From an uncultured Candidatus Peribacteria bacterium (GTDB lineage Bacteria > Patescibacteriota > Gracilibacteria > BD1-5 > UBA2023): a stretch of 64,000 nt of DNA. The position numbers and the translations under genes were made by a program. The notes under the pieces were generated by a model that worked only from the letters and a program-made list of their open reading frames with translations, ran no database searches and was not told the origin of the DNA. This document shows positions 1 to 64,000 of this stretch, piece after piece; within the stretch, counting starts at the first letter, position 1, and every line of letters begins with the position of its first letter. Where the stretch lies: positions 32,945 to 96,944 of the forward strand of contig CAZKLD010000004.1 of assembly GCA_964553745.1 (NCBI GenBank), in the 5' to 3' direction.

Positions 1-503
1 AGCTCTATTCCATTTGCTTTCGTTATTATATCTCAATTCAATAATCATGCATCTTTTGCAGGAGACCCGGCGATTATCCTATCTATGGAAACCCCAAAAT
101 CATTTTTTTCTACAACGGCTCAGATTCATTCGAAGTCTCAGCTCAATGTCTCATTGAATTTTTTTGTCTCATCTATATCGAAGAATTCGGAATGCTTATC
201 TTTAAGGGATCATACCAATCATTTTATCATTCAGTAGACAATATCCTTATCCGATAAATTTTTAAATCAATAATAATTAGCTGAAACTATATCATAAGCC
301 TCATTGAATAGCTTAAGATCGATGTTTTTATCATTTTTGAAAACTTTGTTAAAATCTTGTAAGATATTTTGGCGCTTCTCATTATTGTATTGATCTGCAG
401 TAATGCCTATAAAATCCCTTTGTCATGCAATATATCAGCAAAAAAAAGCAAATAATATAAAAACAATAGTAAATATATACTGTTTATTAAATTTATATGT
501 CAT
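1..503 (-). CDS. C-terminal processing (tail-specific, S41) peptidase, N-terminal part; gene runs off the left edge
   Basis: Minus strand with TGA=Gly reads MTYKFNKQYIFTIVFILFAFFCGYIAG (membrane anchor) ... FNEAYDIVSANYYGF ... YGMIKGLVGSLKDKHSEFF ... LSGDFEGIG ... IAGSPAKDAGLLNGDII (PDZ). This is the typical Ctp/Prc layout. There is an alternative in-frame ATG at complement 534-536. Confidence 0.85.
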
Positions 504-797
504 GTAAATAATAATTAAGAAATTTCTCACATTCATAATAGGTTTTTTATTTAAAAAAACAAGTCAAATAATTATTTAAATTATAGGAAACAAATTGTTA
601 AAAACTCTAAAAAAATGGCTTTATTAAAAGGATAAAACAGTGTTAAAAAAACAAGGATGTTAAAATATGAAAGCTTGAAATCCTTTTCCGATAAGGGGTA
701 TTATTTTAAAAACGATTCTATAATAATAAAAATACTTTGTAATATATATAATTTTATGTTATACTCATATTCAGAAAATCATTTAATGTAAAATAAA

Positions 798-1112
798 ATG
801 TTCTTAAGCTCAATTTTTAGGAAATATAAAGATAGGGAATATAGATTAGTTCTCATCAAGGATCTGATTAGCTGATTAGAAATAGACGATAACCAAAAAA
901 ATCTCTATCTGGATTCTTTAGAAGTCTTAGATGGTGAATCTTTGGAAAGATTCTACAACAAGCTTACATCAGTCATTGAAATCATTGAAGAAGATGAGAA
1001 TAAGCTTTCTTTCCAAAAAAACAAGCAGGAAATCTATAAGTTGAATACTCAAGAACAGCAGGATAAAAGACAGGAACTCAATTCTTTTAATTTAATACTT
1101 GATAATATATAA
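798..1112 (+). CDS. hypothetical protein, 104 aa, acidic/coiled-coil
   Basis: Open frame ATG 798 to TAA 1110-1112 with one in-frame TGA (MFLSSIFRKYKDREYRLVLIKDLISGLEIDD...). No recognisable domain. Confidence 0.55.
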
Positions 1113-1113
1113 T

Positions 1114-1314
1114 ATGTCAACCAAATTTGAAATTAATGAAGGTCACGATATTAAATCTTTTGAAAACCAAAGGCAATATGTCAGAGAACAAGCTAAAAGC
1201 AATACAGACTTTTTTGTTGGTTTTCTAAACACCTCACTCCCGATCGCAGAAAAAAGGACTATCGAAGCGGCAGCTAAAAATGATATTTGAAAATTAAAAC
1301 AGGAATTGGCTTAA
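1114..1314 (+). CDS. hypothetical protein, 66 aa
   Basis: ATG 1114 lies 2 nt after the previous stop. The track ORF 1099..1290 continues through TGA 1288-1290 to TAA 1312-1314 (MSTKFEINEGHDIKSFENQRQYV...NDIGKLKQELA). Confidence 0.5.
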
Positions 1315-1403
1315 TTTCAAGGCGAATAAATAAATAAACTTGATAATAATCATATAATTAGTAATCTAGGAGCATATATAAATATACAAAATAAATAATA
1401 TTT

Positions 1404-2768
1404 ATGGCTTTTTTTAAAGCGGTCTGTGCAAAAAATAATCAAAAGATTGAGTTGCTTGTGCAATTCGGTTCGATTGAGGAGGCACGCGAGAACTTACATA
1501 GGCAATGATATTCGATAATCGAGTTAAAAGAGACTTCTGGTAATACATTATGAGATACCGGGGTTTTTTATTTTGATATTTTGGCAGATTGAAAAGTAAA
1601 AACATGACAGATAAGCTCTAATGATATATTTAAAGCTTATGTCAAACTGGTAGATAATTTGCATTATGATGTCATTCATATTTATGATCAGAAAGATAGG
1701 GATGAAAAAGAGAAGATACTGATAACGCAGAAAGTAAAGAATTCCTATGATATATTCAAGTGAACTAAAGTAGAGCAAGATAGGAAAAATGAAGAGAAAA
1801 AAATAGAAGATAAGAAGCAGGAACATGTAAAATCACAATGAGAAAATCTCCCGGAATTTTTAAAGAAGGAATTGAATTTCTACTATGGCCTTATCGATAA
1901 GGTTCTCGAAAAAATAGATTTCATCCTTAATAATTTCAGGGAAAATCTATCAGAAGAGAAAAAAGAAAAGCTGAATGAACTCTATAATAAGCTGAAACAG
2001 GTTAAAAATATCACGAATGTAACCAAATTAAAGCTTATTTGAGAGATTGCGCTTGTGAAAATATGAGAATTGCAGGTGGAACTCTTGGAAGGGCATATTA
2101 TAGATAATAAAAAATGAATATTAAGCGAGACTAATAAGCTCCTAAAATCATTCTGATCATCTAAGCAGGTTATTCTCCCAGAAGATGATATCCGGCTCAA
2201 ATTAAACAAGATAATCAATGACCTGATCGATAATTTCAAAGATTTCATCAAAACCAATGCCAAGAAGGATAAAATAGATAAAAATTCTTGAAAATATTAT
2301 GATATACTGCGCGAAAAAAATATCTATGAAAAAAAATTAAAGGAAGTCAATAAGGAAATCACAAAGAATTTTTTCAATAAGGAGAATAAAAAAAGGCTTG
2401 AATTGAAAAAGAAACTCATAAAACAGAATATAACCCTTTTATGAAACCGTATAAACAATAAAAAAATATCATATACAAAAACAATCAAAGGATTCAATTA
2501 TTATAAAGATGTCATCATTTACCTACTGCAAAGGATAAGCGATACTATAATCTATTCACTTTTCATATATTCATTATTTTTTGTTTTTTTAAATATCTCA
2601 TCAGTGTTATTTTGAAAGAATTTGGATATAAATTATGATTTCTTGTTGTATATTTCTCTTTTTGCATTCCTAGGATTCCTTTTGAAAATATCTAAAAATT
2701 TTATAATTCTTGCCTTTTGCACAATTATTTATATATTATTTTTCATATTTTTAGTAATAAATTTTTAA
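1404..2768 (+). CDS. hypothetical membrane-anchored coiled-coil protein, 454 aa, with two N-terminal GspF/PilC-N-like small repeats
   Basis: Frame checked codon by codon: no TAA/TAG from ATG 1404 to TAA 2766-2768, about 15 TGA. The N-terminus is FFKAVCAKNNQKIELLVQFGSIEEARENLHRQGYSIIELKE, then VFYFDILADGKVKTGQISSNDIFKAYVKLVDNLHYDVIHIYD. A long K/E-rich helical region and two or three C-terminal hydrophobic helices follow. Confidence 0.75.
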
Positions 2769-2873
2769 TAAGTGTATATTTTCTTTTTGCTTATTAATCT
2801 AATATTTTCAATTATTTTCTATTTATTTTCTCATCTGATAGAAAGTATTTTTTTCCTTGCCACCTGAATTATA

Positions 2874-3968
2874 ATGTTTTTTTATTTCAGTCCGCTATAT
2901 TTCTGAAAGAAATCATCAAAACCTTCCCTATTATCAAAGATGAAGATATCTAAGGATACCCTCAAGAAGACTATTCCATTATTTCAAAGAACAGCCTACC
3001 TTATAGCGTTCTTAATCTTCTACATATCTCTCTATTGAATCTCATATAGTTTCTGATGAGATTTATTCCCTTATTTCATACTGATATTAAGCCTTCTCCT
3101 GATTCTTTTATTCTTCATACTCATCAAGAAGAAAAAGCCGGTCATACACATGATATACAGATCGAATTTCTTGGTTTTTTCTTTCCTTTATATTATTTTA
3201 TTCACCAAAAAGCTAGTATATTCAGAGACGATAGACGATATTTTCATCATTAATTCAAGCTTATCTCTTTTTTGATTGGCGACAACGATAATATTTGACA
3301 ATCTGATGGATAAGATAAAGAAAAACTGATATTATTCATATTTTTTGACTTATCTGAACATATTCCTGCTATTCTATATCAGATATTATTTTAAAATACC
3401 TTATGAGCTCTTATTCAGCTACCTTTTCTTCATATTATGAGTGTTCTATTTCGAATTCATAAGCAAAATAAGGATATTCAAGAAATTCGACCTGAATTCG
3501 AAATATTATTGATTATTCCTTAATTATATAGTCTGCATCATAGCTTTCAGCTACCTTTTCATATATCCGAATTTCTGGCATTTCGTGCTTATCCTTTTCT
3601 GAGGTTTGATATTCAACTATTCAGTACATGTAAGATATAAGAATTATATCTCATTAAGTGTAACTATTCTCAGTATAATTCTCTTGTACGTGAAGAATTT
3701 CATGCCTCTTGATCCTTCTGATTTTCTGATTTGCCTGATGATAATATATGTTCTTCCTTGAGTATTCGTAGGTTATAGCTTCATTTTTGACAATAAGCAT
3801 GAATATGATAATTATTTCATACACTTTTCTGGAATAATATTCAGTCTGGTTTCTATAATTGCGTATTTTGTGATTTCACATGATTTCCAGATACTGCATA
3901 TATCAATAATTTTCTTACTGCAGTCAATGTTACTGTTCGGAAGTTTCGCTAAATTAAAAGTAAAATAA
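2874..3968 (+). CDS. polytopic integral membrane protein (hypothetical)
   Basis: The frame is open from 2772 (GTG) to TAA 3966-3968. Candidate starts are GTG 2772, ATG 2874 and ATG 2940. The product is F/I/L/Y-rich with many predicted TM helices (…AYLIAFLIFYISLYG…LSLLLILLFFILIKKKK…). Confidence 0.65.
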
Positions 3969-3969
3969 T

Positions 3970-4602
3970 ATGCTGAGAAAGATATTAAACTTTTTCGGGA
4001 ACATATTCCTTCTTCCTGATGAAGAAAAGAGGTATAAGAAGATTTTTATAGATAAGACTCAGCACTATCGGAATGAGCTCCAAGAAATTTATATCGATAA
4101 AGTCCTTGTTGCATGCGAATATGAGGAAAATATCAAAAACGATCTCAAAAAATTCAAATATGAGTATAATAAAAAATCCCTTGAAAAAATAGTATCTTGT
4201 TATGTTGAATTGTATCACAATTTCTCAGAATCAGGGAAGCCAGGCGATATTATAGTCACTTGAATCCCTCTTTTTACATTGAATCGGCTCCTAAGATGAT
4301 ATAATCAGACATATTTGATTTGAGAATCATTGGCTAAGAAAGTATGATTGGATTTTTGAAAACTTCTCTTAAAGCCGAAATATACCAAGAGACAAGCCAG
4401 ATTAGACAAGAATAGGAGATTTTCGAATTTAAAACATTGTTTTAAAATTAATTATAAATATAATGTTTCAATTGTCTGAAAGACAATACTGCTTATAGAT
4501 GATGTGATTTCCACATGAACCACATCAAATGAGGCAGCAAGAGTACTTAAGGAATCGTGAGCAAAGGAAATAATATGATTATTCCTAGCCACATGAAAAT
4601 AA
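3970..4602 (+). CDS. comFC: ComF-family amidophosphoribosyltransferase-like competence protein
   Basis: With TGA=Gly: ...NRLLRGYNQTYLIGESLAKKVG...KRQARLDKNRRFSNLKHCF...GKTILLIDDVISTGTTSNEAARVLKESGAKEI. This carries the PRTase PRPP loop and the RGYNQ motif typical of ComFC. Confidence 0.85.
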
Positions 4603-4620
4603 TCTCTAATTTAGAACAAA

Positions 4621-7467
4621 GTGTCAGAATTATTGGAAGTAAGATGAGCAAAGACTCATAACCTGAAAAACGTATCCATAGACATACCGAAAAACAAGCT
4701 TGTAGTGATAACAGGGGTTTCATGATCCGGTAAGTCAAGCCTAGCATTCGATACTATATATGCCGAGTGACAAAGGAGATATCTTGAAAGCCTTTCTACA
4801 TATGCGAGGATGATAATAAGCTCGATAAACGAAGACACGAAAGTTGAAGAGATAAGATGATTATCGCCTACGATAAGCATTAATCAGAAAACAGTCTCCT
4901 CAAATCCGAGGTCTACTGTCTGAACCATAACTGAGATATATGATTTTTATAGGCTCCTTTATGTCCATGTATGAATCCAGAGGTGTCCTAATCATCCTGA
5001 GATAATCTTGAAAAAAGATACTCTGAACGATGTTTTGTCTTATATTGAAGAGTTGCAGGATGATACGAAATATTACATATTGTCGCCAGTCGAAAAGAAA
5101 TTCGAGTCAATAGACGATTTCAAGAGAGAAATATTAGAGTCAGGTTTTATCAGATATATGATAGACGATATGGTTTTTTCCATATGAGATGAGGTTAATA
5201 TCAAATTCACAGATAAATCAAAGCTATATATTGTCGTAGATAGGCTTATTTCCAATAAAGATTCAAACAAGAATGAGAATTCATCAAGGAGAATCAAAGA
5301 TTCTATAGAAGTCGCCTATAAGGGATGAAGATGACTTCTGATGATTTACGAGGTCGATTCAAAAAAATTCAAGATATTCTCTCAAGATGCCTTCTGTCCT
5401 ATATGCCATTATAAATTAGAAAATCTCAGCCTGTCTAATTTCTCATTCAATTCGCATTATTGAGCTTGCCCTACATGTCATTGATTATGAATGCAGGTCG
5501 CCTTCCTTGAAGATAATATAATAAATCATAAGCTATCTTTGAATGAATGAGCGATTTTACCTTGGAGCCAGCATAAATACTATATACAGATTCTTAATGC
5601 TGTTTGCGATAAATATTCGATTGATTGCAATCTTCCCTATAATAAGCTTAATGAAAAAGAAAAAAGAATAGTCCTATATTGAGTCCCTGAGACATTTGAT
5701 CTTGTCTATACTTTCGATGATGGCCAGAGCCATAATTATAAGACGAAGTATGAGTGAATAATTCCTAACCTAGAAAGGAAATATAAGGAATCAGATGCCC
5801 AGAGCGAGACTTCACTCAAAAGGATTTCACAGTATATGACAGAAATAGTCTGCTCTGACTGCAGAGGATATAGGCTCAAGAAAGAATATTTGAATGTCTT
5901 TGTCTGAGACAGGAATATCTGAGAGTTATCCAATCTCAATGTCAGACAATCTATGGAGTTTTTTGAGGGGCTTAATTTAACCGAAACACAAAAATCAATA
6001 TCTAAGAACATTCTGAAGAACATAAAAGAAAGATTATCATTCTTGGCTGGAGTGGGATTGGATTATATCACAGTGGCAAGAAGGGCTAATACATTATCCT
6101 GATGAGAATCACAGAGGATCAGGCTCGCTACACAGATATGAACAAGGCTTGAATGAATAATCTATATCCTTGATGAACCTTCCATATGATTGCATCCCAG
6201 GGATAATAATATGCTAATAGATAACCTAAAGAAGCTGTCGCAAATATGAAATACTGTCATAGTTGTCGAACATGACGAAGATATAATGAGGGAATCAGAC
6301 TACATAATCGATGTCTGACCATGAGCCTGAATACATTGATGAAATATTATATTCAAATGAACATTCGAAGAGATACTTAAAGATGCTAATTCCGAAACAG
6401 GCTTATATCTTTCCAATAAGAAGATGGTGACGCTGGAGAAGAAGCAGAGAAAGATTGCGTGATATCTTGAGATAATATGAGCCGAGGAGAATAATCTGAA
6501 AAATGTCGATGTTAAGATACCGCTATGACTCTTAAATGTTGTGACCTGAGTATCAGGATCTGGTAAATCAAGCCTTATCCTTGATATTTTATCGAACCAT
6601 CTCCTCAACTCATTCTATTCATCTATACATCCAGTCTGAAAAGTCAAAGAAATAAAATGAGCTCACCAATTGGACAAGGTGATTATAATAGACCAATCCC
6701 CGATATGAAGGACTCCTCATTCGAATGTTGCAACATATACATGAGTCTTCACCCATATAAGAGAAGTATTCGCCAAGAGCCAAGAGGCAATCAAGAGATG
6801 ATATTGACCATGAAGATTCAGCTTCAATACAAAATGAGGAAGATGTGAAATATGCGAATGAAGCTGAGTGAAGAAGATAGAGATGCACTTTCTGCCAGAT
6901 GTCTATGTCGAATGCGAGAATTGCCACTGAACAAGATATAATCAGGAGACACTTGAAGTCAGATATAAATGAAAGACTATTTCAGAAGTTCTCGAAATGG
7001 ATGTTGAGGAAGCTAGAGAATTCTTCTCAGCGCATCCGAAGATATTTAAGATCATAGATGTGCTTTACAGCGTTTGACTGTGATATATAAAAATATGACA
7101 ATCCGCTCCGACTCTTTCCGGATGAGAATCCCAGAGGATAAAGCTCGCTTCAGAATTAGCCAAAAGATCGACATCCAAGACAATATATATACTTGATGAA
7201 CCGACAACATGACTTCATTTCAATGATGTTCAGAAATTAGTGAATATCTTGGATTCGCTTGTCGACAAATGAAATACCGTCCTTGTTATCGAGCATAATC
7301 TTGATCTTATAGCCAATGCAGATTATATCATCGATATCTGACCGGAATGATGAGACAGATGATGAGAACTGATCTATGTCGGGAAATTAGAATGAATCAT
7401 AAAAGAGAAGAGATCTTATACTTGAGAGGCACTGAGAAAATATTGGGAACATAAGAAAATCAGTTAA
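4621..7467 (+). CDS. uvrA: excinuclease ABC subunit A
   Basis: 948 codons checked line by line with no TAA/TAG and about 58 in-frame TGA. Motifs: [68 protein letters not shown], second Walker A [12 protein letters not shown], zinc-finger cysteines, [20 protein letters not shown]. GTG start at 4621 (TTG 4633 is an alternative). Confidence 0.97.
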
Positions 7468-7473
7468 ATAATT

Positions 7474-8046
7474 ATGAAAGTAGCCTATATCATCCCTTGA
7501 TTCAAATCAAATTGCCGCGAAATGTGATTCCAGGTAGTTTGAGACTTTTTTGAATCTAAATGAATAATGCCCGTATTTGTAGATATTAAATGGAAAAGGC
7601 AGACTATATCACAATATCTGGATCAATTCAATAGGCAGATACTTAACCCTGAGGACGAGATATATATCCTCTGATTCTCATATTGAGCGATCATAGCCCT
7701 TCTGTCCGCATCGAAATTGAACGTGAGGGAACTTTTCCTCTGCTCTTTATCGCCTTTTTTCAATGAGGATTATAAATACCTGAAGAAATGGTGGTTGAAT
7801 TCAAATTGAAAAAGGCGAAATGAGGAATTTGAGAAACTATCTTTCGATGAGATTGCAAAGGATATAAATTGCAAGACGAACATCTTTTTCTGAGATAAGG
7901 AAGAGGAGGTTATAAAAAACAGGGCTTATTCCGCAAACCTGAAGATAAAGAATTCAACGATCTGTGAAGTGTATGATTCAAGACATAATATTAACGAAAG
8001 AAGATATCTGGAATCATTGGAAATAGCTATAGGCAATATAATTTAA
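7474..8046 (+). CDS. small alpha/beta-fold hydrolase (190 aa)
   Basis: GxSxG nucleophile elbow in IYILGFSYGAIIALLSA, whose first G is a TGA codon. Frame is open from ATG 7474 to TAA 8044-8046. Confidence 0.65.
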
Positions 8047-8116
8047 CATCTTTTTGTCATTCCTTTGACTTTACAGATAAAAACATATACTTGTCGAACT
8101 TTATGAAGCATCAAAT

Positions 8117-9097
8117 ATGATCAACATCTATAATCAGATTCACGAGAAGATAAAGGAGTCTAAGAATATCGCATTAGTATCGCATAAATTCCCTGACGGA
8201 GACACCCTGGGAAGCGTGACTGCCTTATATGAGACAATAATGACAAATTTTGAAATGAAGAATGTCGATATTGTCAATTTCGATTGAGTCGCTGAAAAGC
8301 TATCCTTCCTTCCTAATTCTGAGAAAATCATAAACAGATTCGATTATGAGAAATATGATCTTTGTATTTTCTTGGACATCGCAAATATAATCCTTGCCTG
8401 ATATTGAGAGAAAAAGGACTTTCCAGTAAAATGCCTTATAAACATCGATCACCATGCTTCAAACATATCATATTGAGATATAAATCTTATCGAGACAAAC
8501 AAGCCATCGACCACGACAGTGCTCTATGATTTTTTCGTTGCAATGGGATATGAGATGGATGAAAAGGTCGCAACAGCACTTCTTACGTGAATATATACCG
8601 ACACATGAGCCTTCATATATTCTAATGTAAATCCTGAAACTTTTGAATCTTCTGCGGAATTACTGGAATTATGAGGCAATATAAATATAATAGCTTCTAA
8701 TTTTTTCCTGAACAACACTTTTGCATTTGTGAAATTGCTTAAAATAGTACTTAAGAGGCTTAAGATCAATTGAGAAGGAGTCGGTTTCAGTTATTTGAAA
8801 AAAGAGGATATACTTGAATCGGGATGCAAATACGAGGAGATGGATTGAGTGGTATGGAGGATGAATGCCTTGGATAATGTAAAATATGTATGTTTCCTAT
8901 ATGAGAAATGATGACTAGTAAAAGGTTCACTCAGGACTACGAGAGATGATGTCGATCTTACCGTTTATGCAAAAAAATATAATTGATGATGACATAAGAA
9001 AGCCTGCTGATTCACATTGGAATGAAATATAGCCCTTACGGAATCAAACAAGGTATATGTAGAATGCATCGATAATTCAATAATTAATTTTTTCTAA
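8117..9097 (+). CDS. nrnA: DHH/DHHA1 phosphoesterase (NrnA-type oligoribonuclease/pAp phosphatase)
   Basis: HKFPDGDTLGS, INIDHHASN, GIYTDTGAF and the C-terminal GGGHKKACGF motifs. Confidence 0.85.
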
Positions 9098-9816
9098 TGA
9101 AAGAAGATAATACAATACGACTTCAGAAATATCTCAGCCAGGCTGGGATCTGTTCAAGAAGAAAAGCTGAGGAATATATTTCAGCATGACAAGTTTTCAT
9201 CAATGGTGAAAAGGCTGAAATATGACAAAGCGTAGACCCTGCCAAAGACAAAGTGACACTGGGCAAAAAGGTGGTCGAAGATAGTCAGGAGTATGTCTAT
9301 TATAAGCTGAATAAGCCTTACTGAATAGTCACAACTTGCCGACAGGACGGGGAATCTTCCATCCTTGACGTTGTTGACATCCCGGAAAGGGTATTCCCTA
9401 TCTGAAGGCTTGATAAGAATACGACTTGACTCATTATCCTTACAAACGATTGAAGATTGAGCAATTTTCTTATGCACCCCAGATATGAGCATGAAAAAGA
9501 ATATGTCGTCCAAGTCTACTGAAAGATTGAAGATGAAGCACTGAGAGAAATGTCCGGATGAGTGTTCATCCTATGAAAAAAGACAAGAGATGCAGAAATC
9601 AAGAGGATGAACTCATGAATGTTCTCGATAATCCTGAAGGAATGAAAAAACAGACAGATCCGCAGGATGGTAGAAAAGGTCTGACATGAAGTAAAGAAGC
9701 TCAAGCGTATAAGGATTGAGAATATTGAGCTTGGCAATATGCAAGAATGACAATATGCCCGCCTGAACAGGACCGAACTCGATTGACTCAGTAAGAAATT
9801 AGGAATAAAGCTATAA
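9097..9816 (+). CDS. RsuA/RluB-family pseudouridine synthase with N-terminal S4 domain
   Basis: [32 protein letters not shown] (S4 domain), YYKLNKPYGIVTT, PIGRLDKNTTGLIILTNDG, EGKNRQIRRM. The ATG shares its A with the nrnA stop (TAATG). Confidence 0.9.
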
Positions 9817-9837
9817 AATCTATAATAAATTAAATTA

Positions 9838-9871
9838 AGGCCTTGTAAACAAATATTTGTTGACGAGGCCT
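9838..9871 (+). promoter_or_regulatory. long imperfect hairpin with a perfectly palindromic core AACAAATATTTGTT
   Basis: AGGCCTTGTAAACAAATA/TATTTGTTGACGAGGCCT forms a roughly 16-bp stem with one mismatch and one wobble. It lies just after the pseudouridine synthase stop and overlaps the -35 box of the next promoter. There is no U-tract. Confidence 0.5.
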
Positions 9872-9888
9872 CTTAATTATGCTATTAT
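9860..9888 (+). promoter_or_regulatory. sigma70-like promoter (TTGACG-17 nt-TATTAT)
   Basis: TTGACG at 9860-9865, a 17-nt spacer, TATTAT at 9883-9888. It lies about 115 nt upstream of the M23-SLH gene. Confidence 0.5.
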
Positions 9889-10004
9889 GACCAAAGTTTT
9901 CGCTGCTTGCGAATACGCCCTGATCATAAAGGAGGATTTGGTATCAAAAGCAAATCACATTTATCCGATAGATAAGAAAATTTAAATTCTTAATTTCAAT
10001 CCAT

Positions 10005-11159
10005 ATGTATCCGTTAAAAACAAAATATCCGTATAATCCTGGAAATCTCGAAGCCACTTGAAATATATTCACGACGGTTTATCTATGAAATTATGTGCCT
10101 TGAAATTTTGACGAATGAGCCGGAAGTCATCTCTGAGTTGATATTATCCCTCAAATCAAGCACGATCCGATATTTGCCTGCATGAATTGAGTTGTCCAAT
10201 TCGCCTGAACTTCAGACTCAAATTGACACTACATCATCCTCAGGCACCCTAATGCTCCAGATCCTAATAATCTCGCTGCTTCTACAGTGCTTTATAGCTG
10301 CCATCTGCATTTATCTGAACTTTTAGCCAAGACGTGAGATCAGGTTAAAGAATGAGATATAATATGAAAATCGGGAAATACATGAAATTCGACATGAGAG
10401 CATCTGCATTTCCAGATAGATACATGAAATGCCCCATTCCACCCTTACTGGCCATTCACCCTGAAAGAAGCGAACGAAGCTTGATTAGGTTTTTTTGAAG
10501 CTGTAAATGCCGGATTGGGAATAGAAAATGCAAGAAAATATACGATAGACCCGCTAGTCTATCTGGATAAGATTTCAAATATTCAGCGTCCTATAATAAC
10601 GTCTGATCCTACTCCAAAAGCCGTTCCAGCCTTCTCGACAAAGAGCAGATATTTTACTGATGTGAGCGATAATGTCGAAGAAATCGATTACCTTGCTGAA
10701 AAATGAATAACAAAAGGTTACTGAGACAATACTTTCAGACCGAACTCAAACATCACAAGAGCCGAGTTGCTTGCCATGACATTCATCTTTGGCTGAATAA
10801 GGCCAGAATGAAGTATCTCTAAGTTCACGGATGTGGCTTCAACAGATTGGTTCTCACCTTATGTCACTGCCGCTGTGGCAAAATGATTCATAAGCTGATA
10901 TCCTGACAACACTTTTAAACCGAACAATGCAGTCACAAGAGCCGAAGCAATTGCTATAGTCTTGAATATAGCAGTAGGAAAAAACAAAATACCAAGTGCG
11001 GCAGATTCCTTATATCAAGATGTGAAGACATCCGATTGGTTCTGCAGATATGCCAACTATGTTTCTGAGAACTGACTTCTCGATTCAATAGGGAAATTCT
11101 ATCCTTCCGACAATCTGAAGAGATCGGATTTCGCCGTACTCCTGTATAACCTCAAATAA
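10005..11159 (+). CDS. M23 (LytM-type) metallopeptidase fused to three C-terminal SLH domains
   Basis: HxxxD (GSHLGVDI) and GKSGNTGNSTGEHLHFQI M23 motifs. Three SLH repeats follow: FTDVSDNVEEIDYLAEKGITKGYGDNTFRPNSNITRAELLAM, FTDVASTDWFSPYVTAAVAKGFISGYPDNTFKPNNAVTRAEAIAIVL, and YQDVKTSDWFCRYANYV. In-frame TAG at 9969-9971 closes the frame upstream. Confidence 0.9.
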
Positions 11160-11179
11160 TACTTGATAATAAGAAGAAT

Positions 11180-11220
11180 AATAGCCTTTTCTCTTGAGAA
11201 AAGGCTATTATTTGCTTTTT
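11180..11220 (+). terminator. rho-independent terminator
   Basis: AATAGCCTTTTCTC / GAGAAAAGGCTATT stem followed by TTGCTTTTT. Confidence 0.75.
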
Positions 11221-11261
11221 GGATATTTTTGAATAAGATACGCCCACTTAAAATTAGAATT

Positions 11262-12326
11262 ATGTCAAAAATCGCGATTCTACACCCTCATATCACAGTC
11301 AAATGATGAGCAGTGAAAACACTCTTAGAGATTGCAAATTATCTTAAGAGCATCTGAGATGATGTGACTTTCTATACTCTTGATCTCGATAGGAACAATT
11401 GTTTCCCGGAGATGACCAACGGTCTCAATATAAAAAATTTGAATGCAAGATGATACAGGAAGATATTCTGAATGATCAAGCTGGTTTTCCTCCTGAGGAA
11501 GACGGATATTGTGCTAGCCGGCAATTCCCCTATGCATTTCGTATGAGCACTGGCCAAAATTCTCCATCCTGGGATGAAAGTTGCATGGTTCCTGCAGAAT
11601 CTGCCAGTGTATTACATGGATCAGAATAAATGAATCTATACCTCCATAAAGAAATCGCTCGAGAAGATGATTATAAGGTTCCTTGATCTGATCTTGGTTA
11701 ATTCAAGCTTCATACAAAGCGAAGTGGCTAAGAATTTCGGCAAGAAAAGCGAAATCCTTTACCCCAGCATCGATGTGAATTTTTTCTCTAATGATCATCA
11801 GAGCCTGGAAGAGAATTATACCCTTTTCACTTATTCAAGACTAGTGAAATGAAAGAATGTGGAGCTTGCAATCAGGACATTCGCAGAACTTCAGAAGAGA
11901 TATCCTGGGCTTAAGCTGCTGATATGAGGAGATTGAGAAGAAAAGGAAAGATTGCAGGAAATCGCTCAATTCTTCCCAGATGTCCAGTTCTTATGAGAAA
12001 TCACACAAGAAGAAGCCAAGGCCCTCCTCCAGAGATGTACTGTTTTCCTTTTCACAAGCACGATCGACGCTTTCGGTTTGACCATATTGGAGGCAATGTC
12101 AATGGAAAAATCAATAGTATCGCTAGCTTGCGGATGAGCGATGGAACTAATCTGAAATTGAGAAAACTGATATCTTGCAAGAGATGAAGAGGAGTTCATA
12201 AAGTATGCTGATGAATTGCTCTCTGACCCGGAAAAACGTCAGAATATGTGAATAATATGAAGAAAATGGGCGATTGAACATTTTTCCCTGGAATCCATGT
12301 ATAATAGGATCGATGAGTTATTCTAA
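11262..12326 (+). CDS. GT4-family (GT-B) glycosyltransferase
   Basis: MSKIAILHPHITVKGGAVKTLLEIA..., ...YSRLVKGKNVELAI..., ...TVFLFTSTIDAFGLTILEAMSMEKSIVSLACGGAMELI.NGENGYL (EX7E-type C-terminal motif). Confidence 0.85.
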
Positions 12327-12424
12327 GTCAAAACCAAGTTAATAGGACCGTTTATATCAGACTGAATATAGCGAATAAATCAAGTAAAAAGTGTGAAGAA
12401 TCCGTGAAGACTGCCATTTTTCAT

Positions 12425-12451
12425 TTGACTTATATATATATTCACTATAAT
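12425..12451 (+). promoter_or_regulatory. candidate promoter of the S-layer gene (TTGACT ... TATAAT)
   Basis: TTGACT at 12425-12430 and TATAAT at 12446-12451. The spacer is only 15-16 nt. A direct repeat GTGAAGA x2 lies just upstream. Confidence 0.35.
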
Positions 12452-12850
12452 TTGGACGCACTGGGGGAGTGTATTTTCACTTCTTCTTAGCTCGTTAACA
12501 TATATTTTGAATTACACATTCTTGTGTATATTTGACGAGTTTTTTCCCTTCTTTTCTTTGTTTTAAATGACGAGAGGAGTGTTGCGGGTAAAGATTGGCC
12601 TCATAGAGGTCAATCTTCTACACAACCTCCTCTCGTTATGCCGACATAACGGAAGGTTAAAGCTTTGACCCTCCAAGATTTTATCTTTCTTGGAAGCGAT
12701 TTACAGGGATGGTCTCCCCGTAGATCAAAACCCAAAACAATGTTTGTTTTAAAGGCATAGCCTAAGCGCATTCATTGTTCGTTTTTTGGAATAGGAGCAA
12801 TCCTATCCTGCAAAAACAAAAATTTTTATTTCTTAACTTATAGTAATCCT
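12452..12850 (+). promoter_or_regulatory. long structured 5-prime leader of the S-layer gene
   Basis: A chain of stem-loops: ACGAGAGGAG 12570-12579 pairs with CTCCTCTCGT 12627-12636 and encloses AAGATTGGCCTC/GAGGTCAATCTT; CGTTATG/CATAACG at 12634-12651; further stems at 12651-12674, CCAAGA/TCTTGG at 12673-12693, 12698-12726, 12734-12750 and 12788-12808. No Shine-Dalgarno sequence precedes ATG 12851. Confidence 0.5.
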
Positions 12851-15800
12851 ATGAGTAATCTTTCTAAAAAAGTTACTTCTGCTATAAGTGTAGTTGCTAT
12901 AGTTGCATCTGCGGTTGGTTCTTCAATCGTTGCTGCTGCTTCTGGTTTCCTACCTTATGCTGAAGCTTTGGCTACTGCCGGTTATATTCAATCTTCATCT
13001 AATGAAGCTGGATACAGACTAGCAGATACTGCATCAAGACAAGAAGTTGCTGGTACAGCAATCAAAATGAAACTTGGTACAGGTTCTACTGCACTTCCTG
13101 CAAATTATTCTTGTAAAGGATACTTTACTGATGTTTCTGCTACTACTCCAGCTAGCTGGTCATGTAGAGCTGCTGAATTAGCAGCTGACAACGGTATCGT
13201 TTCTCAAGCAAACGCTAAATTCCGCCCTACTGATAATATTACTAGAGCTGAAGCTCTTGCAATGGTATTGAAGGCTGCTGGAATGGAAATTCCTACTGTT
13301 ACTACTTCATCATTCAATGATGTTACTATTGCTTGGCAAGTTAATGTAGCTGAAGCTGCACTTGCTAAGAAAATCATTTCTGCTAACGCAAGTTTCAGAC
13401 CAAATGATTCTGTATCAAGAGGTGAACTATTTGTATTTGCTGCTAACGCTTTAGGTCTTAGTGTTGATGATTTCAACCTTGATGACATACTAAACGGTGG
13501 TGACACTTCAACTGGTACTACTTCAACTGGTACTACTTCAACTGGTACTACTACTGAAGTTAAAGCTGGTGATCTTAACATATCTCTAAATCCTGCTTCT
13601 CCTGCTGTTGGAACTCAAGTTCCTATGTCTGGAATAATCAGATTTGCAGTTGTTGATTTCAAGGCCGCTTCTTCTGATGTAACTCTTAGTTCAGTTGAAC
13701 TTAAGAAAGCTGGTCTTTCTACAGTTTCTTCTTCTACTAAGGTATGGTTCGAAAAGAATGGTCTAAGACTATCTGGTAAAGCTTCTTTCACTTCTGAAGG
13801 TAACGCTATCGTTTCTTTCGCTCCATCTATAGTTATTAAAGCTGGTGCAACTGAATCTCTAGACCTTTACGTTCAATTGGCTGATAGTGTTGCTGGTACT
13901 GACTACCAATTCGTATCTGGAAACATCCTAAGCTCTGCTCAGAATGTTGCTGGTGCGTTCATGACTCCTGTTCTAAGGACTGCTAACTATACAGTTGCAA
14001 CATTCAATGCTGCTGCTGCTTCTTCTGGTGCAGATTACAAAGCTTCAAACGATGTTATCGAACTTGGTGCTTTCAAAATCTCTGCAACTAAGACTGGTTC
14101 AGTTACTGAAACAAGAGACGAAAAATTCCAATCAGTTACTCTATACCAATCTGGTACAGCTAACTTAACAAATCTTTCTAATATCGTTCTAGTAAGAAAC
14201 GGACAAGTTATCTCTTCTGGTGCAACTGTTGCTGGAAAAGCTCTTACTTTCGTTGTTAACGATATCATCAAAGACGGTGCTACTGCTACTTACTACATTA
14301 AAGCTAACATCAACAATGTAGAAAATCAAACTGATAGCTACCAATTCTACCTTAAGAATACATCTGATATCAGTGTAATCGAAGCTAATTCTGGTTTCCG
14401 CGCTAACGCTGATGCTACTACTGAGACTTCTAGATTCGTTGCTTCTCTTTACACTGTAAACGGAGGTGATGTTAAATTTGATAGAGACCCTTCTGTTGCT
14501 CTTTCTGCTAATTACGCTCCTGGAACTGATAATGTTGTTCTTATGCAAGGTACAATCACTGCTAAGAATGCTGTTACTCTTGAAGATCCAAGCCTAACTA
14601 TCAGCAACCTAACAGGTACTGGTAATCTTTCTAACTACTTCAATACTCTTTACCTAACTGTTGGTAATTCAGTATTCTCTGCAACTGCTGCTGGTACTGG
14701 TGGTGCTTCTATTGTTTTCAATGGAACTACTACTATATCTGGTACTGCTCAAGTTAAACTTTACGGTACACTAAAGAGCACTACTAATATGCCTGATGCT
14801 ACAATCAAATTCGGTGACTTGACTCTTGCTTCATTTACTGGAACAAATCAATACACTGCTAATCAAAACAATGTTACTTCTGCTGTAGGTTCTATTCCTG
14901 GTATCAGCGTTTCTGTTGCTAACACTTCTCTTAACGTTACTCGTAACGATGGGCTTGGTGATACTTCACTTGCTGCTGGTTCTAAATCAGTTGTACTTTA
15001 CGGAGTTCAACTTTCTTCTACAAGAGGTAATCCTGTTAACGTAACTTCTGCTAGCTTCCAATTTACTGGATCTGGTACTACTGCAACTGGTTTTGTAAAT
15101 AACGCTTACGCTACTCTATACGTAGATGGTGTTGCTGTTTCTTCTAAGACTGTTGATTCTACTAATTCAATCAAATTTGATGGAATCAGTGCTACTGTTA
15201 ATCCTTCTAAAGCTGTTAATCTAGTTGTTAAGGCTGATTTCTCTGATAACTTCCAAGGTGGAACTATCAGGACTGCTATGACTGCTATAGCTGCTGTTGA
15301 TTCTATCAGCTCTAAGGATATCGTTGTTTCTACTTTCCCAGCTGGTGCTATATTTACTGTTCAGGCTGCTAGCGCTACATTCGCTGCTTCTGACGCTAAT
15401 CCACAAGCTAGCCTATTCTTGGCAGGAAGTACTAACAATAAACTATACGCTGTTAAAGTAACTGCTGCTAACGATAATGTTAATCTAAAGACTGTTGCCC
15501 TAACAGGTACTGGTCTTGGAGCTTTCGCTAACTTCAAACTTTACGATGCTGCTGGTGCTCTAGTTGCTAACTCTTCTTCTGAAAGCGCAACTGCTGTAAC
15601 TTTTGATAACATTGACGCAACTAAATCTACTGTTGCTCAAGATAAATCAGTAAGTTACGTAGTTTCTGCTGATGCTAACACTAATACTGATGCTACTGGA
15701 ATCCAATTGGTTCTTGGAAGTGCAGTAATCCGTGGAAGCAATGGTCTAGAGATCAACGCAACTACTACTTCTATCGCTTCTAACCTTCACGCTGTTGCTC

Positions 15801-16231
15801 AAAACACTGCTGTGATCGCTAAGGCTACTAACCCAAGTAAGGAACTTACAACTAGCGCTCTAAGATTCTCTGTTGCTGCTTCTGGTAAGAACTCTGTTAC
15901 TATCTCTTCACTAAGTCTTTCTTCACTTCTTTCAGGTTACACTGGATCAACTGTAGTAAGCGTGTATAAGGATAGCATAAGCGCTTCTAACCTTGCATTT
16001 ACAGGTACACTTGGATCTGCACAAACTCTACTTCCTACTGCAAACGCTAAAAACACTGTAGATGCTGGATCAACTGCTACATATATCGTAGCTATTGAAG
16101 GCACTATCATTGATGCTACTGCTCAACAAAGTTCTTGGACTATATCTTTGAATGATGTTGTATTCGGTACTGCAATCTCTGCTAAGAACTACTACAATGT
16201 TGGACAATTCCCAATTACTGAAGTTAAATAA
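12851..16231 (+). CDS. S-layer-like surface protein: signal peptide, SLH anchoring domains, T/S/G linker, repeated beta-rich domains (1126 aa)
   Basis: The only long standard-code ORF in the window. The N-terminal signal peptide is KKVTSAISVVAIVASAVGSSIVAAASG. SLH repeats include FTDVSATTPASWSCRAAELAADNGIVSQANAKFRPTDNITRAEALAMVL and FNDVTIAWQVNVAEAALAKKIISANASFRPNDSVSRGELFVF. About 900 aa rich in A/T/S/V/N with no Cys follow. It is flanked by a structured leader and a strong terminator. Confidence 0.9.
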   Translation: MSNLSKKVTSAISVVAIVASAVGSSIVAAASGFLPYAEALATAGYIQSSSNEAGYRLADTASRQEVAGTAIKMKLGTGSTALPANYSCKGYFTDVSATTPASWSCRAAELAADNGIVSQANAKFRPTDNITRAEALAMVLKAAGMEIPTVTTSSFNDVTIAWQVNVAEAALAKKIISANASFRPNDSVSRGELFVFAANALGLSVDDFNLDDILNGGDTSTGTTSTGTTSTGTTTEVKAGDLNISLNPASPAVGTQVPMSGIIRFAVVDFKAASSDVTLSSVELKKAGLSTVSSSTKVWFEKNGLRLSGKASFTSEGNAIVSFAPSIVIKAGATESLDLYVQLADSVAGTDYQFVSGNILSSAQNVAGAFMTPVLRTANYTVATFNAAAASSGADYKASNDVIELGAFKISATKTGSVTETRDEKFQSVTLYQSGTANLTNLSNIVLVRNGQVISSGATVAGKALTFVVNDIIKDGATATYYIKANINNVENQTDSYQFYLKNTSDISVIEANSGFRANADATTETSRFVASLYTVNGGDVKFDRDPSVALSANYAPGTDNVVLMQGTITAKNAVTLEDPSLTISNLTGTGNLSNYFNTLYLTVGNSVFSATAAGTGGASIVFNGTTTISGTAQVKLYGTLKSTTNMPDATIKFGDLTLASFTGTNQYTANQNNVTSAVGSIPGISVSVANTSLNVTRNDGLGDTSLAAGSKSVVLYGVQLSSTRGNPVNVTSASFQFTGSGTTATGFVNNAYATLYVDGVAVSSKTVDSTNSIKFDGISATVNPSKAVNLVVKADFSDNFQGGTIRTAMTAIAAVDSISSKDIVVSTFPAGAIFTVQAASATFAASDANPQASLFLAGSTNNKLYAVKVTAANDNVNLKTVALTGTGLGAFANFKLYDAAGALVANSSSESATAVTFDNIDATKSTVAQDKSVSYVVSADANTNTDATGIQLVLGSAVIRGSNGLEINATTTSIASNLHAVAQNTAVIAKATNPSKELTTSALRFSVAASGKNSVTISSLSLSSLLSGYTGSTVVSVYKDSISASNLAFTGTLGSAQTLLPTANAKNTVDAGSTATYIVAIEGTIIDATAQQSSWTISLNDVVFGTAISAKNYYNVGQFPITEVK
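13505..13549 (+). repeat. 3 x 15-bp perfect tandem repeat (ACTTCAACTGGTACT) encoding (TSTGT)3 linker
   Basis: Read directly at 13505-13519, 13520-13534 and 13535-13549, between the SLH region and the body of the protein. Confidence 0.9.
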
Positions 16232-16264
16232 TTGAAATCTGATTTCACTTACTAGACTGAAGTT

Positions 16265-16301
16265 AAAAAAAATCCTCCCGATTCATCGGGAGGATTTTTT
16301 T
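16265..16301. terminator. strong rho-independent terminator, A-tract/T-tract flanked (bidirectional shape)
   Basis: AAAAAAAA-ATCCTCCCGA-TTCA-TCGGGAGGAT-TTTTTTT, 34 nt after the S-layer stop. Confidence 0.85.
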
Positions 16302-16514
16302 GTGTAAAGATTGCAAAGATTGTGTGGAAGTATTGAGAAGCTTCTTGATATTTTCCGATTGTAGCTATAGTTGCTATTGCTGATACATGAAAATCAATAC
16401 AAACAAGAATTGCTGGTGAGGCATCAGCCTGACGGAAATGTGCTCATGCTGAATCAGGGTAAGGCAAATATTGCCTAGTAAACAAATTTATTTTAGAAAG
16501 GTGCGAATATAGAA

Positions 16515-16548
16515 AAGAGCCTAGGACCTCAGGTCCTAGGCTCTTTTT
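16515..16548 (+). terminator. rho-independent terminator closing a short orphan transcription unit
   Basis: AAGAGCCTAGGACC-TCA-GGTCCTAGGCTCTT followed by TTTTG. Confidence 0.75.
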
Positions 16549-16593
16549 GTTTCGTCGGTATGGATACTTAAGTGCTAAGCCCTAAAAGAAGTA

Positions 16594-16621
16594 TTGCATC
16601 TGAAAAGAATTCGTATATAAT
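16594..16621 (+). promoter_or_regulatory. sigma70-like promoter (TTGCAT-16 nt-TATAAT)
   Basis: TTGCAT at 16594-16599 and TATAAT at 16616-16621, about 50 nt upstream of the small CDS at 16673. Confidence 0.5.
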
Positions 16622-16672
16622 GCTAAGTCCGATTCGGACATTTATCCATGCTGTGAAGGAGGAAAAAACAAA

Positions 16673-16852
16673 ATGGCCCCGACTGATATGGATTGGATGA
16701 AAAAGAGGCAGAAGTCACTTAAGAGGATTTTGGCGAATCTCGATACTGAAGAGAGGGAGCTTGAAAAAAGGGGGATTCTATTTAAGGAAGAATTCAAGGA
16801 AGTACGTCAATCGATAAGGAAAATAACAGGAGCTATAGAAAAAAGGCAATAA
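16673..16852 (+). CDS. small basic coiled-coil protein, 59 aa (hypothetical)
   Basis: A good SD (GAAGGAGG at 16657-16664) precedes ATG 16673. MAPTDMDWMKKRQKSLKRILANLDTEERELEKRGILFKEEFKEVRQSIRKITGAIEKRQ, ending at TAA 16850-16852. It is below the ORF-track size cut-off. Confidence 0.6.
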   Translation: MAPTDMDWMKKRQKSLKRILANLDTEERELEKRGILFKEEFKEVRQSIRKITGAIEKRQ

Positions 16853-16884
16853 ATAAAGATAAAGACTAAGAGAAAGGAGGAGAT

Positions 16885-16918
16885 AAAAAAACACCTCGTC
16901 ATCTGACGAGGTGTTTTC
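16885..16918. terminator. bidirectional rho-independent terminator between convergent genes
   Basis: AAAAAAA-CACCTCGTC-ATCT-GACGAGGTG-TTTTCC. Confidence 0.75.
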
Positions 16919-16924
16919 CGAAGT

Positions 16925-17974
16925 TTATTCGATTATTCAGCTTCATATCAGTTCATCTCCGATATATGCGGCTAGAGTCTGGCCTGAGGCAATGGCGCGC
17001 TGATTATTTGCGAAATGCGCGCTTATTTGATTTTTTCCGATAGTTGATAGCCTGACACTCTGATCAGCTTGTCTATAGCGGATTTTTGAGGTACAATCTA
17101 GGGGAAGCTCATATTCCTTGCCTATCCAGTGCCAATTTCTCAGAAGAAGGCTATTTGAATACAATTCCAATTCAGATTCATTTCAGACAACAACTTCATT
17201 TCTCTCGACATCTTTCTTGACAACATAAAGTGCAGGTCATCATCCGAGCATTATTCATTTTCTCTGTCAGATTGTAAAATACCATGCTCAATTATGTTCG
17301 CCAAGCACGCGTCATGAAGTGTCGATAATGTTTCATTTTTTTGTCGGGATTTTCTTTTCAAGGAACTTATGCATATCCACTTTCCCTACGAAACAGATTC
17401 ATTGGGAATCCTTCCTTTTCGCATTGGGCAGATTTATCTCTTCTGCAATCCTGCGCACTTCTGGCTTCTCTAAGCCTCAAATCGGGAATAGGGATTTTGA
17501 TAATTGATATTGATTCAATCAGGCTAAGAAATACGATTGGTCCTTATTCGGGTCAATTCACTTAAGAAGATGGTATTCTCCGCCTCTGTCTTCTATCTTC
17601 GCATAATGTCCAGTTGCAATGCAGTCGAATCATAGTTTCATCGCTTTCTCGAGGAAAAGCTTAAATTTGATTTCGGAATTGCAGAGTATATCCGGATTTG
17701 GAGTGATTCATGATTTGTATCATTCATAGATATATTCCACAACTTTTGCATTATATTCCTCACGGAAATCAAAGATTATGAATTCTTTTATTCATAGGTG
17801 CTGAGCGACTTTTATAGCCTCATCCCTGTCCTCTCTGGTAGGGCAGTCCTCTTCAGCTGAGACGTAATTCTTCATGAATCATGCCACAACCTCATAACCA
17901 TCTTTCTGCAGAAGATAGGCACTAACGGCACTATCCACTCAACCCGAAAGTCAAACTAATACTCTCTTTTTCAT
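16925..17974 (-). CDS. mnmA: tRNA-specific 2-thiouridylase
   Basis: MKKRVLVGLSGGVDSAVSAYLL (PP-loop; two of its glycines are TGA), NPDILCNSEIKF, IATGHYA, DQSYFL, KDSQGICFVG, and the C-terminal RYRQ...ASGQTLAAYIGDELIGSG. Confidence 0.93.
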
Positions 17975-18036
17975 AATATTATCTTAATAAGTTTTTTTGA
18001 ATTTTTGTCTTCCATAATTGTCCATAATGTCTGACA

Positions 18037-18639
18037 TTATTGTATCTCTCCCCATGAATCAATGCGTTTTATATAAGGATGATCAATTGTGTGATGTTTG
18101 TTCCAAGGTTTCGTGAACAGGTAGCTTTTTATTCAGTTTTCAGCCAGTTCAATCACATTCTCAGCGTTATCTTCAATCATAAGGCCAATTCAATGCTGCT
18201 TGCAAATTACAGACTTCTTGATATGGGCTCATTTTAAACCGCCGGTAAAATGGATTCAGGAGAAATCTATATCCGGAAACCTCAAATTCAGCCAATTCTG
18301 GGTATAATCCCTTAATGATTCGTTTCTAGCGGTGATCAGCGTAAGCTCATATCATTCTTGCAACAGCCTCCTCAGTCCATCGCTGCTTCATTCGATTATT
18401 TCCATTTGTTTTCCTATATGAGAAGAAGAGAAGTCTATCCATAAAGAATAAACACCATCCTCATCTATATTTTTTGATCTGAATGCATCCAGCTCATGTG
18501 CCCTGTAATTAGTGAATTCATCATAATGCATATCGATTTCATGGCATTCCTTGAGAAACTCTAAAAAGCTCCTGACAGTCAGGCTTAGTACATCGTCTAT
18601 GTCTATTGCAATCTTTTTGTTTGCGAGTCACTTTAACAT
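18037..18639 (-). CDS. HAD-superfamily 5-prime(3-prime)-nucleotidase-like phosphatase
   Basis: DxDxV motif in KKIAIDIDDVLS, then LTLITARNES and GLMIEDNAENV. 200 aa, starting 1 nt after the upstream ABC gene stop. Confidence 0.65.
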
Positions 18640-18640
18640 G

Positions 18641-19381
18641 CTATTTTATCTCTAATATCTCATCTCAGATATGCTCTTTGATTTTTTCTATGAACAGATC
18701 CTCGAGAGGCGTTTTAAGGTTCTTTATCTTATCTTCAGCAATGAGATGTCATTTATTTATTATCGCAAACCTGTCGCATATGGATTCTACGTCTGATAGG
18801 ATGTGGGTATTGAAAAACACTGTCGTTCAGTTTTTCTTAAGATCAAGGATCAGATCTTTTACCATTTTCCTTCACAGCGGGTCAAGTCAGCTCATCGGCT
18901 CGTCCAAGAAAACTATTTTAGGGTCATTCAATATGGCTTGGGCAAGTCATATTCTCTGAAGCATTCATTTAGAATATTTTGCAAGAAGCTTTTTTCCGGA
19001 ATCTCTTAGTCCGACTTTGTCCAGAAGCTCATTTATCTTATCATCCATCTCTGAAGCCGGGATATTGAAGAATCAAGCATTGAATTTCAGAAATTCATAT
19101 CAGGTCAGGTATTTGTAAAGATAAGTGTTCTCTGGCATGAACCCGATCTGGGCTTTTATGCTGTTGTCCAGTTTGTCGCTTCAGAGAATCTCTATAGAAC
19201 CGCTTTCAGGATTTATAAGTCAAAGTATGCATTTCATCGTAGTTGTCTTACCTGCTCAGTTTGGCCCAAGGAATCAGAAGACCTCCCCCTCTTTTATATC
19301 AAGCGAAACATTGAATAATATCTGTTTGCCATCGAGGTATTTGCATACGTCGGTAATGAGTAGTACGCTCTCTTTTTCCAT
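18641..19381 (-). CDS. ABC transporter ATP-binding protein
   Basis: Walker A GPNGAGKTT, signature YSKGMLQR, Walker B IVFLDEPMSGLD, H-loop NTHIL. Confidence 0.9.
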
Positions 19382-19462
19382 ATTTGAATATAATTAAAAA
19401 ACGCGTCGAATTATAGCTAAATTTCTCTTTTTTGCAACATAAATTCAAAAATAGAGTTCATA

Positions 19463-19490
19463 TTGACAATATCTTAAAAAGTTTTATAAA
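19463..19490 (+). promoter_or_regulatory. sigma70-like promoter (TTGACA-16 nt-TATAAA)
   Basis: TTGACA at 19463-19468 and TATAAA at 19485-19490, 22 nt upstream of ATG 19512. Confidence 0.5.
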
Positions 19491-19511
19491 TTACCCAATT
19501 AACTTTTTCCT

Positions 19512-20729
19512 ATGAAAATAGACCAGTCTCTAGCCGAATTGATAATGGATGTGCATGAAATGACGCCTATTGAGGGCATAAACCGGTGCATGTGAAGCGA
19601 TTATTCCTCTGAAAAGAATCTGAAATTCGTTGCGAATGCTGTCCAGGCAAAGATAAGGGACCTTATCCTGACAAAGACTATATACGATAGGTATCCTCGA
19701 GACAGCATAAGAATGATGCTAGAGAATAAGCTGAAAGTGAGCGTGAATCTCTGAAATTTCTGCCTGCATGAATGCTGGCATTGTGCTATAGATTGAGATA
19801 GGAAATGAACAGCATTAGGAATCAGTTCCTTCAGACTGCTAATAGAAAAATATTCAAGAGAACTTAAGTATGTGAATTCATTCTTTTTCACAGGGTGAGA
19901 ACTCCTGGACAGAAAGGACTTTCCTGAAATTATCGAAGAAGTTCTCAAAAGATGAATAAGCCGCATAAAGTTCGTTTCCCGCTCTTGACTGGCTTTCCAG
20001 CCAAGGAATGTAAGGGCGATCGTGGCTCTTAAAGAAAAATATCCTGATTTCGAACTCGATTTGACTCTATCGATGGATAATTATTCAGACACCAACAACC
20101 AGAAAGCCAATAAATATCTCGACAGGCTGACGGAGCTTGTTTCAATGCAATTCGAGACATTCAAGAAAGACAAGATCGACCTGATCTCGACAATCCCTTT
20201 CGATGATGCTGAGGAAGCGGATAAACAATTCAAAATGATAATAAGGAAGATAAACAGGCTCTGAAACAGGGTTGTGAAAGCCTGATTTGTCTTTAAAGGG
20301 CATGAGCTCGTTGATTGATATGATAATTTCAAATTTGAGAAAGATTGAAGGAAATTCGAGATTTCTGCAGTCTATCAGATGCTGGTATGACGATCTGATA
20401 AGTCCAAAGATATCAAATGATCATGAAAACTGTTGAGCCGCGAAGATGCTTGCAAATATCTCTATTTTTCAGAGAACTCGACTTTTTATGCAGACGAAGC
20501 AATGAATTTGAACTACTGCTCCCATATCGCTCATTGATTCGAGGGCGGGAATTGAATCATAAACCTTATGGACAGCCCCAAATCAAAGGTCATAATGATG
20601 TTTCTTCACACTCGTCAGAGATTCTACAGGCTCTTGACTTATGATGAGATTGTAGATTATGTCCTCAATCCAGAAAATAAGCATCTGTGTTCAAAATTGA
20701 GGCAAGAATTATCAATAATCAAGAAATAA
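19512..20729 (+). CDS. radical SAM domain protein (405 aa), unassigned subfamily
   Basis: The frame was checked codon by codon. Canonical cluster motif VNLGNFCLHECWHCA (CX3CX2C, 19761-19784), followed by FFFTGGELL. Confidence 0.8.
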
Positions 20730-21982
20730 TGAAGACCGACAACGCTCATATACCATCATCTCTGAAATTCATGATGGAAGTTCCGGAATGAAAGAGGTAT
20801 ATTGAAGAGAATTTCAGGTTCTGATCTGACATCGGATTTATAAATTGAATATCTTGAGAGGATTTGGTCTGAAAGCTGGAAATGGAAAAAAGCCCGAGAT
20901 TGCTCGATCTGGTTTCTAAGAATTTTCTGATCAAGAAAATCCTGGAAAGCCCTGATCTCGACCACCTGCTCCTTGCGTTATCCCAGAAATTCAAAATAGT
21001 AAATCTGTTCATTAGTACCTGAAACAAATGCAAGCATGACTGTAAGGATTATTGTGTGCTAAAATGAAATCCCAATTGACAAAGCATTGATTTCAGCAAA
21101 TATGTCGCATTCCTTGATAAATATTCTTCACTCCTTGAAAATATAGGATCGCTCCACCTCGTATGACAGGAATTTCTGCTTATGGACAGATTTGAGGATT
21201 ATCTCGAAGAAGCCTTGAAAAGAGGAATCACCACTTTCTGAATCGTAACCCGCTGAGCCTGAAGCGAAGAAAACAATGACTCAGCCCTTGCAAAAATAGC
21301 CCAACTGAAAAAAATTCATCCGCAATTCAAAATGTATCTGACGACATCATTGGACAGATATTCGACACTGAATGCCAAAGACCACAATGCGATGATCAAA
21401 AACCTCTACAAGATAATAAAGATGCATCTGTATCTCTTCTGAGAGAAGTCTATCCGCATCCAATCCACCGGTTCGGTATCAAGGGATAATTGATTCCCTG
21501 AAATAAGGCATTCTGATATGGAAGATATAACAGATGACATGAATGCGATACTCTCTCTTCTGGAAAATGATTGAATAATGCATGCTGACACCGAAATCAA
21601 ACCAGGCATGACCGTCATTACAATGAATGACGGCAAGATTATAGAGCTGACTCTAAATAGGCGAAAGAATGTATATGATGAACCGAGGCTGAATGACGTT
21701 GCAATGAGCAGGGATGAATCATGAGGCACGAAATGCGAGATGATCGACAATCCTTTCCATATATACCTAGATAAGGATTTCAATCTCCTCACCTGCATGT
21801 GATTCCACGATATGTATTACAGGAAAAAATGAACCCTTACGAATGTGCTGTCAACTTCAAATGAAGATGTGCTGAGGGTGCTCATGGAAACTAGAAAAAG
21901 GGCTTTCAATTCCCTTTCCTATGTAGAGCTTGCCGAATACTTCCGAAATCCGAAAGATATCTATATCTGCGATAAGATTTAA
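20729..21982 (+). CDS. radical SAM-like paralogue (417 aa) with variant CX3CX3C motif
   Basis: The ATG overlaps the upstream stop (TAATG). The frame was checked codon by codon. The motif is VNLFISTGNKCKHDCKDYCV (21029-21055). It is colinear with the upstream gene: LKEKYPDFELDLTLSMDNYS vs LKKIHPQFKMYLTTSLDRYS, and C-terminal YDEIVDYVLNPENKHLC vs YVELAEYFRNPKDIYIC. Confidence 0.75.
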
Positions 21983-22068
21983 CTTGATTTCATATTCATA
22001 AAGGATATACTATCTTTTGCAAACCGATTAAGTTTGGAATGCATTTAATTATAATCCAAATATAAAAC

Positions 22069-22686
22069 ATGTGCGACAACTGCGAAAATAATTACCAGAA
22101 ATTAGTGTCCATAGACGCTGATGCCCCTAGATTCGATCTTCCTGCCTATGATCCCCTCAAGGATGAGGAGACTGGGGTTGTGCTAGAGGATCTTAAATGA
22201 AAATGGACAGTGCTTTTTTACTATCCGGCTGACTTCACCTTCGTATGCCCTACGGAACTGAAGGATATGATGGACTCTAAATCCGAGTTCGACGAACTAG
22301 GAGTCACTGTGCTTGCCGCTTCGACAGACACTCAATTCTCACATAGGGCTTGGGTTAAGAATGAGAAGCTCATGAGTGGATTTCCGTATCTGATGCTTGC
22401 CGACCATGCCCTATGAGTGGCTGAATCATATAATGTCCTCGACTACAAGACTTGAATAGCTGCAAGAGGAACTTTCATAATCGATCCGGATCTCGTATGC
22501 AGATGAATCGAGATAACTTCGTGACCTCTGTGAAGGAATAGCGATGAGTTGATCAGAAAGATAAAGGCGCTCCAATATATGAGGGCTCATCCAGGAACTG
22601 CTTGCCCTGCAAAATGGGTATTATGAGCAAAAACCCTTACTCCGTCGATGAAAATCTCAGGAGAAGTTGCGGACGCTCTCAATTAG
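22069..22686 (+). CDS. typical 2-Cys peroxiredoxin (AhpC/Prx1 type) with N-terminal CxxC extension
   Basis: WTVLFYYPADFTFVCPTEL (peroxidatic Cys), GTFIIDP, and the C-terminal GTACPAKW (resolving Cys). The N-terminus is MCDNCENNY. Confidence 0.9.
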
Positions 22687-22704
22687 AAGGAAAAATAATA
22701 TTTG

Positions 22705-22734
22705 GCCCGAATTCTTTATGAATTCGGGCTTTTA
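22705..22734 (+). terminator. rho-independent terminator
   Basis: GCCCGAATTC-TTTAT-GAATTCGGGC followed by TTTTAT. Confidence 0.75.
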
Positions 22735-22743
22735 TATTGCGCT

Positions 22744-22771
22744 TTGACTTTTCGGCCTTTTTCCATACAAT
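22744..22771 (+). promoter_or_regulatory. sigma70-like promoter (TTGACT-16 nt-TACAAT)
   Basis: TTGACT at 22744-22749 and TACAAT at 22766-22771, upstream of der. Confidence 0.45.
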
Positions 22772-22798
22772 TCACAAGCTAATAATTAAAATTGAAAT

Positions 22799-24193
22799 AT
22801 GTTAGGAAGAGTAATGATTGTCGGTAGGCCGAATGTGGGTAAATCAAGCTTATTTAATGCCATTTCAGGGCATAGGATAGCGATAGTTTCAGACATTGAA
22901 AATACAACAAGGGATATCATAGAATATCTGCAAAACGATGAAGATAACGAGATAAGCTATATAATCGCCGATTCCGGATGATTGACCAGCGGTTCGAGTG
23001 ACGAGATACTTAATGATGTCCGGAAAAGGGTTCAGGATTCAATCGAAAAATCCGATCTGATAATTTTTGTCACGGAATGCGATAAGATAACTGATCTGGA
23101 TGAGGCTATCACAAAGATCCTGAGAAAGTCATGAAAAGACGTGATAGTGGTCTGAAATAAGGCTGACAACCAGAATAAAGTTTCAGAATCATATGAGATG
23201 TACAGTCTCGGTTTTGAGGATGTCATTTTTGCGAGCGTGTCACACAGAAGATGAATCTCAGAATTGAGAGAGACGATTGCAGCAAAGCTCAAGAAAAGAT
23301 GATTTGACACCAAAGAGGAGAAATACGATGATTCATATATCAAATTGGCGATTGTCGGTAGGCCGAATGTCGGCAAGTCCAGCATCATCAATGCAGTTAC
23401 ATGAGAGAATAAAGTCATGGTCAGGGACATGCCGGGAACCACAAGAGACGCTGTCGACACGCTTTTTGACTATAATGACAAGAAATTCGTGCTAATAGAC
23501 ACCGCATGAATAAGAAGGGCATGAAAGATCTGAGTCGGAAATATAGAGGATTGGAGTGTGATGAGAAGTGAGATCTCCATTACAAGGGCAGATATTGTTG
23601 CTGTTGTCATGGACTGATTCGATGGAATCACTGCAGGAGACCAGCATATAGTTGAGAAAGCTCTAGAAGAGAAGAAATGAATAATTCTCGTTGTGAATAA
23701 ATGGGATAAAGTTTTGGCAAAGCCAGGCATCGACAAAGACAAAATGATGGACGAATACATGCATTACTTAAAGCAGAAATTTGAATTCTTGGCTTACGCT
23801 TCGCCTATATTCACTTCTGCAGTCACAGGTAAGAGGCTTGAGGAGATATTGGAATCTGCAATTAAAATCAAAGAAGAAAGACAAAAAAGAGTCAAGACGT
23901 CCGTATTCAATTCCTTCATCGAGCAGATCGTCTATAAGCATCCGCCTACTTGAAACAAGAAATCCCACAAACCGAAGATATACTACGGTTCTCAAGTAGA
24001 CATCAATCCTCCTAGATTCTTGATTTCTGTCAATTCTCCGAGTCATTTCCACTTTTCGTATACCAGATATATCGAAAACAAGATAAGGGAATTCTTCGGA
24101 TTCTGGTGAACGCCGATTGAGATCGAGCTCAAATGAAGGGAAAGCATCTACAAGAAATCTGCAAAGAAAAATATCGTTTCAAAAATAACCTAA
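22799..24193 (+). CDS. der: ribosome-associated GTPase Der/EngA (two GTPase domains plus KH-like domain)
   Basis: [14 protein letters not shown] ... DSGG ... NKAD, then a second domain [14 protein letters not shown] ... DTAG ... NKWD, then the C-terminal [16 protein letters not shown]. Confidence 0.95.
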
Positions 24194-24256
24194 TCCTCTT
24201 TACATTTTTGAAAATTTTATAGAATCTGTTATCGAATAAGTCTTAATAAATACATT

Positions 24257-25018
24257 ATGCTAAACATTGCAATCAATACATTCCGTGAATTGGCCAGAAA
24301 CAAAATACTCTATCTTATCCTGTTCTTCTGAGTCCTGCTTATAATATTCTCGCTTGCACTTGCGTCTCTTTCCATGTGACAGACAGATAAGATCATAATC
24401 GATTTCTGATTGGCGATGATCGAGATGTTCTGATTGGTTTCTGTAATATTCATCGGAAGTCAGCTCATATTCAAGGAGATAGAATGAAAGACCATATATC
24501 TGATACTTTCAAAGCCTATTTCAAGATATCAATTCATCCTAGGCAAGTTCATTTGATTTGCCATGATCCTAGCTTGTATAATATTCTTCCAGTCAGTAAT
24601 ATTCTGAGCGCTCCTCGTATACTCGAAGACGGCTTTTGTTTACCTCATACCAGTATCTATCGTATTCATCTACCTTAAGCTTCTTGTACTTTTTGCAATC
24701 ATACTTTTCTTCTCGACATTCATCTCGTCCATATTGTCCATTGTCTTGACCATGCTTGTCTATGTGATTTCGCATTCTCTCACTTCAATAATAGATATGG
24801 CTGTTCATGCCAAGAGCATGGCACTGCTCAATATCGGCAAGGTCCTGTATATAGTCTTCCCTAATTTCGAATGACTGAATATTAAAAATTTGATATTATC
24901 TCCTGTCATCATAGACTTTAAATATATTTCCCTAAACTCTCTCTACGCAGTTACCTATCTCGTTCTGATTCTCGGGTTCACTATAATCATATTTAACAGG
25001 AAGACATTTGAAAACTAG
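24257..25018 (+). CDS. ABC-2/NosY-like transporter permease (six predicted TM helices)
   Basis: MLNIAINTFRELARNKILYLILFFGVLLI... KEIEGKTIYLILSKPISRYQFILGKF is the typical N-terminus of ABC-2 family permeases. Confidence 0.6.
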
Positions 25019-25670
25019 CATAGACTCTGTCGAGTTCTTCTATCGGAAATTTTACTATAACAGGCATACTCTGACTCCCAGATTAGAGACAGAGAGTCTT
25101 GTAAGGTCCGCCTTGAATATCATCCAAAATGAACAAATAGACGCCGTTATGGATGTCTGAACCTGAAGCGCGATAATTTGAATATCCATAGAGAAGGAAT
25201 CAGGGATCGACCATGTCTATTGACTAGAAAAAAGTGCCTCCGCATCAAAAGTGGCAAGATCGAATATCGCTCTGCACGATTCGAAAATGAAGCTCATTAA
25301 ATCTGATTTACTGAGTCATTTTTTTAAGGAAAAGGAACTTTATGATTTCAAGGGGAAGAATGTGCTTTTTGTTGCAAATCTCCCCTATATAAAAAATGAA
25401 GATTGGATAAATATGAGCGAAGACACCGTTTCTGAGCCCAAGATGGCGCTTTTCTGATGACCGATATCCGGCTTTGAGCTATATGAAAAATTCTTCAGAC
25501 AGCTCTTCAGGTTTAAAGATTGCTTCTGAATTCAGAAGATATTTTCTATTTCGGAGATATGATTCGATCAGAAGGATGTGGCACAGGACTACTTCAAGAA
25601 GATATGATTGGAAGTAGCATTCCTCAAGGATTTGAGGTGAATCGATAGATTTATAAACATAGAGATTTAA
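25008..25670 (+). CDS. prmC: HemK/PrmC-family release-factor glutamine N5-methyltransferase, short form lacking the N-terminal helical domain
   Basis: LTPRLETESLV, SAM motif VMDVGTGSAIIG (both glycines of GxG are TGA at 25158-25160 and 25164-25166), and catalytic FVANLPYI (NPPY variant). The probable TTG start at 25008 overlaps the upstream gene by 11 nt, so the start is uncertain. Confidence 0.8.
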
Positions 25671-25671
25671 A

Positions 25672-25953
25672 ATGGCATTCAAATTGGACATTTCCTGACA
25701 TACGAGCACACTCATGATTACCTCAGTCATCTATAAGAAGCTCAGTGACCTTTTGGCTTCAAAAGGCAAAAAAGAGCTTTTTTCATTCATCAAATCGGTA
25801 AAAATAAGAGGAGCTGCAATGTCGATAAAGACTGAAAAACCCATTGTGAACTCGGAACTCCAGCTCTACAAGTCGGAAATCGAAGATATCCTCATCAGTG
25901 TCTCTGCAACTTTCTGAATAAGGCTTCAAGAAGCTAAAATCACCTTCAAATAA
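25672..25953 (+). CDS. hypothetical protein, 93 aa (possibly DUF721-like)
   Basis: ATG lies 2 nt after the prmC stop. MAFKLDISGHTSTLMITSVIYKKLSDLL...KIRGAAMSIKTEKPIVNSELQLYKSEIEDIL. The resemblance to DUF721 is weak. Confidence 0.5.
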
Positions 25954-25964
25954 CTTTCTTCGCC

Positions 25965-27008
25965 ATGAAAAAGCTATCGGTCTTATTGATTGCCCTACTG
26001 CTGCTACTGAACTCCTGCAGCAATGAATATATCGAGTATCACAGTGCCCAGCTATATGGTCATAACTCTGAAAAGACGGTATCGAAGAATGATTTCTTTT
26101 TCAATGTTGAAAATGTTCAATACAGGGAATTTGAAATGAGCATGACTCCAGACAAGAAGCTCCTGGATGTACTTATATCGAAAATAGACAATGCAAAAAA
26201 ACGAATCTATCTTGAGGTCTATATCTTAACTGAAAAAAGGATTATAAAAGCTCTTAAGGATGCTAAATCAAGGTGACTGGACGTTAAGGTCATCCTTGAA
26301 AAGAATGTTTACTGAGCATGAAACATCAATAGAAAATCGTCAGATACGCTAACTTCCTCTTGAGTATCTGTAACTTTTGCAAATAATTGAAATTACAGGT
26401 TCACTCACACTAAGCTATTCCTGATCGATGATGAATATGTGATTTCGACATGAAATATGTCATTCTCGACATTCTCGACCAATATGGAAATAATGCTTTT
26501 CGGAAAAGATAAGAAAGACTTATCGATATTGGAAGAGGTTATAGATAAGGATATAGATTGAGAAAAATTCGTAAAGTGCGACGATTCGCTTGGCATATCT
26601 CCTTCCTGCCCAAGGTCTCAATTCATGAATTCTCTAACTTCAGCAAAAAAATCGATATATATCTATGCTGAGACTTTCGATGATCCGGCTATCGAGGCCC
26701 TCCTGATACAGAAGGATAAGGAGTGAGTTGATGTCAGGGTGCTCTTGGGCGATGTCAAAAAAATCAAATCCAACTCAGCTCCGCTTACCCGCCTGAAGAG
26801 CTCTTGAATAAATATAATCGCACCGAAAAAACCATACATTCATGCAAAAGTTTTCATAATAGACTGAAAGTTCGCATATGTCTGAAGCATCAATTTCTCG
26901 ACGAATTCAATTGAAAATAACAGAGAGATATGAATAATCTTCAAAAATGACTCCATTATAGGCAAATTGCAAAATGAATTCCTAACAAATTTTTCAAATA
27001 AGCAATAG
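25965..27008 (+). CDS. phospholipase D/cardiolipin-synthase-like lipoprotein with two HKD motifs
   Basis: Lipobox LLLLLNSC. HKD motifs HTKLFLIDDEYVISTGNMS and HAKVFIIDGKFAYVGSINFS. Confidence 0.88.
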
Positions 27009-27071
27009 CATTAGTATTGAGATTTAATTTTTTCATAGTATAATAAATCAATAGCCATAATATCGATACTC

Positions 27072-29804
27072 GTGAAAAAAGCATTGTTCATTTTTTTTGT
27101 AATTGTCTTGTCTTGAATTACAATAGCAGGAACTGTCAAGACATACAAGGATAATGAAACTGAATCGCATAAAGAAGAAATGAAAGAGTTCCTGTCTTCG
27201 GAGTTGGGCATTTTTTACTATGACCCAAAGAAAAAAGATTTCTCTTCAAAAACAAGAAATTCAATATTCTCGCATTACAGGTTCAGTCCCATAGATTGAG
27301 TCTATTTCACGTCCGCATGATCAAAGAAGCCAATTAGCCTTAAGAAAAACGGAAACACGACAATAATTACCATTTCGGAAGGAGAGTATGTGTTTGAGCT
27401 TAATGACATTTTTGAGAAATATGAGGTTCATGCTGAGGATTTCAACATATCACAATTGGGTAAGTGAATGTTCTATGTAAACAATGTAAAATGAAATTAC
27501 AGGATATATTCCTTCAATTCCCTATTGAGATTGGACCTGCTCTCAAAGCCCAAGACTAAAGTGACTTTCGACCTCTTTCCGTCATTGCTTTTCAAGTACA
27601 ACCCAGAATACAATAAGAATCTGATATCTCTAGAGTTTGATCCGCAAACCAAGAAGAATGTTGAAAAATCTGCAGATGTCCTGAGGATTTCCCAGATTGA
27701 TCCGATAATCTATGTTGACTCGAAAGGTAAGAAATTCTACTCTCAAGTAATGGATAATCCAGCTGAAGATAATCTTATCAAAATCGCAATATCTGACATT
27801 AACTTAAAATTCCAGAAATACTGACAGCTTCTCGATATGCTAGTCAATATGGATATCAAGGATATTCCCTGAGCCGCTCTTTCCAAAGATTATTCCTCTT
27901 TCTTCCAGAACCAGACAAAAAAAGCAATTTACCTCAAGAACAGCATCGCAAAAAACTTTGTAAGCTTCCTCAAGAACAGCTGAGATAAAAACAAGGTTAC
28001 TGAGATCGAAAGCAACATAACAGCCATCGAGGATTCTCTTTCTCAGATGCAGGAAGTCTCAGACGTGCTGTACAATGAGTGAACCGATATCATCAAGAAC
28101 TATTATTATATATCTTATTTCGGTAATATCCTCGGAAATATAGACAGCATTGATTTCAGGCAAGGATGAGTCGGCGCATGAATGAAGAGGATATTCAAAG
28201 ATAAGATTGCCGGAGAGGATTATTTCTGAGAACTTTCAGATCTATTTTTCACATATCAATTTTCTGAAGCGAATAAGGATGTCATTGATTCATGAATAGA
28301 TGTATACTTGGGAGGACTTATGGAGAACAAGGTGCTTAAGGGTTCAGACTTCCTCAACTTCTCATTCTTCCTTACCCAATATTCCCTTTCGGAAGACAGG
28401 ATTTCAAAAAGCTCACTGAATATAGTCAAATACCTTATCGATATGTCCAACAGTTTCTATCTGACCATAAGGGATTCCGATAAGGTCAAGGAGGGAGAGA
28501 AAAAATTCTCAACTCTTTCCGTCCAATTCTATAGCCTCACAAAGATCATAAAAAAACTGAATAATTCCATAATTTCCAATTTTTTCGAAAAGAAGCCGGA
28601 TAATTCTGTCCAGCTGAAAGCTGAGTATTCCCAGGAATTCTGAGACACTGTCCAGGCCACCATCTCAAAAGACATCACTCAATGACTCTCTTCTCTATAT
28701 TCCCAATGAATAAAGGATATGCAGAATAAGAAACCCGAGTTCATGAAATATCTGACTCAGCAGAAGGTCAGCAGCTCATCAACAAAGAACAATTACACAC
28801 TTCTTGAGGAACAGTACGCAAAGCTCCATTATATAAGCGAAGAAGTTCTGGCAAACTATAATTCTTGGTCAAAGAAGCAAAATCTGAAGAAAGAATTCCG
28901 GGATGCCAAGGAAGTGATATATGAGGAGTCGGTGGTCATGAATAAAGCGGAACTGCTGGCGTATCTTTCTAATTTCAATTGAACCGACGTCTCCAGCCTA
29001 AAACTGCTGAATGAGAATTCGCTCATGAAGGATTGATTCTATAACGCGAGCATAAATGTAAATAATTCCGTAGTCGAATTCAAGCTTTATCCAGAAGGCC
29101 ATAAGCTTAGCAATATATCGATAACCGATCCTAATACCTGAAATAAGAAAAGCTATCAGACATCAATCGTACTCGATGATAAGGAAGAGCTTTATAGGGA
29201 TCTCTACTCTGCCGCATCGACAGAATCAAATAAAAGAAAATATGATTTCAAGAATTTTCTGGAAAATATATTGAATCTTTGATATGAAAGCTCAGATGTG
29301 ACATGAGAAAATGACGATACCGAAATCAAGCCTGTCGAATCGAACTATATTAGCCTATTCAAGCAGAATAAGCTTATCGACTGAGACTTCACATTCATAA
29401 AAAAATTCATTTCCATACCTTTCTCCTCTATCAACGTAACTATTGTCAATGAGGAATATGTGATTACGATAAAAGGTGCAGAAAAGACATTTACCACTGA
29501 TTGAAGATCGTTCTCAATCAAACTGGATTGCTCTTATAACTTCGTATCAAAGAAATTCGAGGATATACGTTTTTATGTAATGAGAGAGAGCGGAACATGA
29601 GCTGACCCCTATGAATTATGAGGCAACGAAGTGACAGTCAGCCCATCAGTCATCTGACTAAAGGAATTTTCAACAAAACTCAATCTGGCCGAATATCTGG
29701 AAGTGCTCGTCCAGAATTACATCCAATGAGCAACTAATATGAAAGTCGACTTGAATTCTTCAAAAGTTTATATAGACTCTAAAAGCTTTCCAGTAAATGA
29801 GTAG
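27072..29804 (+). CDS. large membrane-anchored/secreted hypothetical protein, 910 aa
   Basis: GTG 27072 is the first start after an in-frame TAG. The N-terminal anchor is KKALFIFFVIVLSGITIAG. Track ORFs 27525, 28308 and 28719 are all in this frame, joined by TGA codons. Ends at TAG 29802-29804. No recognisable domain. Confidence 0.75.
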
Positions 29805-29836
29805 CATTTTTATCGTATTTAAATCTAATTCCTAAA

Positions 29837-29965
29837 ATGAAATCCAAAAAAATAATCACATGGATTGCTGTAATAGCAATAATCCTATCCTTTTTAGCCC
29901 CTCTTCTGACATTCTTCTTCGAATCGCCAGCAGATAATCAAACAACATCTCAATCATCAAATTAA
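29837..29965 (+). CDS. small membrane protein, 42 aa
   Basis: MKSKKIITWIAVIAIILSFLAPLLTFFFESPADNQTTSQSSN. It ends 2 nt before the next gene. Confidence 0.5.
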   Translation: MKSKKIITWIAVIAIILSFLAPLLTFFFESPADNQTTSQSSN

Positions 29966-29967
29966 TT

Positions 29968-31218
29968 ATGTCTTTTGAAAAACTATACAAAGTATTATTG
30001 GTAATACTCCCGTTTCATGTTATCCTAAGCGTTTTTTTCGAATATAAGGTCTGATTGAACGGATTTTGAATCTATAAGGAAATCCTAGTCATGCTTTTGG
30101 CGGGAATGCTCTTATTTGAATTCAAAAAGCTTAAAAAAATCCCAAAACTCGATATTTTGGATTATTTGATACTCGGCTATTTCTGATACATGATTCTCAT
30201 CACTTTGGTGAATTTTTCTTGAATAAAGTCGTTTATATACGGAGGGAGATATGATTTTGAATTTCTCCTCATTTTCCTTATAACCAAACATTGAGGATTT
30301 CTCCTTAAGGATAAGCTGTCTTCATATCTGAAGATTTTCCTTATAAGCTGATGAGCCGCAATCATCACTTGAATGCTGGTCAGATTCGTATTCTGAGAAT
30401 CCATATTGGTCAACTTCGGGTTTTCTCCTAAGATCAGCTCATGGAGCTTTGATCAATGAGTTCCCATCTATCATTGAATAGAATGAGCGAATGTGAGAAG
30501 ATTCCAATGAATCTTCGATTGACCTAATCAAGCCGCCTTTTTCCTTACTATCTATTCAGGATTGCTATTTCATTACCTGAAAAACAAGAAAGACATGCAA
30601 TTTTACCTTTATTCTGCGCTTCTGGTGATATTCGGACTGGTATTCCTGACGTATTCGAGAAGCTCTCTTCTTTGAATAATCGCATGACTATGATTGGTGC
30701 TCATGCTTAACATGAAGACAATATTCAAGAAATATAAGACACAATCTGTCACTGCGCTTGTCCTGATGATTATGCTCGGAGGGATATTCTATATGAGATA
30801 TTGATGAGTGATGCACAATATCGTATTGAGAGCAGGATCTTCAAAATGACATTCTGAAAGGATGATCATATGATTCAAGCAATTCATTGCACATCCGCTA
30901 GGACAAGGATTGGCATCAAGCTGACCATGATACAGGCTGGCACATGACACTGCAGGGGCCGATGAGAAGAATTTTATCCCTGAAAGCTGGTATATTCAAC
31001 AATTAGTCGAATGATGAATAATAGGATTTGCGCTATTCGCCCTCATAATGGCACTCATCGCCTATCAGATATATTTCCTGAGTCTGCCATTCTTCTTCTC
31101 GTTCATTGCAATCTTATTCATGAATCTGCTTTTGCATACTTTTGAGGCTTCTTATATTTCGCTTCAGCTATTCATGCTCCTATGATTGTTCTTGCGTAAG
31201 AAAGATAACATAAAATAA
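29968..31218 (+). CDS. O-antigen ligase/polymerase-like (Wzy_C family) membrane protein
   Basis: Frame checked line by line. Polytopic, with FLTYSRSSLLGIIAG, GHSERMII and PESWYIQQLVEGGIIGFALF, which are motifs characteristic of the O-antigen ligase domain. Confidence 0.8.
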
Positions 31219-31241
31219 AAATATCAATTAATGAAAGATCT

Positions 31242-32366
31242 ATGAAAGTAGCCGTAATACATGAGATGCTCATCAAATTATGAGGTGCAGAGAATGTGAC
31301 CCTTGATATTCTTGAGATGTTTCCTGACGCAGATCTATATACGCTTATTTATGACGAGAAGAAAGTCTGAAGCAAGTTTCCGCCATCCAGGATAAAACAT
31401 GTCCCGAAAATCACACAAAGAGTATATAACCTCATCAAGAACCAGCGATTTACGCTTCCTTTCATGGCCAGAGCCATAGAGAGCATCGATTTCAGCTCTT
31501 ACGATCTTGTGATAGCATCTTCTAGCGCTTTTGCACATTGATGCATCACAAAGCCTGAAACATGCTTTGTTGCCTACTATCACTCTCCTTCTCGCTACAT
31601 CTGGGATTATACATTTGAGCATCGCAGAGACATGAATTACAGAAGTTTGTTTAAGAAGCCATTGCTCCTTTTCCTGTCCATCGTATTCCAAAAGCTCAGA
31701 ATCTGGGATTATCTAGCATGACAGAGGCATGATGTAGCAATAGCCGCATCCAAGCAGGTCCAGCAGAGAATAGCAAAATATTACAGGAGAGAATCGGAGC
31801 TTGTATATCCAGGAGTATATGTGAATGATTTTGAAATCGGCGAAAATCCGCTTAAGGAGCGCGATCATTATGTCATACTTTCGGCATTGACAGAATTCAA
31901 AAAAGTCGACGTAAGTGTTAAGGCGTTCACAAAGATGTGACATAAGCTCAAAATAGTCGGAGAATGAGCGCAGAGATCGTATCTGGAGTCAATAGCTTGA
32001 CCTAACATCGAATTCGTTTGATACAAGGACCACGAGAAGTTGAAAGAAATCTACAAGGAAGCCAGAGGATTCATCATGAGCTGAAGAGATGATTATGGAA
32101 TCGCACCTATCGAGGCCATGGCAGCATGAATGCCTGTCTTCGCACTAAATCAAGGCTGACTCGTTGAGACAAACGTAGCGTGACTAAGCTGAGAATTCTT
32201 CGACGATCCTGAAGGCAAAGATTTCATACCTAAATTCGAGAGATTCCATGCCGATATCGAAGAAGGTAAATTTGACAGGATTAAAATCAGGAACCATGCA
32301 CTGAAATTCAGGAAAGAGAGATTTATTGCAGAATTCAGGCAAACATTGGACAAATATCTCAATTAA
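31242..32366 (+). CDS. GT4-family glycosyltransferase
   Basis: MKVAVIHEMLIKLGGAENV..., ...GFIMSGRDDYGIAPIEAMAAGMPVFALNQGGLVETNV.G.SGEFF. Confidence 0.85.
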
Positions 32367-32486
32367 CAGTTTCAGTCAGCGGCTGAGGCAGCGAGATAAG
32401 CATCTTATCATATCTTGACGGAAACGGTCTTGAGGATTGAACAATTGAAGACATAAATGCTTGCAAGTCCGATAATCCTTTGATTG

Positions 32487-32514
32487 ATAGGTTTCCCCGA
32501 AACCTATTTTTTTG
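32487..32514 (+). terminator. rho-independent terminator
   Basis: ATAGGTTTC-CCC-GAAACCTAT followed by TTTTTTT, about 120 nt after the GT4 stop. Confidence 0.7.
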
Positions 32515-32566
32515 ACTAAATAAGATTAAGAGATAGAATGAAAATGTATTTCAAATAACCATAATA

Positions 32567-33412
32567 ATGCAGATCCCAATAAAAAAAGTATGATACGTGG
32601 CACTTATATGAAGGCCCAATTCCTGAAAATCAACTTTCATAAATGCCCTGATAGATGAGAAGGTCTCTATAGTTTCTCCGCGCCCCCAGACAACCCAGAA
32701 ATGCATAAGATGAATATTCAATGATGAGGATTCCCAGATCATCTTTTTCGACACGCCATGAGTCAATGAATGAAAAGAGGAGTTTTTTCAGCATCTTAAA
32801 TGAAACGTGATAGATTCTGTGAAGAATGCAGACCTGATCCTGAGATTCATAGATAGCTCTAGACAATCATGAGGAGAGGAAGATCTGATAACATCCATTT
32901 TGCAGAACGTAACAAAGAAAATAATCAACGTATATACAAAATCAGACATCACGACTATAAAGATCCCTCAAAATGAGCTAGTGATTTCTTCTGTTGATAA
33001 GAAATGATTCGAAGAATTACTGGTTGAAGTGAAGAAACATTTGCCCACTTGACCGCTCTATTATGATGAGGATTATTATACCGATCAGGATACCGAAACC
33101 AGAATAGCAGAAATCATAAGGGAAAAGATATTCCTTAATTTCAAAGAAGAAATCCCTCATTCAGTTTTTGTCGAGATTGGCGAAATAGAGGATAAACCCG
33201 AAATATTGCGCATACAAGCCTATATCTATACAGAATCAGATTCGCAGAAAATCATAATCATAGGTAAAGGTGGACAGGCCTTGACTACAATCGGCACAGA
33301 AGCCAGGAAGGATCTTGAAGAGATTTTCGATAAGAAAATCTTCCTTTCTCTCCGTGTGAAATCTCTTCCCAAGTGGAAAAAGAACAAGAAATTATTATCT
33401 AAGCTTTACTAG
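32567..33412 (+). CDS. era: GTPase Era
   Basis: P-loop GYVALIGRPNSGKSTFIN (glycines at 32609-32611 and 32624-32626 are TGA), DTPG, TKSD, and the C-terminal KH domain IIIGKGGQALTTIGTEARKDLE. Confidence 0.93.
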
Positions 33413-33781
33413 ATGCTAAAGATTTCTGCACAAAGCGAGTACGCACTGATCCTCATAAGATATCTCCTCAAATCCACAGTTTCGCAGAAGATAAGCGATA
33501 TCTCGGCAAAGACGACCATAAAAGAGCCAATGCTCAGAAAGATAGTAAATAAGCTTGAGAATAAGCAGATTTTAAGCTCTATCAAGTGACGCAACTGATG
33601 AATACTCCTAAAACAGCGCGAAATAAGCGTGTATGAAGCCCTGGATGCAATGTGAGAAGATTTGAATGTTGCAATCTGCTCAGGCAAAAAATGCAGCAAG
33701 AACGATTCTTGCGGGATTGCCCCCATTATCAGCAATCTCCAGAGATGACTCGACGCTGTCCTGAAAATAACCAAAATATAA
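33413..33781 (+). CDS. Rrf2-family transcriptional regulator with three-Cys cluster
   Basis: MLKISAQSEYALILIRYL... wHTH, then CSGKKCSKNDSC. The ATG directly follows the era stop (TAGATG). Confidence 0.8.
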
Positions 33782-34404
33782 TGAAAGAATACGATAATTT
33801 CTCTGAAACATTCGCAAAATCTAGAAAAAATATGCATTGGCCGGAAATAGAATATTTTCTCGATGTCTTAGGGCAGCCAGGTAAAGTGAATGTTTTAGAT
33901 ATCTGATGCGGAAGCTGAAGGCTATTGCCATATCTGGGAAAAGCATTGCCGGATTTCTGATATCTCTGAATAGACTCATCTTCCTGAATGATAAATGAAG
34001 CGAAAAAAGAACATCCTAGTTATGAATTCCAAACCCTTGATATGACAGAACTGGACAAGATAAAGACAAAGTTTGACAGGGTTTTCTTTATTGCCTCATT
34101 CCATCATCTTGATACTCCAGAAAAAAGGCTTGATACCTTAATCAAGCTGAAAAACATCCTTTCTCCAGATTGAATAGCCTATATGACGAATTGGAATTTG
34201 CTGTGAGATAGGAATTTCAGTAAATATATGAATGCCCACAGGTGAAATTGAGATTTCGATATAAAGATATGAAAGCATTCAAGATACTACCACTCTTTTT
34301 CTGAGGCTGAGCTTGGTAATCTGTTTTCTCTATCGGGTTTCACCGTCATAGAGAATAGGGTTTTCGAATGAGGGAACAACCTGATTTCAATCATAAAGGC
34401 ATAA
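33781..34404 (+). CDS. class I SAM-dependent methyltransferase
   Basis: VLDIGCGSGRLL motif I, then VFFIASFHHL. The ATG overlaps the Rrf2 stop by 1 nt. Confidence 0.8.
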
Positions 34405-34477
34405 AAAATATAATTCACATAAAAACACAGAAAAGTCCAATCCAAAATCGGGCTTTTTTTGTTTTTCTCGACCATTT

Positions 34478-34846
34478 ATGGTAAATTGGAAGCAGAAAAT
34501 AAAAATAAATATATTAATGAAAGAAAAAGTTAAAGAGCTTCTGATTCAAAAACAAGATTCCAATTCTGTCGCAAGGAATATGTTGGAATACATTGAATAT
34601 TTCACTGAACAGGAGATTTCCGACATCTATATCCTTATTTCCGATAAGGAACTTGAACAGAGGAAGGAGATACTTCTCAGGAATCTTTCTGAATATGAGA
34701 ATACAATCGAAGAGATAGTCAAAATCGGCCTCAAATTCGAAAGGCTGAAGACTATAATGATGTATGAAGCAGTGAAGAAACAGAGCAAGGAATCCCTTGC
34801 AAATCTGAAATCCTCACTGAATCTGACTCCCCACACAAATAATTAA
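34478..34846 (+). CDS. hypothetical coiled-coil protein, up to 122 aa, first gene of the ORFan island
   Basis: Track ORF with no TGA. An internal ATG giving MKEKVKELL is an alternative start. K/E-rich and helical. Confidence 0.6.
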   Translation: MVNWKQKIKINILMKEKVKELLIQKQDSNSVARNMLEYIEYFTEQEISDIYILISDKELEQRKEILLRNLSEYENTIEEIVKIGLKFERLKTIMMYEAVKKQSKESLANLKSSLNLTPHTNN

Positions 34847-34857
34847 CAAAAACAAAA

Positions 34858-37800
34858 ATGGCTGAGATAAGAAATGAGATCCTAGACCTTTCTACTGATA
34901 ATGGTCTGAAAAAGCTTAATACTATCTTCGATTTTGCAAAAGCAAAACTCCAGAAGGTCGAATCGAAAATATGAGATTTTTTGAGATCCCATGGCTTCGA
35001 TAAGCATTTATCAAAGAACTATGACGGGAAATTGGACAAGTCTTCGGACACACAATCTGAGATAATCTTCAATAAGCAGATTCTCCCGCTTCTTAATGAT
35101 TTCAAAAGAAACAGACATGTTTTATCAAAGAAAGAATTAATAATCAAGTTATCCTGAATCATAGAGCAGGCCGAGCTTCAAGAGAAATTCTCACTTAGCC
35201 AATCGCAAGGCAAGGACATGTCCGCAATGCATACGGAAAGCAGAAAACAGATAGAGAATGAACTTCTGAAATGAATAGACAATGAATTCCATGCAAAGAA
35301 GCTTGATGTTGTTACTGATCAGAATTTCGAGAAATCAAAAGAGGCTGAACTGAAGTGAATGCTTCTTGCATTGAGCGCATGAACATTATCGTCGGCTCAA
35401 TTTGAAAGCAGATATTTCGCAATCATAAAAGAAACGTGAAAAATAGGCTGAATGCCGATGCAAGCTAGGTTGCTTGAGAGATTCTGAAGCATTGCAAAGC
35501 CGATGATGTCAAGCTGAGCAGCTCCACTGCTCCTTATGATTTCCAAAAAAACAAGGAAAATACTCCCATGATTGCCGCTTCTTATATGAGGCTGAATATA
35601 TGCCAGCCTTTTCTTTACCCTCAGATCAAAAGACATATCCGCATGAACCAAGGCTACAGAAGTGAGCAAGACTGTCTGAGAGACTATTCTGAATATCGCA
35701 CCGATAACAGGAACGATAATGTCCGCTAAGGATACAATACATGCTTTCCGCAGATGAGATAAGGCAGACGCTATTGCATGCTGAATCGGTACTCTGGTGA
35801 GCTGAGTTTTCGATTGATTTACCATAGTGTTGGTTGCCAGCTGAGTGGGTATCCCATGAGCCGTAGCTCTGAGTTCTGTCAAGAATGCGGTCATAAGATG
35901 AGTTGTTAAGCTCTGAGTCAAGCCATTGTCTAAAATTGTGGCAAAAGAAGCCGCGGAGAAGATTGCCGCGGAGGCTGCATCCCAGACTTGAAGACAGATA
36001 ATAAAGGAAATATGAAAATCCTCGACTGAATTCCTTGTCCAGAATTCCAAAGTCGCATGGAAATGAATGAGGCATAATACAAGAAAGATGATACTCTGAA
36101 AAAAAGAATGATGAGAATTGGTCAGCAGATGATTGGTTCATGAAACCATGGACTGAGTGAAACAGATATTCACTTTCAAACACGCGAGAGACTTGGTTAT
36201 GGGAAAGTACCATATGCGCCAGTATAAGAAAAATCCTGAAGCCCTGAAGAGTAAGAATTTCAAGAAATATAAGGAAATGGAGGAGCTGGCAAAAGAGAAA
36301 GATGCCTCTATCAGATCTCGATCGATTACCGAATCCAAAATCGCAGAGCATAATATGTCACAGAATAAAGAGCTTGAAGACTGAGTCTTGAAGCTCAATG
36401 AAAATGATTCCGAGAGTTCAGTCTCTGGTATGGTGCATGATGCTAGATATGATTCTGATATGAATAAGGATTTGAATTCGCATCTTAATGCAGAATTTAG
36501 ATCAGAAACCGATAATTTAGCTAAGGAACTCGATGCGAAGAGACACGAAAGGAAGCTTAAATTTGAATCGTACATAGCGGCAATTGAGTCAGAATGCACA
36601 GTAAAATGAACCGAGAACATAATCTCAAAACTTGATTTTGAGATAAATGGGCTTATTAAAGATTGAGTTGAAATACAAAATCTAGAATCAAGCTTCAAAC
36701 GAGCATGAGATTGGTTTAGGTGAACATTGGATAAGATTGCAAGATGAGAAAAGCTAAATAAGTGATACAGGGATCCGGAATATTATGCAAACAATCTGTA
36801 CAAGTTAAAAAGCTGATTGGAATTGAGTAGGAAATTGAAAGCTGACAGATTCGAAAAAGTTGAGAAGCTACTGGATTCTCTAGAAAGGAGATCCTACAAT
36901 AATGAGACTACCGACCACCAAAAATTCTTCTATTCAAAAGTAGAAGAAATCATAAAGAACAGACAGCTCTGAGCCGATGTGAAGAAGCTCATCCTTGAGC
37001 ATCTGACCCCGCAGCACATAAACGAATCGCTTGTGAAGAATAATGTCCTGCCCAAACTCATACAGGAAATATTGTCTAGCAATATTAGCATTACCGAAAA
37101 AGTTGATTTCCTCACATTCCTGAAAACAGAGAAAAATGTGAATAATATCTGACGAGGACAAACTCTCTATAAATTTGCTCAAGACGAGCTCAATGTCATA
37201 ATTAAAGAAATAAAAGGATTCGGTTCAGAATGAGCTTCAGATGCGGGCATATTATCTTTTCAGGAAAATTTCCGTGAATATGACAAGCTTATAAGATGAT
37301 TCGATCATGATCTGAAGATGGACTTGTCAGCTATCACTGGGGCGGTAACTGCACACTTCGGCAAGATGGAAGCTTCAGCAAAAGTTAGAACCATAGGCTT
37401 CCTGAAGAGGCAAAATATGCTTAATTATCATCTTGAGGACAAAACATTCTCTGATCAGGTTCTTGAACTTATAGTGAAGTGAATGAATGACAAGACCGAC
37501 ACAAGAAGTATCCGCTGAGCCTTGAATATGTGATCTTACCTAGAATGAACGAAGTTCAGCGAAGTCTGACAACTCTATAGCAGGACTCTTCTGAATAAGA
37601 ATGCATGAAAAGGGTTGGAATCCGAATGATTATGGTCCACGCGTGATTTTAAATCAATGATAAGAGAATCAGTCGATGATCCGAGAATATTGGCGCTTAA
37701 ACATAGGAATGAAAATGAATGAAATGAAAAATTATTCCAAAAAAATACCGATATCATGTGACCGAATTCAGGCATTAAATTATTGGAAAGCATAACAAAA

Positions 37801-40800
37801 GAGGTATTGAAATGAGATACCAGAAGCATCCTAGGCTACTTATATGAAATATCAAAAGAACCTAAGACTACATTTACGATGAGCGCGCATAATGCTGTCC
37901 TAAAGGAATTTTTCCAAGAAATCAAGAACGGAAAAAGATCTGAAGAAGTTGTTAAATTCACAAAGGAAATTTGCGTATATATAAAGGATCAGAATGAGAA
38001 AATGACGCTTCCGTTTAAAGAAATGCAAGAATGCATCTTGGAATGTCTCAAAGCAAGCAGAAAGATATCAATGGATGAAAAAGTGGCTTTCACTAAGATT
38101 CTTGAGCTCATGCCTTTAAGTGAAAAGACGTATTTATCCTTAGGTTCAACAGAAAGGGCTATATTGGCAAAAAGGATGATGGAATTAATTCCAAATGAGG
38201 GTATGGAAAAGAATCAGACTGCCATAAATATACTGGATAATCTGATGACATGAAAAATAGACGATCCTGTTGATATGATGTATAAAATAGCATGATTGAA
38301 TTATCTTCAGAGGAACAAACATGAATACGGTAAGAGATTCCAGAGCATCTTGAGCAAGAGAAAAATTTGAGAAGGCTGAGAGACTATACGCGAAATGGCA
38401 GAGAGATTGATGGAAAACAAAAGATCTCTTTTGCAAGAACTTTTCGCATTAAATCAAAATCAGATTGGTACAGGCTGAAAAGAAAAGACTCTCCTTTGAT
38501 TAGATTTGGAGATTACGAAAGATTGAGAATTCTTCCTGACTCAGAATTGATGATGAAACAGGATTGAAATCGACGTGTGATCAAAGCTCAATGCAAGCTA
38601 TGATTATATAGAATTGGCCTTGACAAAATCACCAATCATAAACTCATGAGAAAAGGAGAACATCCTTATCATATCTAAAATCCTAGAAAAATATTGAAAT
38701 ACTTGATTGCTGGAAAAATTCGAACACGCATGAAGCCATGTCAATCTCTCGAATATTTCAGAAGTGCTGAATAATTCTAAGAATCTAGAAAATATGCCAC
38801 AAGAGCTTATAATAAAATTTTTGAGGGAATTTGAGGCGAAACCTTGAGATGTGGAGCTATGAGATAGATTTGTCTCTCAGATGGTAATAATCAGGAAGTT
38901 CCTTAAAGAAAAAGGAAAAGAGGAGCATTATTGAAGAACAATCGAATACATAGAGGACCTGATGTCAAGAAAGGAAGTTCATCTGCTTGATCACCAATTA
39001 TCACTAATCGCGAATCTCTGAGTCAATAAGACGGTTCAAAAGAAAGCATATAAGGAATTCCTCAATAATAGAGTAAATACTGCAGAGGAACTAGAAGGGC
39101 TATTGACACATCCGTTATTCAAGAGGATACAGGATGATGCATGAGTTGATTTCAAGTACTCAAACCATAATATAGCAGAAATAATCTTGAAGGTCTTGAG
39201 TGCCGAAAAAATAAGCGCGGAGCAATTCAATAGATTATTCATCCTTGCTGAACTCATAAAGAATAAATCAGTTTTCTATGTTGAAACAGATTGAAGCAAG
39301 GACACTATAAAAGTGCTTAAAGAGGCTTTCTTCAAAATAGCCGATCATAAAGATCCGATGAGCCAATCCATGATTGATAAGCTGTTCGAAATCAAAGAAC
39401 TCTTAAAGGATAGAGATGTTCTTAATTACTTTGAGGCAAGGCTTAAAAATGCTCCTAGCTGATCTCTCGAAGCGACAACTCTCATGAACAGATTTTTTGA
39501 CTGAATATATAAGCATTATAAAGCTTCCTCAGAGATTGGCTTTAATGTCCATGATAAGGCCGTATTCGATAGGATTCAAAAGGCTGTGACCAAACATCTG
39601 TTGTCATTGAATATAAAATGAGGCAAGATGACATGAGAAGAATTTGAAAAGAGACTAGATTTGAAGACTAAGGAACTCCTGTATGGGAACAAAATCGAGA
39701 TAGCATGAATCGAAAACTGAAAAGTGATTTATAGGGATTCCAAGACTTGAGAAAAGCTAGAAAACCTAGAGAGCATCCAACTTTTAAGAACTGAAAAAAT
39801 CATTAAAGGCATAGAAAAACATCTTGTCATTGCCGTTCGTGCTGCAATGAATGAGAATTCCGAAGGGAAAGGCTGATCGGATTTGAATGCTGATATTCTG
39901 AAAAAACTGTCTCCGAACGTCATTGATGAACTGAATAACCTGAAAATTGAAGTCAAGGCAGATATCAAGCTTATTGAGATTGCAGAATTCCAGAGTAAAT
40001 TTATAAGAGCCTCATCTGACACTGAGAAATACAGAATCTTGAATGAATATAAAGAAAGGCTTTGAGACCATGGAGTGGAAATAAGGGCAGCCAATAAATG
40101 ATGAAGGATAAGCCTTCAGTATCTGGATTCAGATGGTGGGGCAATTGATATGACAAGGCTCGTTGGGCTTGTTGATAAGGCTACATGAAAAAATATTGAG
40201 TCCACTTCATTAGCGGGGAATATGAATATTATCGATTCCATATTGAGTTGATCTAAGGCTTGATTGTGATGGTTGAGATGAATCGTATGATGATCAAAAG
40301 AGTTATTAGACGAAAATCTTGCGTGAAAAGAAAAAATATGACATAATGTAAGCAGGCTTGCCTTCAATGAAGTGATGAGCACCAAGAAAGCAAAAATAAT
40401 CATACCTTTAGCAATAACTTTTTGACTAATGACAGCCAAACAAGCACAGGCGATGAACCAATCCGTTCTGGATGATGCAGAAATTGCAGCCCAGGATGCA
40501 CTTAAAGTGAATGCCGAATATCAGAAAGCCGTCAAGGAGGGCAATCTAGGGCTTAAGAAAGAGATTGAAGAAGAGACCATCCGCAAGATGACAATCCTCA
40601 AGGCCCAATCATTGTTCAATGACATGCAGATGCAGGTTGATAGGAAAATTGATGAGATTGTGGATAAGTCTCTTGCTAAAACTAATGATATCATAGTGAC
40701 ACCATTACAGAAGGATAAGATTAGAGAATTATTCAAAGAGGAAATGTACAAATATATGATTGAGAACAATGATACTGGAACTAGATTTGAATCACCTTAT

Positions 40801-40992
40801 GAGAATTCAAAAAAATCCTGACTTCCAGCTGAGAAGATAATATCAAATGCATTAAAATGAAATGAGTTGCTTGAGAATGAAATCAGAGATATCTTGAATA
40901 ATATAAACAGCAGAATTAGTACTCCTATTGATAATGAATGAATCAGAAGATTAAAATTCATTATATGGTCAGAATTTAATTCCTTAAAATAA
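34858..40992 (+). CDS. giant hypothetical protein, 2044 aa, with a glycine-zipper/hydrophobic module near the N-terminus
   Basis: Read line by line in frame 1: no TAA/TAG for 2044 codons in AT-rich DNA, from ATG 34858 to TAA 40990-40992. It joins track ORFs 36157, 36388, 37879, 39883 and 40429. Mostly K/E/N/L-rich helical sequence, with hydrophobic G/A/V/I stretches about 165-330 aa in and one near the C-terminus (KIIIPLAITFGLM). Confidence 0.8.
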
Positions 40993-41044
40993 TCGATACT
41001 ATCATAACAATGTGGTACGAATTTAATAAAATTAAATAAAAAAT

Positions 41045-44000
41045 ATGTTGCAACAAGAGCATATATCTCCCGAATCAGGAAGTGAGAAACTCATTAAAGA
41101 ACTTACTTTTGAGAAACTGAAAGATAGGATTATTAAGTCAAAAGATCATACTGAATTCTCCAAACACATAGATAATCTTAATGATATCCCAGAAGCAAAA
41201 GATAAACTGAAAAATATAATTAAGGATTATCTATCAAAGCTAGAATCATTTGATATAGACAATAAAGTATCAGTTACCTTGGTGCAGATATTGGCTAAGA
41301 CTTTCTGATTGCAGGTTTATGTAGATGGCCTGTATGGAAAGCAGACTCAGACAGCTATCGCAGATATCATGCAGCTCAATAAAGGTTTGGTTCCGCCCAT
41401 CATCAATTTGCCGATTATAAATGAGAAGAGACTTGCCAATTATAGGAAATGAAAAGATGAGGAAGAAGCTGTAATGAAATTAAGAAGTGAATTTGCAGAA
41501 TTCTCAAAAGATCCAAAAAAAATAGAATTATTTGAAAAAGAACTTAGGAGTTACAAAGTAGATATACAATCAGCACAGATTAAGCTAAAATGATCAGCTG
41601 CTGATATCGGTAAACCAGAATCAAGAGAGGCAACTGAAGCTCCAGAATCAATTGAATCAAGGATTGACAAGGCTGTAAAAAGAGTATTCAGATTATCAGC
41701 TGTAGAGGCCACATATAATAAGATAGAAAATAAGATATATCTCAGTGAGAATGAAAACCCAAAATATCCTGTAATCATTGATATATGAGCATTATGACTT
41801 GATGCTAGTAGCTCAAAATTCTCTCAAGAGCTTGAATTAAAATTGAAATTGCATCAGAATTCACTTGATGATTTTAAGATGCCCGAATGGGCAATCGAGA
41901 AGAGGTGAGATAGGTTCTCAGCAGCAGAAAGGATTGAAAAATGGGAAAAACAAATCCCGCTTGATATTGATACTCTAACAAAAATCCAGAAACTTAAAAA
42001 TATTATCATAAAAATCAATGAGCTTAAGGTGGAATCAAAATACAAGATTAATCTTATTGATAAATATATGTATGAATGATGAGATACAACTGGGCGAGTC
42101 CTGGAGGCTATCGCCTTAATAGAATTCAAAAATAATATCTTAGCTTCTTATCCACCTAAACAAAGGGACCTTATTAATAATAGAATCCTTGATCCTATTT
42201 TAAATGATTTCACAACCTTTATAACTAATAAGCAGCAGTTTATTGATGCAATTTTTATGATATCCTGATGAGATATAAGCAAAAAGGAACTTGATTTAAA
42301 TCATATTAATAATATTTCATATTTATTTGATATCAATGAGTCTTTATGCTGAAAAATTAGAGATCATTTTTTAGTAGATGAAAATAAAAAATGGAAATTA
42401 TCAGAAAGGCTGAATAATCTTCAATTTATCAAAGAATATTCTAAATTTGATTACAACTCGGTCAATCCCAATAAAGATCCAAAGTTATCGAAATTTTTAG
42501 CCGAAATTAAAGATTGACTAGATAAGTGTATTATAAAAGCGGATTTAGTAGAAGCAAAATTGATTTTTACAGACATCAAAAATGGCAAGTTAATAAGTTT
42601 GATAAATGATATCGATGATTCAAAACTTAAATCTATGGTTTTAAAACAGATTTGAACCTGATTGGCATGATGAAAATTTTCATATGATCATCTAAATGCT
42701 ATGATAAAAGAATCAAAAGAAATTAAACAATATTTAGATGAATCTGATTTTAAGAATATTGATAAAAATAAATCTAAAAGAATCTTGCCAAATATACTTT
42801 GTTGATTAATTGATGCACGGAAATTAGAGTCTTTTAAGCAGCTTGACTTAAGAATTACGAGTATTTTAAATTGATGAGTATCATATCCAAACATTGATTA
42901 TATAAAAGAAGAAATAGATAATATTTTTTGAGAAATTATAGATTGACGAATAGATATAGATAAGGTTTTAAATAATATTGAGACAGTTGCAAAATTTAGA
43001 GATTATAATCAGAATAAGGAAATTTATAGGTTTTTAATCAATGATTTATTTAAAAATGGCAATTTTAAAGTTTATGAAACTGAGATAAATGCAATGCAAA
43101 GAAATATAAAATCTCTTAAGGAAGATAAATCTTTAACTGTCATTTCACCCGAAAAGAAATATGAATTATTGCTTGGTTCATCCATGGGATTAGTTCAAAA
43201 AGAATGATTTGATAATATTGTTGCTAGCTTGCATGACTTGCAGAAACAATTTGATACTTGAAAAATTACAATAGAAGATGCAAAAGTTATTGTTGAATCC
43301 CTTATCTCCAACAATGATTCTATTACATGAGACGTGCAATGAGAGCTGACTTATGAATGCCCAAATCTTCCGGAGAAAAAACAGAAGGCTTTCGATGAGT
43401 CACTTAAAAATCTTAAAGATGCAAAAAAGAAATTAGAGGATCTGTCTAATAAAGATGCGAGTGATTTGACTAATGAGGACAAGGAAGATATAAGTTTCTT
43501 GAAGGATGTGATTAAGAAAATTCTTCTTGTATTTACCAAGGTATGAGCTAGAGAAATTTTTATAAAAGACAAAAAACTGTCTACACAAGATTATGAATTC
43601 ATAGCCAATGACTTCCTAGACAAAAACAGCCAGAAATATAAGATTCCAAGAGAGGCATTTGCAAATAAGGAAATCAGAGAAGAATATGAGAAGGCGATCA
43701 AGATATCTTTGTTGTCTTGAGAAATCAAAGAGAAGGATGTGAAATATATATTTTGAGAGCTTCTTAATATCAATAAAGGCACATTCAAAAAGTTCATGAC
43801 ATTGTCGACAGAAGATAAGCAAACATTGTTCCAGAATGTCATTACTGGCACATTGAGCAATCATACAAACGGCGACATGATGGGAAAGAAAAATCCTGGA
43901 CATTCATCGACACTTGAGTCAAAAGTGAATTTTATTCTGGATAATTATAATAATCTTGATAAATTCAATAATTTTCCGGAATGAGTCAATATAATAAGAT

Positions 44001-44197
44001 ATAAGGAAATAGTCCTTGCTATAAGAAGCAGTTTTCTTAGCTGATATATATCTACAACAGAAAAATTCAATGATCTTCTATCAGCATTCAATGCCAAGAA
44101 ATTAAGCAACCTTTCAAGCAATACTGGCAATTGATTTAAGGCATTTGCTGATTATTACACTGCACATATAGAGCTTAAGGATAAAGGCAAAGTATAA
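41045..44197 (+). CDS. giant hypothetical protein, 1050 aa, with an N-terminal peptidoglycan-binding-like motif
   Basis: Read line by line in frame 2: open from ATG 41045 to TAA 44195-44197, joining track ORFs 41045 and 43796. VDGLYGKQTQTAIADIMQLNKGL (41282-41400) resembles PG_binding_1. The rest is extremely K/N/D/I-rich. Confidence 0.8.
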
Positions 44198-44210
44198 ATC
44201 ATAAAACAAT

Positions 44211-44243
44211 AATCCCTGAGTTTAACTCAGGGATTTATTTGTT
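44211..44243. terminator. bidirectional terminator between convergent genes
   Basis: AATCCCTGAG-TTTAA-CTCAGGGATT followed by TATTTGTT. Confidence 0.7.
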
Positions 44244-44250
44244 GTCGATA

Positions 44251-45570
44251 TTATGCTGATTGATTCTGGGGGTCTTTTTTAGAAACCAAATGCTTTATGT
44301 TTTGGTCAAAGGCCATCATATTGAGCTGTCATTGTCATTTGTAGAAATTCGTATTATTTTTCAGATTACTGATAAAAAGGTTTTTGGTGATTATCTTTTT
44401 TGATAGATTGTGTGGATCATAAGATCAAATCACCTTTAATTTCGAGAATATTGCAAGCAATTCAATTTTTTCTGCTTGAGTGAGTCACTCTGGCTTGTCG
44501 AGATTAATGGGAATTCAATTTGTAATATCGAAATATTTATTAAGGTTCAATGAGATATCTTTCATTTCAATCGGAGTGAATGCCGTAAGTCAAGTATTCT
44601 CCATAAAATTCAAACTTGAAATCTTATTCAAAGAGAATTCTATGCTTTTAGCGTCTAGTTTAGGAAGCCTATATTCGTATCAATATCACCTAAGAATAAC
44701 TCATTTTTTATCAGGCGACAATACAAGCTCTCAATCTTCTCAAAATTTTACAGCTTCCACAAGTGAAAGCTCTCATGTTGTTTCATTAACTGAAATCTTA
44801 TCCTTAAGTCATTTCAAGATTTCCTTATCTCAATCTGACTTGGCATTTGCCAGGAATTTATCGTATACACTAGAAACTTCAGCATATTTTTCTGATTTAG
44901 CCGAAGCTGGAGCATTGCTCGCAACTGCCGGAGTTTCCTTTACATCATATTTCCTGCTAGCTAAAATAGTAGGCTGACCTCATTTTTCTTTGTCTTCTTT
45001 AGCTCGCATATCCTGAATATCGTTATAACAAGTTGTTATGTCGGTTCATTCATCGTGCTCCTTTTTTTTCCCTATTATAGCACCCTTGTACATAATAATG
45101 CTTGCTTTCTGGTTAACTATCCTTAATCAGGCATAGTATTCTTGGACCTTTTCATATTCCGCCTTCAATGATTTAGGATCAAGCCTTGAAATGAATTCGC
45201 TTTCCTTTTGTCAAAGCGGCATCTTCTTAGCCGAATAAAATTGTGCAACAGCTTCAATTATATTCTCTAATACTTTAAATGCTATAGAATTCGCTACTCA
45301 GTCATTTTTATCGAATTTCTTTCATATCACACTGAAATAATCTTCTATGTTTTCAGCCATAATCTCTCTTCACTTTTCCTTGAGGCTTTCATAATGTCAT
45401 TTTTCGACAGAACTCAATAATGCAAGCTCTTCAAGTCTGGATTCGCTTAACTGGTTCTCTTTGCTCTTTCTGAGAGATTCCAATTGCTCTCTTGTATCCA
45501 ATTGCATTTTAGATTGCAGATTTTCATTGTTGAGAGAAGGTGAATTAAGTGTTTTTGTATCTATGCTCAT
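44251..45570 (-). CDS. hypothetical protein, 439 aa
   Basis: Minus-strand frame checked line by line: no TAA/TAG between complement ATG 45568-45570 and complement TAA 44251-44253. MSIDTKTLNSPSLNNENLQSK... No recognisable domain. Confidence 0.75.
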
Positions 45571-45669
45571 AAGCAATTATTTATTTTTATTTATCCGTAT
45601 CATATTAACATATTTTTCCCTGTTTCGCAAAAATAGGCGAAGTTTTGGAATAATTTAATCCAGAAAATG

Positions 45670-45699
45670 AAAAACCTCCCCGATTCGGGGAGGTTTTTT
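45670..45699. terminator. rho-independent terminator (A-tract/T-tract flanked) downstream of trxA
   Basis: AAAA-ACCTCCCCG-ATT-CGGGGAGGT-TTTTTG. Confidence 0.75.
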
Positions 45700-45713
45700 G
45701 CTTGAAATCCTGA

Positions 45714-46061
45714 TTATTGAGCGGGATTTGTATACTTAGATATTTCAGCCTCTAGGACTGAGACTTCTTGGATTCACACGATAGGAGTCCCTACAGGCTT
45801 ACCATCCTTGAATATCATCATTGTCGGAATGCTCATTATCCTGAATCACATTGCAGTATTCGGTTCTTCGTCAACATTCATCTTCATGATCTTTGCCTTA
45901 TCTCATACTTTCTCAGCGAGCTCATCAAGCCTTGGGATCATGACTTGGCATGGTCCGCACCATACTGCCCAGAAATCGACTAAGGTAACTCATTTTGCTA
46001 TATCTTGTGCGAAAGTCGCATCGGTAGCATGTAAAACTTTTGTAGTTCAATCTTTTGACAT
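45714..46061 (-). CDS. trxA: thioredoxin
   Basis: LVDFWAVWCGPCQVMIP (WCGPC active site), FRIMSIPTMMIFKDGKP. 115 aa. Confidence 0.93.
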
Positions 46062-46114
46062 AATATTATAGTTTAATGATTAAATTATCAGCTGATTAAG
46101 TTTAACGGATAGGA

Positions 46115-46154
46115 GAAAAAATACAAATCAATTTACCTACCAATCGGTAGGTAA
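46115..46154 (-). terminator. hairpin plus T-tract downstream of the methylthiotransferase gene
   Basis: TTACCTACC-AATC-GGTAGGTAA at 46133-46154. On the minus strand it is followed by ATTGATTTGTATTTTTT. Confidence 0.55.
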
Positions 46155-46193
46155 GATAATCTTTTTCCATATAAAGTCAAGTTGATTTGTAAT

Positions 46194-47471
46194 TTAGAAC
46201 CCTCAATCGCCATTTTCATCCTTGATTTCGGGAATGTAGGCATAAGTGCCTTTTATGATATTTCATCTTTTGAGCTCGCTTGAAGGGGGAATCTTAAAAT
46301 TCTTCTCATTGAGGAAGATGTAATTTTCGCTCCATCATGAAAAGCTGCTTTCTCAATCGGTTTTTTCAATGAGCAATTTAAGCTCTCTTCAAGAGTTATC
46401 CTTTAAAAATCAGTTTCTGATGTCATCTCAGAGTGCTAGGATTTCTTTCATCCTTGTGTTCTTGATGTGGTTTTTAACCTGATTCGGGAATTTTGCAGCT
46501 GGGATGGTATCCCTGTTCTCATGCGCTGAAAAAGGAAATGCGTGAACTTTTGAGATGTTGAATCTCTTCAGTATATCGAGCGTATCTTGGAAATCACTGT
46601 CCTCTTCTCATGGGAATCCAACTATGATATCTGCTCAGATGCTGAGATTCAATCAATCCTCTCTTTTCATATTCCTCAATTTCTCCAGTTTGTCTACTAG
46701 CTCTTTTCTTGAGTAATTCCTGTTCATTAGCTTTATTATTTTATCGCTTCATGATTGGATTGACAGGTGAAGATGTCAATAGATGCGCGGATTCTGCAGT
46801 ACTTCTAATAGTTCTCCATTTATATATTCGACTCAAAGCGAGCTTATTCTGAGACGCTCCACATCTGTCTCATTAAGGATCTTTCTGAGCAATTCGCTCA
46901 GCCTTGTCTCATTGTGATTTTTAGTGTTTGAAGTTCACCATGCTCATAGATTAGTTCAGGTTATGACTACCTCTTTTCCGCCTGAATTCACGAATTCCTC
47001 TATTTCTCTCCTTATGCTTTCCTCTTCTCTTGAGGAATGTTCTCATCTTGCTTGGATGGTGACGCAGAATGTACAATAATTATCGCATCAATTCTGGATT
47101 ATCAGATATTTTCTTGTGAATATCCGCTTTGATCTTAATTTGTCTATCTTTTCCTGGATTCATTCCTTCATGGGATCCTCTCCCAAAAGGACTATTTTGC
47201 TTTCGTATTTTTTGAGCTCAGGATATGTATCGTAGAAATCTTCAGTCAGCTCTCATTTCTTTATGGTTCAGCACCCCGAAAGATAAAGCTTCTCTTCGGA
47301 TCCGAATTTTTCAATATTGCTTATGACGAATTTAAGCCATTTTGATTTTGCCTTTTCGGTCACGATGCAAGAAGCCACGAATATTCATTGCTTGTCTTGA
47401 AGGTACTTTGTATCTAGCCACTTCTCAGTATAATATCTATTTGTCTTGCATCAAAAAATCTTGTATTCCAT
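46194..47471 (-). CDS. MiaB/MtaB-family radical SAM tRNA methylthiotransferase
   Basis: N-terminal MEYKIFGCKTNRYYTE...VASCIVT...LSGCG (MTTase cysteines), radical SAM motif IIQNGCDNYCTFC, and ISSL...HLHLSIQSGSDKIIKLMNR. Confidence 0.88.
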
Positions 47472-47581
47472 AATTAGGAGTCTTCCGCTTAGGTTAAAAA
47501 AATGACCTAAGGATTGCCTTGAAGTCAGAACCATTATATTGCTATTTCTTAAAAAATCCAGACAATCTTCACATAAGCTTT

Positions 47582-47610
47582 TTGACAACAGATTTTTTTT
47601 GTAGTAGACT
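47582..47610 (+). promoter_or_regulatory. sigma70-like promoter (TTGACA-17 nt-TAGACT)
   Basis: TTGACA at 47582-47587 and TAGACT at 47605-47610, 28 nt upstream of ATG 47638. Confidence 0.4.
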
Positions 47611-47637
47611 TTGAAACAATATTTGTAATAAATTCAC

Positions 47638-48723
47638 ATGGCATCTGATAAAGGAAAAGTAATAGACTGAATCTCACTTTATAATGAGTGAGAATATGAA
47701 AAGGCGATTGTCCAATTTCAAGGTGCCATTGATGCGGAGGAAGTAGATGAGCTCGCGATGTTCTATCTCTGAAATACTTTCTGAGCATTATGAAAATTCG
47801 AGAAAGCTATCTCGATCTTTACTGAAATACTGGCTTTCGATTCAAAGAATGAAAAAGTACTGAAAGCAAAAGAGATATTCGAGAATCTTAAGAAAAATTC
47901 AAAAGAAAGCTTTTCTTATGGGGAAGCGAGCTCTGCGGAATCGGCTCAGAGTTTCCCTGCGGCAGAATTCAATCCGAAAACCTCCTCAAAGAAGGATATT
48001 CCGGTGCCTCCTTCGAGTGCGGTTTATGAAGAATCAGTTGAAGAAATAAATCCCAAGGAGAAAGATATTAATGTCTATGGCTTCCTGAAATCAAACGAAG
48101 CAGAAAAATTCCTGGCAACAGATGGCGCTAGGAATATGAACATCAAGAATATCATAGACAACATCTGAACCAACAGTTTCGATAAGGATGAGATACTATG
48201 CCTCATAAGGAAGGGGAATGAAGATGATCTCATGCGATTCATAAAATGCGTGAAACTAAGGAATTCAATCCTTGATCATCTAGCGGATTCGAACGTCCTG
48301 CCTCCAAGGAAATATAATACAATCATAACTCAGATAGTGAATATAAATGCCGAATTCTGACTCGCATTCCTCATGTTCAACCTATGAGAGCATAAATATA
48401 ACGATATCATCTCTAAGCTATGAAAAGCCCCTATTGCCGGCTGATCGGATATGAAGGATCCTATTGAGCCAACCAAGATATGAATCATCAAGGTGGTATC
48501 GAATTTCCTCATATGAATATTTTCTTTTGAAAAAGCTTTTGAAAATGAGAATAACAAGTTAAGATATTTCAAGTACTTATTCATTTTCCTATGATTCGTT
48601 TGAGTTCTTATATTGGTCGGATATTGATTCAAGACATGAGTATTCAGTGTTGATGTCAGATGAAGAAATGATAGTCCAGGAGAAAATATCCAAAAAAATT
48701 TTCAGATCAAACTAATTAAATAA
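47638..48723 (+). CDS. TPR-repeat protein with a C-terminal membrane segment, 361 aa
   Basis: Frame checked line by line. N-terminal TPR-like sequence GISLYNEGEYEKAIVQFQGAID...FYLGNTFGALGKFEKAISIFTEILAFDSKN, and a C-terminal hydrophobic stretch YLFIFLGFVGVLILVGYG. Confidence 0.7.
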
Positions 48724-48725
48724 CC

Positions 48726-49076
48726 ATGAAAATAGCTATAATATGAGCTTCTAAAGATAGAAGCAAGTACTGAAACAAGATTGTCAGGGATCTTATTAAG
48801 AAATGACATGAAGTCTTTCCTGTGAATCCGAGAGAAGATGAACTAGAGGGAATCAAGAATTACAAGTCCATAAGCGAACTTCCCGAATGAATCGAAGTCT
48901 TGAATTTTGTCACTCCGCCAGAAGTCACGCTTGAAATCTTGAATATCGCAAAGGGACTGGGGCTGAAAAATGTCTGGTGCCAGCCATGAGCAAGCGATGA
49001 TCGCGTAAAGGATTTTTTGAATGAGAATTCTTTTAAATTTATAATCGATTCTTGCATAATGATACATTCGATATAA
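48726..49076 (+). CDS. CoA-binding domain protein (YccU/YneT-like)
   Basis: MKIAIIGASKDRSKYGNKIVRDLIKKGHEVFPVNP...VLNFVTPPEVT...VWCQPGA. Confidence 0.8.
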
Positions 49077-49078
49077 AT

Positions 49079-49110
49079 AAATCCCTCTGCAAAGAGGGAT
49101 TTATTTGTTA
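49079..49110. terminator. bidirectional terminator between convergent genes
   Basis: AAATCCCTCT-GCAA-AGAGGGATTT followed by ATTTGTT. Confidence 0.7.
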
Positions 49111-50808
49111 TTCTTCTCAATATTCCTCCCTTATATGCAGGAGATTGTCATATATATTCTTCAATCTGGATAATTCCATTCAGTCTTCATCGGTGAATTT
49201 AGGAACAGTACCCGATTCATCTCATTTTTCCTGTGACAAAGCATGATTATCTCTTTTGTCTTCAAGCCTCTGTATATTTTCGATGAACTCCACAATCTTT
49301 TCTTTGACTATCTCCTTATCATTTTCAAATATGACATGCTTTATCTGATCGGAGAGATCTCCTTTCTCATAATTTTTTATCAGAATGTGCGGATCAAACT
49401 GGATCCTCGCACCCTTGTTCGGGATATAGTAGCTTCAGCCGAATTTGATGCAATATGGAAGATATTTCTGATTTGTATCTTCAATCTCGTGCCATACATC
49501 CATATCAAGCTTTATCTTTCAGTCCGATTCCTTCAGTCATGATGAATCAAGAAGCTCTTTTGTTATAAATTTTATAATTTCGCTTATCGGGTGTCAGGCT
49601 CTTTTGGAATAAATCCTCCTTGAGCCGATGGCATCTATGGTATCGGCAATGCTTATCATCCTTCATGCCTCAGGTATATTCGTTCACATCAGCCTATTGA
49701 AATCCGATAGCTCCACAGTTCATCAATTCTTGCAAATCGCAACCATCTCGTCGAACTTCAAGGCAGAATTCCCGTTTTCGTTATAGAAGTCACAATGATG
49801 GACCATTCAGTCGGCATAGGCCTCATATCAGGAATTTAAGACTTCCATGATTCAGACTCAAGTGTGGGACTCCATTATCTTCTTCTCTTCTGATGTATAA
49901 GTTCAGGTTTTCTTCAGGATCTCATCATCGATATATCTTTTTCCCAGATCATGAAAAAACGCCATATTCCCCAATTGCTTGAGTGAGTATTCGGAAAATC
50001 ACATATTCCTTCAGATCATATCGCAGATAGTACGGACTCTATTTATATGTCATTTCGTATACGGATCCTTATCATTCATTATATCATTGAAAAAGTCTTG
50101 AACCGCGATATTCGACTGATCCAGGAACTCTATTATTTTTGATGTTTCTACGCTTCAGCCCCTGATTGTATACACTCTTCAGTTGTACTCTATGAAGCGT
50201 GTGAACCATGCGACCATATGCTTTTCGCCGTCTTTTGACCGTAGGGTGAAGACCGCATTCTCATATGTTTTTCATGCTCATAAGGCGGATTCTACCTTAT
50301 GAAGCTCTTCTTCGCTCCAGTCATACAGGAGATGCATGATGCTCTCTCAATTCAAGTATCTTTCTTTTATCTCTGAGAAATCGTATCAGGTTATATTCTG
50401 CATTGCCTGATTCCAATACAAAGGGCGATCTCAATGATAGATTACAATTGGGTTTTTGTTGTTCTTCAGATCATCCAACCATAGTCACCTTATTACATCT
50501 TCATCGTCCATTTCCTGTACATCATACGCTTTTCTTCCGTAGTCGCTATCGATTATCTTTCATAGGATATAGTGCATAGAACTAAGTGTTGAGATGGTTC
50601 AAAAACGGCTTTGGCTCTTCTCTTTTTCAAGGAGTCTTTTTGTAAGTTTTGATAATGCGGCCACTTCTTCGGCGCTAAGGGAAAATCTGTCTTGCACTCC
50701 AGAGAGTACTGCAGACATCCTATGCTCCAATTCGTTTTCAGGCACCGAAACAAGACCTGTTAAGGTCTCTGCGCATAAAGTATTGTCGGGGTTATTGTTT
50801 CACATCAT
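49108..50808 (-). CDS. PAS-like sensor plus HD-GYP-type (degenerate GYP) phosphohydrolase, 566 aa
   Basis: Minus-strand frame checked line by line. HINRVRTICDMIG, FFHDLGKRYIDDEILKKTG.YT.EE...ESHT..G, HHCDFYNENGNS, ISIADTIDAI. The N-terminal region IVIYHGDRPLYWNQAMQNITGY...GEKHMVAWFT is PAS-like. Confidence 0.8.
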
Positions 50809-50994
50809 TTATTCTTTTATTTCTGATATTTTCAGAGTCTGCGGGATTAAAGGCAATTAAACAAAATGCAATATAATTAAATCGCTTTATAAAGCAAGAA
50901 AATCTTTAAAATATCATTAATTTTTTTTGTCAATTTGCTTTGACTTTAGAAAAATCTCCATATATTGAAACGGGCTTTAATTATAGATAAATCA

Positions 50995-51777
50995 ATGAAA
51001 AAAATAAAACAGAAATTTTTAAGCTGACTCTTGAAGACGTTGAATTTCATCTTTGCATCAATTACAATATCTCTGGTAATAATCGCTTTGTTCAGGCCAT
51101 CATTGGTTGTGGCTTTCATTACTTGGCTAGATGTGGCCGTTATCGGGCAAATCTGAAACTGGAATTATGCAGTTGCATTTTTGAGTGCGACTATAGAGTC
51201 TTTTCCTGTAATCGGAGTATTGGTTCCGGGAATGCAGATAATGCTTTTGGTAGGATGATTTTTTGGAAAATACAATATGCCGTGAGTGATAATCGTTGCC
51301 ATCCTGGGTGCGATAATCGGTAATTATGCAGGATACTGGCTCTGAATCAAATATTGAGAAAAATTCTTCAGAGAATACTGAGATTGGTTCTGATTAGGGA
51401 AGACTGAACTTAAGATACTCAAAAAGCAGATAGACAAGAATTGACCCTGGTTCATAATTCTTGGTAAATTCCATAATTTCACAAGAGCATTCGTGCCTTT
51501 CATCGCTTGATCTATGTGAATGAAAAAACATCATTTCTGGGCTTATAATATCATAGGCTCGATAGTCTGGGCATTCACCATCATCACCTTATGAGTCGGG
51601 TTCGCGCAGTATTATAAAGAAATTGTAGACAACATGAAATTTGTGATTATTTGAATTTTAATTATTCTTACTGCATATATAAGCATCTTCAAGCGTTCGG
51701 AATTCGCTGCATATATCAAGGATAAGAATACCGAAATCGATGAAAAGATCGAGGCAAAGGGAAAGGATAAGGAATAA
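50995..51777 (+). CDS. DedA/SNARE-associated family membrane protein
   Basis: Frame checked. FLSATIESFPVIGVLVPGMQIMLLVGGF...GNYAGYWLG.KYG...FGLGK...ILGKFHNFTRAFVPFIAG. Confidence 0.85.
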
Positions 51778-51798
51778 ATTACCAATTAACAGATTAAT

Positions 51799-52911
51799 AT
51801 GATTTCAGATTTGCTTCCAGTTTGGATAAGGATGCTATTCCTCTTTTGAGCATCACTCATAACGACAGCGACGATAATATTCTTTTTCAAGAGATTGTTC
51901 AAGAGTATCTGATTCATGGATCATCCTGAGAGATATCCTCATGAGTGAAATCGTGCACCTGTCCCATATTGATTGGGGATTGTCCTATTCATAAATTTCC
52001 TGATCCAATCACTGCTTTTCTTGGACATCTGATACAAGAAGCTCATAATCATACTCATTTTGGGTGCGATCGTAACGATTGTCAGTTTTGTTGATGACCT
52101 TGAAACGATTGATATAGTGAAATTCAAGGTGCATCCTCTATTCAGGCTTATAATGCAGATCTGAATCTGAGCGATAATATGAATAACTTCAATAAAAATC
52201 TGATACATAAGCGGAATATTCGGCTGAATAATCAGGCTAGACAGCTATTTCTTGCAATGGTGAGATTTTAGGGTCTATATAATTCCGCTCTTCTTCACCA
52301 TAGTATGGTATGTCCTCGTCTTCAATTCCATAAATTGGTCTGATGTGATCCCTTGACTGACTTCATGATTGGTCGAGATATCACTTCTGATTCTCCTGGT
52401 CCTGACTATCAGGCTCTATCTGACCGACATCTCAGAGGTCGCAAAGGAAAACAGTGATTTCGTACTGCTACTGCTATCCATTCTGCTTCCTTCGATTCTT
52501 GTTTTCTGGTTATTTGACATACGCAAGAAATTCCTGATATGAGATTCATGAACTATGTTTCTCGCCTTTATGATTGCAACTTTGGCGATAATATCTTGAG
52601 GTAAGGTTGCTACTGCCGCTACAGTCCTGTGAATGTACATTATCGATTCATTCTATGTGATTCTCGTAAGGCTTTATAACAAGAAAAATCCGCTTAAATG
52701 AGATACGATACATCACCTTCATTTCAGATTAGGAAAGCTCTGATTTTCACAGAACTTCATCAGAAATCTCGTCTACTCGCTCTCATTCCTGTTCTGAATC
52801 GGCGCAATATTCCTGGATAGGACATGAAAAATAATAATTTTCTGCATCTTGATGGTAATCGTCTTTTTCGTCACAAAGATCCTTTCACTTAAAAGCAATG
52901 GCAAAGCATAG
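51799..52911 (+). CDS. MraY/WecA-family polyprenyl-phosphate N-acetylhexosamine-1-phosphate transferase
   Basis: Frame checked. HPERYPHEGNRAPVPYGLG, SFVDDL, VFNSINWSDVIPGL, FLIGDSGTMFLAF, HHLHFRL. Confidence 0.85.
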
Positions 52912-53617
52912 AAGTCAAGCCTTCACTTATATAGAAATTCTAATAAGCATCGTGGTTCTTGCGACAGTCTCAGTCGTATGATTAAGCTCATTCCAGGCAT
53001 TTTTCTCCAAGCAGTCTGTTGTCAGGATTCAAGAAAAAATCGTTAATATAGCCAGATGACTTGATATCGATATCAGCTCCTGAAATATCTCATCCTACAC
53101 GCTATTTTTCTCTTCTTGAGCCAATAGCCTAGTGGCCAATATCGACTATTATAAGAGTCCTCAGCTTATAACGCTCAAATGATTCGATTACGCGAATCTT
53201 TCCTGAAGCCTTGTCACAAACAACACTTCGACCTGATTCTGGGAGACGAAGATATATCTTGATGATGTGCTTAAAAATGATTTTTTCAATAACTGAAGTT
53301 GAGGCTCGGTGCCCCTATCATTATGAAACTATACCTTATTCGAAACCTTGAACATAAAGAGCAAGATTTGAAGCATAGATACGAACTCGATAAGAATCTA
53401 TAGGCTGGATTACTCTAAAGGAGAAGGCGACAACACTGAAAATGCCTATATAAATTCAATCAAATCCACGGCATTCGCAGATTCTGCATATATCGAAAAC
53501 ATATTATGAAAAAAGACAATGCATACTATAATCTGATGAAACACCTGAGCGGTTGACTCCGCCGACATAAGCATACTCAAATGAACAACCGAAGCCAGCT
53601 TTACACTTAAGCCCTAA
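52898..53617 (+). CDS. type IV pilin/pseudopilin-like protein with prepilin-type N-terminal signal, 239 aa
   Basis: MAKHRSQA|FTYIEILISIVVLATVSVV has the class III signal with Glu at +5. Frame checked line by line. The start overlaps the upstream gene by 14 nt. Confidence 0.75.
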
Positions 53618-53620
53618 AAA

Positions 53621-54571
53621 ATGATCAAGATATGATTCTTCTGAACCCCCAAGCTCGCCGCTGCTGTGCTCCAAGATATTTTCGAAACCTGAGAATTCGA
53701 GATACCTTTCGTTGTGACCTGATTGGATAAGCCGGTCTGAAGATCTCAAGTTCTCACTCCGACTCCTGTAAAGCAGTTCGCCCTAGAAAAGTGAATCAGT
53801 GTCATCCAGCCGCATAAGATAAGATGAAACGATGAATTCTTGGCTGAAATCAAGAGCTTCTGAGCAGATTATTTTGTAGTTGTGGCATATGGCAAAATCC
53901 TGCCCGTTTCAGTCTTGGAAGCCCCAAATAAAATGTGCATAAACGTCCACGGATCCATACTTCCCCTTTACAGATGAGCTTCGCCTATCCAGAGTGCCCT
54001 TATCAATTGAGAGATGCTGACAGGGGTGACCATAATGAAGATGTCGGAATGAATGGATGAATGAGATATCATAGATATGCTGCCGATCAATATAGACAAG
54101 TTCGACACTACAGAAACTTTGTTCAAGAAATTTGAAGAAGTGAGCGGAAAGTTCCTGGCCGAGACCATCATTGCCCTTGATGAATGAAAAAGGTGACTGC
54201 TTCCTCAGGTTGAAGAGGCTGCCACTTACTGCAAGAAGATAACAAAAGAGGACGGGCTGCTTGATTTCCGCAGAACCGCACAGAATCTGTTCTACTTATG
54301 GAGATGACTTACCCCTTGGCCATGAGTCTATGGCTATTTTAAGGGGAAGAAGATTATAATCACAAATTGTGATTTCATAGAAGACAATGTGGACGGCGAA
54401 GTCTGACAAGTCATAAGGTGAGATTTCTGAATCTGAATCAAATGCTCGATCTGAGTCCTCATCCTTAAAGAAGTCAAGCTTGAAGGCAAATGAAATTCAA
54501 GGATATCTGACTTCATAAACGGCAGAAAAGATTTTATATGATATGTTTTCAATTCTGATGGACATGAATAA
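53621..54571 (+). CDS. fmt: methionyl-tRNA formyltransferase
   Basis: MIKIGFFGTPKLAA..., [54 protein letters not shown]...DEGDI. Confidence 0.93.
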
Positions 54572-54578
54572 TATTGTA

Positions 54579-55058
54579 ATGAAATACCGCAGCATATCTG
54601 ATGCTGAAAGGTTATTTGAGATATTGTCCAACCCCAATTTCACATATATCTCAATCAAGCCCAAGACTCTCGAAGAAGAGATAGAGTACATTAAAGAGGC
54701 GGAGAGACTCCGACTGGAGAATAAAGAGCATCATTTTACAGTGTTTCTGGATTGAGAGATAGTCTGAGCATTCTGAATCAAGATAGACAGTGCAAGGAAT
54801 CATGTCTGAAGAATATGATGCTACATCGATGAAAAGCATTGGTGAAAATGAATTGCAAATTTTGCAACCAGATGGTGCCTTGATTTCATGAAAAATGAGC
54901 TCGGCCTACATCTGTGCGAGATAATCGCACATCCGGAAAACATCTGAAGCCAGACCCTGATGGGGAAACTGTGATTTACAAAAGTCGGCACCATGAAAGA
55001 TTACTATATCATCAATTGAAAATTCCAGGACAGAGACCTTTTCAATAAGATATTGTAG
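54579..55058 (+). CDS. GNAT-family N-acetyltransferase (RimJ/RimL-like)
   Basis: MKYRSISDAERLFEILSNPNF..., IGCYIDEKHWGKGIANFATRWCLDFM...AHPENIGSQTLMGKLGF. Upstream in-frame ATGs at 54543, 54558 and 54564 would overlap fmt, so the start is uncertain. Confidence 0.8.
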
Positions 55059-55114
55059 TTGAAATATCCTTAAAAATATGCTATATTCATATAAATTCAT
55101 TTATCAATCCCATT

Positions 55115-56434
55115 ATGCATAAACAGAAAAATACATTCCGACCTAGGAATATCAGAGCCTTCACCCTGGTGGAGCTCATAGTTGTTATCGTGATACTTGC
55201 CATACTATCGACAATCGCATTCATCTCTTTTTCTTCACAATCAAGCAGTGCAAGAGACGGGAAAAGATTGGCTGACATAAGCAATATCGTCAGTTGAATA
55301 TGAATGTTCCAGGCTTTATCCGGTAAACTGCCGATTCCCGAAAATAAGATTTCTATCACGGCCTCTTGAAATGTACTGGCTTATCAATGATATGCCAGCA
55401 AAAACATCCTTAATATGATAAAGCTTTCTGATTGATGAGCTGACCCTTTGGATGATTCTGCCTATACTTATTCCACCGATCCGAGCCAGAGCAGATTCCA
55501 GATAATATGATTTTTAGAGAGTTCAAACAATCCGGCATTAAGCCTTTTTCCTGCTTTCCCTATAAATGCAAGCGCTGATCCTTCGTCCTATTCGGGAAGA
55601 TATATTTATGCCAAATGAGATAGGATGACAGCATTGTTTGCAAGCTGAACAATGATTCCAGTTCAATCGCAATACGAAGCTTCTAGTTTTACGGGTGTTG
55701 ATGTATTGGCTTCAAATCAAGAATTAAGCGCATTGGTCGGTGACAATAAGGTGGTCAGTTGAACTTGAGTCGTTCTTAAGTCGATCATATGATGAATGTG
55801 ACTATTATGATATTGGAACTTCGATGAATGATCCTGAACAAAATCAAGCGATTACAGCGGCAATTGAAACAATGGTACGCTGACTTGATCAGTCCTGCCG
55901 ATCTGGACTTGATGAGTATTGTGAAAATCCCTATACTTCAATAACAGCCTTACGCAGACCTGATACTTTGACGTCGGGCCAAGCATGTCTCTTTCACCAC
56001 AATATCTCGATACGAATGTCTGGATGAAATCGGATTGAACTAATCCGAATCTATTGCCTACGACCAGACTATTAAGAAATAGGCTGTACGGATACTCTAT
56101 CGGTTACTCTTGATGAATAGTCACATGCAGTTGGACTTATTGAGTATCATTGTCGGCATCTGCCAGTCATGTCGCTGAGATAAAGGATGATCAGTGGCAT
56201 AACATCCATTGCAGCTATTCTCAAAACAGGCAAGCCATTTATGTAGATTGAATCAAGATAGTCGAATACAATAAACCAGTGCAGCCGATATATTACGTCT
56301 GAAATTATTTCTGAATTTGAAAAGACGCGAATTGATCCTGAGGATATTATTACTGATCGATAGATGAGGTCAGGATTTATAATCGGGTGCTGTCGGATTC
56401 TGAAGTGAGTCTTTTATACAAGATAGCGAAATAG
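55115..56434 (+). CDS. type IV pilin-like protein fused to a C-terminal LamG/concanavalin-A-like lectin domain, 439 aa
   Basis: Frame checked line by line. The prepilin signal is NIRA|FTLVELIVVIVILAILSTIAFISF. The C-terminal half has LLGYWNFDEGSGTKSSDYSGNGNNGTL...GKSLYFN...WHNIHCSY...IYVDG...IDEVRIYNRVLSDSEV, typical of Laminin_G_3 domains. Confidence 0.85.
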
Positions 56435-56462
56435 CGAATATTATAATTAAAAGCCAAATTGA

Positions 56463-57005
56463 ATGTCCGATAACCACTTGAGAATAAAGTCTATTCTGGA
56501 AGAGCTTTCTATACGTTTCGAGGAAATAGAGCATGAAATAAACCATACTTGCGAGGAATCAAAGAAATTCCGCGACGATCAGTGACTCGTTTGATTATGA
56601 AGCAAAAATATCGTCTTCCACTGCAAATGAAAATTTTACCTCGTTGTGACGCACTGAGACAAGCAGATAAAAGCAAGAAACTTCAAAAAAGTATTCTGAA
56701 GCAAGGATATCAGATTTGCCAGCCAAGAGGAGATAACACCGATTATCGGCTCGATGATCTGATCAATTCCTCCTTTTGGGTTCCTTGATAATGAGATAAT
56801 GATATTCGTGGACGCAGAGATATTTAAGCACGGATTCTTCATTTTCAACCCCAGCATCCCGACAAGAAGCATCAGGATTCCGTCACGGGAATTAAAAAGG
56901 ATTTACTGAAGCCTAGAAAACGAGGTCAGATATTTCATGCATGAAGATGAGAAATTTGAAATACTATCAGACTCTGATGTTGCTGAGCAAATCCCTTACA
57001 ATTAA
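56463..57005 (+). CDS. YbaK/ProX-like aminoacyl-tRNA deacylase domain protein
   Basis: ...FHCKGKFYLVVTHGDKQI...EEITPIIGSMIGSIPPFGF...IFVD. Confidence 0.65.
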
Positions 57006-57644
57006 ACCATTTATTCCGAAATGCGAAATTGCATCGCTCCTCTGGAATTTCTTTCATTTTGTGATTGCGAATTCCTCAAGCCTTCTTTTGGATAATTTTA
57101 TTACAGTCTCATCAGTCGGCACTCATATGAATTTCAGCTTTTCCCTTCTCAGAAGGTGGGGATTCTCGTGAGAGAATCCTTGCAGCACTTTCGCTGGGAC
57201 TATGTAGATAGAATCAAGTCACATTCTTGCGATGAATCACTCCATTCATAGCTCCTCATATATTTTAGTCGGATTCGGGCAATCATAAAAAACGAAGATA
57301 TAATATGTATCCTTGAGTTTTGAGAATCACTCTAACTGATTGAGCTTCAGGAGAGAGGAGTTTCACCTGTTTGCGCTCTTGATTTCAAAAAGATATCTCT
57401 TTCCGTCTTTCTCTACTGCGATGTCGGGGACTGTGGAGTCCGTATCTATAACTATTCATCAGAGCATCTTAGCGAAGAATTCTTCAAATATCCTGCCGAC
57501 GAAATTCTCGACTTTTTTTGACGGACGGATATTGGTGTACCCTAGCAGGTATCTCAACCTGTCCCTGAGCTGTTCTGAAATCAGGGATTTCCTTTCTGAT
57601 AACCTGTCTTTTCATGTCGTCGAGCGAATGCTATTTAATGCCAT
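56964..57644 (-). CDS. PD-(D/E)XK (Hjc/restriction-endonuclease-like) nuclease-fold protein, 226 aa
   Basis: Frame checked codon by codon. GRIFEEFFAKMLGGIVIDTDSTVPDIAVEKDGKRYLFEIKS carries the E...PD...E-x-K core at 57375-57431. The ATG overlaps the rsmE stop by 14 nt. The 3-prime end overlaps the convergent YbaK-like gene by 42 nt. Confidence 0.65.
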
Positions 57645-58329
57645 TTATAATTGAAAATGATAATGCAGGTCATATCGTTTCAGTCCTGAGGATCCTCTTT
57701 CAGAAATTCAGGCTCTCTATTCAGGCTTTCTTGAATGCTTCTAGTTCAGATTCGGAGAATCACCCCTCGGGTCAAACCAAGATATTGATTTCTTGTTTAT
57801 GCAACTCCCTTATATCGGCACTTCTCTCTCATCTTGTGTCGCAGACGAAAGACTTTCATTCCAGTTTGCCGGGATCTAGTTTCTCCATCACGGTAACTGT
57901 AGGGAAACGGTTTCAAGAGCATTGTTCGAGAGACTCTTTTATTATATTTTGAAATCTGGCAATCTTGTTTTCTGAGATTATCAGCTTTGAGCTCCTTTCT
58001 GATTTGAAGAATACAAAAGAGGAAATGCCCACCTCAACTCATTTCTGAAGGATAAAATCCATCTTTTCAAATTTATTCGGGATTGCCTGATAAAGTCTTA
58101 TTTTAATATTGGGATCAGCCTCATTCAAATGCTTTTCCTTCAGGTTCAGTGTTATTGATTTCTTGTTGATGCTGGCTATGGAATATCCGTATTCGTATGA
58201 GTCGCCATTGAAAATGATCACATCATCTCACAATCTCGACCTCAGGACATGGGAAATCTGATGGAAAAAATCCTTATCTTCAATTGATATTTCCTCATCC
58301 AGAGGCATGTCGAAATAAAATCTTTGCAT
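57631..58329 (-). CDS. rsmE: 16S rRNA (uracil1498-N3)-methyltransferase
   Basis: MQRFYFD..., HQISHVLRSRLGD, IRLYQAIPNKFEKMDFILQKGVEVGIS, ILVGPEGGFSESE, LGKRILRTETIG. Confidence 0.88.
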
Positions 58330-58493
58330 TGCTTGGAATTATATTTTTTTAAACTTGAATCAGTTTATTTTTTTTGCCCGAAAATCAAAATTATAATTTA
58401 TAAGATAATTTCATAAAATGGCAATCCTCATATTTTGCTATAAGATTCAATTTATGTTAAACTTTTAGAAATAAACATAAACAAAAACAAAAT

Positions 58494-60311
58494 ATGTGAT
58501 CCGATTTCTCCATAAAACCGATTGGGAAACCTTCAGAAGGCATTCCGGATGCTATGCCGATACAGGAACCAGTCATCGCACCATTAGTGAAGCCTTCTTC
58601 TCAGGCCAGGAAAACCAAGCAAGCCGCAGAGGTAGATTTTCCTATCACAAAGGAAAGAATGCAAGAGCCGGTTAGTGCCAAAACTGAGGCAGAAAACACG
58701 GAAATTATCAATTTCGATCCTGATTTCCTTGTTAAGGAGATAAAGGATGTGCTTAAAAGCCCGTCCCCGTTCACCCTTTTCAAGAAATCATCAGAATTGA
58801 AAGACAATTTCGCCAAATTCATAAACTATCTTGTAAAGAAGATTGCAATCTGATTCAGCTCTCAGGATAAGACGATGATAGACAGGATGTATGTGAATGC
58901 CAAGTATGAGAATGTGTGGATTGCAAACATGAAGAATTATCTAGAAGACTCAAAATATTTCGATATCAATCTTTATTTCAAGACGATAGTGTCTTTCCAG
59001 AAAGAATCCCAGTATCAGGCCAAAGCATTGCTGAAAATATACAAGAGGGAGCCAGAAAAATCAGTCAGGGAATTTTTGAAGAAATACAAATCAGGATTCA
59101 CTTATGAGGAAGTATTGAAAAATTACGCTTTCCTCCGAATCGAGAATCTAAGATGAAGTATCGAGCCGAAATATCTTGATGAAAATAAGATTTCAAGGTT
59201 CCTTGAGCAGATATATCTGCTGTCGGAGTCTGAAGGCATCTTCCAGATATTCAACCTTTCCCAAGATGAACTGAGGTCAAAATTCAGCGAAGTATATTCT
59301 ATATTTTCATACATAGCCAGAACCTATCTTAAGCAAGTCAGCTACAAAGACAGGCAAGTTATGACTTATCTGAGATATTCCAGAAATGAAGAGGTGATGA
59401 GGAAACTTGATATCCTGATGGCTGAATACATCCAGAATAAAACCTCTTTTTATAAGAAAGTCGTAAAGGTCATTTCTGAAAAGAATGAAACTGAAAGATG
59501 ATATTTCTGGAGCTATGTGAAGACAAGGATCATAGATTTGCACTATAAGCAAGTTTCCAGGCTATTCTACTGGGACGAACAAGCTTGCAGCAACAGAAGC
59601 GAGTGGGCGGCACTGAAGTGAAATTTCGTTTTTTCGGAAAAATCAGAATATTATACTGAAATCAAAGAAATACTCTCCTTCAAGCAGCTTATCCTAGAGC
59701 TCAATTCAAATCTGCTGGCACCTTTCCTAAAGCCGTTCATCTACTCCATCGTTTCCGAGAAGCTTGCCATAAGCAGGAAGGAGCTGCTGAAGATCCGTTA
59801 CCTGATGACACTTATCCTTTCGGAAAATTATCTCGAGTACAAGAAGATATATAATTTCTTCGAAGACATAGAGGCCTTCATGGATTACAATATAGATTCA
59901 ACATTTTCAGAGATTACGATCAATATCAAGAAATTCAAGATTTTTGCTGCAGACATACTGGTTTGAACCATATGACTAGTATGGCTATATCTCTATGCCC
60001 CGGTTTGAGTTTTCGCATGAAGCTTCATCCTGTCGGTCTCCTATCTGAGAGAGCACTTCAAGAGATTTTCCGCATGAGTGGAATGGAATCTTTGAATCCG
60101 TTCTTTTGCCACAGTGATGCTTATCGTATCGACGTTCTTTTGGATCACTAACCTGAATGCCACAAAAGTTGATTTGGCGAAGCTGTCGAGCAAAGTCGAG
60201 AAGATATGAATGTATAAGACGGACGAGACTGCAAGAATCGTAATCAGAAAAATCGATTCTTCCTGAATCAAAAAGGCTGTGGCCGATATCTTACAATCAA
60301 TAAAGAAATAA
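58494..60311 (+). CDS. hypothetical protein, 605 aa, with C-terminal transmembrane segments
   Basis: Frame checked line by line to TAA 60309-60311. It joins track ORFs 58554 and 58875. ATG 58494 is immediately followed by TGA; ATG 58554 is an alternative start. C-terminal helices are GLVWLYLYAPVGVFAGSFILSV and SFATVMLIVSTFFWI. Confidence 0.7.
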
Positions 60312-60392
60312 AAGATGGACTTTAATTCGGATAATATAATTAGCAATAAGCACACTGGATTCAATCGGGTAATTTGAGCATGCAGGAAAATC

Positions 60393-61829
60393 ATGAGCAT
60401 TGCCATTCTTCTGATTCTTCTATTCTCGAACCTATTCGTAGTAAATGCTGAACCATTCTATTTCCTGCCGAACCTGATGTCTCAGATAAGGTCTGAAATC
60501 AAGAAAAGAGACAATATCCGCCAGAAGCTGGATTTTCTTGATGAGACATATTTAAAGTTGTCCACCATTGAAAATGCAAACAAAAAAATGATACTTTCGG
60601 ATATCAAGGATTTCAAAAGGAATTTCATCTTTTCATATATCAGAGAATATACTGCCGATAAATACCTGACTTGAACATGAGTCCAGGATACGGTGAAGCA
60701 GACAAGGAGATATTATCAAGCCATTAAACTTAGGGATATCACTGCTGATATCCATCCGAATTATCTCGCTAAGCTGGAGAACATCATTAGAGAGAAGTCT
60801 GCCTTAGACGAAGAGTCTCCGACATACAAGACTTACATCTATGTCCTTTATTCTTATCTGAAAAATAGGGATACGATAACTGAGACCACGGAATCTGCCC
60901 TTTCGTCAATGTGAAATTTCGGGAAGAGCCGAGAATTCATTGAAAATAGGGATTATTATGAATCAAAATTCGAGAAATTCCATGCATTAGAAAAACCGAA
61001 TGTCTTGAGCAAGAATGATTTCACCCGGATTTATACGCGCATCTCCTCACAGAAAATATCGCCATGATCCGATTATATGAAATGATTCCTGTACTGGTAT
61101 GCGACATACAAGAAGGCTCTCTGAAGCAATTCATTGATTCTGAATACAGACTTTTCCCATTCGAAGCAGGCATATGCCCTGAGCTGTGAGGCTAATTCAG
61201 CAAAGGATCTTATCAATTATTATAATTCAAAGCACTCTGTTCCCCTGGTTTCAGAAGACGTCATACTTGGGGCATTGCCAGCATTCACATGAGCATTGAG
61301 CAAGGATGGAACAGGATCAAACATATGGGAAGATCCATCATTGATGTTTGTCTGATCTGTCTATTGAAAACAGAGCTCCAATTTGAATAATTTCACATGA
61401 TATTGAGTGTATGCGGCTCCTATCGTAAATGCGATAAATCCTCATCTTGCCACAAAGAAGCTCCAGGCTACCAGGGTATCGGTGAATGAGAAAGCCATCA
61501 TGGAATCAGTCATTAACGAAAATCCTGTGATGTTCTGGTATCTTACTCCAGTGATAAAATGAAAGCAAACAGCATATGAGACAAGACCGACTGTCTGGAC
61601 AACTCCAGCATGAAAGACTGTAAATTGATATCTGTGAGAGCATACTTGAATATTGGTCTGAGTAGATCTGAGCAAGGACGGGAAAATCGAGAATGTCTAT
61701 TACTATGAATGAAAGAGCCTGGAGATGCTGAAGATGCCTATGGAATTATTCCTCCAGACAACATCTTTCTTCAATGAAATGATAGTCATAAATAAGCTTA
61801 ACGGTTCAAAAAAGCTAACTTTAAAATAA
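60393..61829 (+). CDS. secreted YvpB-like peptidase C39-like (C39_2) domain protein, 478 aa
   Basis: Frame checked. The signal peptide is MSIAILLILLFSNLFVVNA. YALSCEANSAKDLINYY (catalytic Cys context), DPSLMFVGSVYG...TGYGVYAAPIVNAIN, NGYLGEHTGILVGVD (His). An alternative upstream ATG lies at 60315. Confidence 0.75.
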
Positions 61830-61993
61830 TTGAAATAAAATATAAGAGATTCCGTATATATAGAGGCATCTCTTAATCTTAAAAGGTCTATAGCAATAAC
61901 AGGCCTTTTTGTATTATTTTTATTTTATAATCTTATTTATTGCTATTAGAATTTTATCATTAAACTATTTTTTATCTTCTAAATTTCTTAATC

Positions 61994-63802
61994 ATGAATG
62001 TGAAAAAATTTTTTTATTGAGCAAAAATTCTTGTCAGGAATCTTTTAAGATTGGACAGATTCTTCTGGAAAGATCTTAAGAAATATATAATCTCCATTTA
62101 TGTCATAATGGTTTTGGACGTATGATTCAATTTCATATCGAGGTGATCTCAGGCAATCATAATCAACAACCTCATACAGATTGCGAATTGAGTGACTTTG
62201 GAGAGAAGAACAATAATCATCCTCGCAGTCGTTCTTGTCGCCACCCTCATCTTGCCGAGCTTCATCAATATAGTAAGCTGATTCTATAGGCTTGTGATCT
62301 GGAGGAAAATAGACGAACTCATAAATCTCACATTCATCAGGAAAAAAGCGAGCTTCGACCTGAATCAATTGGAAAACACCGCTAACACAACCCTTTTCCA
62401 GAGAGTCCAGGAAAACATGTGGAGATTCAGGTCATATTTCTATACCCAGTTCGACATTTCAGGCTCTATTTTCAACCTAGTCGCAATTCTTTTCACCCTT
62501 ATCCTGATAAAGCCCGTTGTCGCATTGGTCATCTTGGTCTTCACTCTGCCAGAGGCCATCTCCAAGCTAAGCATCTCAAAGCATGTGTGGACCATAGACA
62601 ATCTCCACTGACCGATCAAGAAGAAATACAATTACCTTAAGGGCCTATTCTTCCAGTGGAATCCTATAATGGACATCAAATTCAGCGGGAATATAGATTT
62701 TTTCACAAATAAGATAAGAAAAATAATCGACCCATTCCTTATCGAGCAGTACAAGAATGATAAGAAGAGATCGATAAACTCAGCGATGACAATATTTATC
62801 TCAAAGGTGGGGATAATCATTTCGGCATTCATCCTCATTTATGCGGTCTACAACAAGGAGATGCAGATAGGTACGTTTGTCTTCCTGTACGGACTTATCG
62901 CATCTTTCCAGTCGAGCCTGAGCTTCTTCTTCTGATATATAGTCCAGCAATATGAGGACAATCTCTATGTGGAAGAATATTTCCAGATACTCGATATGAA
63001 GAACGAGATGCGGTTCTCACAGAATCCGATTGTCCTGCCCGCAAAAATCACACCGAAGATCGAGCTCAGAAACGTGAGCTTCTCATATCCCGACAAGGAC
63101 AAGGAGATATTGCACAAACTCAACCTCACCATAAATCCGTGAGAGAAGATAGCTATCGTATGAGTCAATTGAGCCGGTAAATCCACGCTGGTGAAGCTCC
63201 TTACAAGGTTCTATGATACGACCGGATGAGAGGTGCTTATAGATTGAAACAATATAAAAGATCTGGATTTGCAGTCTTGGTGGAGCCAGGTTAGCTATAT
63301 GCAGCAGGATACGCCAAGCTATATGTTTGAGGTCAAGCAATCGATAGCCATGAGTGATACAACAAGGAATATCGACATGAAGAAGGTCGAAAACGCCGCC
63401 CAGATGTCGCTTGCCCATGATTTTATAAAGGAATTCAAAAATTGATATGCTCAGCAGCTGTGAAGGAATTTCGATGACGGTGAATCGCTCAGCTGATGAC
63501 AATGGCAGCGCATGAACCTAGCGCGGATCTTCTATAAGGATCCGCAAGTATACATACTCGATGAGCCGACATCAGCCATGGATGCGGAAGCTGAATCCAA
63601 AATATTCGAAACTCTCGCGAATCTGCCGAAGGATAAGACCGTAATATTCATATCTCATAGATTCTCCACAATCAGGCAGGCAGACAGGATATGCGTCATC
63701 GAAGATTGAAATATAATCGAAGTCGGAAGCCATAAAGAGCTTATAGCTAACAACAAGAGCTACAAGAGACTCTTCGAACTCCAGGCGAAAGGATACGCTT
63801 AA
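61994..63802 (+). CDS. ABC exporter, fused permease/ATPase (MsbA/type I exporter architecture)
   Basis: Six-TM N-terminal half, then IVGVNGAGKSTL (Walker A), LSGGQWQRMNLAR, YILDEPTSAMD, ISHRFST. It joins track ORFs 62294, 62669 and 63512. Confidence 0.92.
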
Positions 63803-63818
63803 GAAAAAGAGAAATTGT

Positions 63819-63847
63819 AAAAGAGACCTTAAAAGGTCTCTTTTTTG
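63819..63847 (+). terminator. rho-independent terminator
   Basis: AAGAGACCTT / AAGGTCTCTT stem followed by TTTTGAC. Confidence 0.7.
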
Positions 63848-63897
63848 ACTAAAAATCAGGAATATGTTAAAATTCTAAGGATTAACTTTTCTAAAAA

Positions 63898-64000
63898 ATG
63901 CACAGAGAACTTATAGAAAAACTGAAACAATATTGATTGTCCGAAAAGGAATCGAAGGTTTATCTGGTTTCGCTTGAAATGTGAACGAGCATCGTCAGCA
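63898..64000 (+). CDS. TrmB-like HTH transcriptional regulator, N-terminal fragment (runs off the right edge)
   Basis: MHRELIEKLKQYGLSEKESKVYLVSLEMGTSIVS matches the TrmB-family N-terminal wHTH pattern. Confidence 0.6.

What the first reader, a model, noticed from the sequence alone, without database searches (positions are those of the whole stretch)
1..64000. Whole window is recoded: in-frame TGA encodes glycine (translation table 25)
Every recognisable housekeeping gene is broken by TGA under the standard code, and the TGA codons sit at invariant glycine positions:
- UvrA Walker A GVS-G-SGKSS (4723-4725).
- UvrA YAE-G-QRRY (4768-4770).
- Era P-loop G-RPNS-G-KST (32609-32611 and 32624-32626).
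- PrmC-like SAM motif DV-G-T-G-S (25158-25160 and 25164-25166).
- MnmA PP-loop SGGVDS.

uvrA alone carries about 58 in-frame TGA in 948 codons (hand count). TAA and TAG still terminate every gene. This code is known only from Gracilibacteria/BD1-5 and Absconditabacteria/SR1, so it identifies the lineage. It also makes the supplied six-frame track, and any table-11 gene caller, badly misleading here.
Basis: partly seen in the sequence, partly recalled or inferred. Interest (0 to 1): 0.7.

Follow-up and report, generated by a model that had tools for sequence, protein, structure and literature searches.

The report
UGA-means-glycine genome of a Gracilibacterium
This 64-kb stretch comes from a Gracilibacteria (BD1-5) bacterium that reads the stop codon TGA as glycine, an already known alternative genetic code, so the finding is correct, matters for annotating the window and is not new.

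Summary
The observation and the interpretation both hold. uvrA (4621-7467) has 948 codons and 58 TGA.

- **Coding density:** with three stops, ORFs of 100 aa or more cover 36% of the window. With TAA/TAG only, 51 non-overlapping ORFs cover 93%. About 47 of these are credible genes, and all complete ones end in TAA or TAG.
- **TGA columns:** 62 UvrA genes that lack in-frame TGA carry Gly in 85% of cells at the 58 TGA columns, against a 3% background, and never Trp. PDB homologues of UvrA, MnmA, Fmt and Der give 86/115 Gly and 0 Trp.
- **Profile scores:** NCBIfam scores are 24-223 bits higher with Gly than with Trp.
- **Codon share:** TGA supplies 68% of glycine codons.
- **Lineage:** the nearest named relatives are Candidatus Gracilibacteria. 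An identical UvrA is already public, mistranslated with code 4.
- **Other codons:** the few informative CGA/CGG codons sit at arginine positions.
- **Untestable here:** tRNA-Gly(UCA) and loss of RF2. Published work reports both features for this lineage.

One exception may be new. The 1126-aa S-layer gene (12851-16231) has 85 glycine codons and no TGA. Its orthologues in seven relatives are also TGA-depleted. This suggests that selection acts against UGA-Gly in this presumably very highly expressed gene.

The parts
1..64000 (.). Whole window: about 47 genes that read TGA as a sense codon (glycine) and terminate only at TAA/TAG
   Evidence: ORFs of at least 100 aa cover 36% of the window with three stops. 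Non-overlapping ORFs cover 93% with TAA/TAG only. TGA makes up 812 of 1201 glycine codons in 46 ordinary genes.
4621..7467 (+). uvrA: GTG start, 948 codons, 58 in-frame TGA
   Evidence: It aligns end to end with 2r6f_A (E 1.6e-269), where 52 of the 58 TGA columns are Gly. Across 62 TGA-free UvrA genes the same columns are 85% Gly. NCBIfam NF001503 scores 1284.7 bits with Gly and 1061.6 with Trp, which is below the 1147 cut-off.
4723..4725 (+). TGA at the Walker A glycine of UvrA (GVS-G-SGKSS)
   Evidence: Sequence read. It aligns to G in 2r6f_A and 9gxk_A.
4768..4770 (+). TGA at the YAE-G-QRRY glycine of UvrA
   Evidence: Sequence read. It aligns to G in 2r6f_A and 9gxk_A.
16925..17974 (-). 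mnmA: 21 TGA, two of them in the PP-loop (V-G-LSG-G-VDS)
   Evidence: 17 of the 21 TGA columns are Gly in 9hlv_A. NF001138 scores 429.4 bits with Gly and 354.3 with Trp.
22799..24193 (+). der (engA): 14 TGA
   Evidence: 7 of the 14 TGA columns are Gly in 2hjg_A, and none is Trp. TIGR03594 scores 449 bits with Gly and 425 with Trp.
25008..25670 (+). Short PrmC-like glutamine methyltransferase. The start is uncertain; a TTG at 25008 was assumed. TGA at 25158-25160 and 25164-25166 lie in the SAM motif DV-G-T-G-S.
   Evidence: TIGR03534 scores 144 bits, below the 199.1 cut-off, and matches profile positions 51-252. Translation.
32567..33412 (+). era: 10 TGA, with P-loop glycines at 32609-32611 and 32624-32626
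   Evidence: Translation. NF000908 scores 287.9 bits with Gly and 255.5 with Trp.
53621..54571 (+). fmt: 23 TGA
   Evidence: 10 of 22 aligned TGA columns are Gly in both 4iqf_A and 3tqq_A, and none is Trp. TIGR00460 scores 271.1 bits with Gly and 220.0 with Trp.
12851..16231 (+). S-layer-type SLH-domain gene, 1126 aa. It has 85 glycine codons and none is TGA. This is the one large gene that a table-11 caller gets right.
   Evidence: Pfam SLH, E 3.6e-12. Glycine codons are 58 GGT, 25 GGA, 1 GGC, 1 GGG and 0 TGA, and GC3 is 0.19. Fisher p = 8e-40 against the other genes. Orthologues in seven relatives are also depleted.
16273..16301 (+). Intrinsic-terminator-like hairpin after the S-layer gene (TCCTCCCGA-TTCA-TCGGGAGGA, then TTTTTTT)
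   Evidence: Read directly from the sequence. The consensus scan did not list it.
45714..46061 (-). Thioredoxin gene (WCGPC motif, 5 TGA), hidden under a longer spurious plus-strand ORF at 45667-46071
   Evidence: Six-frame reading. TIGR01068 scores 102.2 bits against a 96.8 cut-off when TGA is read as Gly.

Best explanation
The window is chromosomal DNA of a Gracilibacteria (BD1-5) bacterium that uses NCBI translation table 25. UGA is decoded as glycine, and only UAA and UAG terminate translation.

**Shown here**
- TGA occurs in frame about 4.4 times per 100 codons.
- It sits at conserved glycine positions and never at tryptophan positions or at homologue C-termini.
- It supplies about two thirds of all glycine codons.

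**Inferred from published work on this lineage, not tested here**
- A dedicated tRNA-Gly with anticodon UCA reads UGA.
- Release factor 2 has been lost, so nothing competes at UGA.
- RF1 terminates at UAA and UAG.

**Inferred from the relatives examined here**
- The share of TGA among glycine codons is broadly higher in lower-GC genomes.
- This fits AT-biased mutation converting GGN to TGA once the change became synonymous.
For: - **Coding density:** 36% of the window in ORFs of at least 100 aa under table 11, against 93% in non-overlapping ORFs with TAA/TAG stops.
- **UvrA:** the 58 TGA columns are 52 Gly in 2r6f_A and 51 Gly in 9gxk_A. They are 85.2% Gly across 62 UvrA genes with no in-frame TGA, against 3.0% Gly at other columns. 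Gly reaches at least 90% in 45 of the 58 columns, and Trp is 0%.
- **Other proteins:** MnmA 17/21 Gly, Fmt 10/22 and Der 7/14, with no Trp.
- **Profile scores:** Gly beats Trp by 223, 75, 51, 24 and 32 bits for UvrA, MnmA, Fmt, Der and Era. The Trp version of UvrA falls below the curated cut-off.
- **Composition:** glycine is 6.6% of residues with TGA counted and 2.1% without. Tryptophan is 0.5% from TGG alone and would be about 4.9% under code 4.
- **Termination:** the complete genes end in TAA or TAG, and the alignments run to within a few residues of those stops.
- **Lineage:** the nearest named homologues are Candidatus Gracilibacteria, at up to 71% identity for UvrA. S-layer homologues are named only from Gracilibacteria, 'uncultured bacterium (gcode 4)' or unclassified 'bacterium' records.
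- **Relatives:** in 13 related loci with in-frame TGA, standard-code UvrA genes have 59-98% Gly at those columns.
- **Literature:** UGA=Gly was confirmed by proteomics in BD1-5 (PMC4032931). prfB is absent and prfA present in all BD1-5 genomes then available (PMC6851277). A tRNA(UCA) with glycine identity elements is reported (PMC3812714, PMC8629427).
Against: No tRNA gene lies in the window. No tRNA(UCA) was found in 17 related loci. The decoding tRNA and the absence of RF2 are therefore not shown for this genome.

A minority of TGA columns align to other residues: 6-7 of 58 in UvrA and about half in Fmt and Der. This is expected at variable positions, but it does not rule out low-level ambiguity.

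Shulgina and Eddy report two genomes classified as Gracilibacteria that keep UGA as a stop codon (PMC8629427). Lineage alone would therefore not have been enough.
Confidence: 0.97

Rival explanations
1. Table 4: TGA encodes tryptophan, as in Mycoplasma. Public records of this very organism were translated that way.
For: The identical UvrA in the protein collection (P0001, JGI) has W at all 58 TGA positions. Related NCBI entries are labelled 'uncultured bacterium (gcode 4)'. Code 4 restores full-length ORFs as well as code 25 does.
Against: No TGA column aligns to Trp in any comparison. Trp versions score 24-223 bits lower. Code 4 would give about 4.9% Trp and 2.1% Gly, an implausible composition. 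The code-4 labels are a gene-caller convention (PMC3812714).
Confidence: 0.01
2. The standard code applies, and the in-frame TGAs are real stops. The window would then be a field of pseudogenes, or a stretch with systematic sequencing or assembly error.
For: Under table 11 nearly every gene is fragmented.
Against: - Homology continues across every TGA over the full protein length.
- TGA falls on invariant glycines such as Walker A and the P-loops.
- TAA and TAG never interrupt these frames.
- The same pattern recurs in independently assembled relatives.
Confidence: 0.005
3. Dual use: TGA is mostly glycine but still terminates some genes or is decoded ambiguously (Gly/Trp), depending on context.
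For: Hanke et al. found a few peptides with Trp, Ala, Asp or Lys at UGA (PMC4032931). The S-layer gene avoids TGA completely. That could reflect a cost of ambiguous or slow decoding.
Against: No gene in the window needs TGA as its stop. All complete genes reach a TAA or TAG with normal spacing, and the five checked against homologues end where the homologues end.
Confidence: 0.03

Closest known systems
Gracilibacteria (BD1-5) genomes using translation table 25, including the ACD_2C contigs deposited as 'uncultured bacterium (gcode 4)'
   Same: - UGA is read as Gly, and TAA/TAG are the stops.
- The UvrA in the public collection (P0001, JGI, 23,414-bp contig) matches the window at every non-TGA position except the assumed start residue.
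- P0121 (ACD_2C00125G0001) is a 99%-identical S-layer fragment.
- The gene order comF-uvrA-DHH-rluB-M23/SLH-GT1-S-layer is conserved in relatives.
   Different: The public protein records of this organism are translated with code 4 (Trp). The closest species representative in GTDB shares only 70% UvrA identity (GCA_028685185.1). The species itself is therefore not a GTDB representative among the hits.
Absconditabacteria (SR1) code: UGA=Gly plus CGA/CGG=Trp (Shulgina and Eddy 2021, PMC8629427)
   Same: [quoted passage not shown]
   Different: Protein hits are closest to Gracilibacteria. The informative CGG and CGA codons fall at arginine positions:
- the ABC-signature Arg in g51;
- Arg75 of Der, aligned to Arg in 2hjg_A;
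- the S4 'RLxKYL' motif;
- the LamG 'YNR' motif.
There is no sign of CGA/CGG=Trp, but power is low, with 16 CGG and 23 CGA codons.
Table 4 organisms (Mycoplasmatales, Entomoplasmatales, several insect endosymbionts)
   Same: UGA is a sense codon, and RF2 loss accompanies the change.
   Different: The amino acid is Trp, read in some of these groups by a mutated tRNA-Trp that pairs with both UGG and UGA (PMC3812714). Here it is Gly, read by an extra tRNA-Gly(UCA) according to the literature.

Membership tests
Translation table 25 (Gracilibacteria/SR1 code) | TGA is a frequent in-frame sense codon in conserved genes | tested here: met
   ORFs carry 2-8 TGA per 100 codons. uvrA has 58 in 948 codons.
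Translation table 25 (Gracilibacteria/SR1 code) | TGA columns correspond to glycine in standard-code homologues | tested here: met
   86 of 115 columns are Gly against the best PDB homologues of four proteins. The figure is 85.2% Gly across 62 TGA-free UvrA genes, against a 3.0% background. Gly outscores Trp in five NCBIfam models.
Translation table 25 (Gracilibacteria/SR1 code) | TAA and TAG remain stop codons | tested here: met
   Complete genes end in TAA (35) or TAG (11). Coding density is 93% and the median spacer is 59 nt. Alignments end at these stops.
Translation table 25 (Gracilibacteria/SR1 code) | tRNA-Gly with anticodon UCA and glycine identity elements (G1:C72, C2:G71, G3:C70, U73) | not testable with these tools
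   The window has no tRNA, and no tRNA(UCA) occurs in 17 related loci. The rest of the genome could not be reached. The feature is reported for the lineage in PMC8629427 and PMC3812714.
Translation table 25 (Gracilibacteria/SR1 code) | Release factor 2 (prfB) absent, RF1 present | not testable with these tools
   No RF gene lies in the window, only a short PrmC-like methyltransferase. Absence from a 64-kb piece says nothing about the genome. PMC6851277 reports no prfB in any BD1-5 genome.
Translation table 25 (Gracilibacteria/SR1 code) | The organism belongs to Gracilibacteria or Absconditabacteria | tested here: met
   The best named UvrA and S-layer homologues are Candidatus Gracilibacteria. 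This rests on protein similarity and shared gene order, not on a phylogeny.
Absconditabacteria-type extended code (CGA/CGG = Trp) | CGA/CGG codons align to tryptophan | tested here: not met
   The informative CGG and CGA codons sit at conserved Arg positions. Only a handful of the 39 codons lie in alignable conserved motifs, so power is low.
Translation table 4 (TGA = Trp) | TGA columns correspond to tryptophan | tested here: not met
   No TGA column aligns to Trp. Trp versions score lower in all five models.

The most novel reading that the evidence does not exclude
UGA-Gly is the commonest glycine codon in this genome, yet it appears to be translationally disfavoured.

**In the window**
- The presumably most highly expressed gene, the S-layer protein, has removed it completely: 0 of 85 glycine codons against 68% elsewhere.
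- The GGA:TGA ratio is 25:0 in that gene against 141:812 elsewhere.

**In relatives**
- The orthologues in seven other Gracilibacteria show TGA at 0-29% of glycine codons, while their neighbours show 10-85%.

**Possible meaning**
- The reassigned codon would then be kept up by AT-biased mutation and opposed by selection for speed or accuracy.
- Candidate causes are a scarce tRNA-Gly(UCA) or cross-reading between UGA and UGG.
- This could also explain why many predicted Gracilibacteria phages carry no in-frame TGA (PMC10746230). That paper instead suggested that high TGA usage reflects codon optimisation.

I found no description of this in the held literature. That is not proof that it is new.
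Probability: 0.5. Interest if true: 0.45.

Novelty: already known. Interest (0 to 1): 0.25.

Why it matters
**Practical point**
- Any table-11 gene call or six-frame view of this window is wrong.
- Code-4 translations put tryptophan at about 4% of all residues. The public UvrA of this organism carries 58 false Trp.
- Every downstream annotation of this window must use table 25.

**Scientific point**
- The code itself has been established since 2013-2014, so the window adds a confirmed instance and no discovery.

**S-layer gene**
- The TGA-free S-layer gene is the one item with some wider value.
- If it generalises to ribosomal proteins and EF-Tu, it would show that a reassigned stop codon can become the majority codon through mutation pressure while remaining selected against in highly expressed genes.
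- That bears on how codon reassignments become fixed and on phage-host code compatibility.

Tried and rejected
- **Exact look-up of the S-layer protein** to find the source contig: no record.
- **Rfam scan of the window:** no hit at gathering thresholds.
- **ARAGORN** on the window and on 17 related loci: no tRNA(UCA).
- **Metagenome scan with the S-layer protein:** only one locus returned.
- **Codon-adaptation index** built on the S-layer gene, compared with the TGA share in the other 44 genes: no correlation (rho = -0.06). The window shows no expression gradient apart from the S-layer gene itself.
- **Promoter/terminator consensus scan** around the S-layer gene: uninformative, and it missed the clear hairpin at 16273-16301.
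- **Campbell et al. 2013** (PMC3619370): not held.
- **Horizontal transfer of the S-layer gene from a standard-code organism:** considered and rejected. Its homologues are named only from Gracilibacteria or unclassified records. Its position in the gene order is conserved. Orthologues in four relatives do contain some TGA (1/90 to 27/93).
- **Selenocysteine or programmed read-through:** rejected because TGA is far too frequent.


Full report
**1. Observation**

The window is 64,000 bp with 28-40% GC.
- uvrA: 4723-4725 and 4768-4770.
- era: 32609-32611 and 32624-32626.
- PrmC-like gene: 25158-25160 and 25164-25166.
- mnmA: two TGA in the PP-loop, V-x-LSG-x-VDS.

uvrA runs from a GTG at 4621 to 7467.

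With TAA, TAG and TGA as stops, stop-to-stop ORFs of at least 100 aa cover 36% of the window. With TAA/TAG only, a greedy non-overlapping set of 51 ORFs covers 93%. Four of these are doubtful small ORFs, and a thioredoxin gene was missed by the greedy choice. About 47-48 genes are therefore credible. The complete ones end in TAA (35) or TAG (11), and the median spacer is 59 nt.

**2. What TGA encodes**

I translated TGA as X and looked at what standard-code homologues carry at those columns.

| Protein | PDB homologue | TGA columns with Gly | Trp |
|---|---|---|---|
| UvrA | 2r6f_A | 52/58 | 0 |
| UvrA | 9gxk_A | 51/58 | 0 |
| MnmA | 9hlv_A | 17/21 | 0 |
| Fmt | 4iqf_A and 3tqq_A | 10/22 each | 0 |
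| Der | 2hjg_A | 7/14 | 0 |

Background Gly in these alignments is 6-10%.

A scan of GTDB species genomes returned 80 uvrA loci, and 62 of them have no in-frame TGA. In a MAFFT alignment those 62 sequences carry Gly in 85.2% of cells at the 58 TGA columns, against 3.0% at the other columns. Gly reaches at least 90% in 45 of the 58 columns, and Trp is 0%.

NCBIfam scores favour Gly over Trp for all five proteins.

| Protein | Bits with Gly | Bits with Trp |
|---|---|---|
| UvrA | 1284.7 | 1061.6 (below the 1147 cut-off) |
| MnmA | 429.4 | 354.3 |
| Fmt | 271.1 | 220.0 |
| Der | 449.0 | 425.0 |
| Era | 287.9 | 255.5 |

Composition agrees. Glycine is 6.6% of residues with TGA counted and 2.1% without. 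Tryptophan from TGG is 0.5% and would be about 4.9% under code 4. TGA accounts for 812 of 1201 glycine codons (68%) in the 46 ordinary genes. The code is table 25.

**3. Other codons**

Shulgina and Eddy (PMC8629427) reported CGA/CGG=Trp in Absconditabacteria and CGG=Trp in some Gracilibacteria, so I listed the 16 CGG and 23 CGA codons. The informative ones sit at arginine positions.
- The Arg of the ABC signature region (LSGGQxQRxxxAR) in the last gene of the window.
- Arg75 of Der, aligned to Arg in 2hjg_A.
- The S4-domain 'RLxKYL' motif.
- The LamG 'YNR' motif.

The motif readings rest on my knowledge of those families. Only the Der position is a direct alignment. There is no sign of a second reassignment, but power is low.

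**4. Lineage and source**

The best named UvrA homologues are Candidatus Gracilibacteria, at up to 71% identity. The best GTDB representative is GCA_028685185.1 at 70%.

P0001 (JGI, 23,414-bp contig) matches the window's UvrA at every non-TGA position except the assumed start residue, and it has W at all 58 TGA positions. It was translated with code 4. An S-layer fragment from NCBI, ACD_2C00125G0001 'uncultured bacterium (gcode 4)', is 99% identical. The organism is therefore already in public data, mistranslated.

The gene order comF-uvrA-DHH-rluB-M23/SLH-GT1-S-layer is conserved in two relatives. In 13 related uvrA loci that contain in-frame TGA, the standard-code sequences show 59-98% Gly and 0% Trp at those columns.

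The TGA share of glycine codons is broadly higher in lower-GC loci. It is 0.10-0.21 at GC 0.42-0.45 and 0.47-0.85 at GC 0.23-0.33. This fits AT-biased mutation driving GGN to TGA, an idea already raised for SR1 (PMC3812714).

**5. What could not be tested**

The window has no tRNA gene, no Rfam hit and no release-factor gene. Seventeen related loci contain only tRNA-Val, tRNA-Arg and tRNA-Leu.

The mechanism is therefore taken from the literature.
- tRNA-Gly(UCA): PMC3812714 and PMC8629427.
- Absence of prfB with presence of prfA in all BD1-5 genomes: PMC6851277.
- Proteomic confirmation of UGA=Gly: PMC4032931.

**6. The exception: the S-layer gene**

The longest table-11 ORF (12851-16231, 1126 aa) is an SLH-domain surface-layer protein. 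Its 85 glycine codons are 58 GGT, 25 GGA, 1 GGC and 1 GGG, with no TGA. Fisher p against the other genes is 8e-40. For GGA against TGA alone the counts are 25:0 against 141:812, p = 1e-20.

Its codon usage is extreme. GCT is 79% of Ala codons, ACT 84% of Thr, GTT 71% of Val, CAA 93% of Gln, GAA 92% of Glu and TAC 81% of Tyr. GC3 is 0.19, against roughly 0.3-0.5 in most other genes. This is the classic signature of translational selection on a very highly expressed gene. High expression is inferred, not measured. The gene follows a 524-bp non-coding leader and is followed by a perfect hairpin with a T-run at 16273-16301.

The family is conserved across Gracilibacteria, with about 120 homologues of around 1100 aa. 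These homologues have about 0.2-0.6% Trp even in code-4 translations, whereas code-4 UvrA translations have 5-8%.

At DNA level the TGA share of glycine codons compares as follows.

| Genome | S-layer gene | Neighbouring genes |
|---|---|---|
| window | 0/85 | 0.68 |
| L001 | 1/90 | 0.68 |
| L002 | 9/86 | 0.82 |
| L003 | 0/110 | 0.10 |
| L083 | 27/93 | 0.85 |
| L084 | 0/92 | 0.11 |
| L085 | 0/84 | 0.24 |
| L086 | 22/92 | 0.81 |

All eight comparisons give p of 1e-4 or less. Some orthologues do carry TGA, the gene keeps its place in the gene order, and its homologues are named only from this lineage or from unclassified records. Recent import from a standard-code organism is therefore unlikely.

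The best reading is selection against UGA-Gly in this gene. Slow or error-prone decoding is a plausible cause. Both the U34 wobble problem noted in PMC8629427 and the trace Trp incorporation in PMC4032931 would fit.

Among the other 44 genes there is no gradient of TGA use with similarity to S-layer codon usage. No ribosomal-protein or EF-Tu gene was available. The generalisation to 'highly expressed genes' is therefore untested. I found nothing on this in four literature searches.

**7. Verdict**

The finding is correct in both observation and interpretation, and it describes a known code in a known lineage. It is essential for annotating this window and ordinary as biology. The interest score is low. 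The S-layer observation is recorded as the most novel reading that the evidence leaves open.

Noticed in passing
window 12851-16231 (+); orthologues at L001 10001-13360, L002 10001-13414, L003 14373-18098 (-), L083 10001-13381, L084 10001-13390, L085 10001-13372, L086 10001-13327: The S-layer (SLH) gene has 85 glycine codons and no TGA, while TGA is 68% of glycine codons elsewhere in the window. Its orthologues in seven relatives are also TGA-depleted, at 0-29% against 10-85% in their neighbours. The gene also has an extreme bias towards T-ending and C-ending codons.
   Followed up: partly
window 12851-16231; proteins P0121 and P0122: Two public variants of this gene exist in the same ACD_2C data set. 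P0121 is 99% identical, on a 3,168-bp contig. P0122 is only 84% identical. Its contig has the same length (23,414 bp) as the one carrying the identical UvrA, so it is probably the same contig. This suggests strain-level hypervariation of the S-layer gene that breaks assemblies.
   Followed up: no
loci L003-L012, L015, L043, L045, L046, L083-L086: Across related genomes the TGA share of glycine codons is broadly higher at lower GC: about 0.1-0.2 at 42-45% GC and 0.5-0.85 at 23-33% GC. One Gracilibacteria uvrA (L003, 44.5% GC) has no in-frame TGA at all, although neighbouring genes in that locus do.
   Followed up: partly
P0001 (JGI); L084 gene calls (ENA): Public records of this organism and its relatives are mistranslated. 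The identical UvrA carries 58 Trp from a code-4 translation. In L084 a code-11 gene caller splits uvrA into fragments, while the S-layer gene is called intact.
   Followed up: partly
window 45714-46061 (-), under a spurious ORF at 45667-46071 (+): A thioredoxin gene (WCGPC motif, 5 TGA) is masked by a longer antisense ORF when ORFs are chosen by length. It passes the TIGR01068 cut-off once TGA is read as Gly.
   Followed up: yes
window 34858-40992 (+), 41045-44197 (+), 44251-45570 (-), 27180-29804 (+): The window encodes very large proteins of 2044, 1050, 439 and 874 aa. The three that were scanned (1050, 439 and 874 aa) have no Pfam match; the 2044-aa protein was not scanned. The 40-44 kb stretch has lower GC (0.31) than its surroundings.
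   Followed up: no
window 19512-20729 (+) and 20729-21982 (+): Two adjacent paralogous genes share 26% identity (E 2e-27). The first has a radical-SAM domain hit and the second has no Pfam hit. Their function is unknown.
   Followed up: partly
window 25008-25670 (+): The PrmC-like release-factor methyltransferase is short. It matches only positions 51-252 of the TIGR03534 profile, scores below the cut-off, and has NLPY where the family motif, from memory, is NPPY.
   Followed up: partly
L086 17360-18181 (+): In a relative that uses TGA for 81% of glycine codons, one 273-aa membrane protein has 0 TGA among 19 glycine codons. It lies near a Y1 transposase and a ParE toxin gene, so it may be a recently acquired gene.
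   Followed up: no
window 56463-57005 (+): A free-standing aminoacyl-tRNA editing-domain protein (Pfam tRNA_edit, the YbaK/ProX type) is encoded in the window. No link to the recoding was examined.
   Followed up: no
window 1-4000: The first 4 kb has markedly lower GC (0.277) and encodes hydrophobic or lysine-rich proteins with no Pfam match.
   Followed up: no

What the first reader, a model, noticed from the sequence alone, without database searches (positions are those of the whole stretch)
12851..16231. The S-layer-like gene completely avoids the reassigned TGA codon
This 1126-codon gene contains many glycines but has zero in-frame TGA, which is why it is the only long ORF in the standard-code track. 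Neighbouring genes use TGA for a large share of their glycines: roughly 6 percent of all codons in uvrA, and about 10 percent in part of the giant gene. The gene also has a distinct, strongly biased codon choice (GGT/GCT/ACT/TCT-rich).

There are two readings. One is selection against the reassigned codon in a very highly expressed gene, implying that UGA-Gly decoding is slow or error-prone. The other is recent acquisition from a standard-code donor. Either would be informative about how code 25 is tolerated.
Basis: partly seen in the sequence, partly recalled or inferred. Interest (0 to 1): 0.65.

Follow-up and report, generated by a model that had tools for sequence, protein, structure and literature searches.

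The report
TGA-free S-layer gene in code-25 bacterium
In a bacterium that reads the stop codon TGA as glycine and uses it for two-thirds of its glycines, the native, probably very abundant surface-layer protein gene contains no TGA, because selection on codon choice acts most strongly on this gene and not because it was imported from another organism.

Summary
ORF 12851..16231 (1126 codons, SLH-anchored surface protein) has 85 GGN and no TGA. The other 43 genes of at least 150 aa use TGA for 68% of glycines (binomial p about 1e-37).

Recent import from a standard-code donor is refuted. All named homologues are Gracilibacteria or 'gcode 4' bins. The gene lies in a conserved block (uvrA, rluB, M23-SLH peptidase, GT1, S-layer) behind a conserved promoter and structured leader. 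In 12 high-TGA genomes its orthologues use TGA for 3% of glycines against 67% in flanking genes. Recently arisen glycine sites avoid TGA too.

The selection reading is supported, with caveats. The gene's whole codon usage is an amplified version of the ribosomal-protein bias (r = 0.84). Ribosomal proteins themselves only drop to 50% TGA against 66% in neighbours, and a DnaK gene is at bulk level. TGA is not avoided at conserved glycine sites, so nothing indicates that UGA decoding is error-prone. Bulk TGA share follows genome GC (rho = -0.82), which points to mutation pressure.

This is a clean bacterial example of a pattern already reported in eukaryotes with reassigned stop codons. I found no earlier report for code 25.

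The parts
12425..12451 (+). Promoter TTGACT-15 nt-TATAAT, 399 nt upstream of the start codon
   Evidence: Read directly. The same hexamers and spacing lie 340-450 nt upstream of the orthologue in 15 of 20 loci, across GC 0.24-0.57. The consensus scanner missed it because it only accepts spacers of 16-18 nt.
12452..12850 (+). Long conserved 5' leader. Proposed distal helix ACGAGAGGAG (12570-12579) with CTCCTCTCGT (12627-12636), hairpin GTTATG..CATAAC (12635-12650), invariant palindrome GGTTAAAGCTTTGACC (12655-12670), and a variable downstream hairpin.
   Evidence: Alignment of 15 leaders. The palindrome occurs once in each of 46 loci, always upstream of the S-layer-family gene. The small hairpin folds in all 45 distinct sequences with different stem sequences. 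RNAalifold recovers only the invariant hairpin. No Rfam family matches. The table-25 ORF 12487..12819(-) lies inside this leader and is probably spurious.
12851..16231 (+). S-layer-family gene: 1126 codons, 0 TGA, 85 GGN, extreme codon bias
   Evidence: More than 120 homologues, all in Gracilibacteria or 'gcode 4' bins. No sequence relative in the PDB.
12851..12943 (+). Predicted Sec signal peptide (MSNLSKKVTSAISVVAIVASAVGSSIVAAA|SGF)
   Evidence: Direct reading of the translation: basic N-region, hydrophobic core, AAA-S motif. The N-terminus is conserved in orthologues (consensus). No predictor was run.
12968..13465 (+). SLH (S-layer homology) cell-wall anchoring domains, about residues 40-205
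   Evidence: Pfam PF00395, E = 3.6e-12, two stretches, best at residues 92-135. A further SLH-like repeat is seen by eye at residues 155-205.
16266..16302 (+). Intrinsic terminator: 16-bp hairpin followed by a T-run. A second hairpin lies at 16511-16547.
   Evidence: RNAfold gives dG -23.2 and -28.6 kcal/mol. Sequence.
10005..11159 (+). Internal control and syntenic neighbour: secreted M23 peptidase with SLH domains that uses TGA at the bulk rate (22 of 32 Gly)
   Evidence: Pfam Peptidase_M23 8.7e-20 and SLH 2.3e-38. Counts. Orthologue directly upstream of the GT1 and S-layer genes in L006.
11163..12326 (+). GT1-family glycosyltransferase, conserved immediately upstream of the S-layer gene (TGA 17 of 25 Gly)
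   Evidence: Pfam Glycos_transf_1 5e-34. Homologues upstream of the S-layer gene in L006, L010, L011, L012 and L018.

Best explanation
The gene is a native, vertically inherited Gracilibacteria surface-layer protein: signal peptide, N-terminal SLH wall anchor, and a long Ala/Thr/Ser/Gly/Val-rich body. It is transcribed from a conserved near-consensus promoter through a conserved structured leader of about 400 nt, and ends at a strong terminator.

It is probably the most heavily synthesised protein of the cell, so selection on synonymous codons is stronger here than anywhere else in the genome. That selection drives every amino acid to one or two preferred codons (GGT > GGA, GCT, ACT, GTT, TCT, TAC, AAC, ATC) and removes everything else, including TGA.

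In ordinary genes TGA is the majority glycine codon because AT-biased mutation pressure favours it over GGN and selection there is too weak to resist. TGA carries a small translational cost, most plausibly speed or supply of the dedicated tRNA-Gly(UCA). That cost lowers TGA only modestly in ribosomal-protein genes and almost completely in the S-layer gene.

Shown: nativeness, conservation of the depletion, ongoing selection, shared direction of bias with ribosomal proteins, and the link between GC and TGA share. Inferred: that the S-layer protein is the most abundant product, and that the cost is kinetic rather than a fidelity cost.
For: - Nativeness. Homologues from 99% to about 30% identity are all from Gracilibacteria or 'gcode 4' bins. 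242 tblastn-confirmed places in GTDB genomes carry almost only Gracilibacteria, Absconditabacteria or Patescibacteria titles. The block uvrA-rluB-M23/SLH-GT1-S-layer-ABC2 is collinear with L006, and the downstream genes are collinear with L001. The promoter, leader and palindrome are conserved.
- Conserved depletion. Examples: L011 0/74 against flanks 0.83, L010 1/78 against 0.72, L012 1/79 against 0.77, L006 9/86 against 0.83. Pooled over 12 orthologues: 31/983 (3%) against 67% in flanks.
- Ongoing selection. At Gly sites shared by 30% or fewer of the orthologues, TGA is used 21 of 315 times, and 0 of 28 in the window.
- General translational selection. The S-layer codon shifts correlate with ribosomal-protein shifts over 55 non-Gly codons (r = 0.84, slope 1.59). 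C-ending codons are preferred in two-fold Y boxes and T-ending in four-fold boxes, which is opposite to a simple T-enrichment artefact.
- Gradient. Bulk about 0.66, ribosomal proteins 0.50 (699/1387, six genomes), S-layer 0.03. The S1 fragment in the closest relative has 1 of 16.
- Mutation pressure. Spearman correlation of GC with bulk TGA share is -0.82, p = 7e-19, n = 74 loci.
- Expression. A metaproteome of groundwater Gracilibacteria lists an SLH-domain protein at 106 counts, against 8 or fewer for S1, PheT, EF-G and S14 of the same MAG (PMC11452946 Table S8).
- Not an effect of location. The SLH-anchored M23 peptidase (22/32) and the pilins (0.76-0.84) in the same window use TGA normally.
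Against: - TGA is more depleted in S-layer genes than the general gradient predicts: log shift -3.04 observed against -0.83 predicted, residual -2.3 SD.
- At equal non-Gly bias scores, ribosomal-protein genes carry 30-79% TGA and S-layer genes 0-10%. A TGA-specific or gene-specific extra factor is therefore not excluded.
- DnaK in L070 uses TGA at the bulk rate, 34 of 45.
- One ribosomal operon, L086, shows no depletion at all: 0.55 against 0.56.
- Among non-ribosomal genes there is no gradient: rho = -0.02, and rho = -0.11 within the window.
- Expression of this particular gene was not measured. The proteomic evidence comes from another MAG and from a protein identified only as 'SLH domain'.
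- Ribosomal proteins of the window's own genome could not be obtained.
Confidence: 0.72

Rival explanations
1. A TGA-specific, gene-specific cost acts on top of ordinary translational selection. Occasional misreading, drop-off or frameshifting at UGA would be especially harmful in this protein, which is 1126 residues long, anchored at its N-terminus and assembles into a lattice. A truncated or mis-incorporated monomer would still bind the wall through its SLH domains and would poison the lattice. The penalty per UGA would then be far larger here than in small ribosomal proteins.
For: - TGA depletion exceeds the general trend: residual -2.3 SD, and a roughly 10-fold lower TGA share than ribosomal proteins of equal bias score.
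- The SLH anchor is N-terminal, so truncated products would keep their anchoring function (inference).
- Hanke et al. found 3 peptides unique to a UGA-Trp database against 97 unique to UGA-Gly (PMC4032931).
- Shulgina and Eddy note possible ambiguity between UGA-Gly and UGG-Trp through U34 wobble (PMC8629427).
Against: - TGA is not avoided at conserved Gly sites in ordinary genes (MH OR 1.57, enriched, p = 4e-5) or in ribosomal proteins (OR 1.20, p = 0.26).
- Residual TGAs in orthologues show no 5'/3' positional trend.
- Several ordinary codons (ACG, TCG, CCG, TTG) show the same pattern of being tolerated in ribosomal proteins and purged from S-layer genes, so TGA is not unique.
- RF2 is absent from these genomes (10.1101/595074), which removes the obvious route to termination at UGA.
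Confidence: 0.2
2. The gene was recently acquired from an organism that uses the standard code and has not yet accumulated TGA.
For: The gene is fully readable under table 11. Its codon usage differs sharply from its neighbours.
Against: - No homologue outside code-25 CPR lineages was named among 120 listed hits, and there is no PDB relative.
- GC of the region (0.39) matches its surroundings.
- Gene order is conserved with L006 and L001.
- The promoter and leader are conserved across 15-46 genomes.
- TGA depletion is present in orthologues down to 30% identity.
- The direction of codon bias equals that of the clade's own ribosomal proteins.
- Lineage-specific Gly sites also avoid TGA.
Confidence: 0.02
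3. The gene is kept free of TGA for regulatory reasons. The envelope protein could then be made independently of tRNA-Gly(UCA), for example when that tRNA is scarce, uncharged or under attack. This would resemble recoded phages that keep early genes free of the reassigned codon.
For: The avoidance is close to all-or-none and gene-specific. An elaborate conserved leader suggests dedicated post-transcriptional control. Another envelope gene, the lipoprotein L082:18929-20068, is also TGA-free at 0 of 18 in a genome with a 0.57 bulk share.
Against: No evidence exists for conditional tRNA-Gly(UCA) availability. Other envelope proteins in the window use TGA normally: M23-SLH peptidase, pilins, SecY in relatives. 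Depletion is graded among lineages (L016 0.28, L067 0.41) rather than absolute. The rest of the codon bias is explained by ordinary selection.
Confidence: 0.05

Closest known systems
Depletion of reassigned stop codons in highly expressed genes of eukaryotes with altered nuclear codes (Blastocrithidia, PMC12153298; Oligohymenophorea ciliate PL0344, PMC10553269)
   Same: A former stop codon now read as an amino acid is used widely but is under-represented in highly expressed genes such as cytosolic ribosomal proteins. The authors interpret this as a translational burden.
   Different: Here the organism is a bacterium using code 25. The reassigned codon is the majority codon for its amino acid (about 67%). 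Ribosomal proteins are only mildly depleted. Near-total avoidance is confined to one gene family and is conserved across a whole clade.
Classical translational selection on synonymous codons in highly expressed bacterial genes, including S-layer genes with strong promoters, long stabilising 5' leaders and high codon bias (general knowledge)
   Same: The direction of bias is shared with ribosomal proteins (r = 0.84). C-ending codons are preferred in two-fold pyrimidine boxes and U-ending in four-fold boxes. The gene has a near-consensus promoter, a long leader and a strong terminator.
   Different: The codon removed is a reassigned stop codon with its own dedicated tRNA. It is removed more thoroughly than the ribosomal-protein gradient predicts.
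UGA-to-Trp reassignment in Mycoplasmatales and insect endosymbionts (code 4)
   Same: AT mutation pressure and loss of RF2 accompany the capture of UGA. The reassigned codon becomes common in bulk genes (background). Bulk UGA share tracks GC here too.
   Different: In code 4 a single tRNA-Trp(UCA) can read both UGA and UGG. In code 25, UGA has a dedicated tRNA-Gly(UCA) that competes with three or four GGN codons, so selection has real alternatives to choose from. I did not test expression-dependent UGA use in code 4.
Recoded-codon-free early genes in stop-codon-recoded phages (general knowledge; not tested here)
   Same: A subset of genes in a recoded genome is kept readable under the standard code.
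   Different: There the pattern serves a temporal code switch in a mobile element. Here the gene is chromosomal and syntenic, and the pattern is explained by codon selection. There is no phage context.

Membership tests
SLH-anchored bacterial S-layer protein | One to three N-terminal SLH domains | tested here: met
   Pfam PF00395, E = 3.6e-12, two stretches
SLH-anchored bacterial S-layer protein | Secretion signal | tested here: met
   Direct reading of residues 1-31: KK n-region, hydrophobic core, AAA|S. Conserved in orthologues. No predictor was run.
SLH-anchored bacterial S-layer protein | Self-assembles into a two-dimensional lattice covering the cell | not testable with these tools
   No sequence relative in the PDB. 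No structure prediction was attempted.
SLH-anchored bacterial S-layer protein | Among the most abundant cellular proteins | tested here: inconclusive
   An SLH-domain protein has 106 counts against 8 or fewer for other proteins of one Gracilibacteria MAG, but only 1 count in another MAG. Orthology to this family is not established (PMC11452946 Table S8).
Gene under translational selection for codon usage | Bias in the same direction as ribosomal-protein genes of the same clade | tested here: met
   r = 0.84, slope 1.59 over 55 non-Gly codons. Same-genome comparison in JAQUEK01.
Gene under translational selection for codon usage | Bias not explained by local base composition or strand mutation bias | tested here: met
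   GC is 0.39, as in the neighbours. C is preferred over T in Tyr, Asn, Ile and Phe, while T is preferred in four-fold boxes.
Gene under translational selection for codon usage | Measured high expression of this gene | not testable with these tools
   No transcriptome or proteome exists for the window's organism. The exact protein is not on record.
Reassigned-codon depletion in highly expressed genes (as in Blastocrithidia and ciliates) | Reassigned codon less frequent in ribosomal-protein genes than in bulk genes | tested here: met
   0.50 (699/1387) against about 0.66 in six low-GC genomes. The per-genome range is 0.44-0.67 against 0.56-0.80. One genome shows no difference.
Reassigned-codon depletion in highly expressed genes (as in Blastocrithidia and ciliates) | Continuous decline of the reassigned codon with an expression proxy across all genes | tested here: inconclusive
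   rho = -0.25 over all genes, but -0.02 once ribosomal proteins are excluded. rho = -0.11 within the window.
Recent horizontal acquisition from a standard-code donor | Closest homologues lie outside the recipient clade | tested here: not met
   All named hits are Gracilibacteria or 'gcode 4'. GTDB loci carry almost only code-25 CPR titles.
Recent horizontal acquisition from a standard-code donor | Patchy presence, or a different genomic context, in relatives | tested here: not met
   Synteny is conserved. The promoter and leader are conserved in 15-46 loci.
Recent horizontal acquisition from a standard-code donor | Compositional features decay towards the host's (amelioration) in older orthologues | tested here: not met
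   Orthologues at 30-58% identity are as TGA-poor as the window gene. Lineage-specific Gly sites avoid TGA.

The most novel reading that the evidence does not exclude
UGA-Gly decoding carries a cost that general codon-bias theory does not capture, and that cost becomes decisive only for a long, N-terminally anchored, lattice-forming protein. Rare mis-decoding or drop-off at UGA would yield anchored but assembly-defective monomers that poison the S-layer. The family would therefore be held nearly UGA-free across Gracilibacteria even though ribosomal proteins tolerate about 50% UGA. If true, the S-layer gene would serve as a natural reporter of the residual imperfection of the code-25 reassignment.
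Probability: 0.18. Interest if true: 0.6.

Novelty: new member of a known kind. Interest (0 to 1): 0.42.

Why it matters
- It separates the two forces that act on a reassigned codon in code-25 bacteria. Mutation pressure makes UGA the commonest glycine codon. Selection still treats it as slightly inferior, visibly so only in the most heavily translated gene. This is a direct, quantitative view of how well a captured stop codon has been integrated: well enough for ribosomal proteins, not well enough for the S-layer protein.
- It has a practical side. These S-layer genes are the only long genes of such genomes that standard-code gene callers recover intact. They are therefore over-represented in code-11 protein catalogues (one search found many full-length copies from standard-pipeline assemblies). 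They could serve as markers for mis-translated Gracilibacteria contigs.
- The rule 'ribosomal proteins at bulk frequency implies HGT' is unsafe in such genomes.

Tried and rejected
- An alignment of 38 diverse homologues was too divergent to seed the genome scan. A closer set of 18 worked.
- Pfam calls with DNA references failed because the tool translates with table 11. I passed code-25 translations as letters instead.
- No tRNA or Rfam family was found in the window. A tRNA scan of 60 loci found only one tRNA(UCA) and no other tRNA-Gly, so it says nothing about the Gly tRNA set.
- I tried to obtain ribosomal operons from the window's own genome. The window's exact protein is not on record. 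The two L2 proteins closest to the syntenic relative belong to other assemblies. They were used as replicates only.
- L083 (GC 0.56) has no TGA in any gene examined, so it is uninformative.
- RNAalifold on a MAFFT alignment of the leader core recovered only the invariant palindrome. My long-range helix scan was noisy: 9.7 bp against 7.6 bp in shuffles. I did not build a covariance model.
Extreme codon and amino-acid bias would make the gene look 'foreign' whatever its origin. Synteny, phylogenetic distribution and regulatory conservation answer the same question more cleanly.
- Secreted or SLH status as the cause was rejected using the M23-SLH peptidase and the pilins.
- Transcription-associated C-to-T bias as the cause was rejected because C-ending codons rise in two-fold boxes.
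- The missing Shine-Dalgarno sequence is not special to this gene. Only 1 of 44 window genes has one.


Full report
**1. The observation**

Under the standard bacterial code the window contains a single long ORF, 12851..16231 on the + strand (1126 aa). The next longest is 241 aa. When only TAA and TAG are treated as stops, the window resolves into about 50 closely packed genes that use TGA heavily, which is what a code-25 genome looks like.

The target gene has 85 glycine codons (GGT 58, GGA 25, GGC 1, GGG 1) and no TGA. The other 43 genes of at least 150 aa have 811 TGA and 386 GGN, or 68% TGA. The binomial probability of 0 of 85 at the locus-wide share is 1.1e-37.

- uvrA has 58 TGA in 948 codons.
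- The giant gene reaches 12 TGA per 100 codons locally.
- The gene's third codon positions are 57% T and 4% G. Nine codons that are common elsewhere (CTC, CTG, TCC, TCG, ACC, ACG, GTC, CCC, CCG) are absent.
- No other window gene of at least 150 aa is TGA-free.

**2. What the gene is**

Pfam finds SLH domains near the N-terminus. The translation begins with a typical signal peptide, and the rest is rich in Ala, Thr, Ser, Gly, Val and Asn with almost no Cys, His or Met. No PDB chain is related at the sequence level.

A search of 5.8 billion proteins returned more than 120 full-length relatives, from 99% down to about 30% identity. Every hit that carries a name is from Candidatus Gracilibacteria or from the 'uncultured bacterium (gcode 4)' ACD bins.

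A tblastn-confirmed scan of one genome per GTDB species found 242 places, of which 80 were kept. Almost all are in Gracilibacteria, Absconditabacteria or Patescibacteria MAGs. The search patterns contained essentially no glycine, so the sampling is not biased towards TGA-free copies.

**3. It is native, not imported**

- GC across the gene (0.39) matches its surroundings.
- The gene order uvrA, rluB, M23-SLH peptidase, GT1 glycosyltransferase, S-layer gene, ABC-2 permease is the same in the window and in L006 (JAQUEK01). The genes downstream of the S-layer gene are collinear with L001 at 66-96% identity.
- UvrA is 77% identical between the window and L006, while the S-layer protein is only 45%. 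The gene is fast-evolving but stays in place.
- Its expression signals are conserved. An identical TTGACT-15-TATAAT promoter lies 340-450 nt upstream of the start codon in 15 of 20 orthologues, across genomic GC from 0.24 to 0.57.
- The leader contains an invariant palindrome, GGTTAARGCTTTRACY, which occurs exactly once in each of 46 loci and always in front of the S-layer-family gene.
- A small hairpin next to the palindrome keeps its pairing with different stem sequences.
- A strong terminator follows the gene.

Recent acquisition from a standard-code donor is therefore excluded.

**4. The TGA avoidance is conserved and actively maintained**

TGA counts in orthologues, with the TGA share of Gly codons in flanking genes:

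| Locus | TGA / Gly codons in S-layer gene | Flank share |
|---|---|---|
| L011 | 0/74 | 0.83 |
| L010 | 1/78 | 0.72 |
| L012 | 1/79 | 0.77 |
| L006 | 9/86 | 0.83 |
| L018 | 5/76 | 0.79 |
| L019 | 0/82 | 0.50 |

Pooled over 12 orthologues from high-TGA genomes the share is 31/983 (3%), against 67% in their flanks. Two lineages are less extreme: L016 (Absconditabacteria) at 22/78 and L067 at 38/93.

Among 1154 ORFs, S-layer-family genes fill the top of the list of significantly TGA-depleted genes.

Glycine positions turn over quickly in this protein. At sites where 30% or fewer of the orthologues have Gly, TGA is used only 21 times in 315, and 0 of 28 in the window. The pattern is therefore not a relic from before the reassignment. 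It is being maintained now. The few residual TGAs show no positional trend.

**5. Is it general avoidance in highly expressed genes?**

I retrieved S10/spc ribosomal operons from six low-GC Gracilibacteria genomes. TGA share of Gly codons:

| Locus | Ribosomal proteins | Neighbouring genes |
|---|---|---|
| L081 | 0.67 | 0.75 |
| L082 | 0.47 | 0.57 |
| L084 | 0.44 | 0.68 |
| L085 | 0.45 | 0.71 |
| L086 | 0.55 | 0.56 |
| L087 | 0.44 | 0.66 |

Pooled, ribosomal proteins are at 699/1387 = 0.50 against about 0.66.

L081 lies on the same 164-kb contig as the L006 S-layer gene, which has 0.10. A ribosomal protein S1 fragment in the closest relative of the window has 1 of 16. A DnaK gene in a genome with 0.81 bulk share has 34 of 45.

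So there is a gradient from bulk to ribosomal proteins to the S-layer gene, but the middle step is small.

**6. Is TGA just another non-optimal codon?**

Within one genome, ribosomal proteins share the S-layer gene's preferences and already purge GTC (0.25 to 0.04), CTG (0.17 to 0.01) and AGG (0.42 to 0.10). They nevertheless keep TGA at 0.67.

Pooled over genomes, the log shift of each codon from bulk to S-layer correlates with its shift from bulk to ribosomal proteins (r = 0.84, slope 1.59, 55 non-Gly codons). For TGA the prediction is -0.83 and the observed value is -3.04, a residual of -2.3 SD. ACG (-3.2 SD), CTC, TCG, CCG and, less strongly, TTG behave similarly.

With weights derived only from ribosomal proteins, S-layer genes score 0.12-0.16 and ribosomal genes 0.08-0.13. 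At overlapping scores the ribosomal genes carry 30-79% TGA and the S-layer genes 0-10%.

The depletion is therefore mostly, though not entirely, accounted for by amplified general selection. Among frequent codons TGA is the one most disproportionately removed.

**7. Speed or accuracy?**

If UGA were error-prone, it should be avoided at conserved glycine sites. It is not.
- Across 48 orthologous families from high-TGA genomes, TGA is 0.69 at conserved Gly sites and 0.61 at variable ones (Mantel-Haenszel OR 1.57, p = 4e-5). That is enrichment, probably because new Gly codons arise more often as GGN.
- Within ribosomal proteins the values are 0.50 and 0.46 (OR 1.20, p = 0.26).

Hence there is no fidelity signature. 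A kinetic or tRNA-supply cost is the more economical reading, but it is an inference. Shulgina and Eddy point out that a U34 tRNA-Gly(UCA) could also read UGG (PMC8629427). That gives a reason why its level might be kept modest. I could not test this.

**8. Why TGA is common elsewhere**

Across 74 loci the bulk TGA share falls with GC (Spearman rho = -0.82, p = 7e-19), from about 0.8 at 25% GC to about 0.05 at 57% GC. This fits AT mutation pressure favouring TGA over GGN. The window's lineage has a high share (0.63-0.68) for its GC (0.37).

**9. Controls inside the window**

- The SLH-anchored M23 peptidase just upstream uses TGA for 22 of 32 glycines.
- Two pilin-like genes use it for 0.76-0.84.
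- The peroxiredoxin has 7 of 13.

Secretion, wall anchoring or envelope location is therefore not the cause. None of the other 43 genes approaches the target's overall bias: the score is +0.50 against -0.28 to -0.78.

**10. Expression evidence**

The gene has the hallmarks of a very strongly expressed unit, as described in section 3. Independent proteomics is thin but points the same way. In Table S8 of PMC11452946, an SLH-domain protein has 106 counts in one Gracilibacteria MAG whose S1, PheT, EF-G and S14 have 8, 7, 2 and 1. In another MAG an SLH protein has 1 count. Orthology to this family was not established.

**11. Comparison with what is known**

Depletion of reassigned stop codons in highly expressed genes has been reported for Blastocrithidia (PMC12153298) and for a ciliate (PMC10553269). 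Five full-text searches found no such report for code-25 bacteria. The closed-genome paper on a gracilibacterium mentions S-layer-domain proteins and the absence of prfB, but not this pattern. I therefore class this as a new member of a known kind. Its particular features are:
- The reassigned codon is the majority codon for its amino acid.
- Ribosomal proteins are barely affected.
- Near-total avoidance is limited to one conserved gene family.

**12. Verdict**

- Observation: confirmed.
- HGT reading: refuted.
- Selection reading: supported.
- The inference of slow or error-prone decoding: weakly supported for 'slow', not supported for 'error-prone'.

The main gaps are the lack of expression data for this organism and the lack of ribosomal genes from its own genome.

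Noticed in passing
window 12425-12850; also L002, L004-L009, L013, L017, L019, L022, L023, L027, L041 upstream of the S-layer gene: The S-layer gene has a conserved expression cassette: an identical TTGACT-15-TATAAT promoter 340-450 nt upstream, and a structured leader. The leader core is an invariant palindrome, GGTTAARGCTTTRACY, present once in each of 46 loci and always before the S-layer-family gene. It is flanked by a hairpin with compensatory changes. No Rfam family matches. This may be an undescribed cis-regulatory or stabilising leader.
   Followed up: partly
window 12487-12819 (-): This 110-aa ORF under table 25 lies entirely inside the conserved leader of the S-layer gene. It is probably not a gene.
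   Followed up: partly
L082:18929-20068 (CP042461, directly after secY): A 379-aa predicted lipoprotein (LLAAC lipobox, no Pfam hit) has 0 TGA among 18 Gly codons in a genome where neighbours use 57% TGA. This is a second TGA-free envelope gene, so the class may be wider than S-layer genes.
   Followed up: partly
L070:16167-17735: DnaK in a genome with about 0.8 bulk TGA share uses TGA for 34 of 45 glycines. Not every protein assumed to be abundant avoids TGA.
   Followed up: no
L083 (JAUPLX01, GC 0.56); L023-L025 (GC 0.57): The high-GC relatives have almost no TGA. L083 has 0 TGA in 18 ribosomal-protein genes and 4 neighbouring genes. L023-L025 have 4-7% of Gly as TGA. L083 may use the standard code, or TGA may be nearly extinct there.
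   Followed up: no
whole window (44 gene starts): Only 1 of 44 genes has a Shine-Dalgarno-like motif within 20 nt of its start. Upstream regions are A/T-rich instead. This genome seems to initiate translation largely without SD pairing.
   Followed up: partly
window 34858-44197: There are two very large genes (2044 and 1050 aa) with no annotation obtained. The second lies in a markedly AT-rich stretch (GC 0.28-0.29 at 41-44 kb). The window's first 4 kb are similarly AT-rich (GC 0.27-0.28).
   Followed up: no
window 19512-21982: Two adjacent genes of about 400-430 aa have homologues only in the closest relative L001 (66-67% identity). Their sequences contain Cys-rich motifs. They were not annotated.
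   Followed up: no
L014, L057 (record titles): Short contigs carrying Gracilibacteria-type S-layer genes sit in MAGs labelled Bdellovibrionales and Gammaproteobacteria. Many loci are labelled 'Peribacteria'. These are probably mis-binned or mislabelled code-25 contigs.
   Followed up: no
window, all genes: CGA and CGG are very rare (23 and 18 of about 18,000 codons) and absent from the S-layer gene. Shulgina and Eddy report CGA/CGG reassignment to Trp in Absconditabacteria and some Gracilibacteria. I did not test their meaning here.
   Followed up: no

What the first reader, a model, noticed from the sequence alone, without database searches (positions are those of the whole stretch)
19463..21982. 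Translationally coupled pair of paralogous radical-SAM genes; the second copy carries CX3CX3C instead of CX3CX2C
Two colinear paralogues of about 410 aa lie behind one good promoter (TTGACA/TATAAA at 19463-19490) and overlap as TAATG at 20727-20731. Copy 1 has the canonical CLHECWHC motif (19761-19784). Copy 2 has CKHDCKDYC (21029-21055), one residue longer between the second and third Cys while keeping the aromatic residue before the last Cys.

Both share blocks outside the cluster motif (LKEKYPDFELDLTLSMDNYS vs LKKIHPQFKMYLTTSLDRYS) and related Cys-containing C-termini. I cannot place them in any named radical-SAM subfamily by eye. No substrate peptide gene or cofactor pathway gene is adjacent, and CPR genomes are otherwise metabolically minimal. 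They are a candidate heterodimeric or two-step radical-SAM system of unknown function.
Basis: partly seen in the sequence, partly recalled or inferred. Interest (0 to 1): 0.65.

Follow-up and report, generated by a model that had tools for sequence, protein, structure and literature searches.

The report
Duplicated orphan radical-SAM enzyme pair
Two overlapping sister genes in a tiny UGA-recoded bacterium encode iron-sulfur 'radical SAM' enzymes from a rare, fast-evolving, uncharacterised family, and the second copy has an unusual but conserved cluster-binding motif; close relatives manage with one copy, so this is a local duplication and not a fixed two-part machine.

Summary
Gene A (19512-20729, 405 aa, CLHECWHC) and gene B (20729-21982, 417 aa, CKHDCKDYC) overlap as TAATG. 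They are paralogues (26% identity, E=2e-27) and sit behind a TTGACA-16-TATAAA promoter that is invariant in four species.

A scores as Pfam Radical_SAM. B does not, but its orthologue models as a radical-SAM/twitch fold. Both keep 3+3 invariant Cys, which suggests a radical-SAM cluster plus one auxiliary cluster in a twitch-like C-terminal domain.

The family is tiny: 17 hits among 1.84 billion representative proteins. Every locus whose DNA I read uses TGA as a sense codon. No curated family claims it. The nearest known relative, still remote, is the peptide epimerase YydG/EpeE.

The pairing is not general. The nearest other species (L005, L079/L110) carry one copy in the same slot, and A groups with that single copy. 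Only one other lineage (L007) shows a tandem pair.

B's CX3CX3C and GGE→GQE are conserved in its orthologue, and B is constrained as strongly as A, so it is neither a pseudogene nor an error. The substrate is unknown. The family evolves about 3-10 times faster than its neighbours, which hints at a peptide or protein substrate. Heterodimer versus two-step action is untested.

The parts
19463..19490 (+). Sigma-70-type promoter of the pair: TTGACA (19463-19468), 16-nt spacer, TATAAA (19485-19490)
   Evidence: Sequence. Both hexamers are invariant in W, L001, L005 and L110. Top hit of the consensus scan. Function is inferred, not shown.
19512..20729 (+). Gene A: 405-aa radical-SAM protein (code 25, 16 in-frame TGA=Gly). 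It is the orthologue of the single-copy gene in related species.
   Evidence: Pfam Radical_SAM 40.4 bits against a cutoff of 29.5. Groups with single-copy L005/L079 in 200/200 bootstraps.
19761..19784 (+). A: canonical radical-SAM cluster motif CLHECWHC (CX3CX2C; C84, C88, C91)
   Evidence: The Cys are invariant or nearly invariant in the family.
19893..19901 (+). A: GGE SAM-binding motif (G128 G129 E130)
   Evidence: The role of GGE comes from general radical-SAM knowledge.
20070..20078 (+). A: S-x-D (S187, D189), a family-invariant motif at the position of the ribose-binding strand of SPASM/twitch radical-SAM enzymes
   Evidence: The assignment to ribose binding is an inference from my own knowledge.
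20451..20690 (+). A: twitch-like C-terminal region carrying three invariant Cys (C314 at 20451-20453, C336 at 20517-20519, C393 at 20688-20690). Proposed site of an auxiliary Fe-S cluster.
   Evidence: Invariant in all 12 family members. In the AF2 models the first two Cys flank a beta-hairpin. Distant members read CX14GX4C. Cluster binding itself was not tested.
20727..20731 (+). TAATG stop/start overlap of A and B (translational coupling)
   Evidence: The same overlap occurs in L001.
20729..21982 (+). Gene B: 417-aa diverged paralogue (18 in-frame TGA). Has the radical-SAM/twitch fold but scores below Pfam detection.
   Evidence: BLASTP against A gives E=2e-27. No Pfam hit. The AF2 model of orthologue P0003 matches AbmM, DesII, EpeE, viperin and BtrN in the PDB. 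dN is 0.24 against 0.22 for A, and pN is far below pS.
21029..21055 (+). B: non-canonical cluster motif CKHDCKDYC (CX3CX3C; C101, C105, C109)
   Evidence: Conserved as CNHECSNYC in the orthologue.
21164..21172 (+). B: GQE in place of the GGE motif (G146 Q147 E148)
   Evidence: The same change is present in B'.
21734..21970 (+). B: the same three C-terminal Cys (C336 at 21734-21736, C356 at 21794-21796, C414 at 21968-21970)
22069..22686 (+). Typical 2-Cys peroxiredoxin (AhpC/TSA) immediately downstream. This adjacency to the rSAM gene holds in all four species of the sub-clade, and the gene is possibly co-transcribed.
   Evidence: Pfam AhpC-TSA E=1.7e-32. Adjacency shown. No promoter conserved across species lies between B and prx. 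A functional link is not shown.
22704..22730 (+). Terminator-like hairpin after prx: the first such site on the + strand downstream of the promoter
   Evidence: This is a consensus scan only.
18641..19381 (-). Divergently transcribed ABC-2-type (DrrA/GldA-like) ATPase. It shares the conserved bidirectional promoter region (- strand TTGCAA-16-TATAAT at 19437-19410).
   Evidence: Adjacency is conserved in W, L001, L005 and L110. A functional link is not shown.

Best explanation
A and B are tandem, co-transcribed, translationally coupled paralogues. They belong to a small, uncharacterised, fast-evolving radical-SAM family found so far only in UGA=Gly (code 25) Gracilibacteria-type bacteria.

Each protein has three parts: an all-helical N-terminal extension of about 75-95 aa, a partial TIM-barrel radical-SAM core, and a twitch-like C-terminal domain. 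Each keeps two triads of invariant cysteines.

Proposed mechanism (inferred, not shown):
- The N-terminal triad binds the [4Fe-4S] cluster that cleaves SAM to the 5'-deoxyadenosyl radical.
- The three C-terminal Cys bind one auxiliary cluster. Its fourth iron is either free for a substrate ligand (as in MoaA or CteB) or held by a non-Cys residue.
- The radical abstracts a hydrogen from a substrate encoded elsewhere.

The substrate is most likely a peptide or protein, for three reasons. The nearest relative by sequence, profile and fold is the peptide epimerase YydG/EpeE. The next neighbours include peptide maturases (SuiB, SkfB, PqqE). The family diverges far faster than its housekeeping neighbours.

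The usual state of the family is one gene. A is the orthologue of that gene and is the standard enzyme. B is a diverged copy kept under the same constraint as A. It retains both Cys triads, the S-x-D motif and most other family invariants. It has specifically rebuilt the radical-SAM cluster/SAM pocket: a one-residue insertion gives CX3CX3C, plus GGE→GQE, L80T, F125H and D133L. I read B as a sub- or neo-functionalised partner made in fixed ratio with A. It either performs a second, related modification or acts as the second subunit of a hetero-oligomer. It is not one half of an ancient obligate two-component system.
For: - Code 25.
- Gene structure, overlap and motifs.
- Paralogy: E=2e-27.
- A is Pfam Radical_SAM; 6 of 8 family members are.
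- Family size: 17 hits with E<=1e-3 among 1.84e9 representatives, and only 2, 1 and 4 hits in the three 5.8e9-sequence searches.
- All DNA-verified members carry 14-25 in-frame TGA.
- Pattern scans find only 3 GTDB species, 2 JGI contigs and 0 viral contigs.
- No NCBIfam model comes near its cutoff; the YydG model is hit by 5 of 8 members, best E=1.4e-7.
- PDB profile search: YydG E=1.9e-6.
- AF2 models have pTM 0.74. Foldseek returns MoaA, SuiB, EpeE (TM 0.45/0.54), DesII, BlsE, SkfB, PqqE, viperin and BtrN.
- Three C-terminal Cys are invariant in 12 of 12 members. Two of them flank a predicted hairpin. Distant members read CX14GX4C.
- Single copy in the same slot in L005 and L079/L110; single copy elsewhere.
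- A groups with the single-copy genes in 200/200 bootstraps.
- B's changes at family-conserved columns cluster at the cluster loop and GGE strand and are shared with B'.
- Rates: W vs L001 neighbours are 89-96% identical (NT5C 76%), while A is 67% and B 66%. W vs L005 neighbours are 72-77% identical, while A is 32% and B 31%. dN is 0.22 (A) and 0.24 (B), with pN far below pS.
- The promoter is conserved in four species.
Against: - No biochemical property (cluster binding, SAM cleavage, complex formation) can be tested here.
- No substrate gene was found. The peptide/protein assignment rests on remote similarity (TM about 0.45-0.55, 13-15% identity) and on evolutionary rate. MoaA, a nucleotide enzyme with a 3-Cys auxiliary cluster, has the best Foldseek E-value for the single-copy orthologue.
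- The N-terminal domain is predicted to be all-helical, so it is not a canonical RiPP recognition element.
- The tree places B outside the A+L005+L079 clade. B could therefore be an older paralogue lost elsewhere and not a recent duplicate. A second tandem pair in L007 leaves open that pairing is older or recurrent.
- The structural models had to use sequences with Trp at TGA positions and shallow alignments (13-14 rows). The cluster loops have low pLDDT.
Confidence: 0.6

Rival explanations
1. B is a pseudoenzyme subunit. It still binds Fe-S clusters but no longer cleaves SAM. It serves A as a structural, substrate-presenting or electron-relay partner in an A-B heterodimer.
For: - Five of the six family-conserved positions that B has changed lie in the cluster loop and the SAM-binding GGE strand: L80T, H90Y plus an insertion, F125H, G129Q and D133L.
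- The Pfam Radical_SAM model no longer detects B or B'.
- The TAATG overlap gives coupled, near-stoichiometric synthesis.
- Published non-canonical motifs of canonical-fold enzymes (HmdB CX5CX2C, QueE CX14CX2C) keep the CX2C half that B has altered (PMC4389238).
Against: - All three cluster-loop Cys, the aromatic residue before the last Cys, the Glu of GGE, the S-x-D motif, R157 and K174 are retained and shared with B'. This is what one expects of a working SAM site.
- B's constraint equals A's.
- No evidence of physical interaction could be obtained.
Confidence: 0.25
2. A and B form an ancient, obligate two-component (heterodimeric or two-step) radical-SAM system.
For: - Translational coupling is conserved in two species.
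- B branches outside the A + single-copy clade, which is compatible with an old duplication.
- A second overlapping tandem pair exists in a lineage with 24% GC, L007/L008.
Against: - L005 and L079/L110 keep the same promoter, ABC ATPase and peroxiredoxin neighbours but have one gene.
- At least six further lineages are single-copy within the contigs available.
- The profile used against 1.84e9 representatives included B', yet returned no other full-length B-type cluster.
Confidence: 0.12
3. The family acts on a nucleotide or other small molecule, in MoaA, viperin, BtrN or DesII style. The open iron of a 3-Cys auxiliary cluster binds the substrate. A and B make or modify two related metabolites.
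For: - MoaA is the top Foldseek hit for the single-copy orthologue (E=4e-7), and viperins, BtrN, DesII, BlsE and AbmM are in the list.
- The archaeal MoaA model is A's best NCBIfam hit.
- MoaA's twitch cluster also has three Cys and a substrate-bound fourth iron (PMC6231123).
- No precursor peptide is nearby, and the N-terminal domain is not RRE-like.
Against: - All scores are far below the family cutoffs: MoaA 25 bits against 325, and PADLOC pVip only 13.5 bits for B with nothing for A.
- TM-scores are higher for EpeE than for MoaA.
- Divergence far faster than the neighbours is unusual for small-molecule metabolism.
- The distribution is patchy.
Confidence: 0.25
4. B's odd motif is an artefact (sequencing, assembly or frameshift error), or B is a decaying pseudogene.
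For: Pfam does not recognise B. The motif differs from the canonical one by a single extra residue.
Against: - The B orthologue is an intact 414-417-aa gene in independent assemblies (NCBI MAG, Logan SRR446575, JGI AMFJ01000386; the window's own B also in SRR446576).
- The CX3CX3C motif itself was read in P0003/L001, the 66%-identical orthologue.
- pN is 0.21 against pS 0.75, and dN equals that of A.
Confidence: 0.02

Closest known systems
YydG/EpeE, the radical-SAM peptide epimerase of Bacillus subtilis (epipeptide pathway; PDB 8AI1-8AI6; NCBIfam TIGR04078)
   Same: - Best match by PDB profile search (E=1.9e-6).
- NCBIfam model hit by the most family members (5 of 8).
- Highest TM-scores for both models (0.41-0.46 / 0.50-0.55).
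- Same architecture: a radical-SAM core plus one auxiliary cluster in an extended twitch domain, with no RRE domain (PMC13012085).
- An ABC-2-type ATPase is a neighbour here, and the epe/yyd operon also carries an ABC transporter (PMC7026026 and PMC12871923, abstracts).
   Different: - Only 13-15% identity, and 20-30 bits against a cutoff of 300.
- The sequence match covers the core only (residues 77-196).
- No conserved seventh Cys that could play EpeE's H-donor Cys223.
- No adjacent precursor peptide or protease.
- Extra N-terminal helical domain of about 75 aa.
- Three candidate auxiliary-cluster Cys, with the third about 57 residues after the second.
MoaA (GTP 3',8-cyclase), a twitch-domain radical-SAM enzyme
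   Same: - Top Foldseek E-value for the single-copy orthologue, and the best NCBIfam hit for A.
- Its auxiliary [4Fe-4S] cluster is held by three Cys with an open iron that binds substrate (PMC6231123). This matches the three invariant C-terminal Cys seen here.
   Different: - 25 bits against a cutoff of 325; TM 0.36-0.47; 12-13% identity.
- No other molybdopterin-pathway gene lies among the neighbours examined (MnmA, NT5C, ABC ATPase, Prx, Der, ABC-2 permease, methyltransferase).
- The Cys spacing is different.
- The family is patchy and evolves fast.
Radical-SAM enzymes with non-canonical cluster motifs (ThiC CX2CX4C, HmdB CX5CX2C, QueE CX14CX2C, PhnJ)
   Same: B departs from CX3CX2C while still offering three closely spaced Cys after the first strand of the barrel.
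   Different: Among the canonical-fold examples listed in PMC4389238, HmdB and QueE lengthen the first spacer and keep CX2C. B instead lengthens the second spacer (CX3C). I found no report of a CX3CX3C radical-SAM site in the searchable literature, apart from one passage on NifB that otherwise refers to the standard motif.
Tandem paralogous radical-SAM maturases in RiPP clusters (for example TrnC/TrnD of thuricin CD)
   Same: Two adjacent paralogous SPASM/twitch-class radical-SAM genes are expressed together (PMC3132745, for the existence of TrnC and TrnD). That each is tied to a two-peptide product is my own knowledge.
   Different: Here there are no precursor peptides, no leader protease and no seven-Cys SPASM motif. 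One copy also has a non-canonical SAM-cluster motif.

Membership tests
Radical SAM superfamily (Pfam PF04055) | Score at or above the Pfam gathering threshold (29.5 bits) | tested here: met
   A scores 40.4 bits, E=4.4e-10, and 6 of 8 family members pass. B and B' do NOT pass (no hit). B's membership rests on homology to A (E=2e-27) and on fold.
Radical SAM superfamily | CX3CX2C motif after the first barrel strand, with an aromatic residue before the last Cys | tested here: met
   A has CLHECWHC. For B this feature is NOT met: CKHDCKDYC is CX3CX3C, with Tyr kept before the last Cys, and it is conserved in B'.
Radical SAM superfamily | GGE SAM-binding motif and partial (beta/alpha)6 barrel fold | tested here: met
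   A has GGE at residues 128-130, while B has GQE. AF2 models of the single-copy orthologue and of B' both retrieve radical-SAM structures at E of about 1e-4 to 4e-7.
Radical SAM superfamily | Binds a [4Fe-4S] cluster and reductively cleaves SAM | not testable with these tools
   Needs anaerobic biochemistry.
SPASM domain (Pfam PF13186 / seven-Cys motif, two auxiliary clusters) | Seven-Cys CX9-15GX4C...CX2CX5CX3C...C motif and a Pfam SPASM hit | tested here: not met
   There are only three conserved C-terminal Cys, and no SPASM hit at E<=0.1 in any of 8 members.
Twitch domain (truncated SPASM, one auxiliary cluster) | C-terminal beta-hairpin flanked by Cys ligands, followed by a helix and further ligand(s). 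The first half-motif is CX9-15GX4C (motif from my own knowledge; domain definition from PMC6231123). | tested here: inconclusive
   C301 and C323 in P0004, and C336 and C356 in B', flank a predicted hairpin that is followed by helices. Distant members read CX14GX4C (L009), whereas A and B have N or M/F where the Gly would be. Only one further invariant Cys follows. The structural neighbours are twitch/SPASM enzymes. pLDDT is low around the first Cys, and cluster binding was not tested.
YydG/EpeE peptide epimerase (NCBIfam TIGR04078) | Score at or above the curated cutoff (300 bits) | tested here: not met
   A scores 19.8 bits, and the best family member reaches E=1.4e-7.
YydG/EpeE peptide epimerase | Conserved H-atom donor Cys (Cys223) outside the cluster ligands, with an adjacent precursor peptide and protease | tested here: not met
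   There is no seventh conserved Cys. No small conserved ORF or protease lies next to the genes.
MoaA (NCBIfam TIGR02668 / NF001199) | Score at or above the cutoff (325 / 231 bits) | tested here: not met
   25.1 and 20.1 bits, covering the N-terminal 80 residues only.
Prokaryotic viperin (PADLOC pVip) | Significant match to the pVip models | tested here: not met
   A and P0004 have no hit. B scores 13.5 bits, E=0.0096.

The most novel reading that the evidence does not exclude
B is a catalytically competent radical-SAM enzyme that holds its SAM-cleaving [4Fe-4S] cluster on a CX3CX3C loop not described before. It works as an obligate hetero-oligomer with the canonical A. The whole family is a lineage-specific peptide/protein maturase system of UGA=Gly candidate-phyla bacteria, with a substrate class not yet recognised.
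Probability: 0.2. Interest if true: 0.65.

Novelty: new variant of a known kind. Interest (0 to 1): 0.42.

Why it matters
Radical-SAM enzymes are usually recognised by CX3CX2C. A constrained paralogue that lengthens the second spacer while keeping every other cofactor-binding residue is a natural experiment. It would show how much the SAM-cluster loop can change, and whether such copies remain enzymes or become partners.

The family is also one of the very few Fe-S/radical enzymes in these metabolically minimal, probably host-dependent bacteria. It is confined to them and evolves unusually fast. Its substrate could therefore point to lineage-specific chemistry, such as a modified peptide, a surface protein or a metabolite. 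As it stands, this is an orphan family without a known function. Its value is as a defined target for expression and assay, not as a solved system.

Tried and rejected
1. **Table-11 reading.** The ORFs are fragments. I replaced it with code 25.
2. **tRNA and Rfam scans of the window.** Nothing found, so there is no tRNA-Gly(UCA) here.
3. **Code-25 translations for structure prediction and the large search.** I had to use database versions with Trp at TGA positions, which probably lowers sensitivity and pLDDT.
4. **Third word-indexed search, with a 22-row alignment.** It added only P0020.
6. **Looser DNA pattern on genome contigs.** It gave 95 stretches. Only 3 were true family members after HMM filtering.
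7. **ABC-transporter link.** The ABC ATPase next to the distant member L011 is FtsE-like and only 28% identical to the window's, so no family-wide linkage exists. The window's ATPase is of the DrrA/GldA/lantibiotic-protection class and its ABC-2 permease lies 5 kb away. This is suggestive of a RiPP-like export module, but it is not supported by a precursor or a protease.
8. **Precursor-peptide hunt.** The intergenic gaps (118 and 86 nt) hold no plausible ORF. The conserved small ORF at 16673-16852 is a charged, coiled-coil-like protein convergent with mnmA, not an obvious precursor.
9. **Anti-phage reading.** PADLOC gave nothing useful, and there are no matches in viral contigs.
10. **Link to the UGA=Gly code itself** (for example a tRNA or release-factor modification). 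The family is restricted to such genomes, but it is rare, patchy and fast-evolving, which argues against a core decoding role.
11. **dN/dS.** dS is saturated, so only pN far below pS and the relative dN values are usable.
12. **Timing of the duplication.** The NJ tree cannot separate an old paralogue from an accelerated young one.
Full report
**1. The observation**

Under the standard bacterial code the region contains only short ORFs. Reading TGA as a sense codon raises the amino acids held in ORFs of at least 100 aa in the window from 7.7k to 41k. TGA sits on invariant glycines: Walker A GPN-G-AGKT, MnmA G-LSG-G-VDS, and Der DTA-G-I. In eight large genes TGA (246 codons) outnumbers all GGN codons together. 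The window therefore uses genetic code 25 (Gracilibacteria/Absconditabacteria type). GC content is 36.5%.

With this code, gene A runs 19512-20729 (405 aa) and gene B runs 20729-21982 (417 aa). They overlap as TAATG at 20727-20731. A and B align over 359 residues at 26% identity, E=2e-27.

The promoter is TTGACA (19463-19468), 16 nt, TATAAA (19485-19490). Both hexamers are invariant in four species inside an otherwise diverged spacer. The same holds for a divergent TTGCAA-16-TATAAT promoter for the ABC-ATPase operon on the other strand.

**2. What the proteins are**

A matches Pfam Radical_SAM (40.4 bits, cutoff 29.5). B matches nothing. Across eight family members, six pass the Pfam threshold and the two B-type proteins do not. 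No NCBIfam model comes near its cutoff. The best models for A are archaeal MoaA (25 bits against 325), ArsS, YydG, Tes and MftC. Across the family, the YydG model is hit most often (5 of 8 members, best E=1.4e-7, cutoff 300 bits). A family profile searched against PDB sequences finds YydG/EpeE first (E=1.9e-6) and then GDGT-MAS. Both matches cover the core only.

I modelled two proteins with AlphaFold2:
- the single-copy orthologue P0004 (pLDDT 73.8, pTM 0.74);
- B's orthologue P0003 (pLDDT 71.9, pTM 0.74).

Foldseek against the PDB returns only SPASM/twitch-class radical-SAM enzymes at the top:
- for P0004: MoaA (4e-7), SuiB, EpeE (TM 0.45/0.54), DesII, BlsE, SkfB, PqqE, viperins and BtrN;
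- for B': AbmM, DesII, EpeE (TM 0.41/0.52), viperins and BtrN.

So B has the radical-SAM fold even though Pfam misses it.

Both proteins carry an all-helical N-terminal extension. Because it has no beta-strands, it is not a canonical RiPP recognition element.

Three C-terminal cysteines (A: C314, C336, C393) are invariant in all twelve aligned members. In the models the first two flank a beta-hairpin that is followed by helices. In the distant members the spacing reads CX14GX4C (L009), which is the first half-motif of SPASM/twitch domains (my own knowledge). The seven-Cys SPASM motif is absent and Pfam SPASM is not hit.

This fits a twitch-like domain with one auxiliary cluster held by three Cys. 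The literature describes that arrangement for MoaA, where the fourth iron binds the substrate. Fully ligated variants occur in BtrN (PMC6231123). EpeE has one auxiliary cluster in an 'extended twitch' domain (PMC13012085).

**3. How rare the family is**

- Word-indexed searches of 5.8 billion proteins found only the window's own A and one orthologue each for A and B.
- A full HMMER pass over 1.84 billion representatives found 17 proteins at E<=1e-3, of which about ten are full-length relatives.
- Every relative whose DNA I could read has 14-25 in-frame TGA codons and 18-34% GC.
- A family-specific DNA pattern hit only true members among the loci in hand. It also hit two contigs in JGI metagenomes, both from the same aquifer data set, and none in viral contigs.
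- A looser pattern, filtered with an HMM, found three species among the GTDB representatives.

The family is therefore confined, as far as can be seen, to UGA=Gly Gracilibacteria-type bacteria. Within them it is patchy.

**4. Is the pair conserved?**

The tandem, overlapping pair recurs in L001/L002/L003. This is a sister species whose neighbours MnmA, ABC, Prx and Der are 89-96% identical to the window's.

The next relatives are L005 ('Candidatus Gracilibacteria bacterium STCSWMC_176') and L079/L110. Their neighbours are 72-78% identical. They keep the same bidirectional promoter, the same ABC ATPase upstream and the same peroxiredoxin downstream, but they have one radical-SAM gene.

More distant members are single-copy in unrelated contexts as far as the contigs reach: L006, L009, L011, L013/L111/L112, L113 and L114.

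There is one exception. In L007/L008 the 77 codons upstream of the gene, overlapping it by 14 nt, are the C-terminus of another family member (E=2e-14). So a second lineage has a tandem pair, but the contig is too short to type the upstream copy.

In a neighbour-joining tree, A and its orthologue group with the single-copy genes of L005/L079 in 200 of 200 bootstraps. B sits outside on a long branch. A is therefore the orthologue of the usual single gene. B is either an older paralogue lost elsewhere or a duplicate that accelerated. The data cannot separate these.

Either way, the pair is not a general property of the family.

**5. Is B alive, and what changed in it?**

B's orthologue has the same CX3CX3C (CNHECSNYC) and the same GQE. 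Between the window and L001, A is 67% identical and B is 66% identical. dN is 0.22 for A and 0.24 for B, with pN about 0.2 against pS about 0.75 (dS is saturated). B is constrained like A, so it is neither a pseudogene nor an assembly error.

Of 26 columns conserved in at least 9 of 10 non-B members, B keeps 20. These include all six Cys, the Glu of GGE, S-x-D, R157 and K174. B changes six columns:
- L80T;
- H90Y, together with the inserted residue;
- F125H;
- G129Q;
- D133L;
- Y372F.

Five of the six lie in the cluster loop and the GGE strand. B has therefore specifically remodelled the SAM/cluster pocket while keeping the rest.

The published non-canonical motifs of canonical-fold enzymes (HmdB CX5CX2C, QueE CX14CX2C) lengthen the first spacer and keep CX2C (PMC4389238). 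I found no report of a CX3CX3C radical-SAM site, apart from one passage on NifB that appears to mean the standard motif.

**6. Clues to function**

The neighbours are housekeeping genes: MnmA, an NT5C-type nucleotidase, an ABC-2-type ATPase, a typical 2-Cys peroxiredoxin, Der, an ABC-2 permease and a PrmC-like methylase.

The ABC-ATPase / radical-SAM / peroxiredoxin core is kept in all four species of the sub-clade, while the genes further downstream differ (Der against IF-2). No promoter conserved across species separates B from prx, and the first terminator-like hairpin follows prx. These links do not extend to distant members.

No small ORF fits in the flanking gaps. PADLOC gives nothing.

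The most informative signal is rate. Between the window and L005 the neighbours are 72-77% identical, but the radical-SAM proteins are 31-32% identical. A cytoplasmic Fe-S enzyme that diverges this fast, while keeping only its cofactor residues, is more easily explained by a fast-changing macromolecular substrate (a peptide or protein) than by core metabolism. This agrees with the nearest relatives being peptide maturases. It remains an inference. A MoaA- or viperin-like small-molecule role is a live rival.

**7. Verdict**

The interpretation needs adjusting.

A and B are a lineage-restricted duplication within an orphan, twitch-type, YydG/EpeE-like radical-SAM family of UGA=Gly bacteria. They are not a conserved two-component system. 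B's conserved CX3CX3C/GQE pocket is the unusual element and the part worth testing. Without a substrate or biochemistry the interest is moderate.

Local confidence around the cluster loops is therefore low.

Noticed in passing
window 1-64000: The whole window uses genetic code 25 (TGA=Gly). TGA is the commonest Gly codon: 246 against 205 GGN codons in eight large genes. TAG was not used as a stop in those genes. No tRNA or Rfam family was detected in the 64 kb.
   Followed up: yes
L007 1-234 (and L008 3-233): A second tandem pair occurs in a lineage with 24% GC. The gene overlapping the start of P0006 by 14 nt ends with a family-type C-terminus (HMM E=2e-14, best pairwise score to window B). 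The contigs are only 1.4 kb, so the upstream copy's cluster motif is unknown.
   Followed up: partly
L009 4937-6166 (P0007): This family member reads CNHECSHY, so the third cluster Cys is replaced by Tyr (one nucleotide away from Cys). It may be a sequencing error, or a natural variant that lacks the third ligand.
   Followed up: no
window 16673-16852 (+): A 59-aa ORF with a strong Shine-Dalgarno sequence (GGAGGA) lies convergent with mnmA. It is charged and coiled-coil-like. It resembles the 42-aa ORF at L005 772-900 (KKRxKxLKxxLxxL..E+REL), so it appears to be a conserved small protein of unknown function.
   Followed up: partly
window 19394-19511, with L001, L005 and L110 equivalents: A bidirectional promoter region is conserved in four species. 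TTGACA-16-TATAA(A/T) serves the radical-SAM gene(s). On the other strand TTGCAA-16-TATAAT serves the ABC-ATPase/NT5C/mnmA operon. This suggests possible co-regulation.
   Followed up: partly
window 22069-22686: The peroxiredoxin downstream of the pair starts MCDNCEN (an N-terminal CxxC) in the two species that have the pair. It starts MCEYEN (one Cys) in L005 and has no Cys there in L079. This is possibly a coincidence.
   Followed up: no
window 18641-19381 (-) and 24194-25018 (+): An ABC-2-class ATPase (DrrA/GldA/lantibiotic-protection-like, 224 bits to drrA) and an ABC-2 permease lie 5 kb apart on opposite strands. The radical-SAM pair, prx and der lie between them.
   Followed up: partly
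window 12761-16231 (+) and 34843-40992 (+): Two very large ORFs: 1156 aa, Ala/Thr/Ser-rich and repetitive, probably a surface protein; and 2049 aa. Strong terminator-like hairpins follow the first one, at about 16270-16305 and 16535-16570. I did not examine them further.
   Followed up: no
Genome-contig loci L015-L100 (many Bryobacterales/Acidobacteria): The looser DNA pattern (GNxCx3CxHC, 36 residues, GGE) is over-represented in Bryobacterales and Acidobacteria genomes. Those proteins score 33 bits or less against the family HMM, so they are an unrelated radical-SAM family with the same spacing.
   Followed up: partly

Follow-up and report, generated by a model that had tools for sequence, protein, structure and literature searches.

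The polar hub proteins FimV and HubP each have a very large scaffold in the cytoplasm, a single membrane-spanning helix and a domain that binds peptidoglycan; in FimV the N-terminal part, a signal or LysM region, is outside. In the Mollicutes, in which TGA encodes Trp, HMW2, Gli349 and Gli521 are giant, lineage-specific cytoskeletal or gliding proteins, either soluble coiled coils or surface-exposed legs, that form part of the structure of an organelle for attachment or motility. Phage tape-measure proteins can be long and helical, with glycine-rich (glycine-zipper) hydrophobic segments and peptidoglycan-binding or wall-lytic modules. In Vampirococcus lugosii (Absconditabacteria), membrane-predicted proteins of 1392-4163 aa have been proposed to function in host recognition, and most of them carry WD40, PKD, integrin, fibronectin, DUF11 or saposin domains (PMC8080830). 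Gracilibacteria are believed to be host-dependent (PMC11452946).

The window analyzed here, a stretch of 64,000 nucleotides from a Candidatus Peribacteria genome, contains four genes, A to D (Table 1), which on the evidence of sequence comparison are a conserved, lineage-specific chromosomal module of TGA-recoded Gracilibacteria-type CPR bacteria. The principle that we propose for it resembles that of FimV/HubP, namely a giant, non-enzymatic, membrane-anchored and mostly cytoplasmic scaffold whose link to the wall is made by a peptidoglycan-binding module and a small portion outside. Unlike FimV, however, protein B combines a multi-helix module near the N-terminus with an anchor at the C-terminus, and unlike in FimV/HubP the peptidoglycan-binding-like motif belongs to another protein, C. 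The module showed no similarity to FimV/HubP in sequence or fold, and the comparison is an analogy and not a case of membership. With HMW2, Gli349 and Gli521 the module shares very large size, the lack of recognizable enzymatic domains, operon organization and an AT-rich, TGA-recoded, host-dependent background, but there is no homology, TGA here stands for Gly and the module includes no ATPase partner. B is, like the V. lugosii giants (PMC8080830), a giant predicted membrane protein of a related recoded CPR lineage, whereas by Pfam B, C and D lack their interaction and adhesion domains, and they are cytoplasm-like in composition.

Table 1. Genes and features of the module, with positions in the window.
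Feature	Position (nt)	Strand	Basis or description
Gene A, small helical protein	34478..34846	+	ORF 122 aa, 0 TGA; 11 nt 5' of B
Gene B, giant, predicted membrane-anchored, mostly helical protein	34858..40992	+	ORF 2044 aa, 97 TGA-Gly codons
B residues 10-120, N-terminal helical bundle	34885..35217	+	AlphaFold model of orthologue P0002
B residues 216-348, family-defining membrane module	35503..35901	+	Hydropathy, alignment, module HMM
B residues 351-1842, long K/E-rich, mostly alpha-helical region	35908..40383	+	Conservation profile, AlphaFold, composition
B residues 1841-1865, internal Sec signal peptide/signal anchor-like segment	40378..40452	+	Alignment of 6 homologues
B residues 1866-2044, conserved C-terminal helical domain (~180 residues)	40453..40989	+	HMM, alignment
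Gene C, helical protein	41045..44197	+	ORF 1050 aa, 31 TGA
C residues 75-115, peptidoglycan-binding-like motif VSVTLVQILAKTFGLQVYVDGLYGKQTQTAIADIMQLNKGL	41267..41389	+	Sub-threshold PF09374
Hairpin, two-way intrinsic-terminator-like, between the C and D stop codons	44211-44235	both	11-bp stem
Gene D, convergent with C	44251..45570	-	ORF 439 aa, 22 TGA

Reading Frames and Genetic Code

Translated with table 11, the bacterial code, the long frames fall into pieces. Once TGA was treated as a sense codon (code 25, Gly), all four ORFs were recovered exactly as delimited in the preliminary description, including its A-B and B-C gaps of 11 and 52 nt. It had regarded the giant frames as real coding regions, and this was corroborated: from the base composition of the window, the probability of encountering no TAA or TAG is 10^-47.7 over the 2044 codons of B and 10^-24.5 over the 1050 codons of C, which excludes chance, and full-length collinear orthologues are present in independent assemblies. 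TGA codes for Gly and not for Trp: when B and C were aligned codon by codon with their orthologues, TGA stood opposite TGA 430 times, GGN-Gly 99 times and Trp twice. The NCBI record matching B (hypothetical protein ACD_2C00130G0014) was deposited with TGA translated as Trp. In B, C and D, 65-88% of the Gly codons are TGA, a share like that of the adjoining genes; this usage is typical of the source genome. The K/E/L/I/N-rich composition of the A-D translations and the higher AT content of C relative to its surroundings (GC 0.300 vs 0.34-0.415 for every neighbor) also agreed with the earlier account.

Conservation and Genomic Context

The order A-B-C with a convergent D is also found in three other assemblies (L001, L002/L003 and L008, the last a distant contig of 50% GC). 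The A-B pair occurs in three further assemblies (L006, L007, L010); L006 and L007 have no D, and their third gene bears no relation to C, so only A-B is universal. B orthologues are 51-61% identical, and distant relatives are 1598-1908 aa long. C, which matches ACD_2C00130G0015, has orthologues in L001 (38% identity), L002 (74%) and L008 (by HMM, E 7.5e-57); those of D lie at the same convergent site (L001 34%, L002 74%, L008 HMM E 5e-31).

Orthologues of A are 62-75% identical and all begin where the window protein has Met14; translation of A thus probably starts at the ATG at 34517, which would yield a protein of 109 aa. In L006, L007 and L010, each B homologue has directly 5' of it a small gene detected by an A-family HMM (E 1e-7 to 1e-10), and the match in L008 was weak (hhalign E 3e-4).

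The locus had initially been described as an ORFan island. Neither term is accurate, given the conserved homologues in other genomes, the TGA-Gly share common to the neighboring genes and the flanking housekeeping genes (Era, GT4, Wzy, radical SAM), which vary between genomes and are partly syntenic with L002. The module is native and chromosomal, neither orphan nor foreign island. Identity between the window and L002 is 61% for B and 74% for both C and D, compared with 94% for Era and 88% for GT4; the module evolves faster than its housekeeping neighbors, which would also fit a role in host interaction.

Searches of A-D against Pfam, NCBIfam, PHROGs, PADLOC and PDB sequence profiles returned nothing significant, for A in particular no family match in the first four libraries, and for C and D no family or PDB match above threshold. 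Two AlphaFold models of low confidence (mean pLDDT 55 and 51, pTM about 0.3) gave no significant Foldseek match, only weak similarities to alpha-solenoid scaffolds, and no conserved catalytic motifs were found. The initial view that the products contain no enzymatic or other described domain and have no described homologue was upheld by these searches, in which phage tape-measure, conjugation and adhesin families gave no significant match either.

Architecture and Topology of Protein B

Judging from the alignments, B establishes a protein family not described before and is the core of the gene set. Its N-terminal bundle, the only confident part of the P0002 model, comprises helices 14-44, 66-85 and 91-120 (pLDDT 73-89), with the motif NYDG (residues 54-57) in the loop between helices 1 and 2; N/R-Y-D-G is kept in all B homologues. 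The glycine-rich membrane module proposed earlier was recognized again and is the most conserved part of the family. It consists of a short hydrophobic segment Ia, transmembrane helix Ib (235-255), the APITGT segment II (277-291), helix IIIa (304-328, with Ser315 and Asp319), a GVGIPG turn and the amphipathic helix IIIb, and it reaches Kyte-Doolittle peaks of 1.74 and 1.99; B has five hydrophobic segments in all, very hydrophobic helices among them. Residues 200-250 are 82% invariant among three orthologues, the highest conservation in B, and Pro282, Ile283, Ser315, Asp319 and Ala335 are invariant in an alignment of eight sequences. The module HMM matches all seven full-length B homologues as well as the shorter P0014 of L009 (E 1e-35 to 1e-88), a protein of 364 aa in which the membrane half-module stands alone.

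The only outside similarity of this module is to PF02382, the N-terminal hydrophobic, pore-forming domain of RTX toxins, which recurs as a top match and with which it shares glycine/alanine/valine-rich hydrophobic helices. The matches cover helix IIIa/IIIb, overlap at profile positions 67-152 and remain below the gathering score (<=18.4 vs 26.8 bits); E was 0.0018 for the window protein and 0.052 for the 50%-GC homologue, and two of the eight module sequences scored at E<=1. The nonapeptide repeats that bind calcium in RTX toxins are missing, and so are genes for acylation and type I secretion; B itself, at 2044 aa, bears a signal-like anchor near its C-terminus in addition to the module at residues 216-348. 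Shared composition and architecture, not shared descent, probably account for the likeness.

The middle of B includes a well conserved block at approximately residues 1200-1650 (nt 38455-39807) and is modeled by AlphaFold, at low confidence, as nearly all helices with a few hairpins. It is followed by the signal-like segment STKKAK-IIIPLAITFGLM-TAKQAQA, in which the A-x-A ends at Ala1865. The basic N-flank, 12-14 hydrophobic residues and A-x-A (AQA, AMA, AQA, AQA, AEA, AQA) share alignment columns in all six homologues with a complete C-terminus. The C-terminal domain carries the motifs NPEY and EETIR, has several helices at pLDDT 76-84 and was found by the B-family HMM in the distant L008 homologue (E 4e-28).

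Topology was assessed by hydropathy, the positive-inside rule and composition, on a protein that is lysine-rich throughout. The five-residue Ia-Ib loop carries +2 to +4 and zero negative charges, and the stretch after helix IIIb is net positive, both in 7/7 homologues; the C-terminal helix has a net positive N-flank and a net negative C-flank in the five homologues scored (L008_B left out). No N-terminal signal peptide was found in A-D. The K+E fraction is 0.20-0.27 in A-D and the B middle (0.214 in the latter), like that of the cytoplasmic proteins of the window, as opposed to 0.07-0.10 in its wall or surface proteins, namely the S-layer SLH protein, the pilin-like protein and the M23-SLH peptidase, which have signal peptides. 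Because of the charge bias at both membrane anchors and of this composition, the approximately 1500 residues of the B middle (351-1842) are probably cytoplasmic, as are A, C and D, while residues 1866-2044 would lie outside the cytoplasmic membrane. The number of crossings made by the N-terminal module cannot be fixed by hydropathy alone.

Genes C and D

The preliminary description had pointed to a peptidoglycan-binding-like motif in C, which held up insofar as it recurs in three of four orthologues, and did not insofar as it stays below threshold (PF09374, PG_binding_3, 13.5-18.3 bits vs a cut-off of 24.6, E 0.0019-0.087). The stretch is the most conserved part of C. Its pattern L..LA..FG......DG.YG..T..A.. 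is like that of the three-helix PGBD clan (PG_binding_1 / PG_binding_3), and it aligns with PF09374 positions 3-32 and with the peptidoglycan-binding region of endolysin 7rum, the best PDB profile match (E 0.16). In contrast to genuine peptidoglycan-binding domains, the match is limited to the first 30 of the profile's 76 positions; the orthologue in L008 obtains no PF09374 score and retains VDGLFG. C itself has no signal peptide, transmembrane segment or hydrolase domain. Such a motif would suit an extracytoplasmic place better than the cytoplasm, yet C has no export signal.

The 53-nt spacer between C and D contains a hairpin with five G-C pairs in its stem and T-runs on both strands. It was scored as terminator-like on either strand, in line with the shared bidirectional terminator postulated before, and L008 has a counterpart of it between C' and D'. 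D has a conserved C-terminal domain at approximately residues 281-439 (nt 44254-44730).

Possible Function of the Module

We tentatively favor, with somewhat less than even confidence, the view that the module is a membrane-anchored scaffold that spans the envelope and ties the cytoplasm to the wall, being neither an enzyme nor a secreted fiber. B would sit in the organism's own cytoplasmic membrane, anchored at both ends, with its N-terminus and helical middle facing the cytoplasm; the short loops and the last ~180 residues alone would be exported, the latter through the signal-like helix within the chain, with possible cleavage behind A-x-A. Protein A (about 107 aa), the constant companion of B, may act as its cytoplasmic partner or chaperone, and C and D may be soluble partners docking onto the helical scaffold. 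The lack of conserved catalytic motifs and the almost wholly helical models are features of the scaffold type. Nevertheless, "helical scaffold" is a weak statement, since the AlphaFold models are poor.

Alternatively, B, with or without C and D, could be a giant cell-surface structure that fixes the episymbiont to its host, with the N-terminal module as anchor and the helical part pointing outward. This was the original interpretation of the locus, and it recalls the giant membrane proteins proposed for host attachment in the related predator Vampirococcus (PMC8080830). The predicted membrane anchoring of B, the faster evolution of the module and the motif in C would agree with it, and an odd number of crossings by the N-terminal module would place the B middle outside. 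However, the net positive segment after IIIb (seven homologues) and the positive N-flank and N-in/C-out-like orientation of the C-terminal helix (five) place the middle inside; A-D have no signal peptide, their composition differs from that of the three genuine wall/surface proteins, and Pfam shows none of the adhesion domains (such as integrin, fibronectin, PKD, DUF11 or WD40) reported in the Vampirococcus proteins. Because charge and composition put ~1500 residues of B, plus A, C and D, in the cytoplasm, the idea is weakened, and we regard a surface apparatus as rather unlikely.

It is also conceivable, though improbable, that B is a released pore-forming toxin or translocator inserting its glycine-rich helices into the host membrane, with A as its small, dedicated chaperone and C and D as co-delivered partners. 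The gene order would be analogous to chaperone-translocator operons, with a small helical protein always immediately 5' of B; the recurrent outside similarity of the B module is to a pore-forming domain and to none other, the absence of signal peptides is shared with many proteins secreted without Sec, and the supposed host dependence of Gracilibacteria (PMC11452946) would agree with this reading. Apart from the sub-threshold scores and missing repeats, on the other hand, no acyltransferase or type I secretion genes occur within +/-10 kb and no secretion ATPase adjoins the module at any of seven loci. In addition, the conserved internal signal-peptide-like helix with A-x-A fits Sec insertion into the producer's own membrane, and five hydrophobic segments with intramembrane polar residues strictly kept over 22-50% GC lineages are more typical of a resident membrane protein.

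Quite improbable, in our opinion, is a third possibility, that the B module forms a channel, or a conduit that is ion-driven or serves export, with Asp319, Ser315 and APITGT as its active site and the giant cytoplasmic part as a regulator. The Asp and Ser inside a hydrophobic helix and the Pro-Ile in a short segment resembling a re-entrant loop, invariant in 8/8 sequences, are consistent with such a role, as is the solitary half-module of L009; the conduit could export the signal-less C and D to the wall, C having a wall-type motif but no export signal. Against this, neither Pfam and NCBIfam nor PDB showed any likeness to transporters, channels, holins or stators, a chain with three to four helices would depend on an oligomerization that is itself without support, and the composition of C and D is cytoplasm-type.

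A phage or mobile-element remnant, whether a tape-measure-like or internal virion protein, conjugation proteins or a defense system, is very unlikely and, by sequence comparison, already largely refuted. The long helical make-up, the glycine-rich segments and the peptidoglycan-binding modules known from tape-measure proteins invite the comparison, and such proteins were among the weak BFVD fold-search matches (E 0.03-0.2), but these had probability <=0.15 and TM-score <=0.11 on a low-confidence model and are insignificant. Moreover, PHROGs, PADLOC and Pfam gave no match, tblastn found no match in 50,697 phage and 72,556 plasmid records, nor was there one in IMG/VR, no phage, integrase, relaxase or VirB4/VirD4 genes occur at any of the seven loci, and the codon usage is native. 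Finally, the long frames might be suspected, from their breakage under the standard code and their metagenomic origin, of being assembly chimeras or non-coding DNA free of TAA/TAG by chance, but such an artefact is refuted, with a negligible probability left, by the chance odds (10^-48 for B, 10^-25 for C), by Gly codons opposite TGA and by collinear full-length orthologues, conserved domain-wise at the protein level, from different samples (GCA_028689205.1, GCA_964618565.1, SRR446575, SRR22387871).

Returning to the membrane-anchored scaffold that we tentatively favor, it might serve in these bacteria to organize, for example, a host-contact site, pili or division.

Genetic code and reading frames

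Under translation table 11, the stretch 34478-45570 is represented by ORF fragments only. When TGA is read as a sense codon, genes A, B and C on the plus strand and the convergent gene D are recovered exactly where the preliminary description had placed them, and the gaps of 11 nt (A-B) and 52 nt (B-C) are also as described there. For the base composition of the window, the probability of encountering no TAA or TAG is 10^-47.7 over 2044 codons and 10^-24.5 over 1050 codons, so that the two long frames can be accepted as real coding sequence, as had been proposed, and their being an artefact is essentially excluded. In codon alignments with the orthologues, TGA was aligned with TGA in 430 columns, with GGN glycine codons in 99 and with Trp in 2. 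Since TGA aligns with glycine and not with Trp, the code in use is code 25 (TGA = Gly) and not code 4. The public records ACD_2C00130G0014 and G0015, deposited under 'uncultured bacterium (gcode 4)', differ from the code-25 translation solely by Trp at the TGA positions.

Two further points of the preliminary description were borne out. The spacer between C and D contains an 11-bp hairpin with a terminator score on both strands, in agreement with the bidirectional terminator suggested for this site, and the second giant gene is indeed more AT-rich than its surroundings, the GC content of C (0.300) being below that of every neighbour. Every orthologue of A has its first residue at the position of Met14, and thus the real start of A is probably 34517. 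Between D and the radical-SAM gene lie about 620 nt without a convincing gene, in which two strong terminator-like hairpins are found. Rfam and tRNA scans of the window returned nothing. The coordinates of all features are collected in the table.

Coordinates of the features discussed in the text
Feature	Sequence	Position	Strand	Remarks
M23 peptidase with SLH domains	window	10005-11159	+	
S-layer-type protein	window	12851-16231	+	1126 aa
Large protein upstream of Wzy/GT4 genes	window	27180-29804	+	874 aa
Gene A	window	34478-34846	+	122 aa, 0 in-frame TGA
Segment of A compared with FtsA	window	34577-34720		residues 21-68 of the 109-aa form
Gene B	window	34858-40992	+	2044 aa, 97 in-frame TGA
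Gene C	window	41045-44197	+	1050 aa, 31 in-frame TGA
Segment of C compared with FtsZ	window	41096-41299		residues 18-85
C/D hairpin	window	44211-44235	both	
Gene D	window	44251-45570	-	439 aa, 22 in-frame TGA
Spacer after D	window	45571-46193		
Hairpins in spacer	window	45670-45698, 46132-46155		
Prepilin-type N_methyl leader and Laminin_G_3 lectin-like protein	window	55115-56434	+	
Alpha-2-macroglobulin-type protein	L001	3643-8889		1748 aa
True B ORF	L002	8642-14803		
Alpha-2-macroglobulin-type protein	L006	195-7211		2338 aa
Four-gene module	L008	2056-12567		
P0014	L009	10001-11095		364 aa

Homologous loci and genomic setting

Our analysis revealed a conserved, chromosomal and lineage-specific gene module built around the giant protein B. 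In a word-indexed search of 5.8 billion proteins, B had two orthologues, with BLASTP identities of 50% and 54%. On each contig a small gene precedes the giant one, the third gene encodes about 1050-1090 aa, and a fourth, convergent to these, encodes about 440-455 aa. Orthologues of A-D occur in the same order in L001 (Candidatus Gracilibacteria GCA_028689205.1), in L002 and L003 (GCA_964618565.1, SRR446575) and in L008, and the designation of the genes as ORFans must therefore be dropped. Among the window, L001 and L002, pairwise identities are 62-75% for A, 51-61% for B, 38-74% for C and 34-74% for D. Gene calling in L002 had shortened B to 1600 aa, and the annotation of GCA_964618565.1 also contains a spurious antisense ORF of 254 aa at gene B. 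In L008 (Logan SRR22387871), a TGA-recoded contig of 50% GC, fragments fuse under code 25 into a B homologue of 1908 aa. Next come a homologue of C with 966 aa (E 7.5e-57) and, past a hairpin, one of D in convergent orientation (E 5e-31); the match to A is weak (hhalign E 3e-4). A gene for a methyl-accepting chemotaxis protein lies upstream of the module in this contig. As the order is retained in L008, the sequence comparisons indicate that the four-gene arrangement is old and conserved across a GC range of 30-50%.

When 1.84 billion representative proteins were searched exhaustively with HMMER, the first 1100 residues of B serving as query, only 10 matches were obtained. Three are large proteins (1598-1803 aa) and the rest are fragments, which is what standard-code gene calling should yield for recoded genes; in Logan assemblies the L008 homologue is broken into no fewer than eight pieces. 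An A-type gene stands immediately 5' of B in the window and in L001, L002, L006, L007 and L010 (E 1e-7 to 1e-63; 1e-7 to 1e-10 for the last three), and A-B is thus the universal core of the module. In the L006, L007 and L010 loci the gene after B (584 or 623 aa) is unrelated to C, and D is absent; an hhalign comparison of C and D with the 584- and 623-aa proteins of L006 and L007 gave no sign of relatedness. A scan of GTDB representative genomes returned, among the matches listed, only the two loci already known. A scan of JGI metagenomes gave no match, probably because the search patterns held Gly codons that are TGA in these organisms. In L001 and L006, genes for a very large alpha-2-macroglobulin-type protein (MG2/A2M/bMG10 domains) and for a pilin-like N_methyl protein are both found a few genes upstream of the module; this association is absent from the window and is therefore not a constant feature of the module.

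The description of the region as an island did not hold either. Its flanks are ordinary chromosomal genes, namely those for an 874-aa protein, a Wzy-type ligase, a GT4 glycosyltransferase, Era and a methyltransferase upstream, and for a radical-SAM enzyme and a TPR protein downstream, and the flanking genes differ between genomes. TGA accounts for 65-88% of the Gly codons in B, C and D and for 45-81% in the neighbours (gene A has a single Gly codon); B, C and D are therefore native to a recoded genome. Between the window and L002, identity is 61% for B and 74% for C and D as against 88-94% for GT4 and Era, so the module evolves relatively fast. The 874-aa protein has no Pfam match and is found at the same position in L002 (72% identity); it is another uncharacterised large protein of the lineage. 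Elsewhere in the window, an A/S/T/G-rich protein of 1126 aa begins with a signal peptide and also has an SLH domain (PF00395, E 3.6e-12), and on account of these two features it can be classed as S-layer-type. None of its 85 Gly codons is TGA, compared with 45-88% in the other tabulated genes of the window; the gene may be highly expressed and avoid the recoded codon for that reason, or it may have been acquired recently.

Architecture of protein B

Conservation of B peaks at residues 1-500 and 1200-1650. Residues 10-120, the sole part modelled with confidence (pLDDT 73-89), make up a bundle of three long helices in which an NYDG loop is conserved. The family is defined by a membrane module at residues 216-348, which corresponds to the glycine-zipper-type module noted previously. 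It consists of a short hydrophobic segment, a very hydrophobic helix (ILPGLPLLIGGGIYASLFFTL), an APITGT segment, a second hydrophobic helix holding Ser315 and Asp319, a turn (GVGIPG) and an amphipathic helix. Pro282, Ile283, Ser315, Asp319 and Ala335 are invariant in all eight module sequences, and the pattern ..SG..P..[KR]..P.LP..IG.G.Y.. / APITGT / ..S..FD..T.V..A.GVG.P.A.. was present. The module HMM matches the window protein with E 1.9e-88 and the seven others with E 1e-35 to 1e-87.

Near the other end of B, residues 1841-1865 (STKKAK-IIIPLAITFGLM-TAKQAQA) show n-, h- and c-regions as in a Sec signal peptide. Next comes a conserved domain, helical and about 180 residues long, that carries the motifs NPEY and EETIR and can still be recognised in L008 (E 4e-28). 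Both the signal-peptide-like helix and this domain are found in every homologue with a complete C-terminus (6/6), with A-x-A in the same alignment columns. The rest of B is predicted, at low confidence, to be almost wholly helical. Neither internal repeats nor paralogy among B, C and D were detected by blastp, and no catalytic motif (HExxH, Walker A, GxSxG, CxxC and others) is conserved.

The APITGT/..S..D.. half of the membrane module also occurs in a protein of 364 aa (P0014; E 3e-9, or 2e-35 with the family HMM) on the contig L009 (Logan SRR25046533). With its standard code, a GC content of 49% and genes for PriS/PriL primase and deoxyhypusine synthase, this contig is probably archaeal. On the same strand, the P0014 gene is followed by genes for unknown proteins of 186, 216, 836 and 1342 aa, and the locus may be a counterpart of the module outside CPR.

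Comparison with known families

None of the four products contains a recognisable domain; the preliminary description had already recognised no enzymatic one. Pfam, NCBIfam, PHROGs and PADLOC gave nothing above threshold for A-D, their sub-segments, the orthologues or the composition-neutral homologues of 50% GC. PDB sequence and profile searches (C; the B, C and D families; the peptidoglycan-binding-like segment; the membrane module) were likewise without significant match, the best scores being those of the endolysin 7rum (E 0.16), carnocyclin (E 2.2) and FtsZ (E 0.3-0.45). AlphaFold2 models were built for residues 1-560 (pLDDT 51) and 1150-2052 (pLDDT 55) of P0002, the correctly translated orthologue of B. 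Foldseek searches with both against PDB and BFVD returned only generic helical-repeat and alpha-solenoid matches (E >= 0.003, TM about 0.1), and at such pLDDT values the models are too poor for fold assignment. None of these comparisons brought a significant match to a known family to light, and no paper describing the family of B was found in the literature.

Several sub-threshold resemblances were considered. The similarity of A to FtsA (NCBIfam E 0.039) and that of the N-terminus of C to FtsZ in the PDB search were judged to be chance; FtsA and FtsZ both point to the same process, cell division. Helix IIIa/IIIb of B resembles PF02382, the hydrophobic pore-forming domain of RTX toxins (window B 18.4 bits, L008 homologue 13.6 bits, gathering score 26.8; E<=1 in two of the eight module sequences). 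Membership among the RTX pore-forming toxins is not supported: the score is below threshold, HemolysinCabind and related Pfam families (GGxGxD nonapeptide repeats) are missing from B and its homologues, and the acyltransferase and type I secretion genes that accompany RTX toxins are not nearby, the neighbours being Era, GT4, Wzy, methyltransferase and radical SAM genes. Nothing supports taking the NYDG hairpin near the N-terminus as WXG/LXG-like, A being then its type VII partner: A and B have no WXG100/LXG Pfam match and FtsK/EssC-like genes are absent within 10 kb on either side in any locus.

Regarding C, the peptidoglycan-binding-like motif reported earlier recurs but falls short of a family assignment. 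Residues 75-115 align with PF09374 at 13.5-18.3 bits (gathering score 24.6) in three of four orthologues, over 30 of 76 profile positions. The PGBD core motif DG.[FY]G..T..A, placed after a helix L..L...G, is present in C of the window, L001 and L002, while L008 keeps VDGLFG and lacks the T..A part; the motif aligned to the peptidoglycan-binding region of the 7rum endolysin. An export signal would be expected of an extracytoplasmic PGBD protein; C has neither an N-terminal hydrophobic segment nor a transmembrane helix, and its composition is cytoplasm-like. Given the score and the missing export signal, membership of the PGBD clan is not supported.

Homology to phage tape-measure, conjugation or adhesin families, which the preliminary description had named as evidence that would refute its proposal, was not found. 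PHROGs families and PADLOC defence-system models had no match at E<=0.1, and VirB4/VirD4, relaxase and VirB6-like Pfam families were absent from every locus. Neither 50,697 phage records nor 72,556 plasmids gave a tblastn match, a scan of IMG/VR viral contigs was negative, and phage genes were missing from the flanks of the window and from L001, L002, L006, L007, L008 and L010. Tape-measure, conjugation/type IV secretion and defence identities were rejected on family, phage, plasmid and context grounds, and a phage or mobile-element origin is essentially excluded. Adhesion or interaction domains (integrin, FN3, PKD, DUF11, Big, lectin), which would mark Sec-dependent surface adhesins or giant CPR surface proteins, were not detected by Pfam in the window proteins or in six homologues.

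Proposed membrane topology and role

B is very probably an integral membrane protein of the cell that produces it. An N-terminal signal peptide is missing from A-D, hydrophobic segments are absent throughout A, C and D, and B has none in its first 160 or so residues, a weak one starting at about 167. The five-residue loop before the first full helix carries a charge of +2 to +4 without an acidic residue in 7/7 B homologues, the segment after the membrane module is net positive in 7/7, and in the five homologues whose flanks were scored the C-terminal helix is basic on its N-terminal side and acidic on its C-terminal side. The two anchors agree in suggesting a cytoplasmic location for the N-terminus and for the middle of about 1500 residues, and an outside one for the last 180 or so, a topology drawn from hydropathy, flank charge and composition, which are heuristics in a protein that is lysine-rich throughout. 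The K+E fraction is 0.07-0.10 in the exported proteins of this window (the S-layer SLH protein and, as further references, the pilin-like lectin protein and the M23-SLH peptidase), 0.16-0.20 in the cytoplasmic UvrA, Era, Der and MnmA, and 0.20-0.27 in A-D and the middle of B, in agreement with a cytoplasmic placement of the latter.

The account that we tentatively favour, with rather less than even confidence, is that B is tethered to the membrane at its two ends and works chiefly as a helical scaffold in the cytoplasm. Its small C-terminal domain would be exposed through the internal signal-like helix, A would be its partner or chaperone, and C and D would serve as docking partners. Against it stands the wall-binding-like motif of C, which would fit a location outside the cytoplasm better, although C has no export signal. 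We also consider, as a rather improbable reading, that A-B-C-D form an undescribed envelope-spanning apparatus unique to TGA-recoded CPR. B would be threaded into the membrane at both ends, with a conserved and possibly cleaved internal signal peptide placing only the last 180 or so residues outside; the polar Asp/Ser site within the membrane would be a pore or energy-coupling site, for example at a host-contact zone, and C would tie the apparatus to peptidoglycan.

The proposal of the preliminary description, a cell-surface or host-interaction apparatus, was weakened and, taken as a surface fibre formed by B, now appears unlikely, given the missing signal peptides and adhesion domains, the composition of A-D and of the middle of B, and the charge bias at both anchors; in its favour, it is uncertain how often the N-terminal module crosses the membrane. 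It is improbable that B is a pore-former released with the help of a chaperone, a reading suggested by the sub-threshold resemblance of helix IIIa/IIIb to PF02382. A channel or export role for the Asp/Ser site of B seems slightly less probable still.

Little is known of the way in which Gracilibacteria and related lineages, which are uncultivated, depend on hosts and use a changed genetic code, construct the envelope and make contact with the host. Giant proteins of the conserved hypothetical kind are frequent in CPR genomes. The present set is new as a family and as a gene module, as the proteins are deposited only as hypothetical, no paper on them was found and no library matched. Public records conceal the family of B by rendering TGA as Trp or by breaking the genes up, and this partly accounts for the few members among representative proteins. 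An anonymous 11-kb stretch has thus become a defined, conserved gene module with testable features. Pro-Ile, Ser and Asp are invariant in its family-specific membrane module, an internal helix resembling a signal peptide has a conserved A-x-A, a small partner gene is obligatory, and one partner protein bears a motif similar to those that bind peptidoglycan. Should the module prove to be no more than a lineage-specific set of structural proteins, it would represent ordinary 'conserved hypothetical' biology; should it prove to be a scaffold of the envelope or a machine for host contact, it would add a new kind of component to bacterial cell biology and provide a marker of the lineage.
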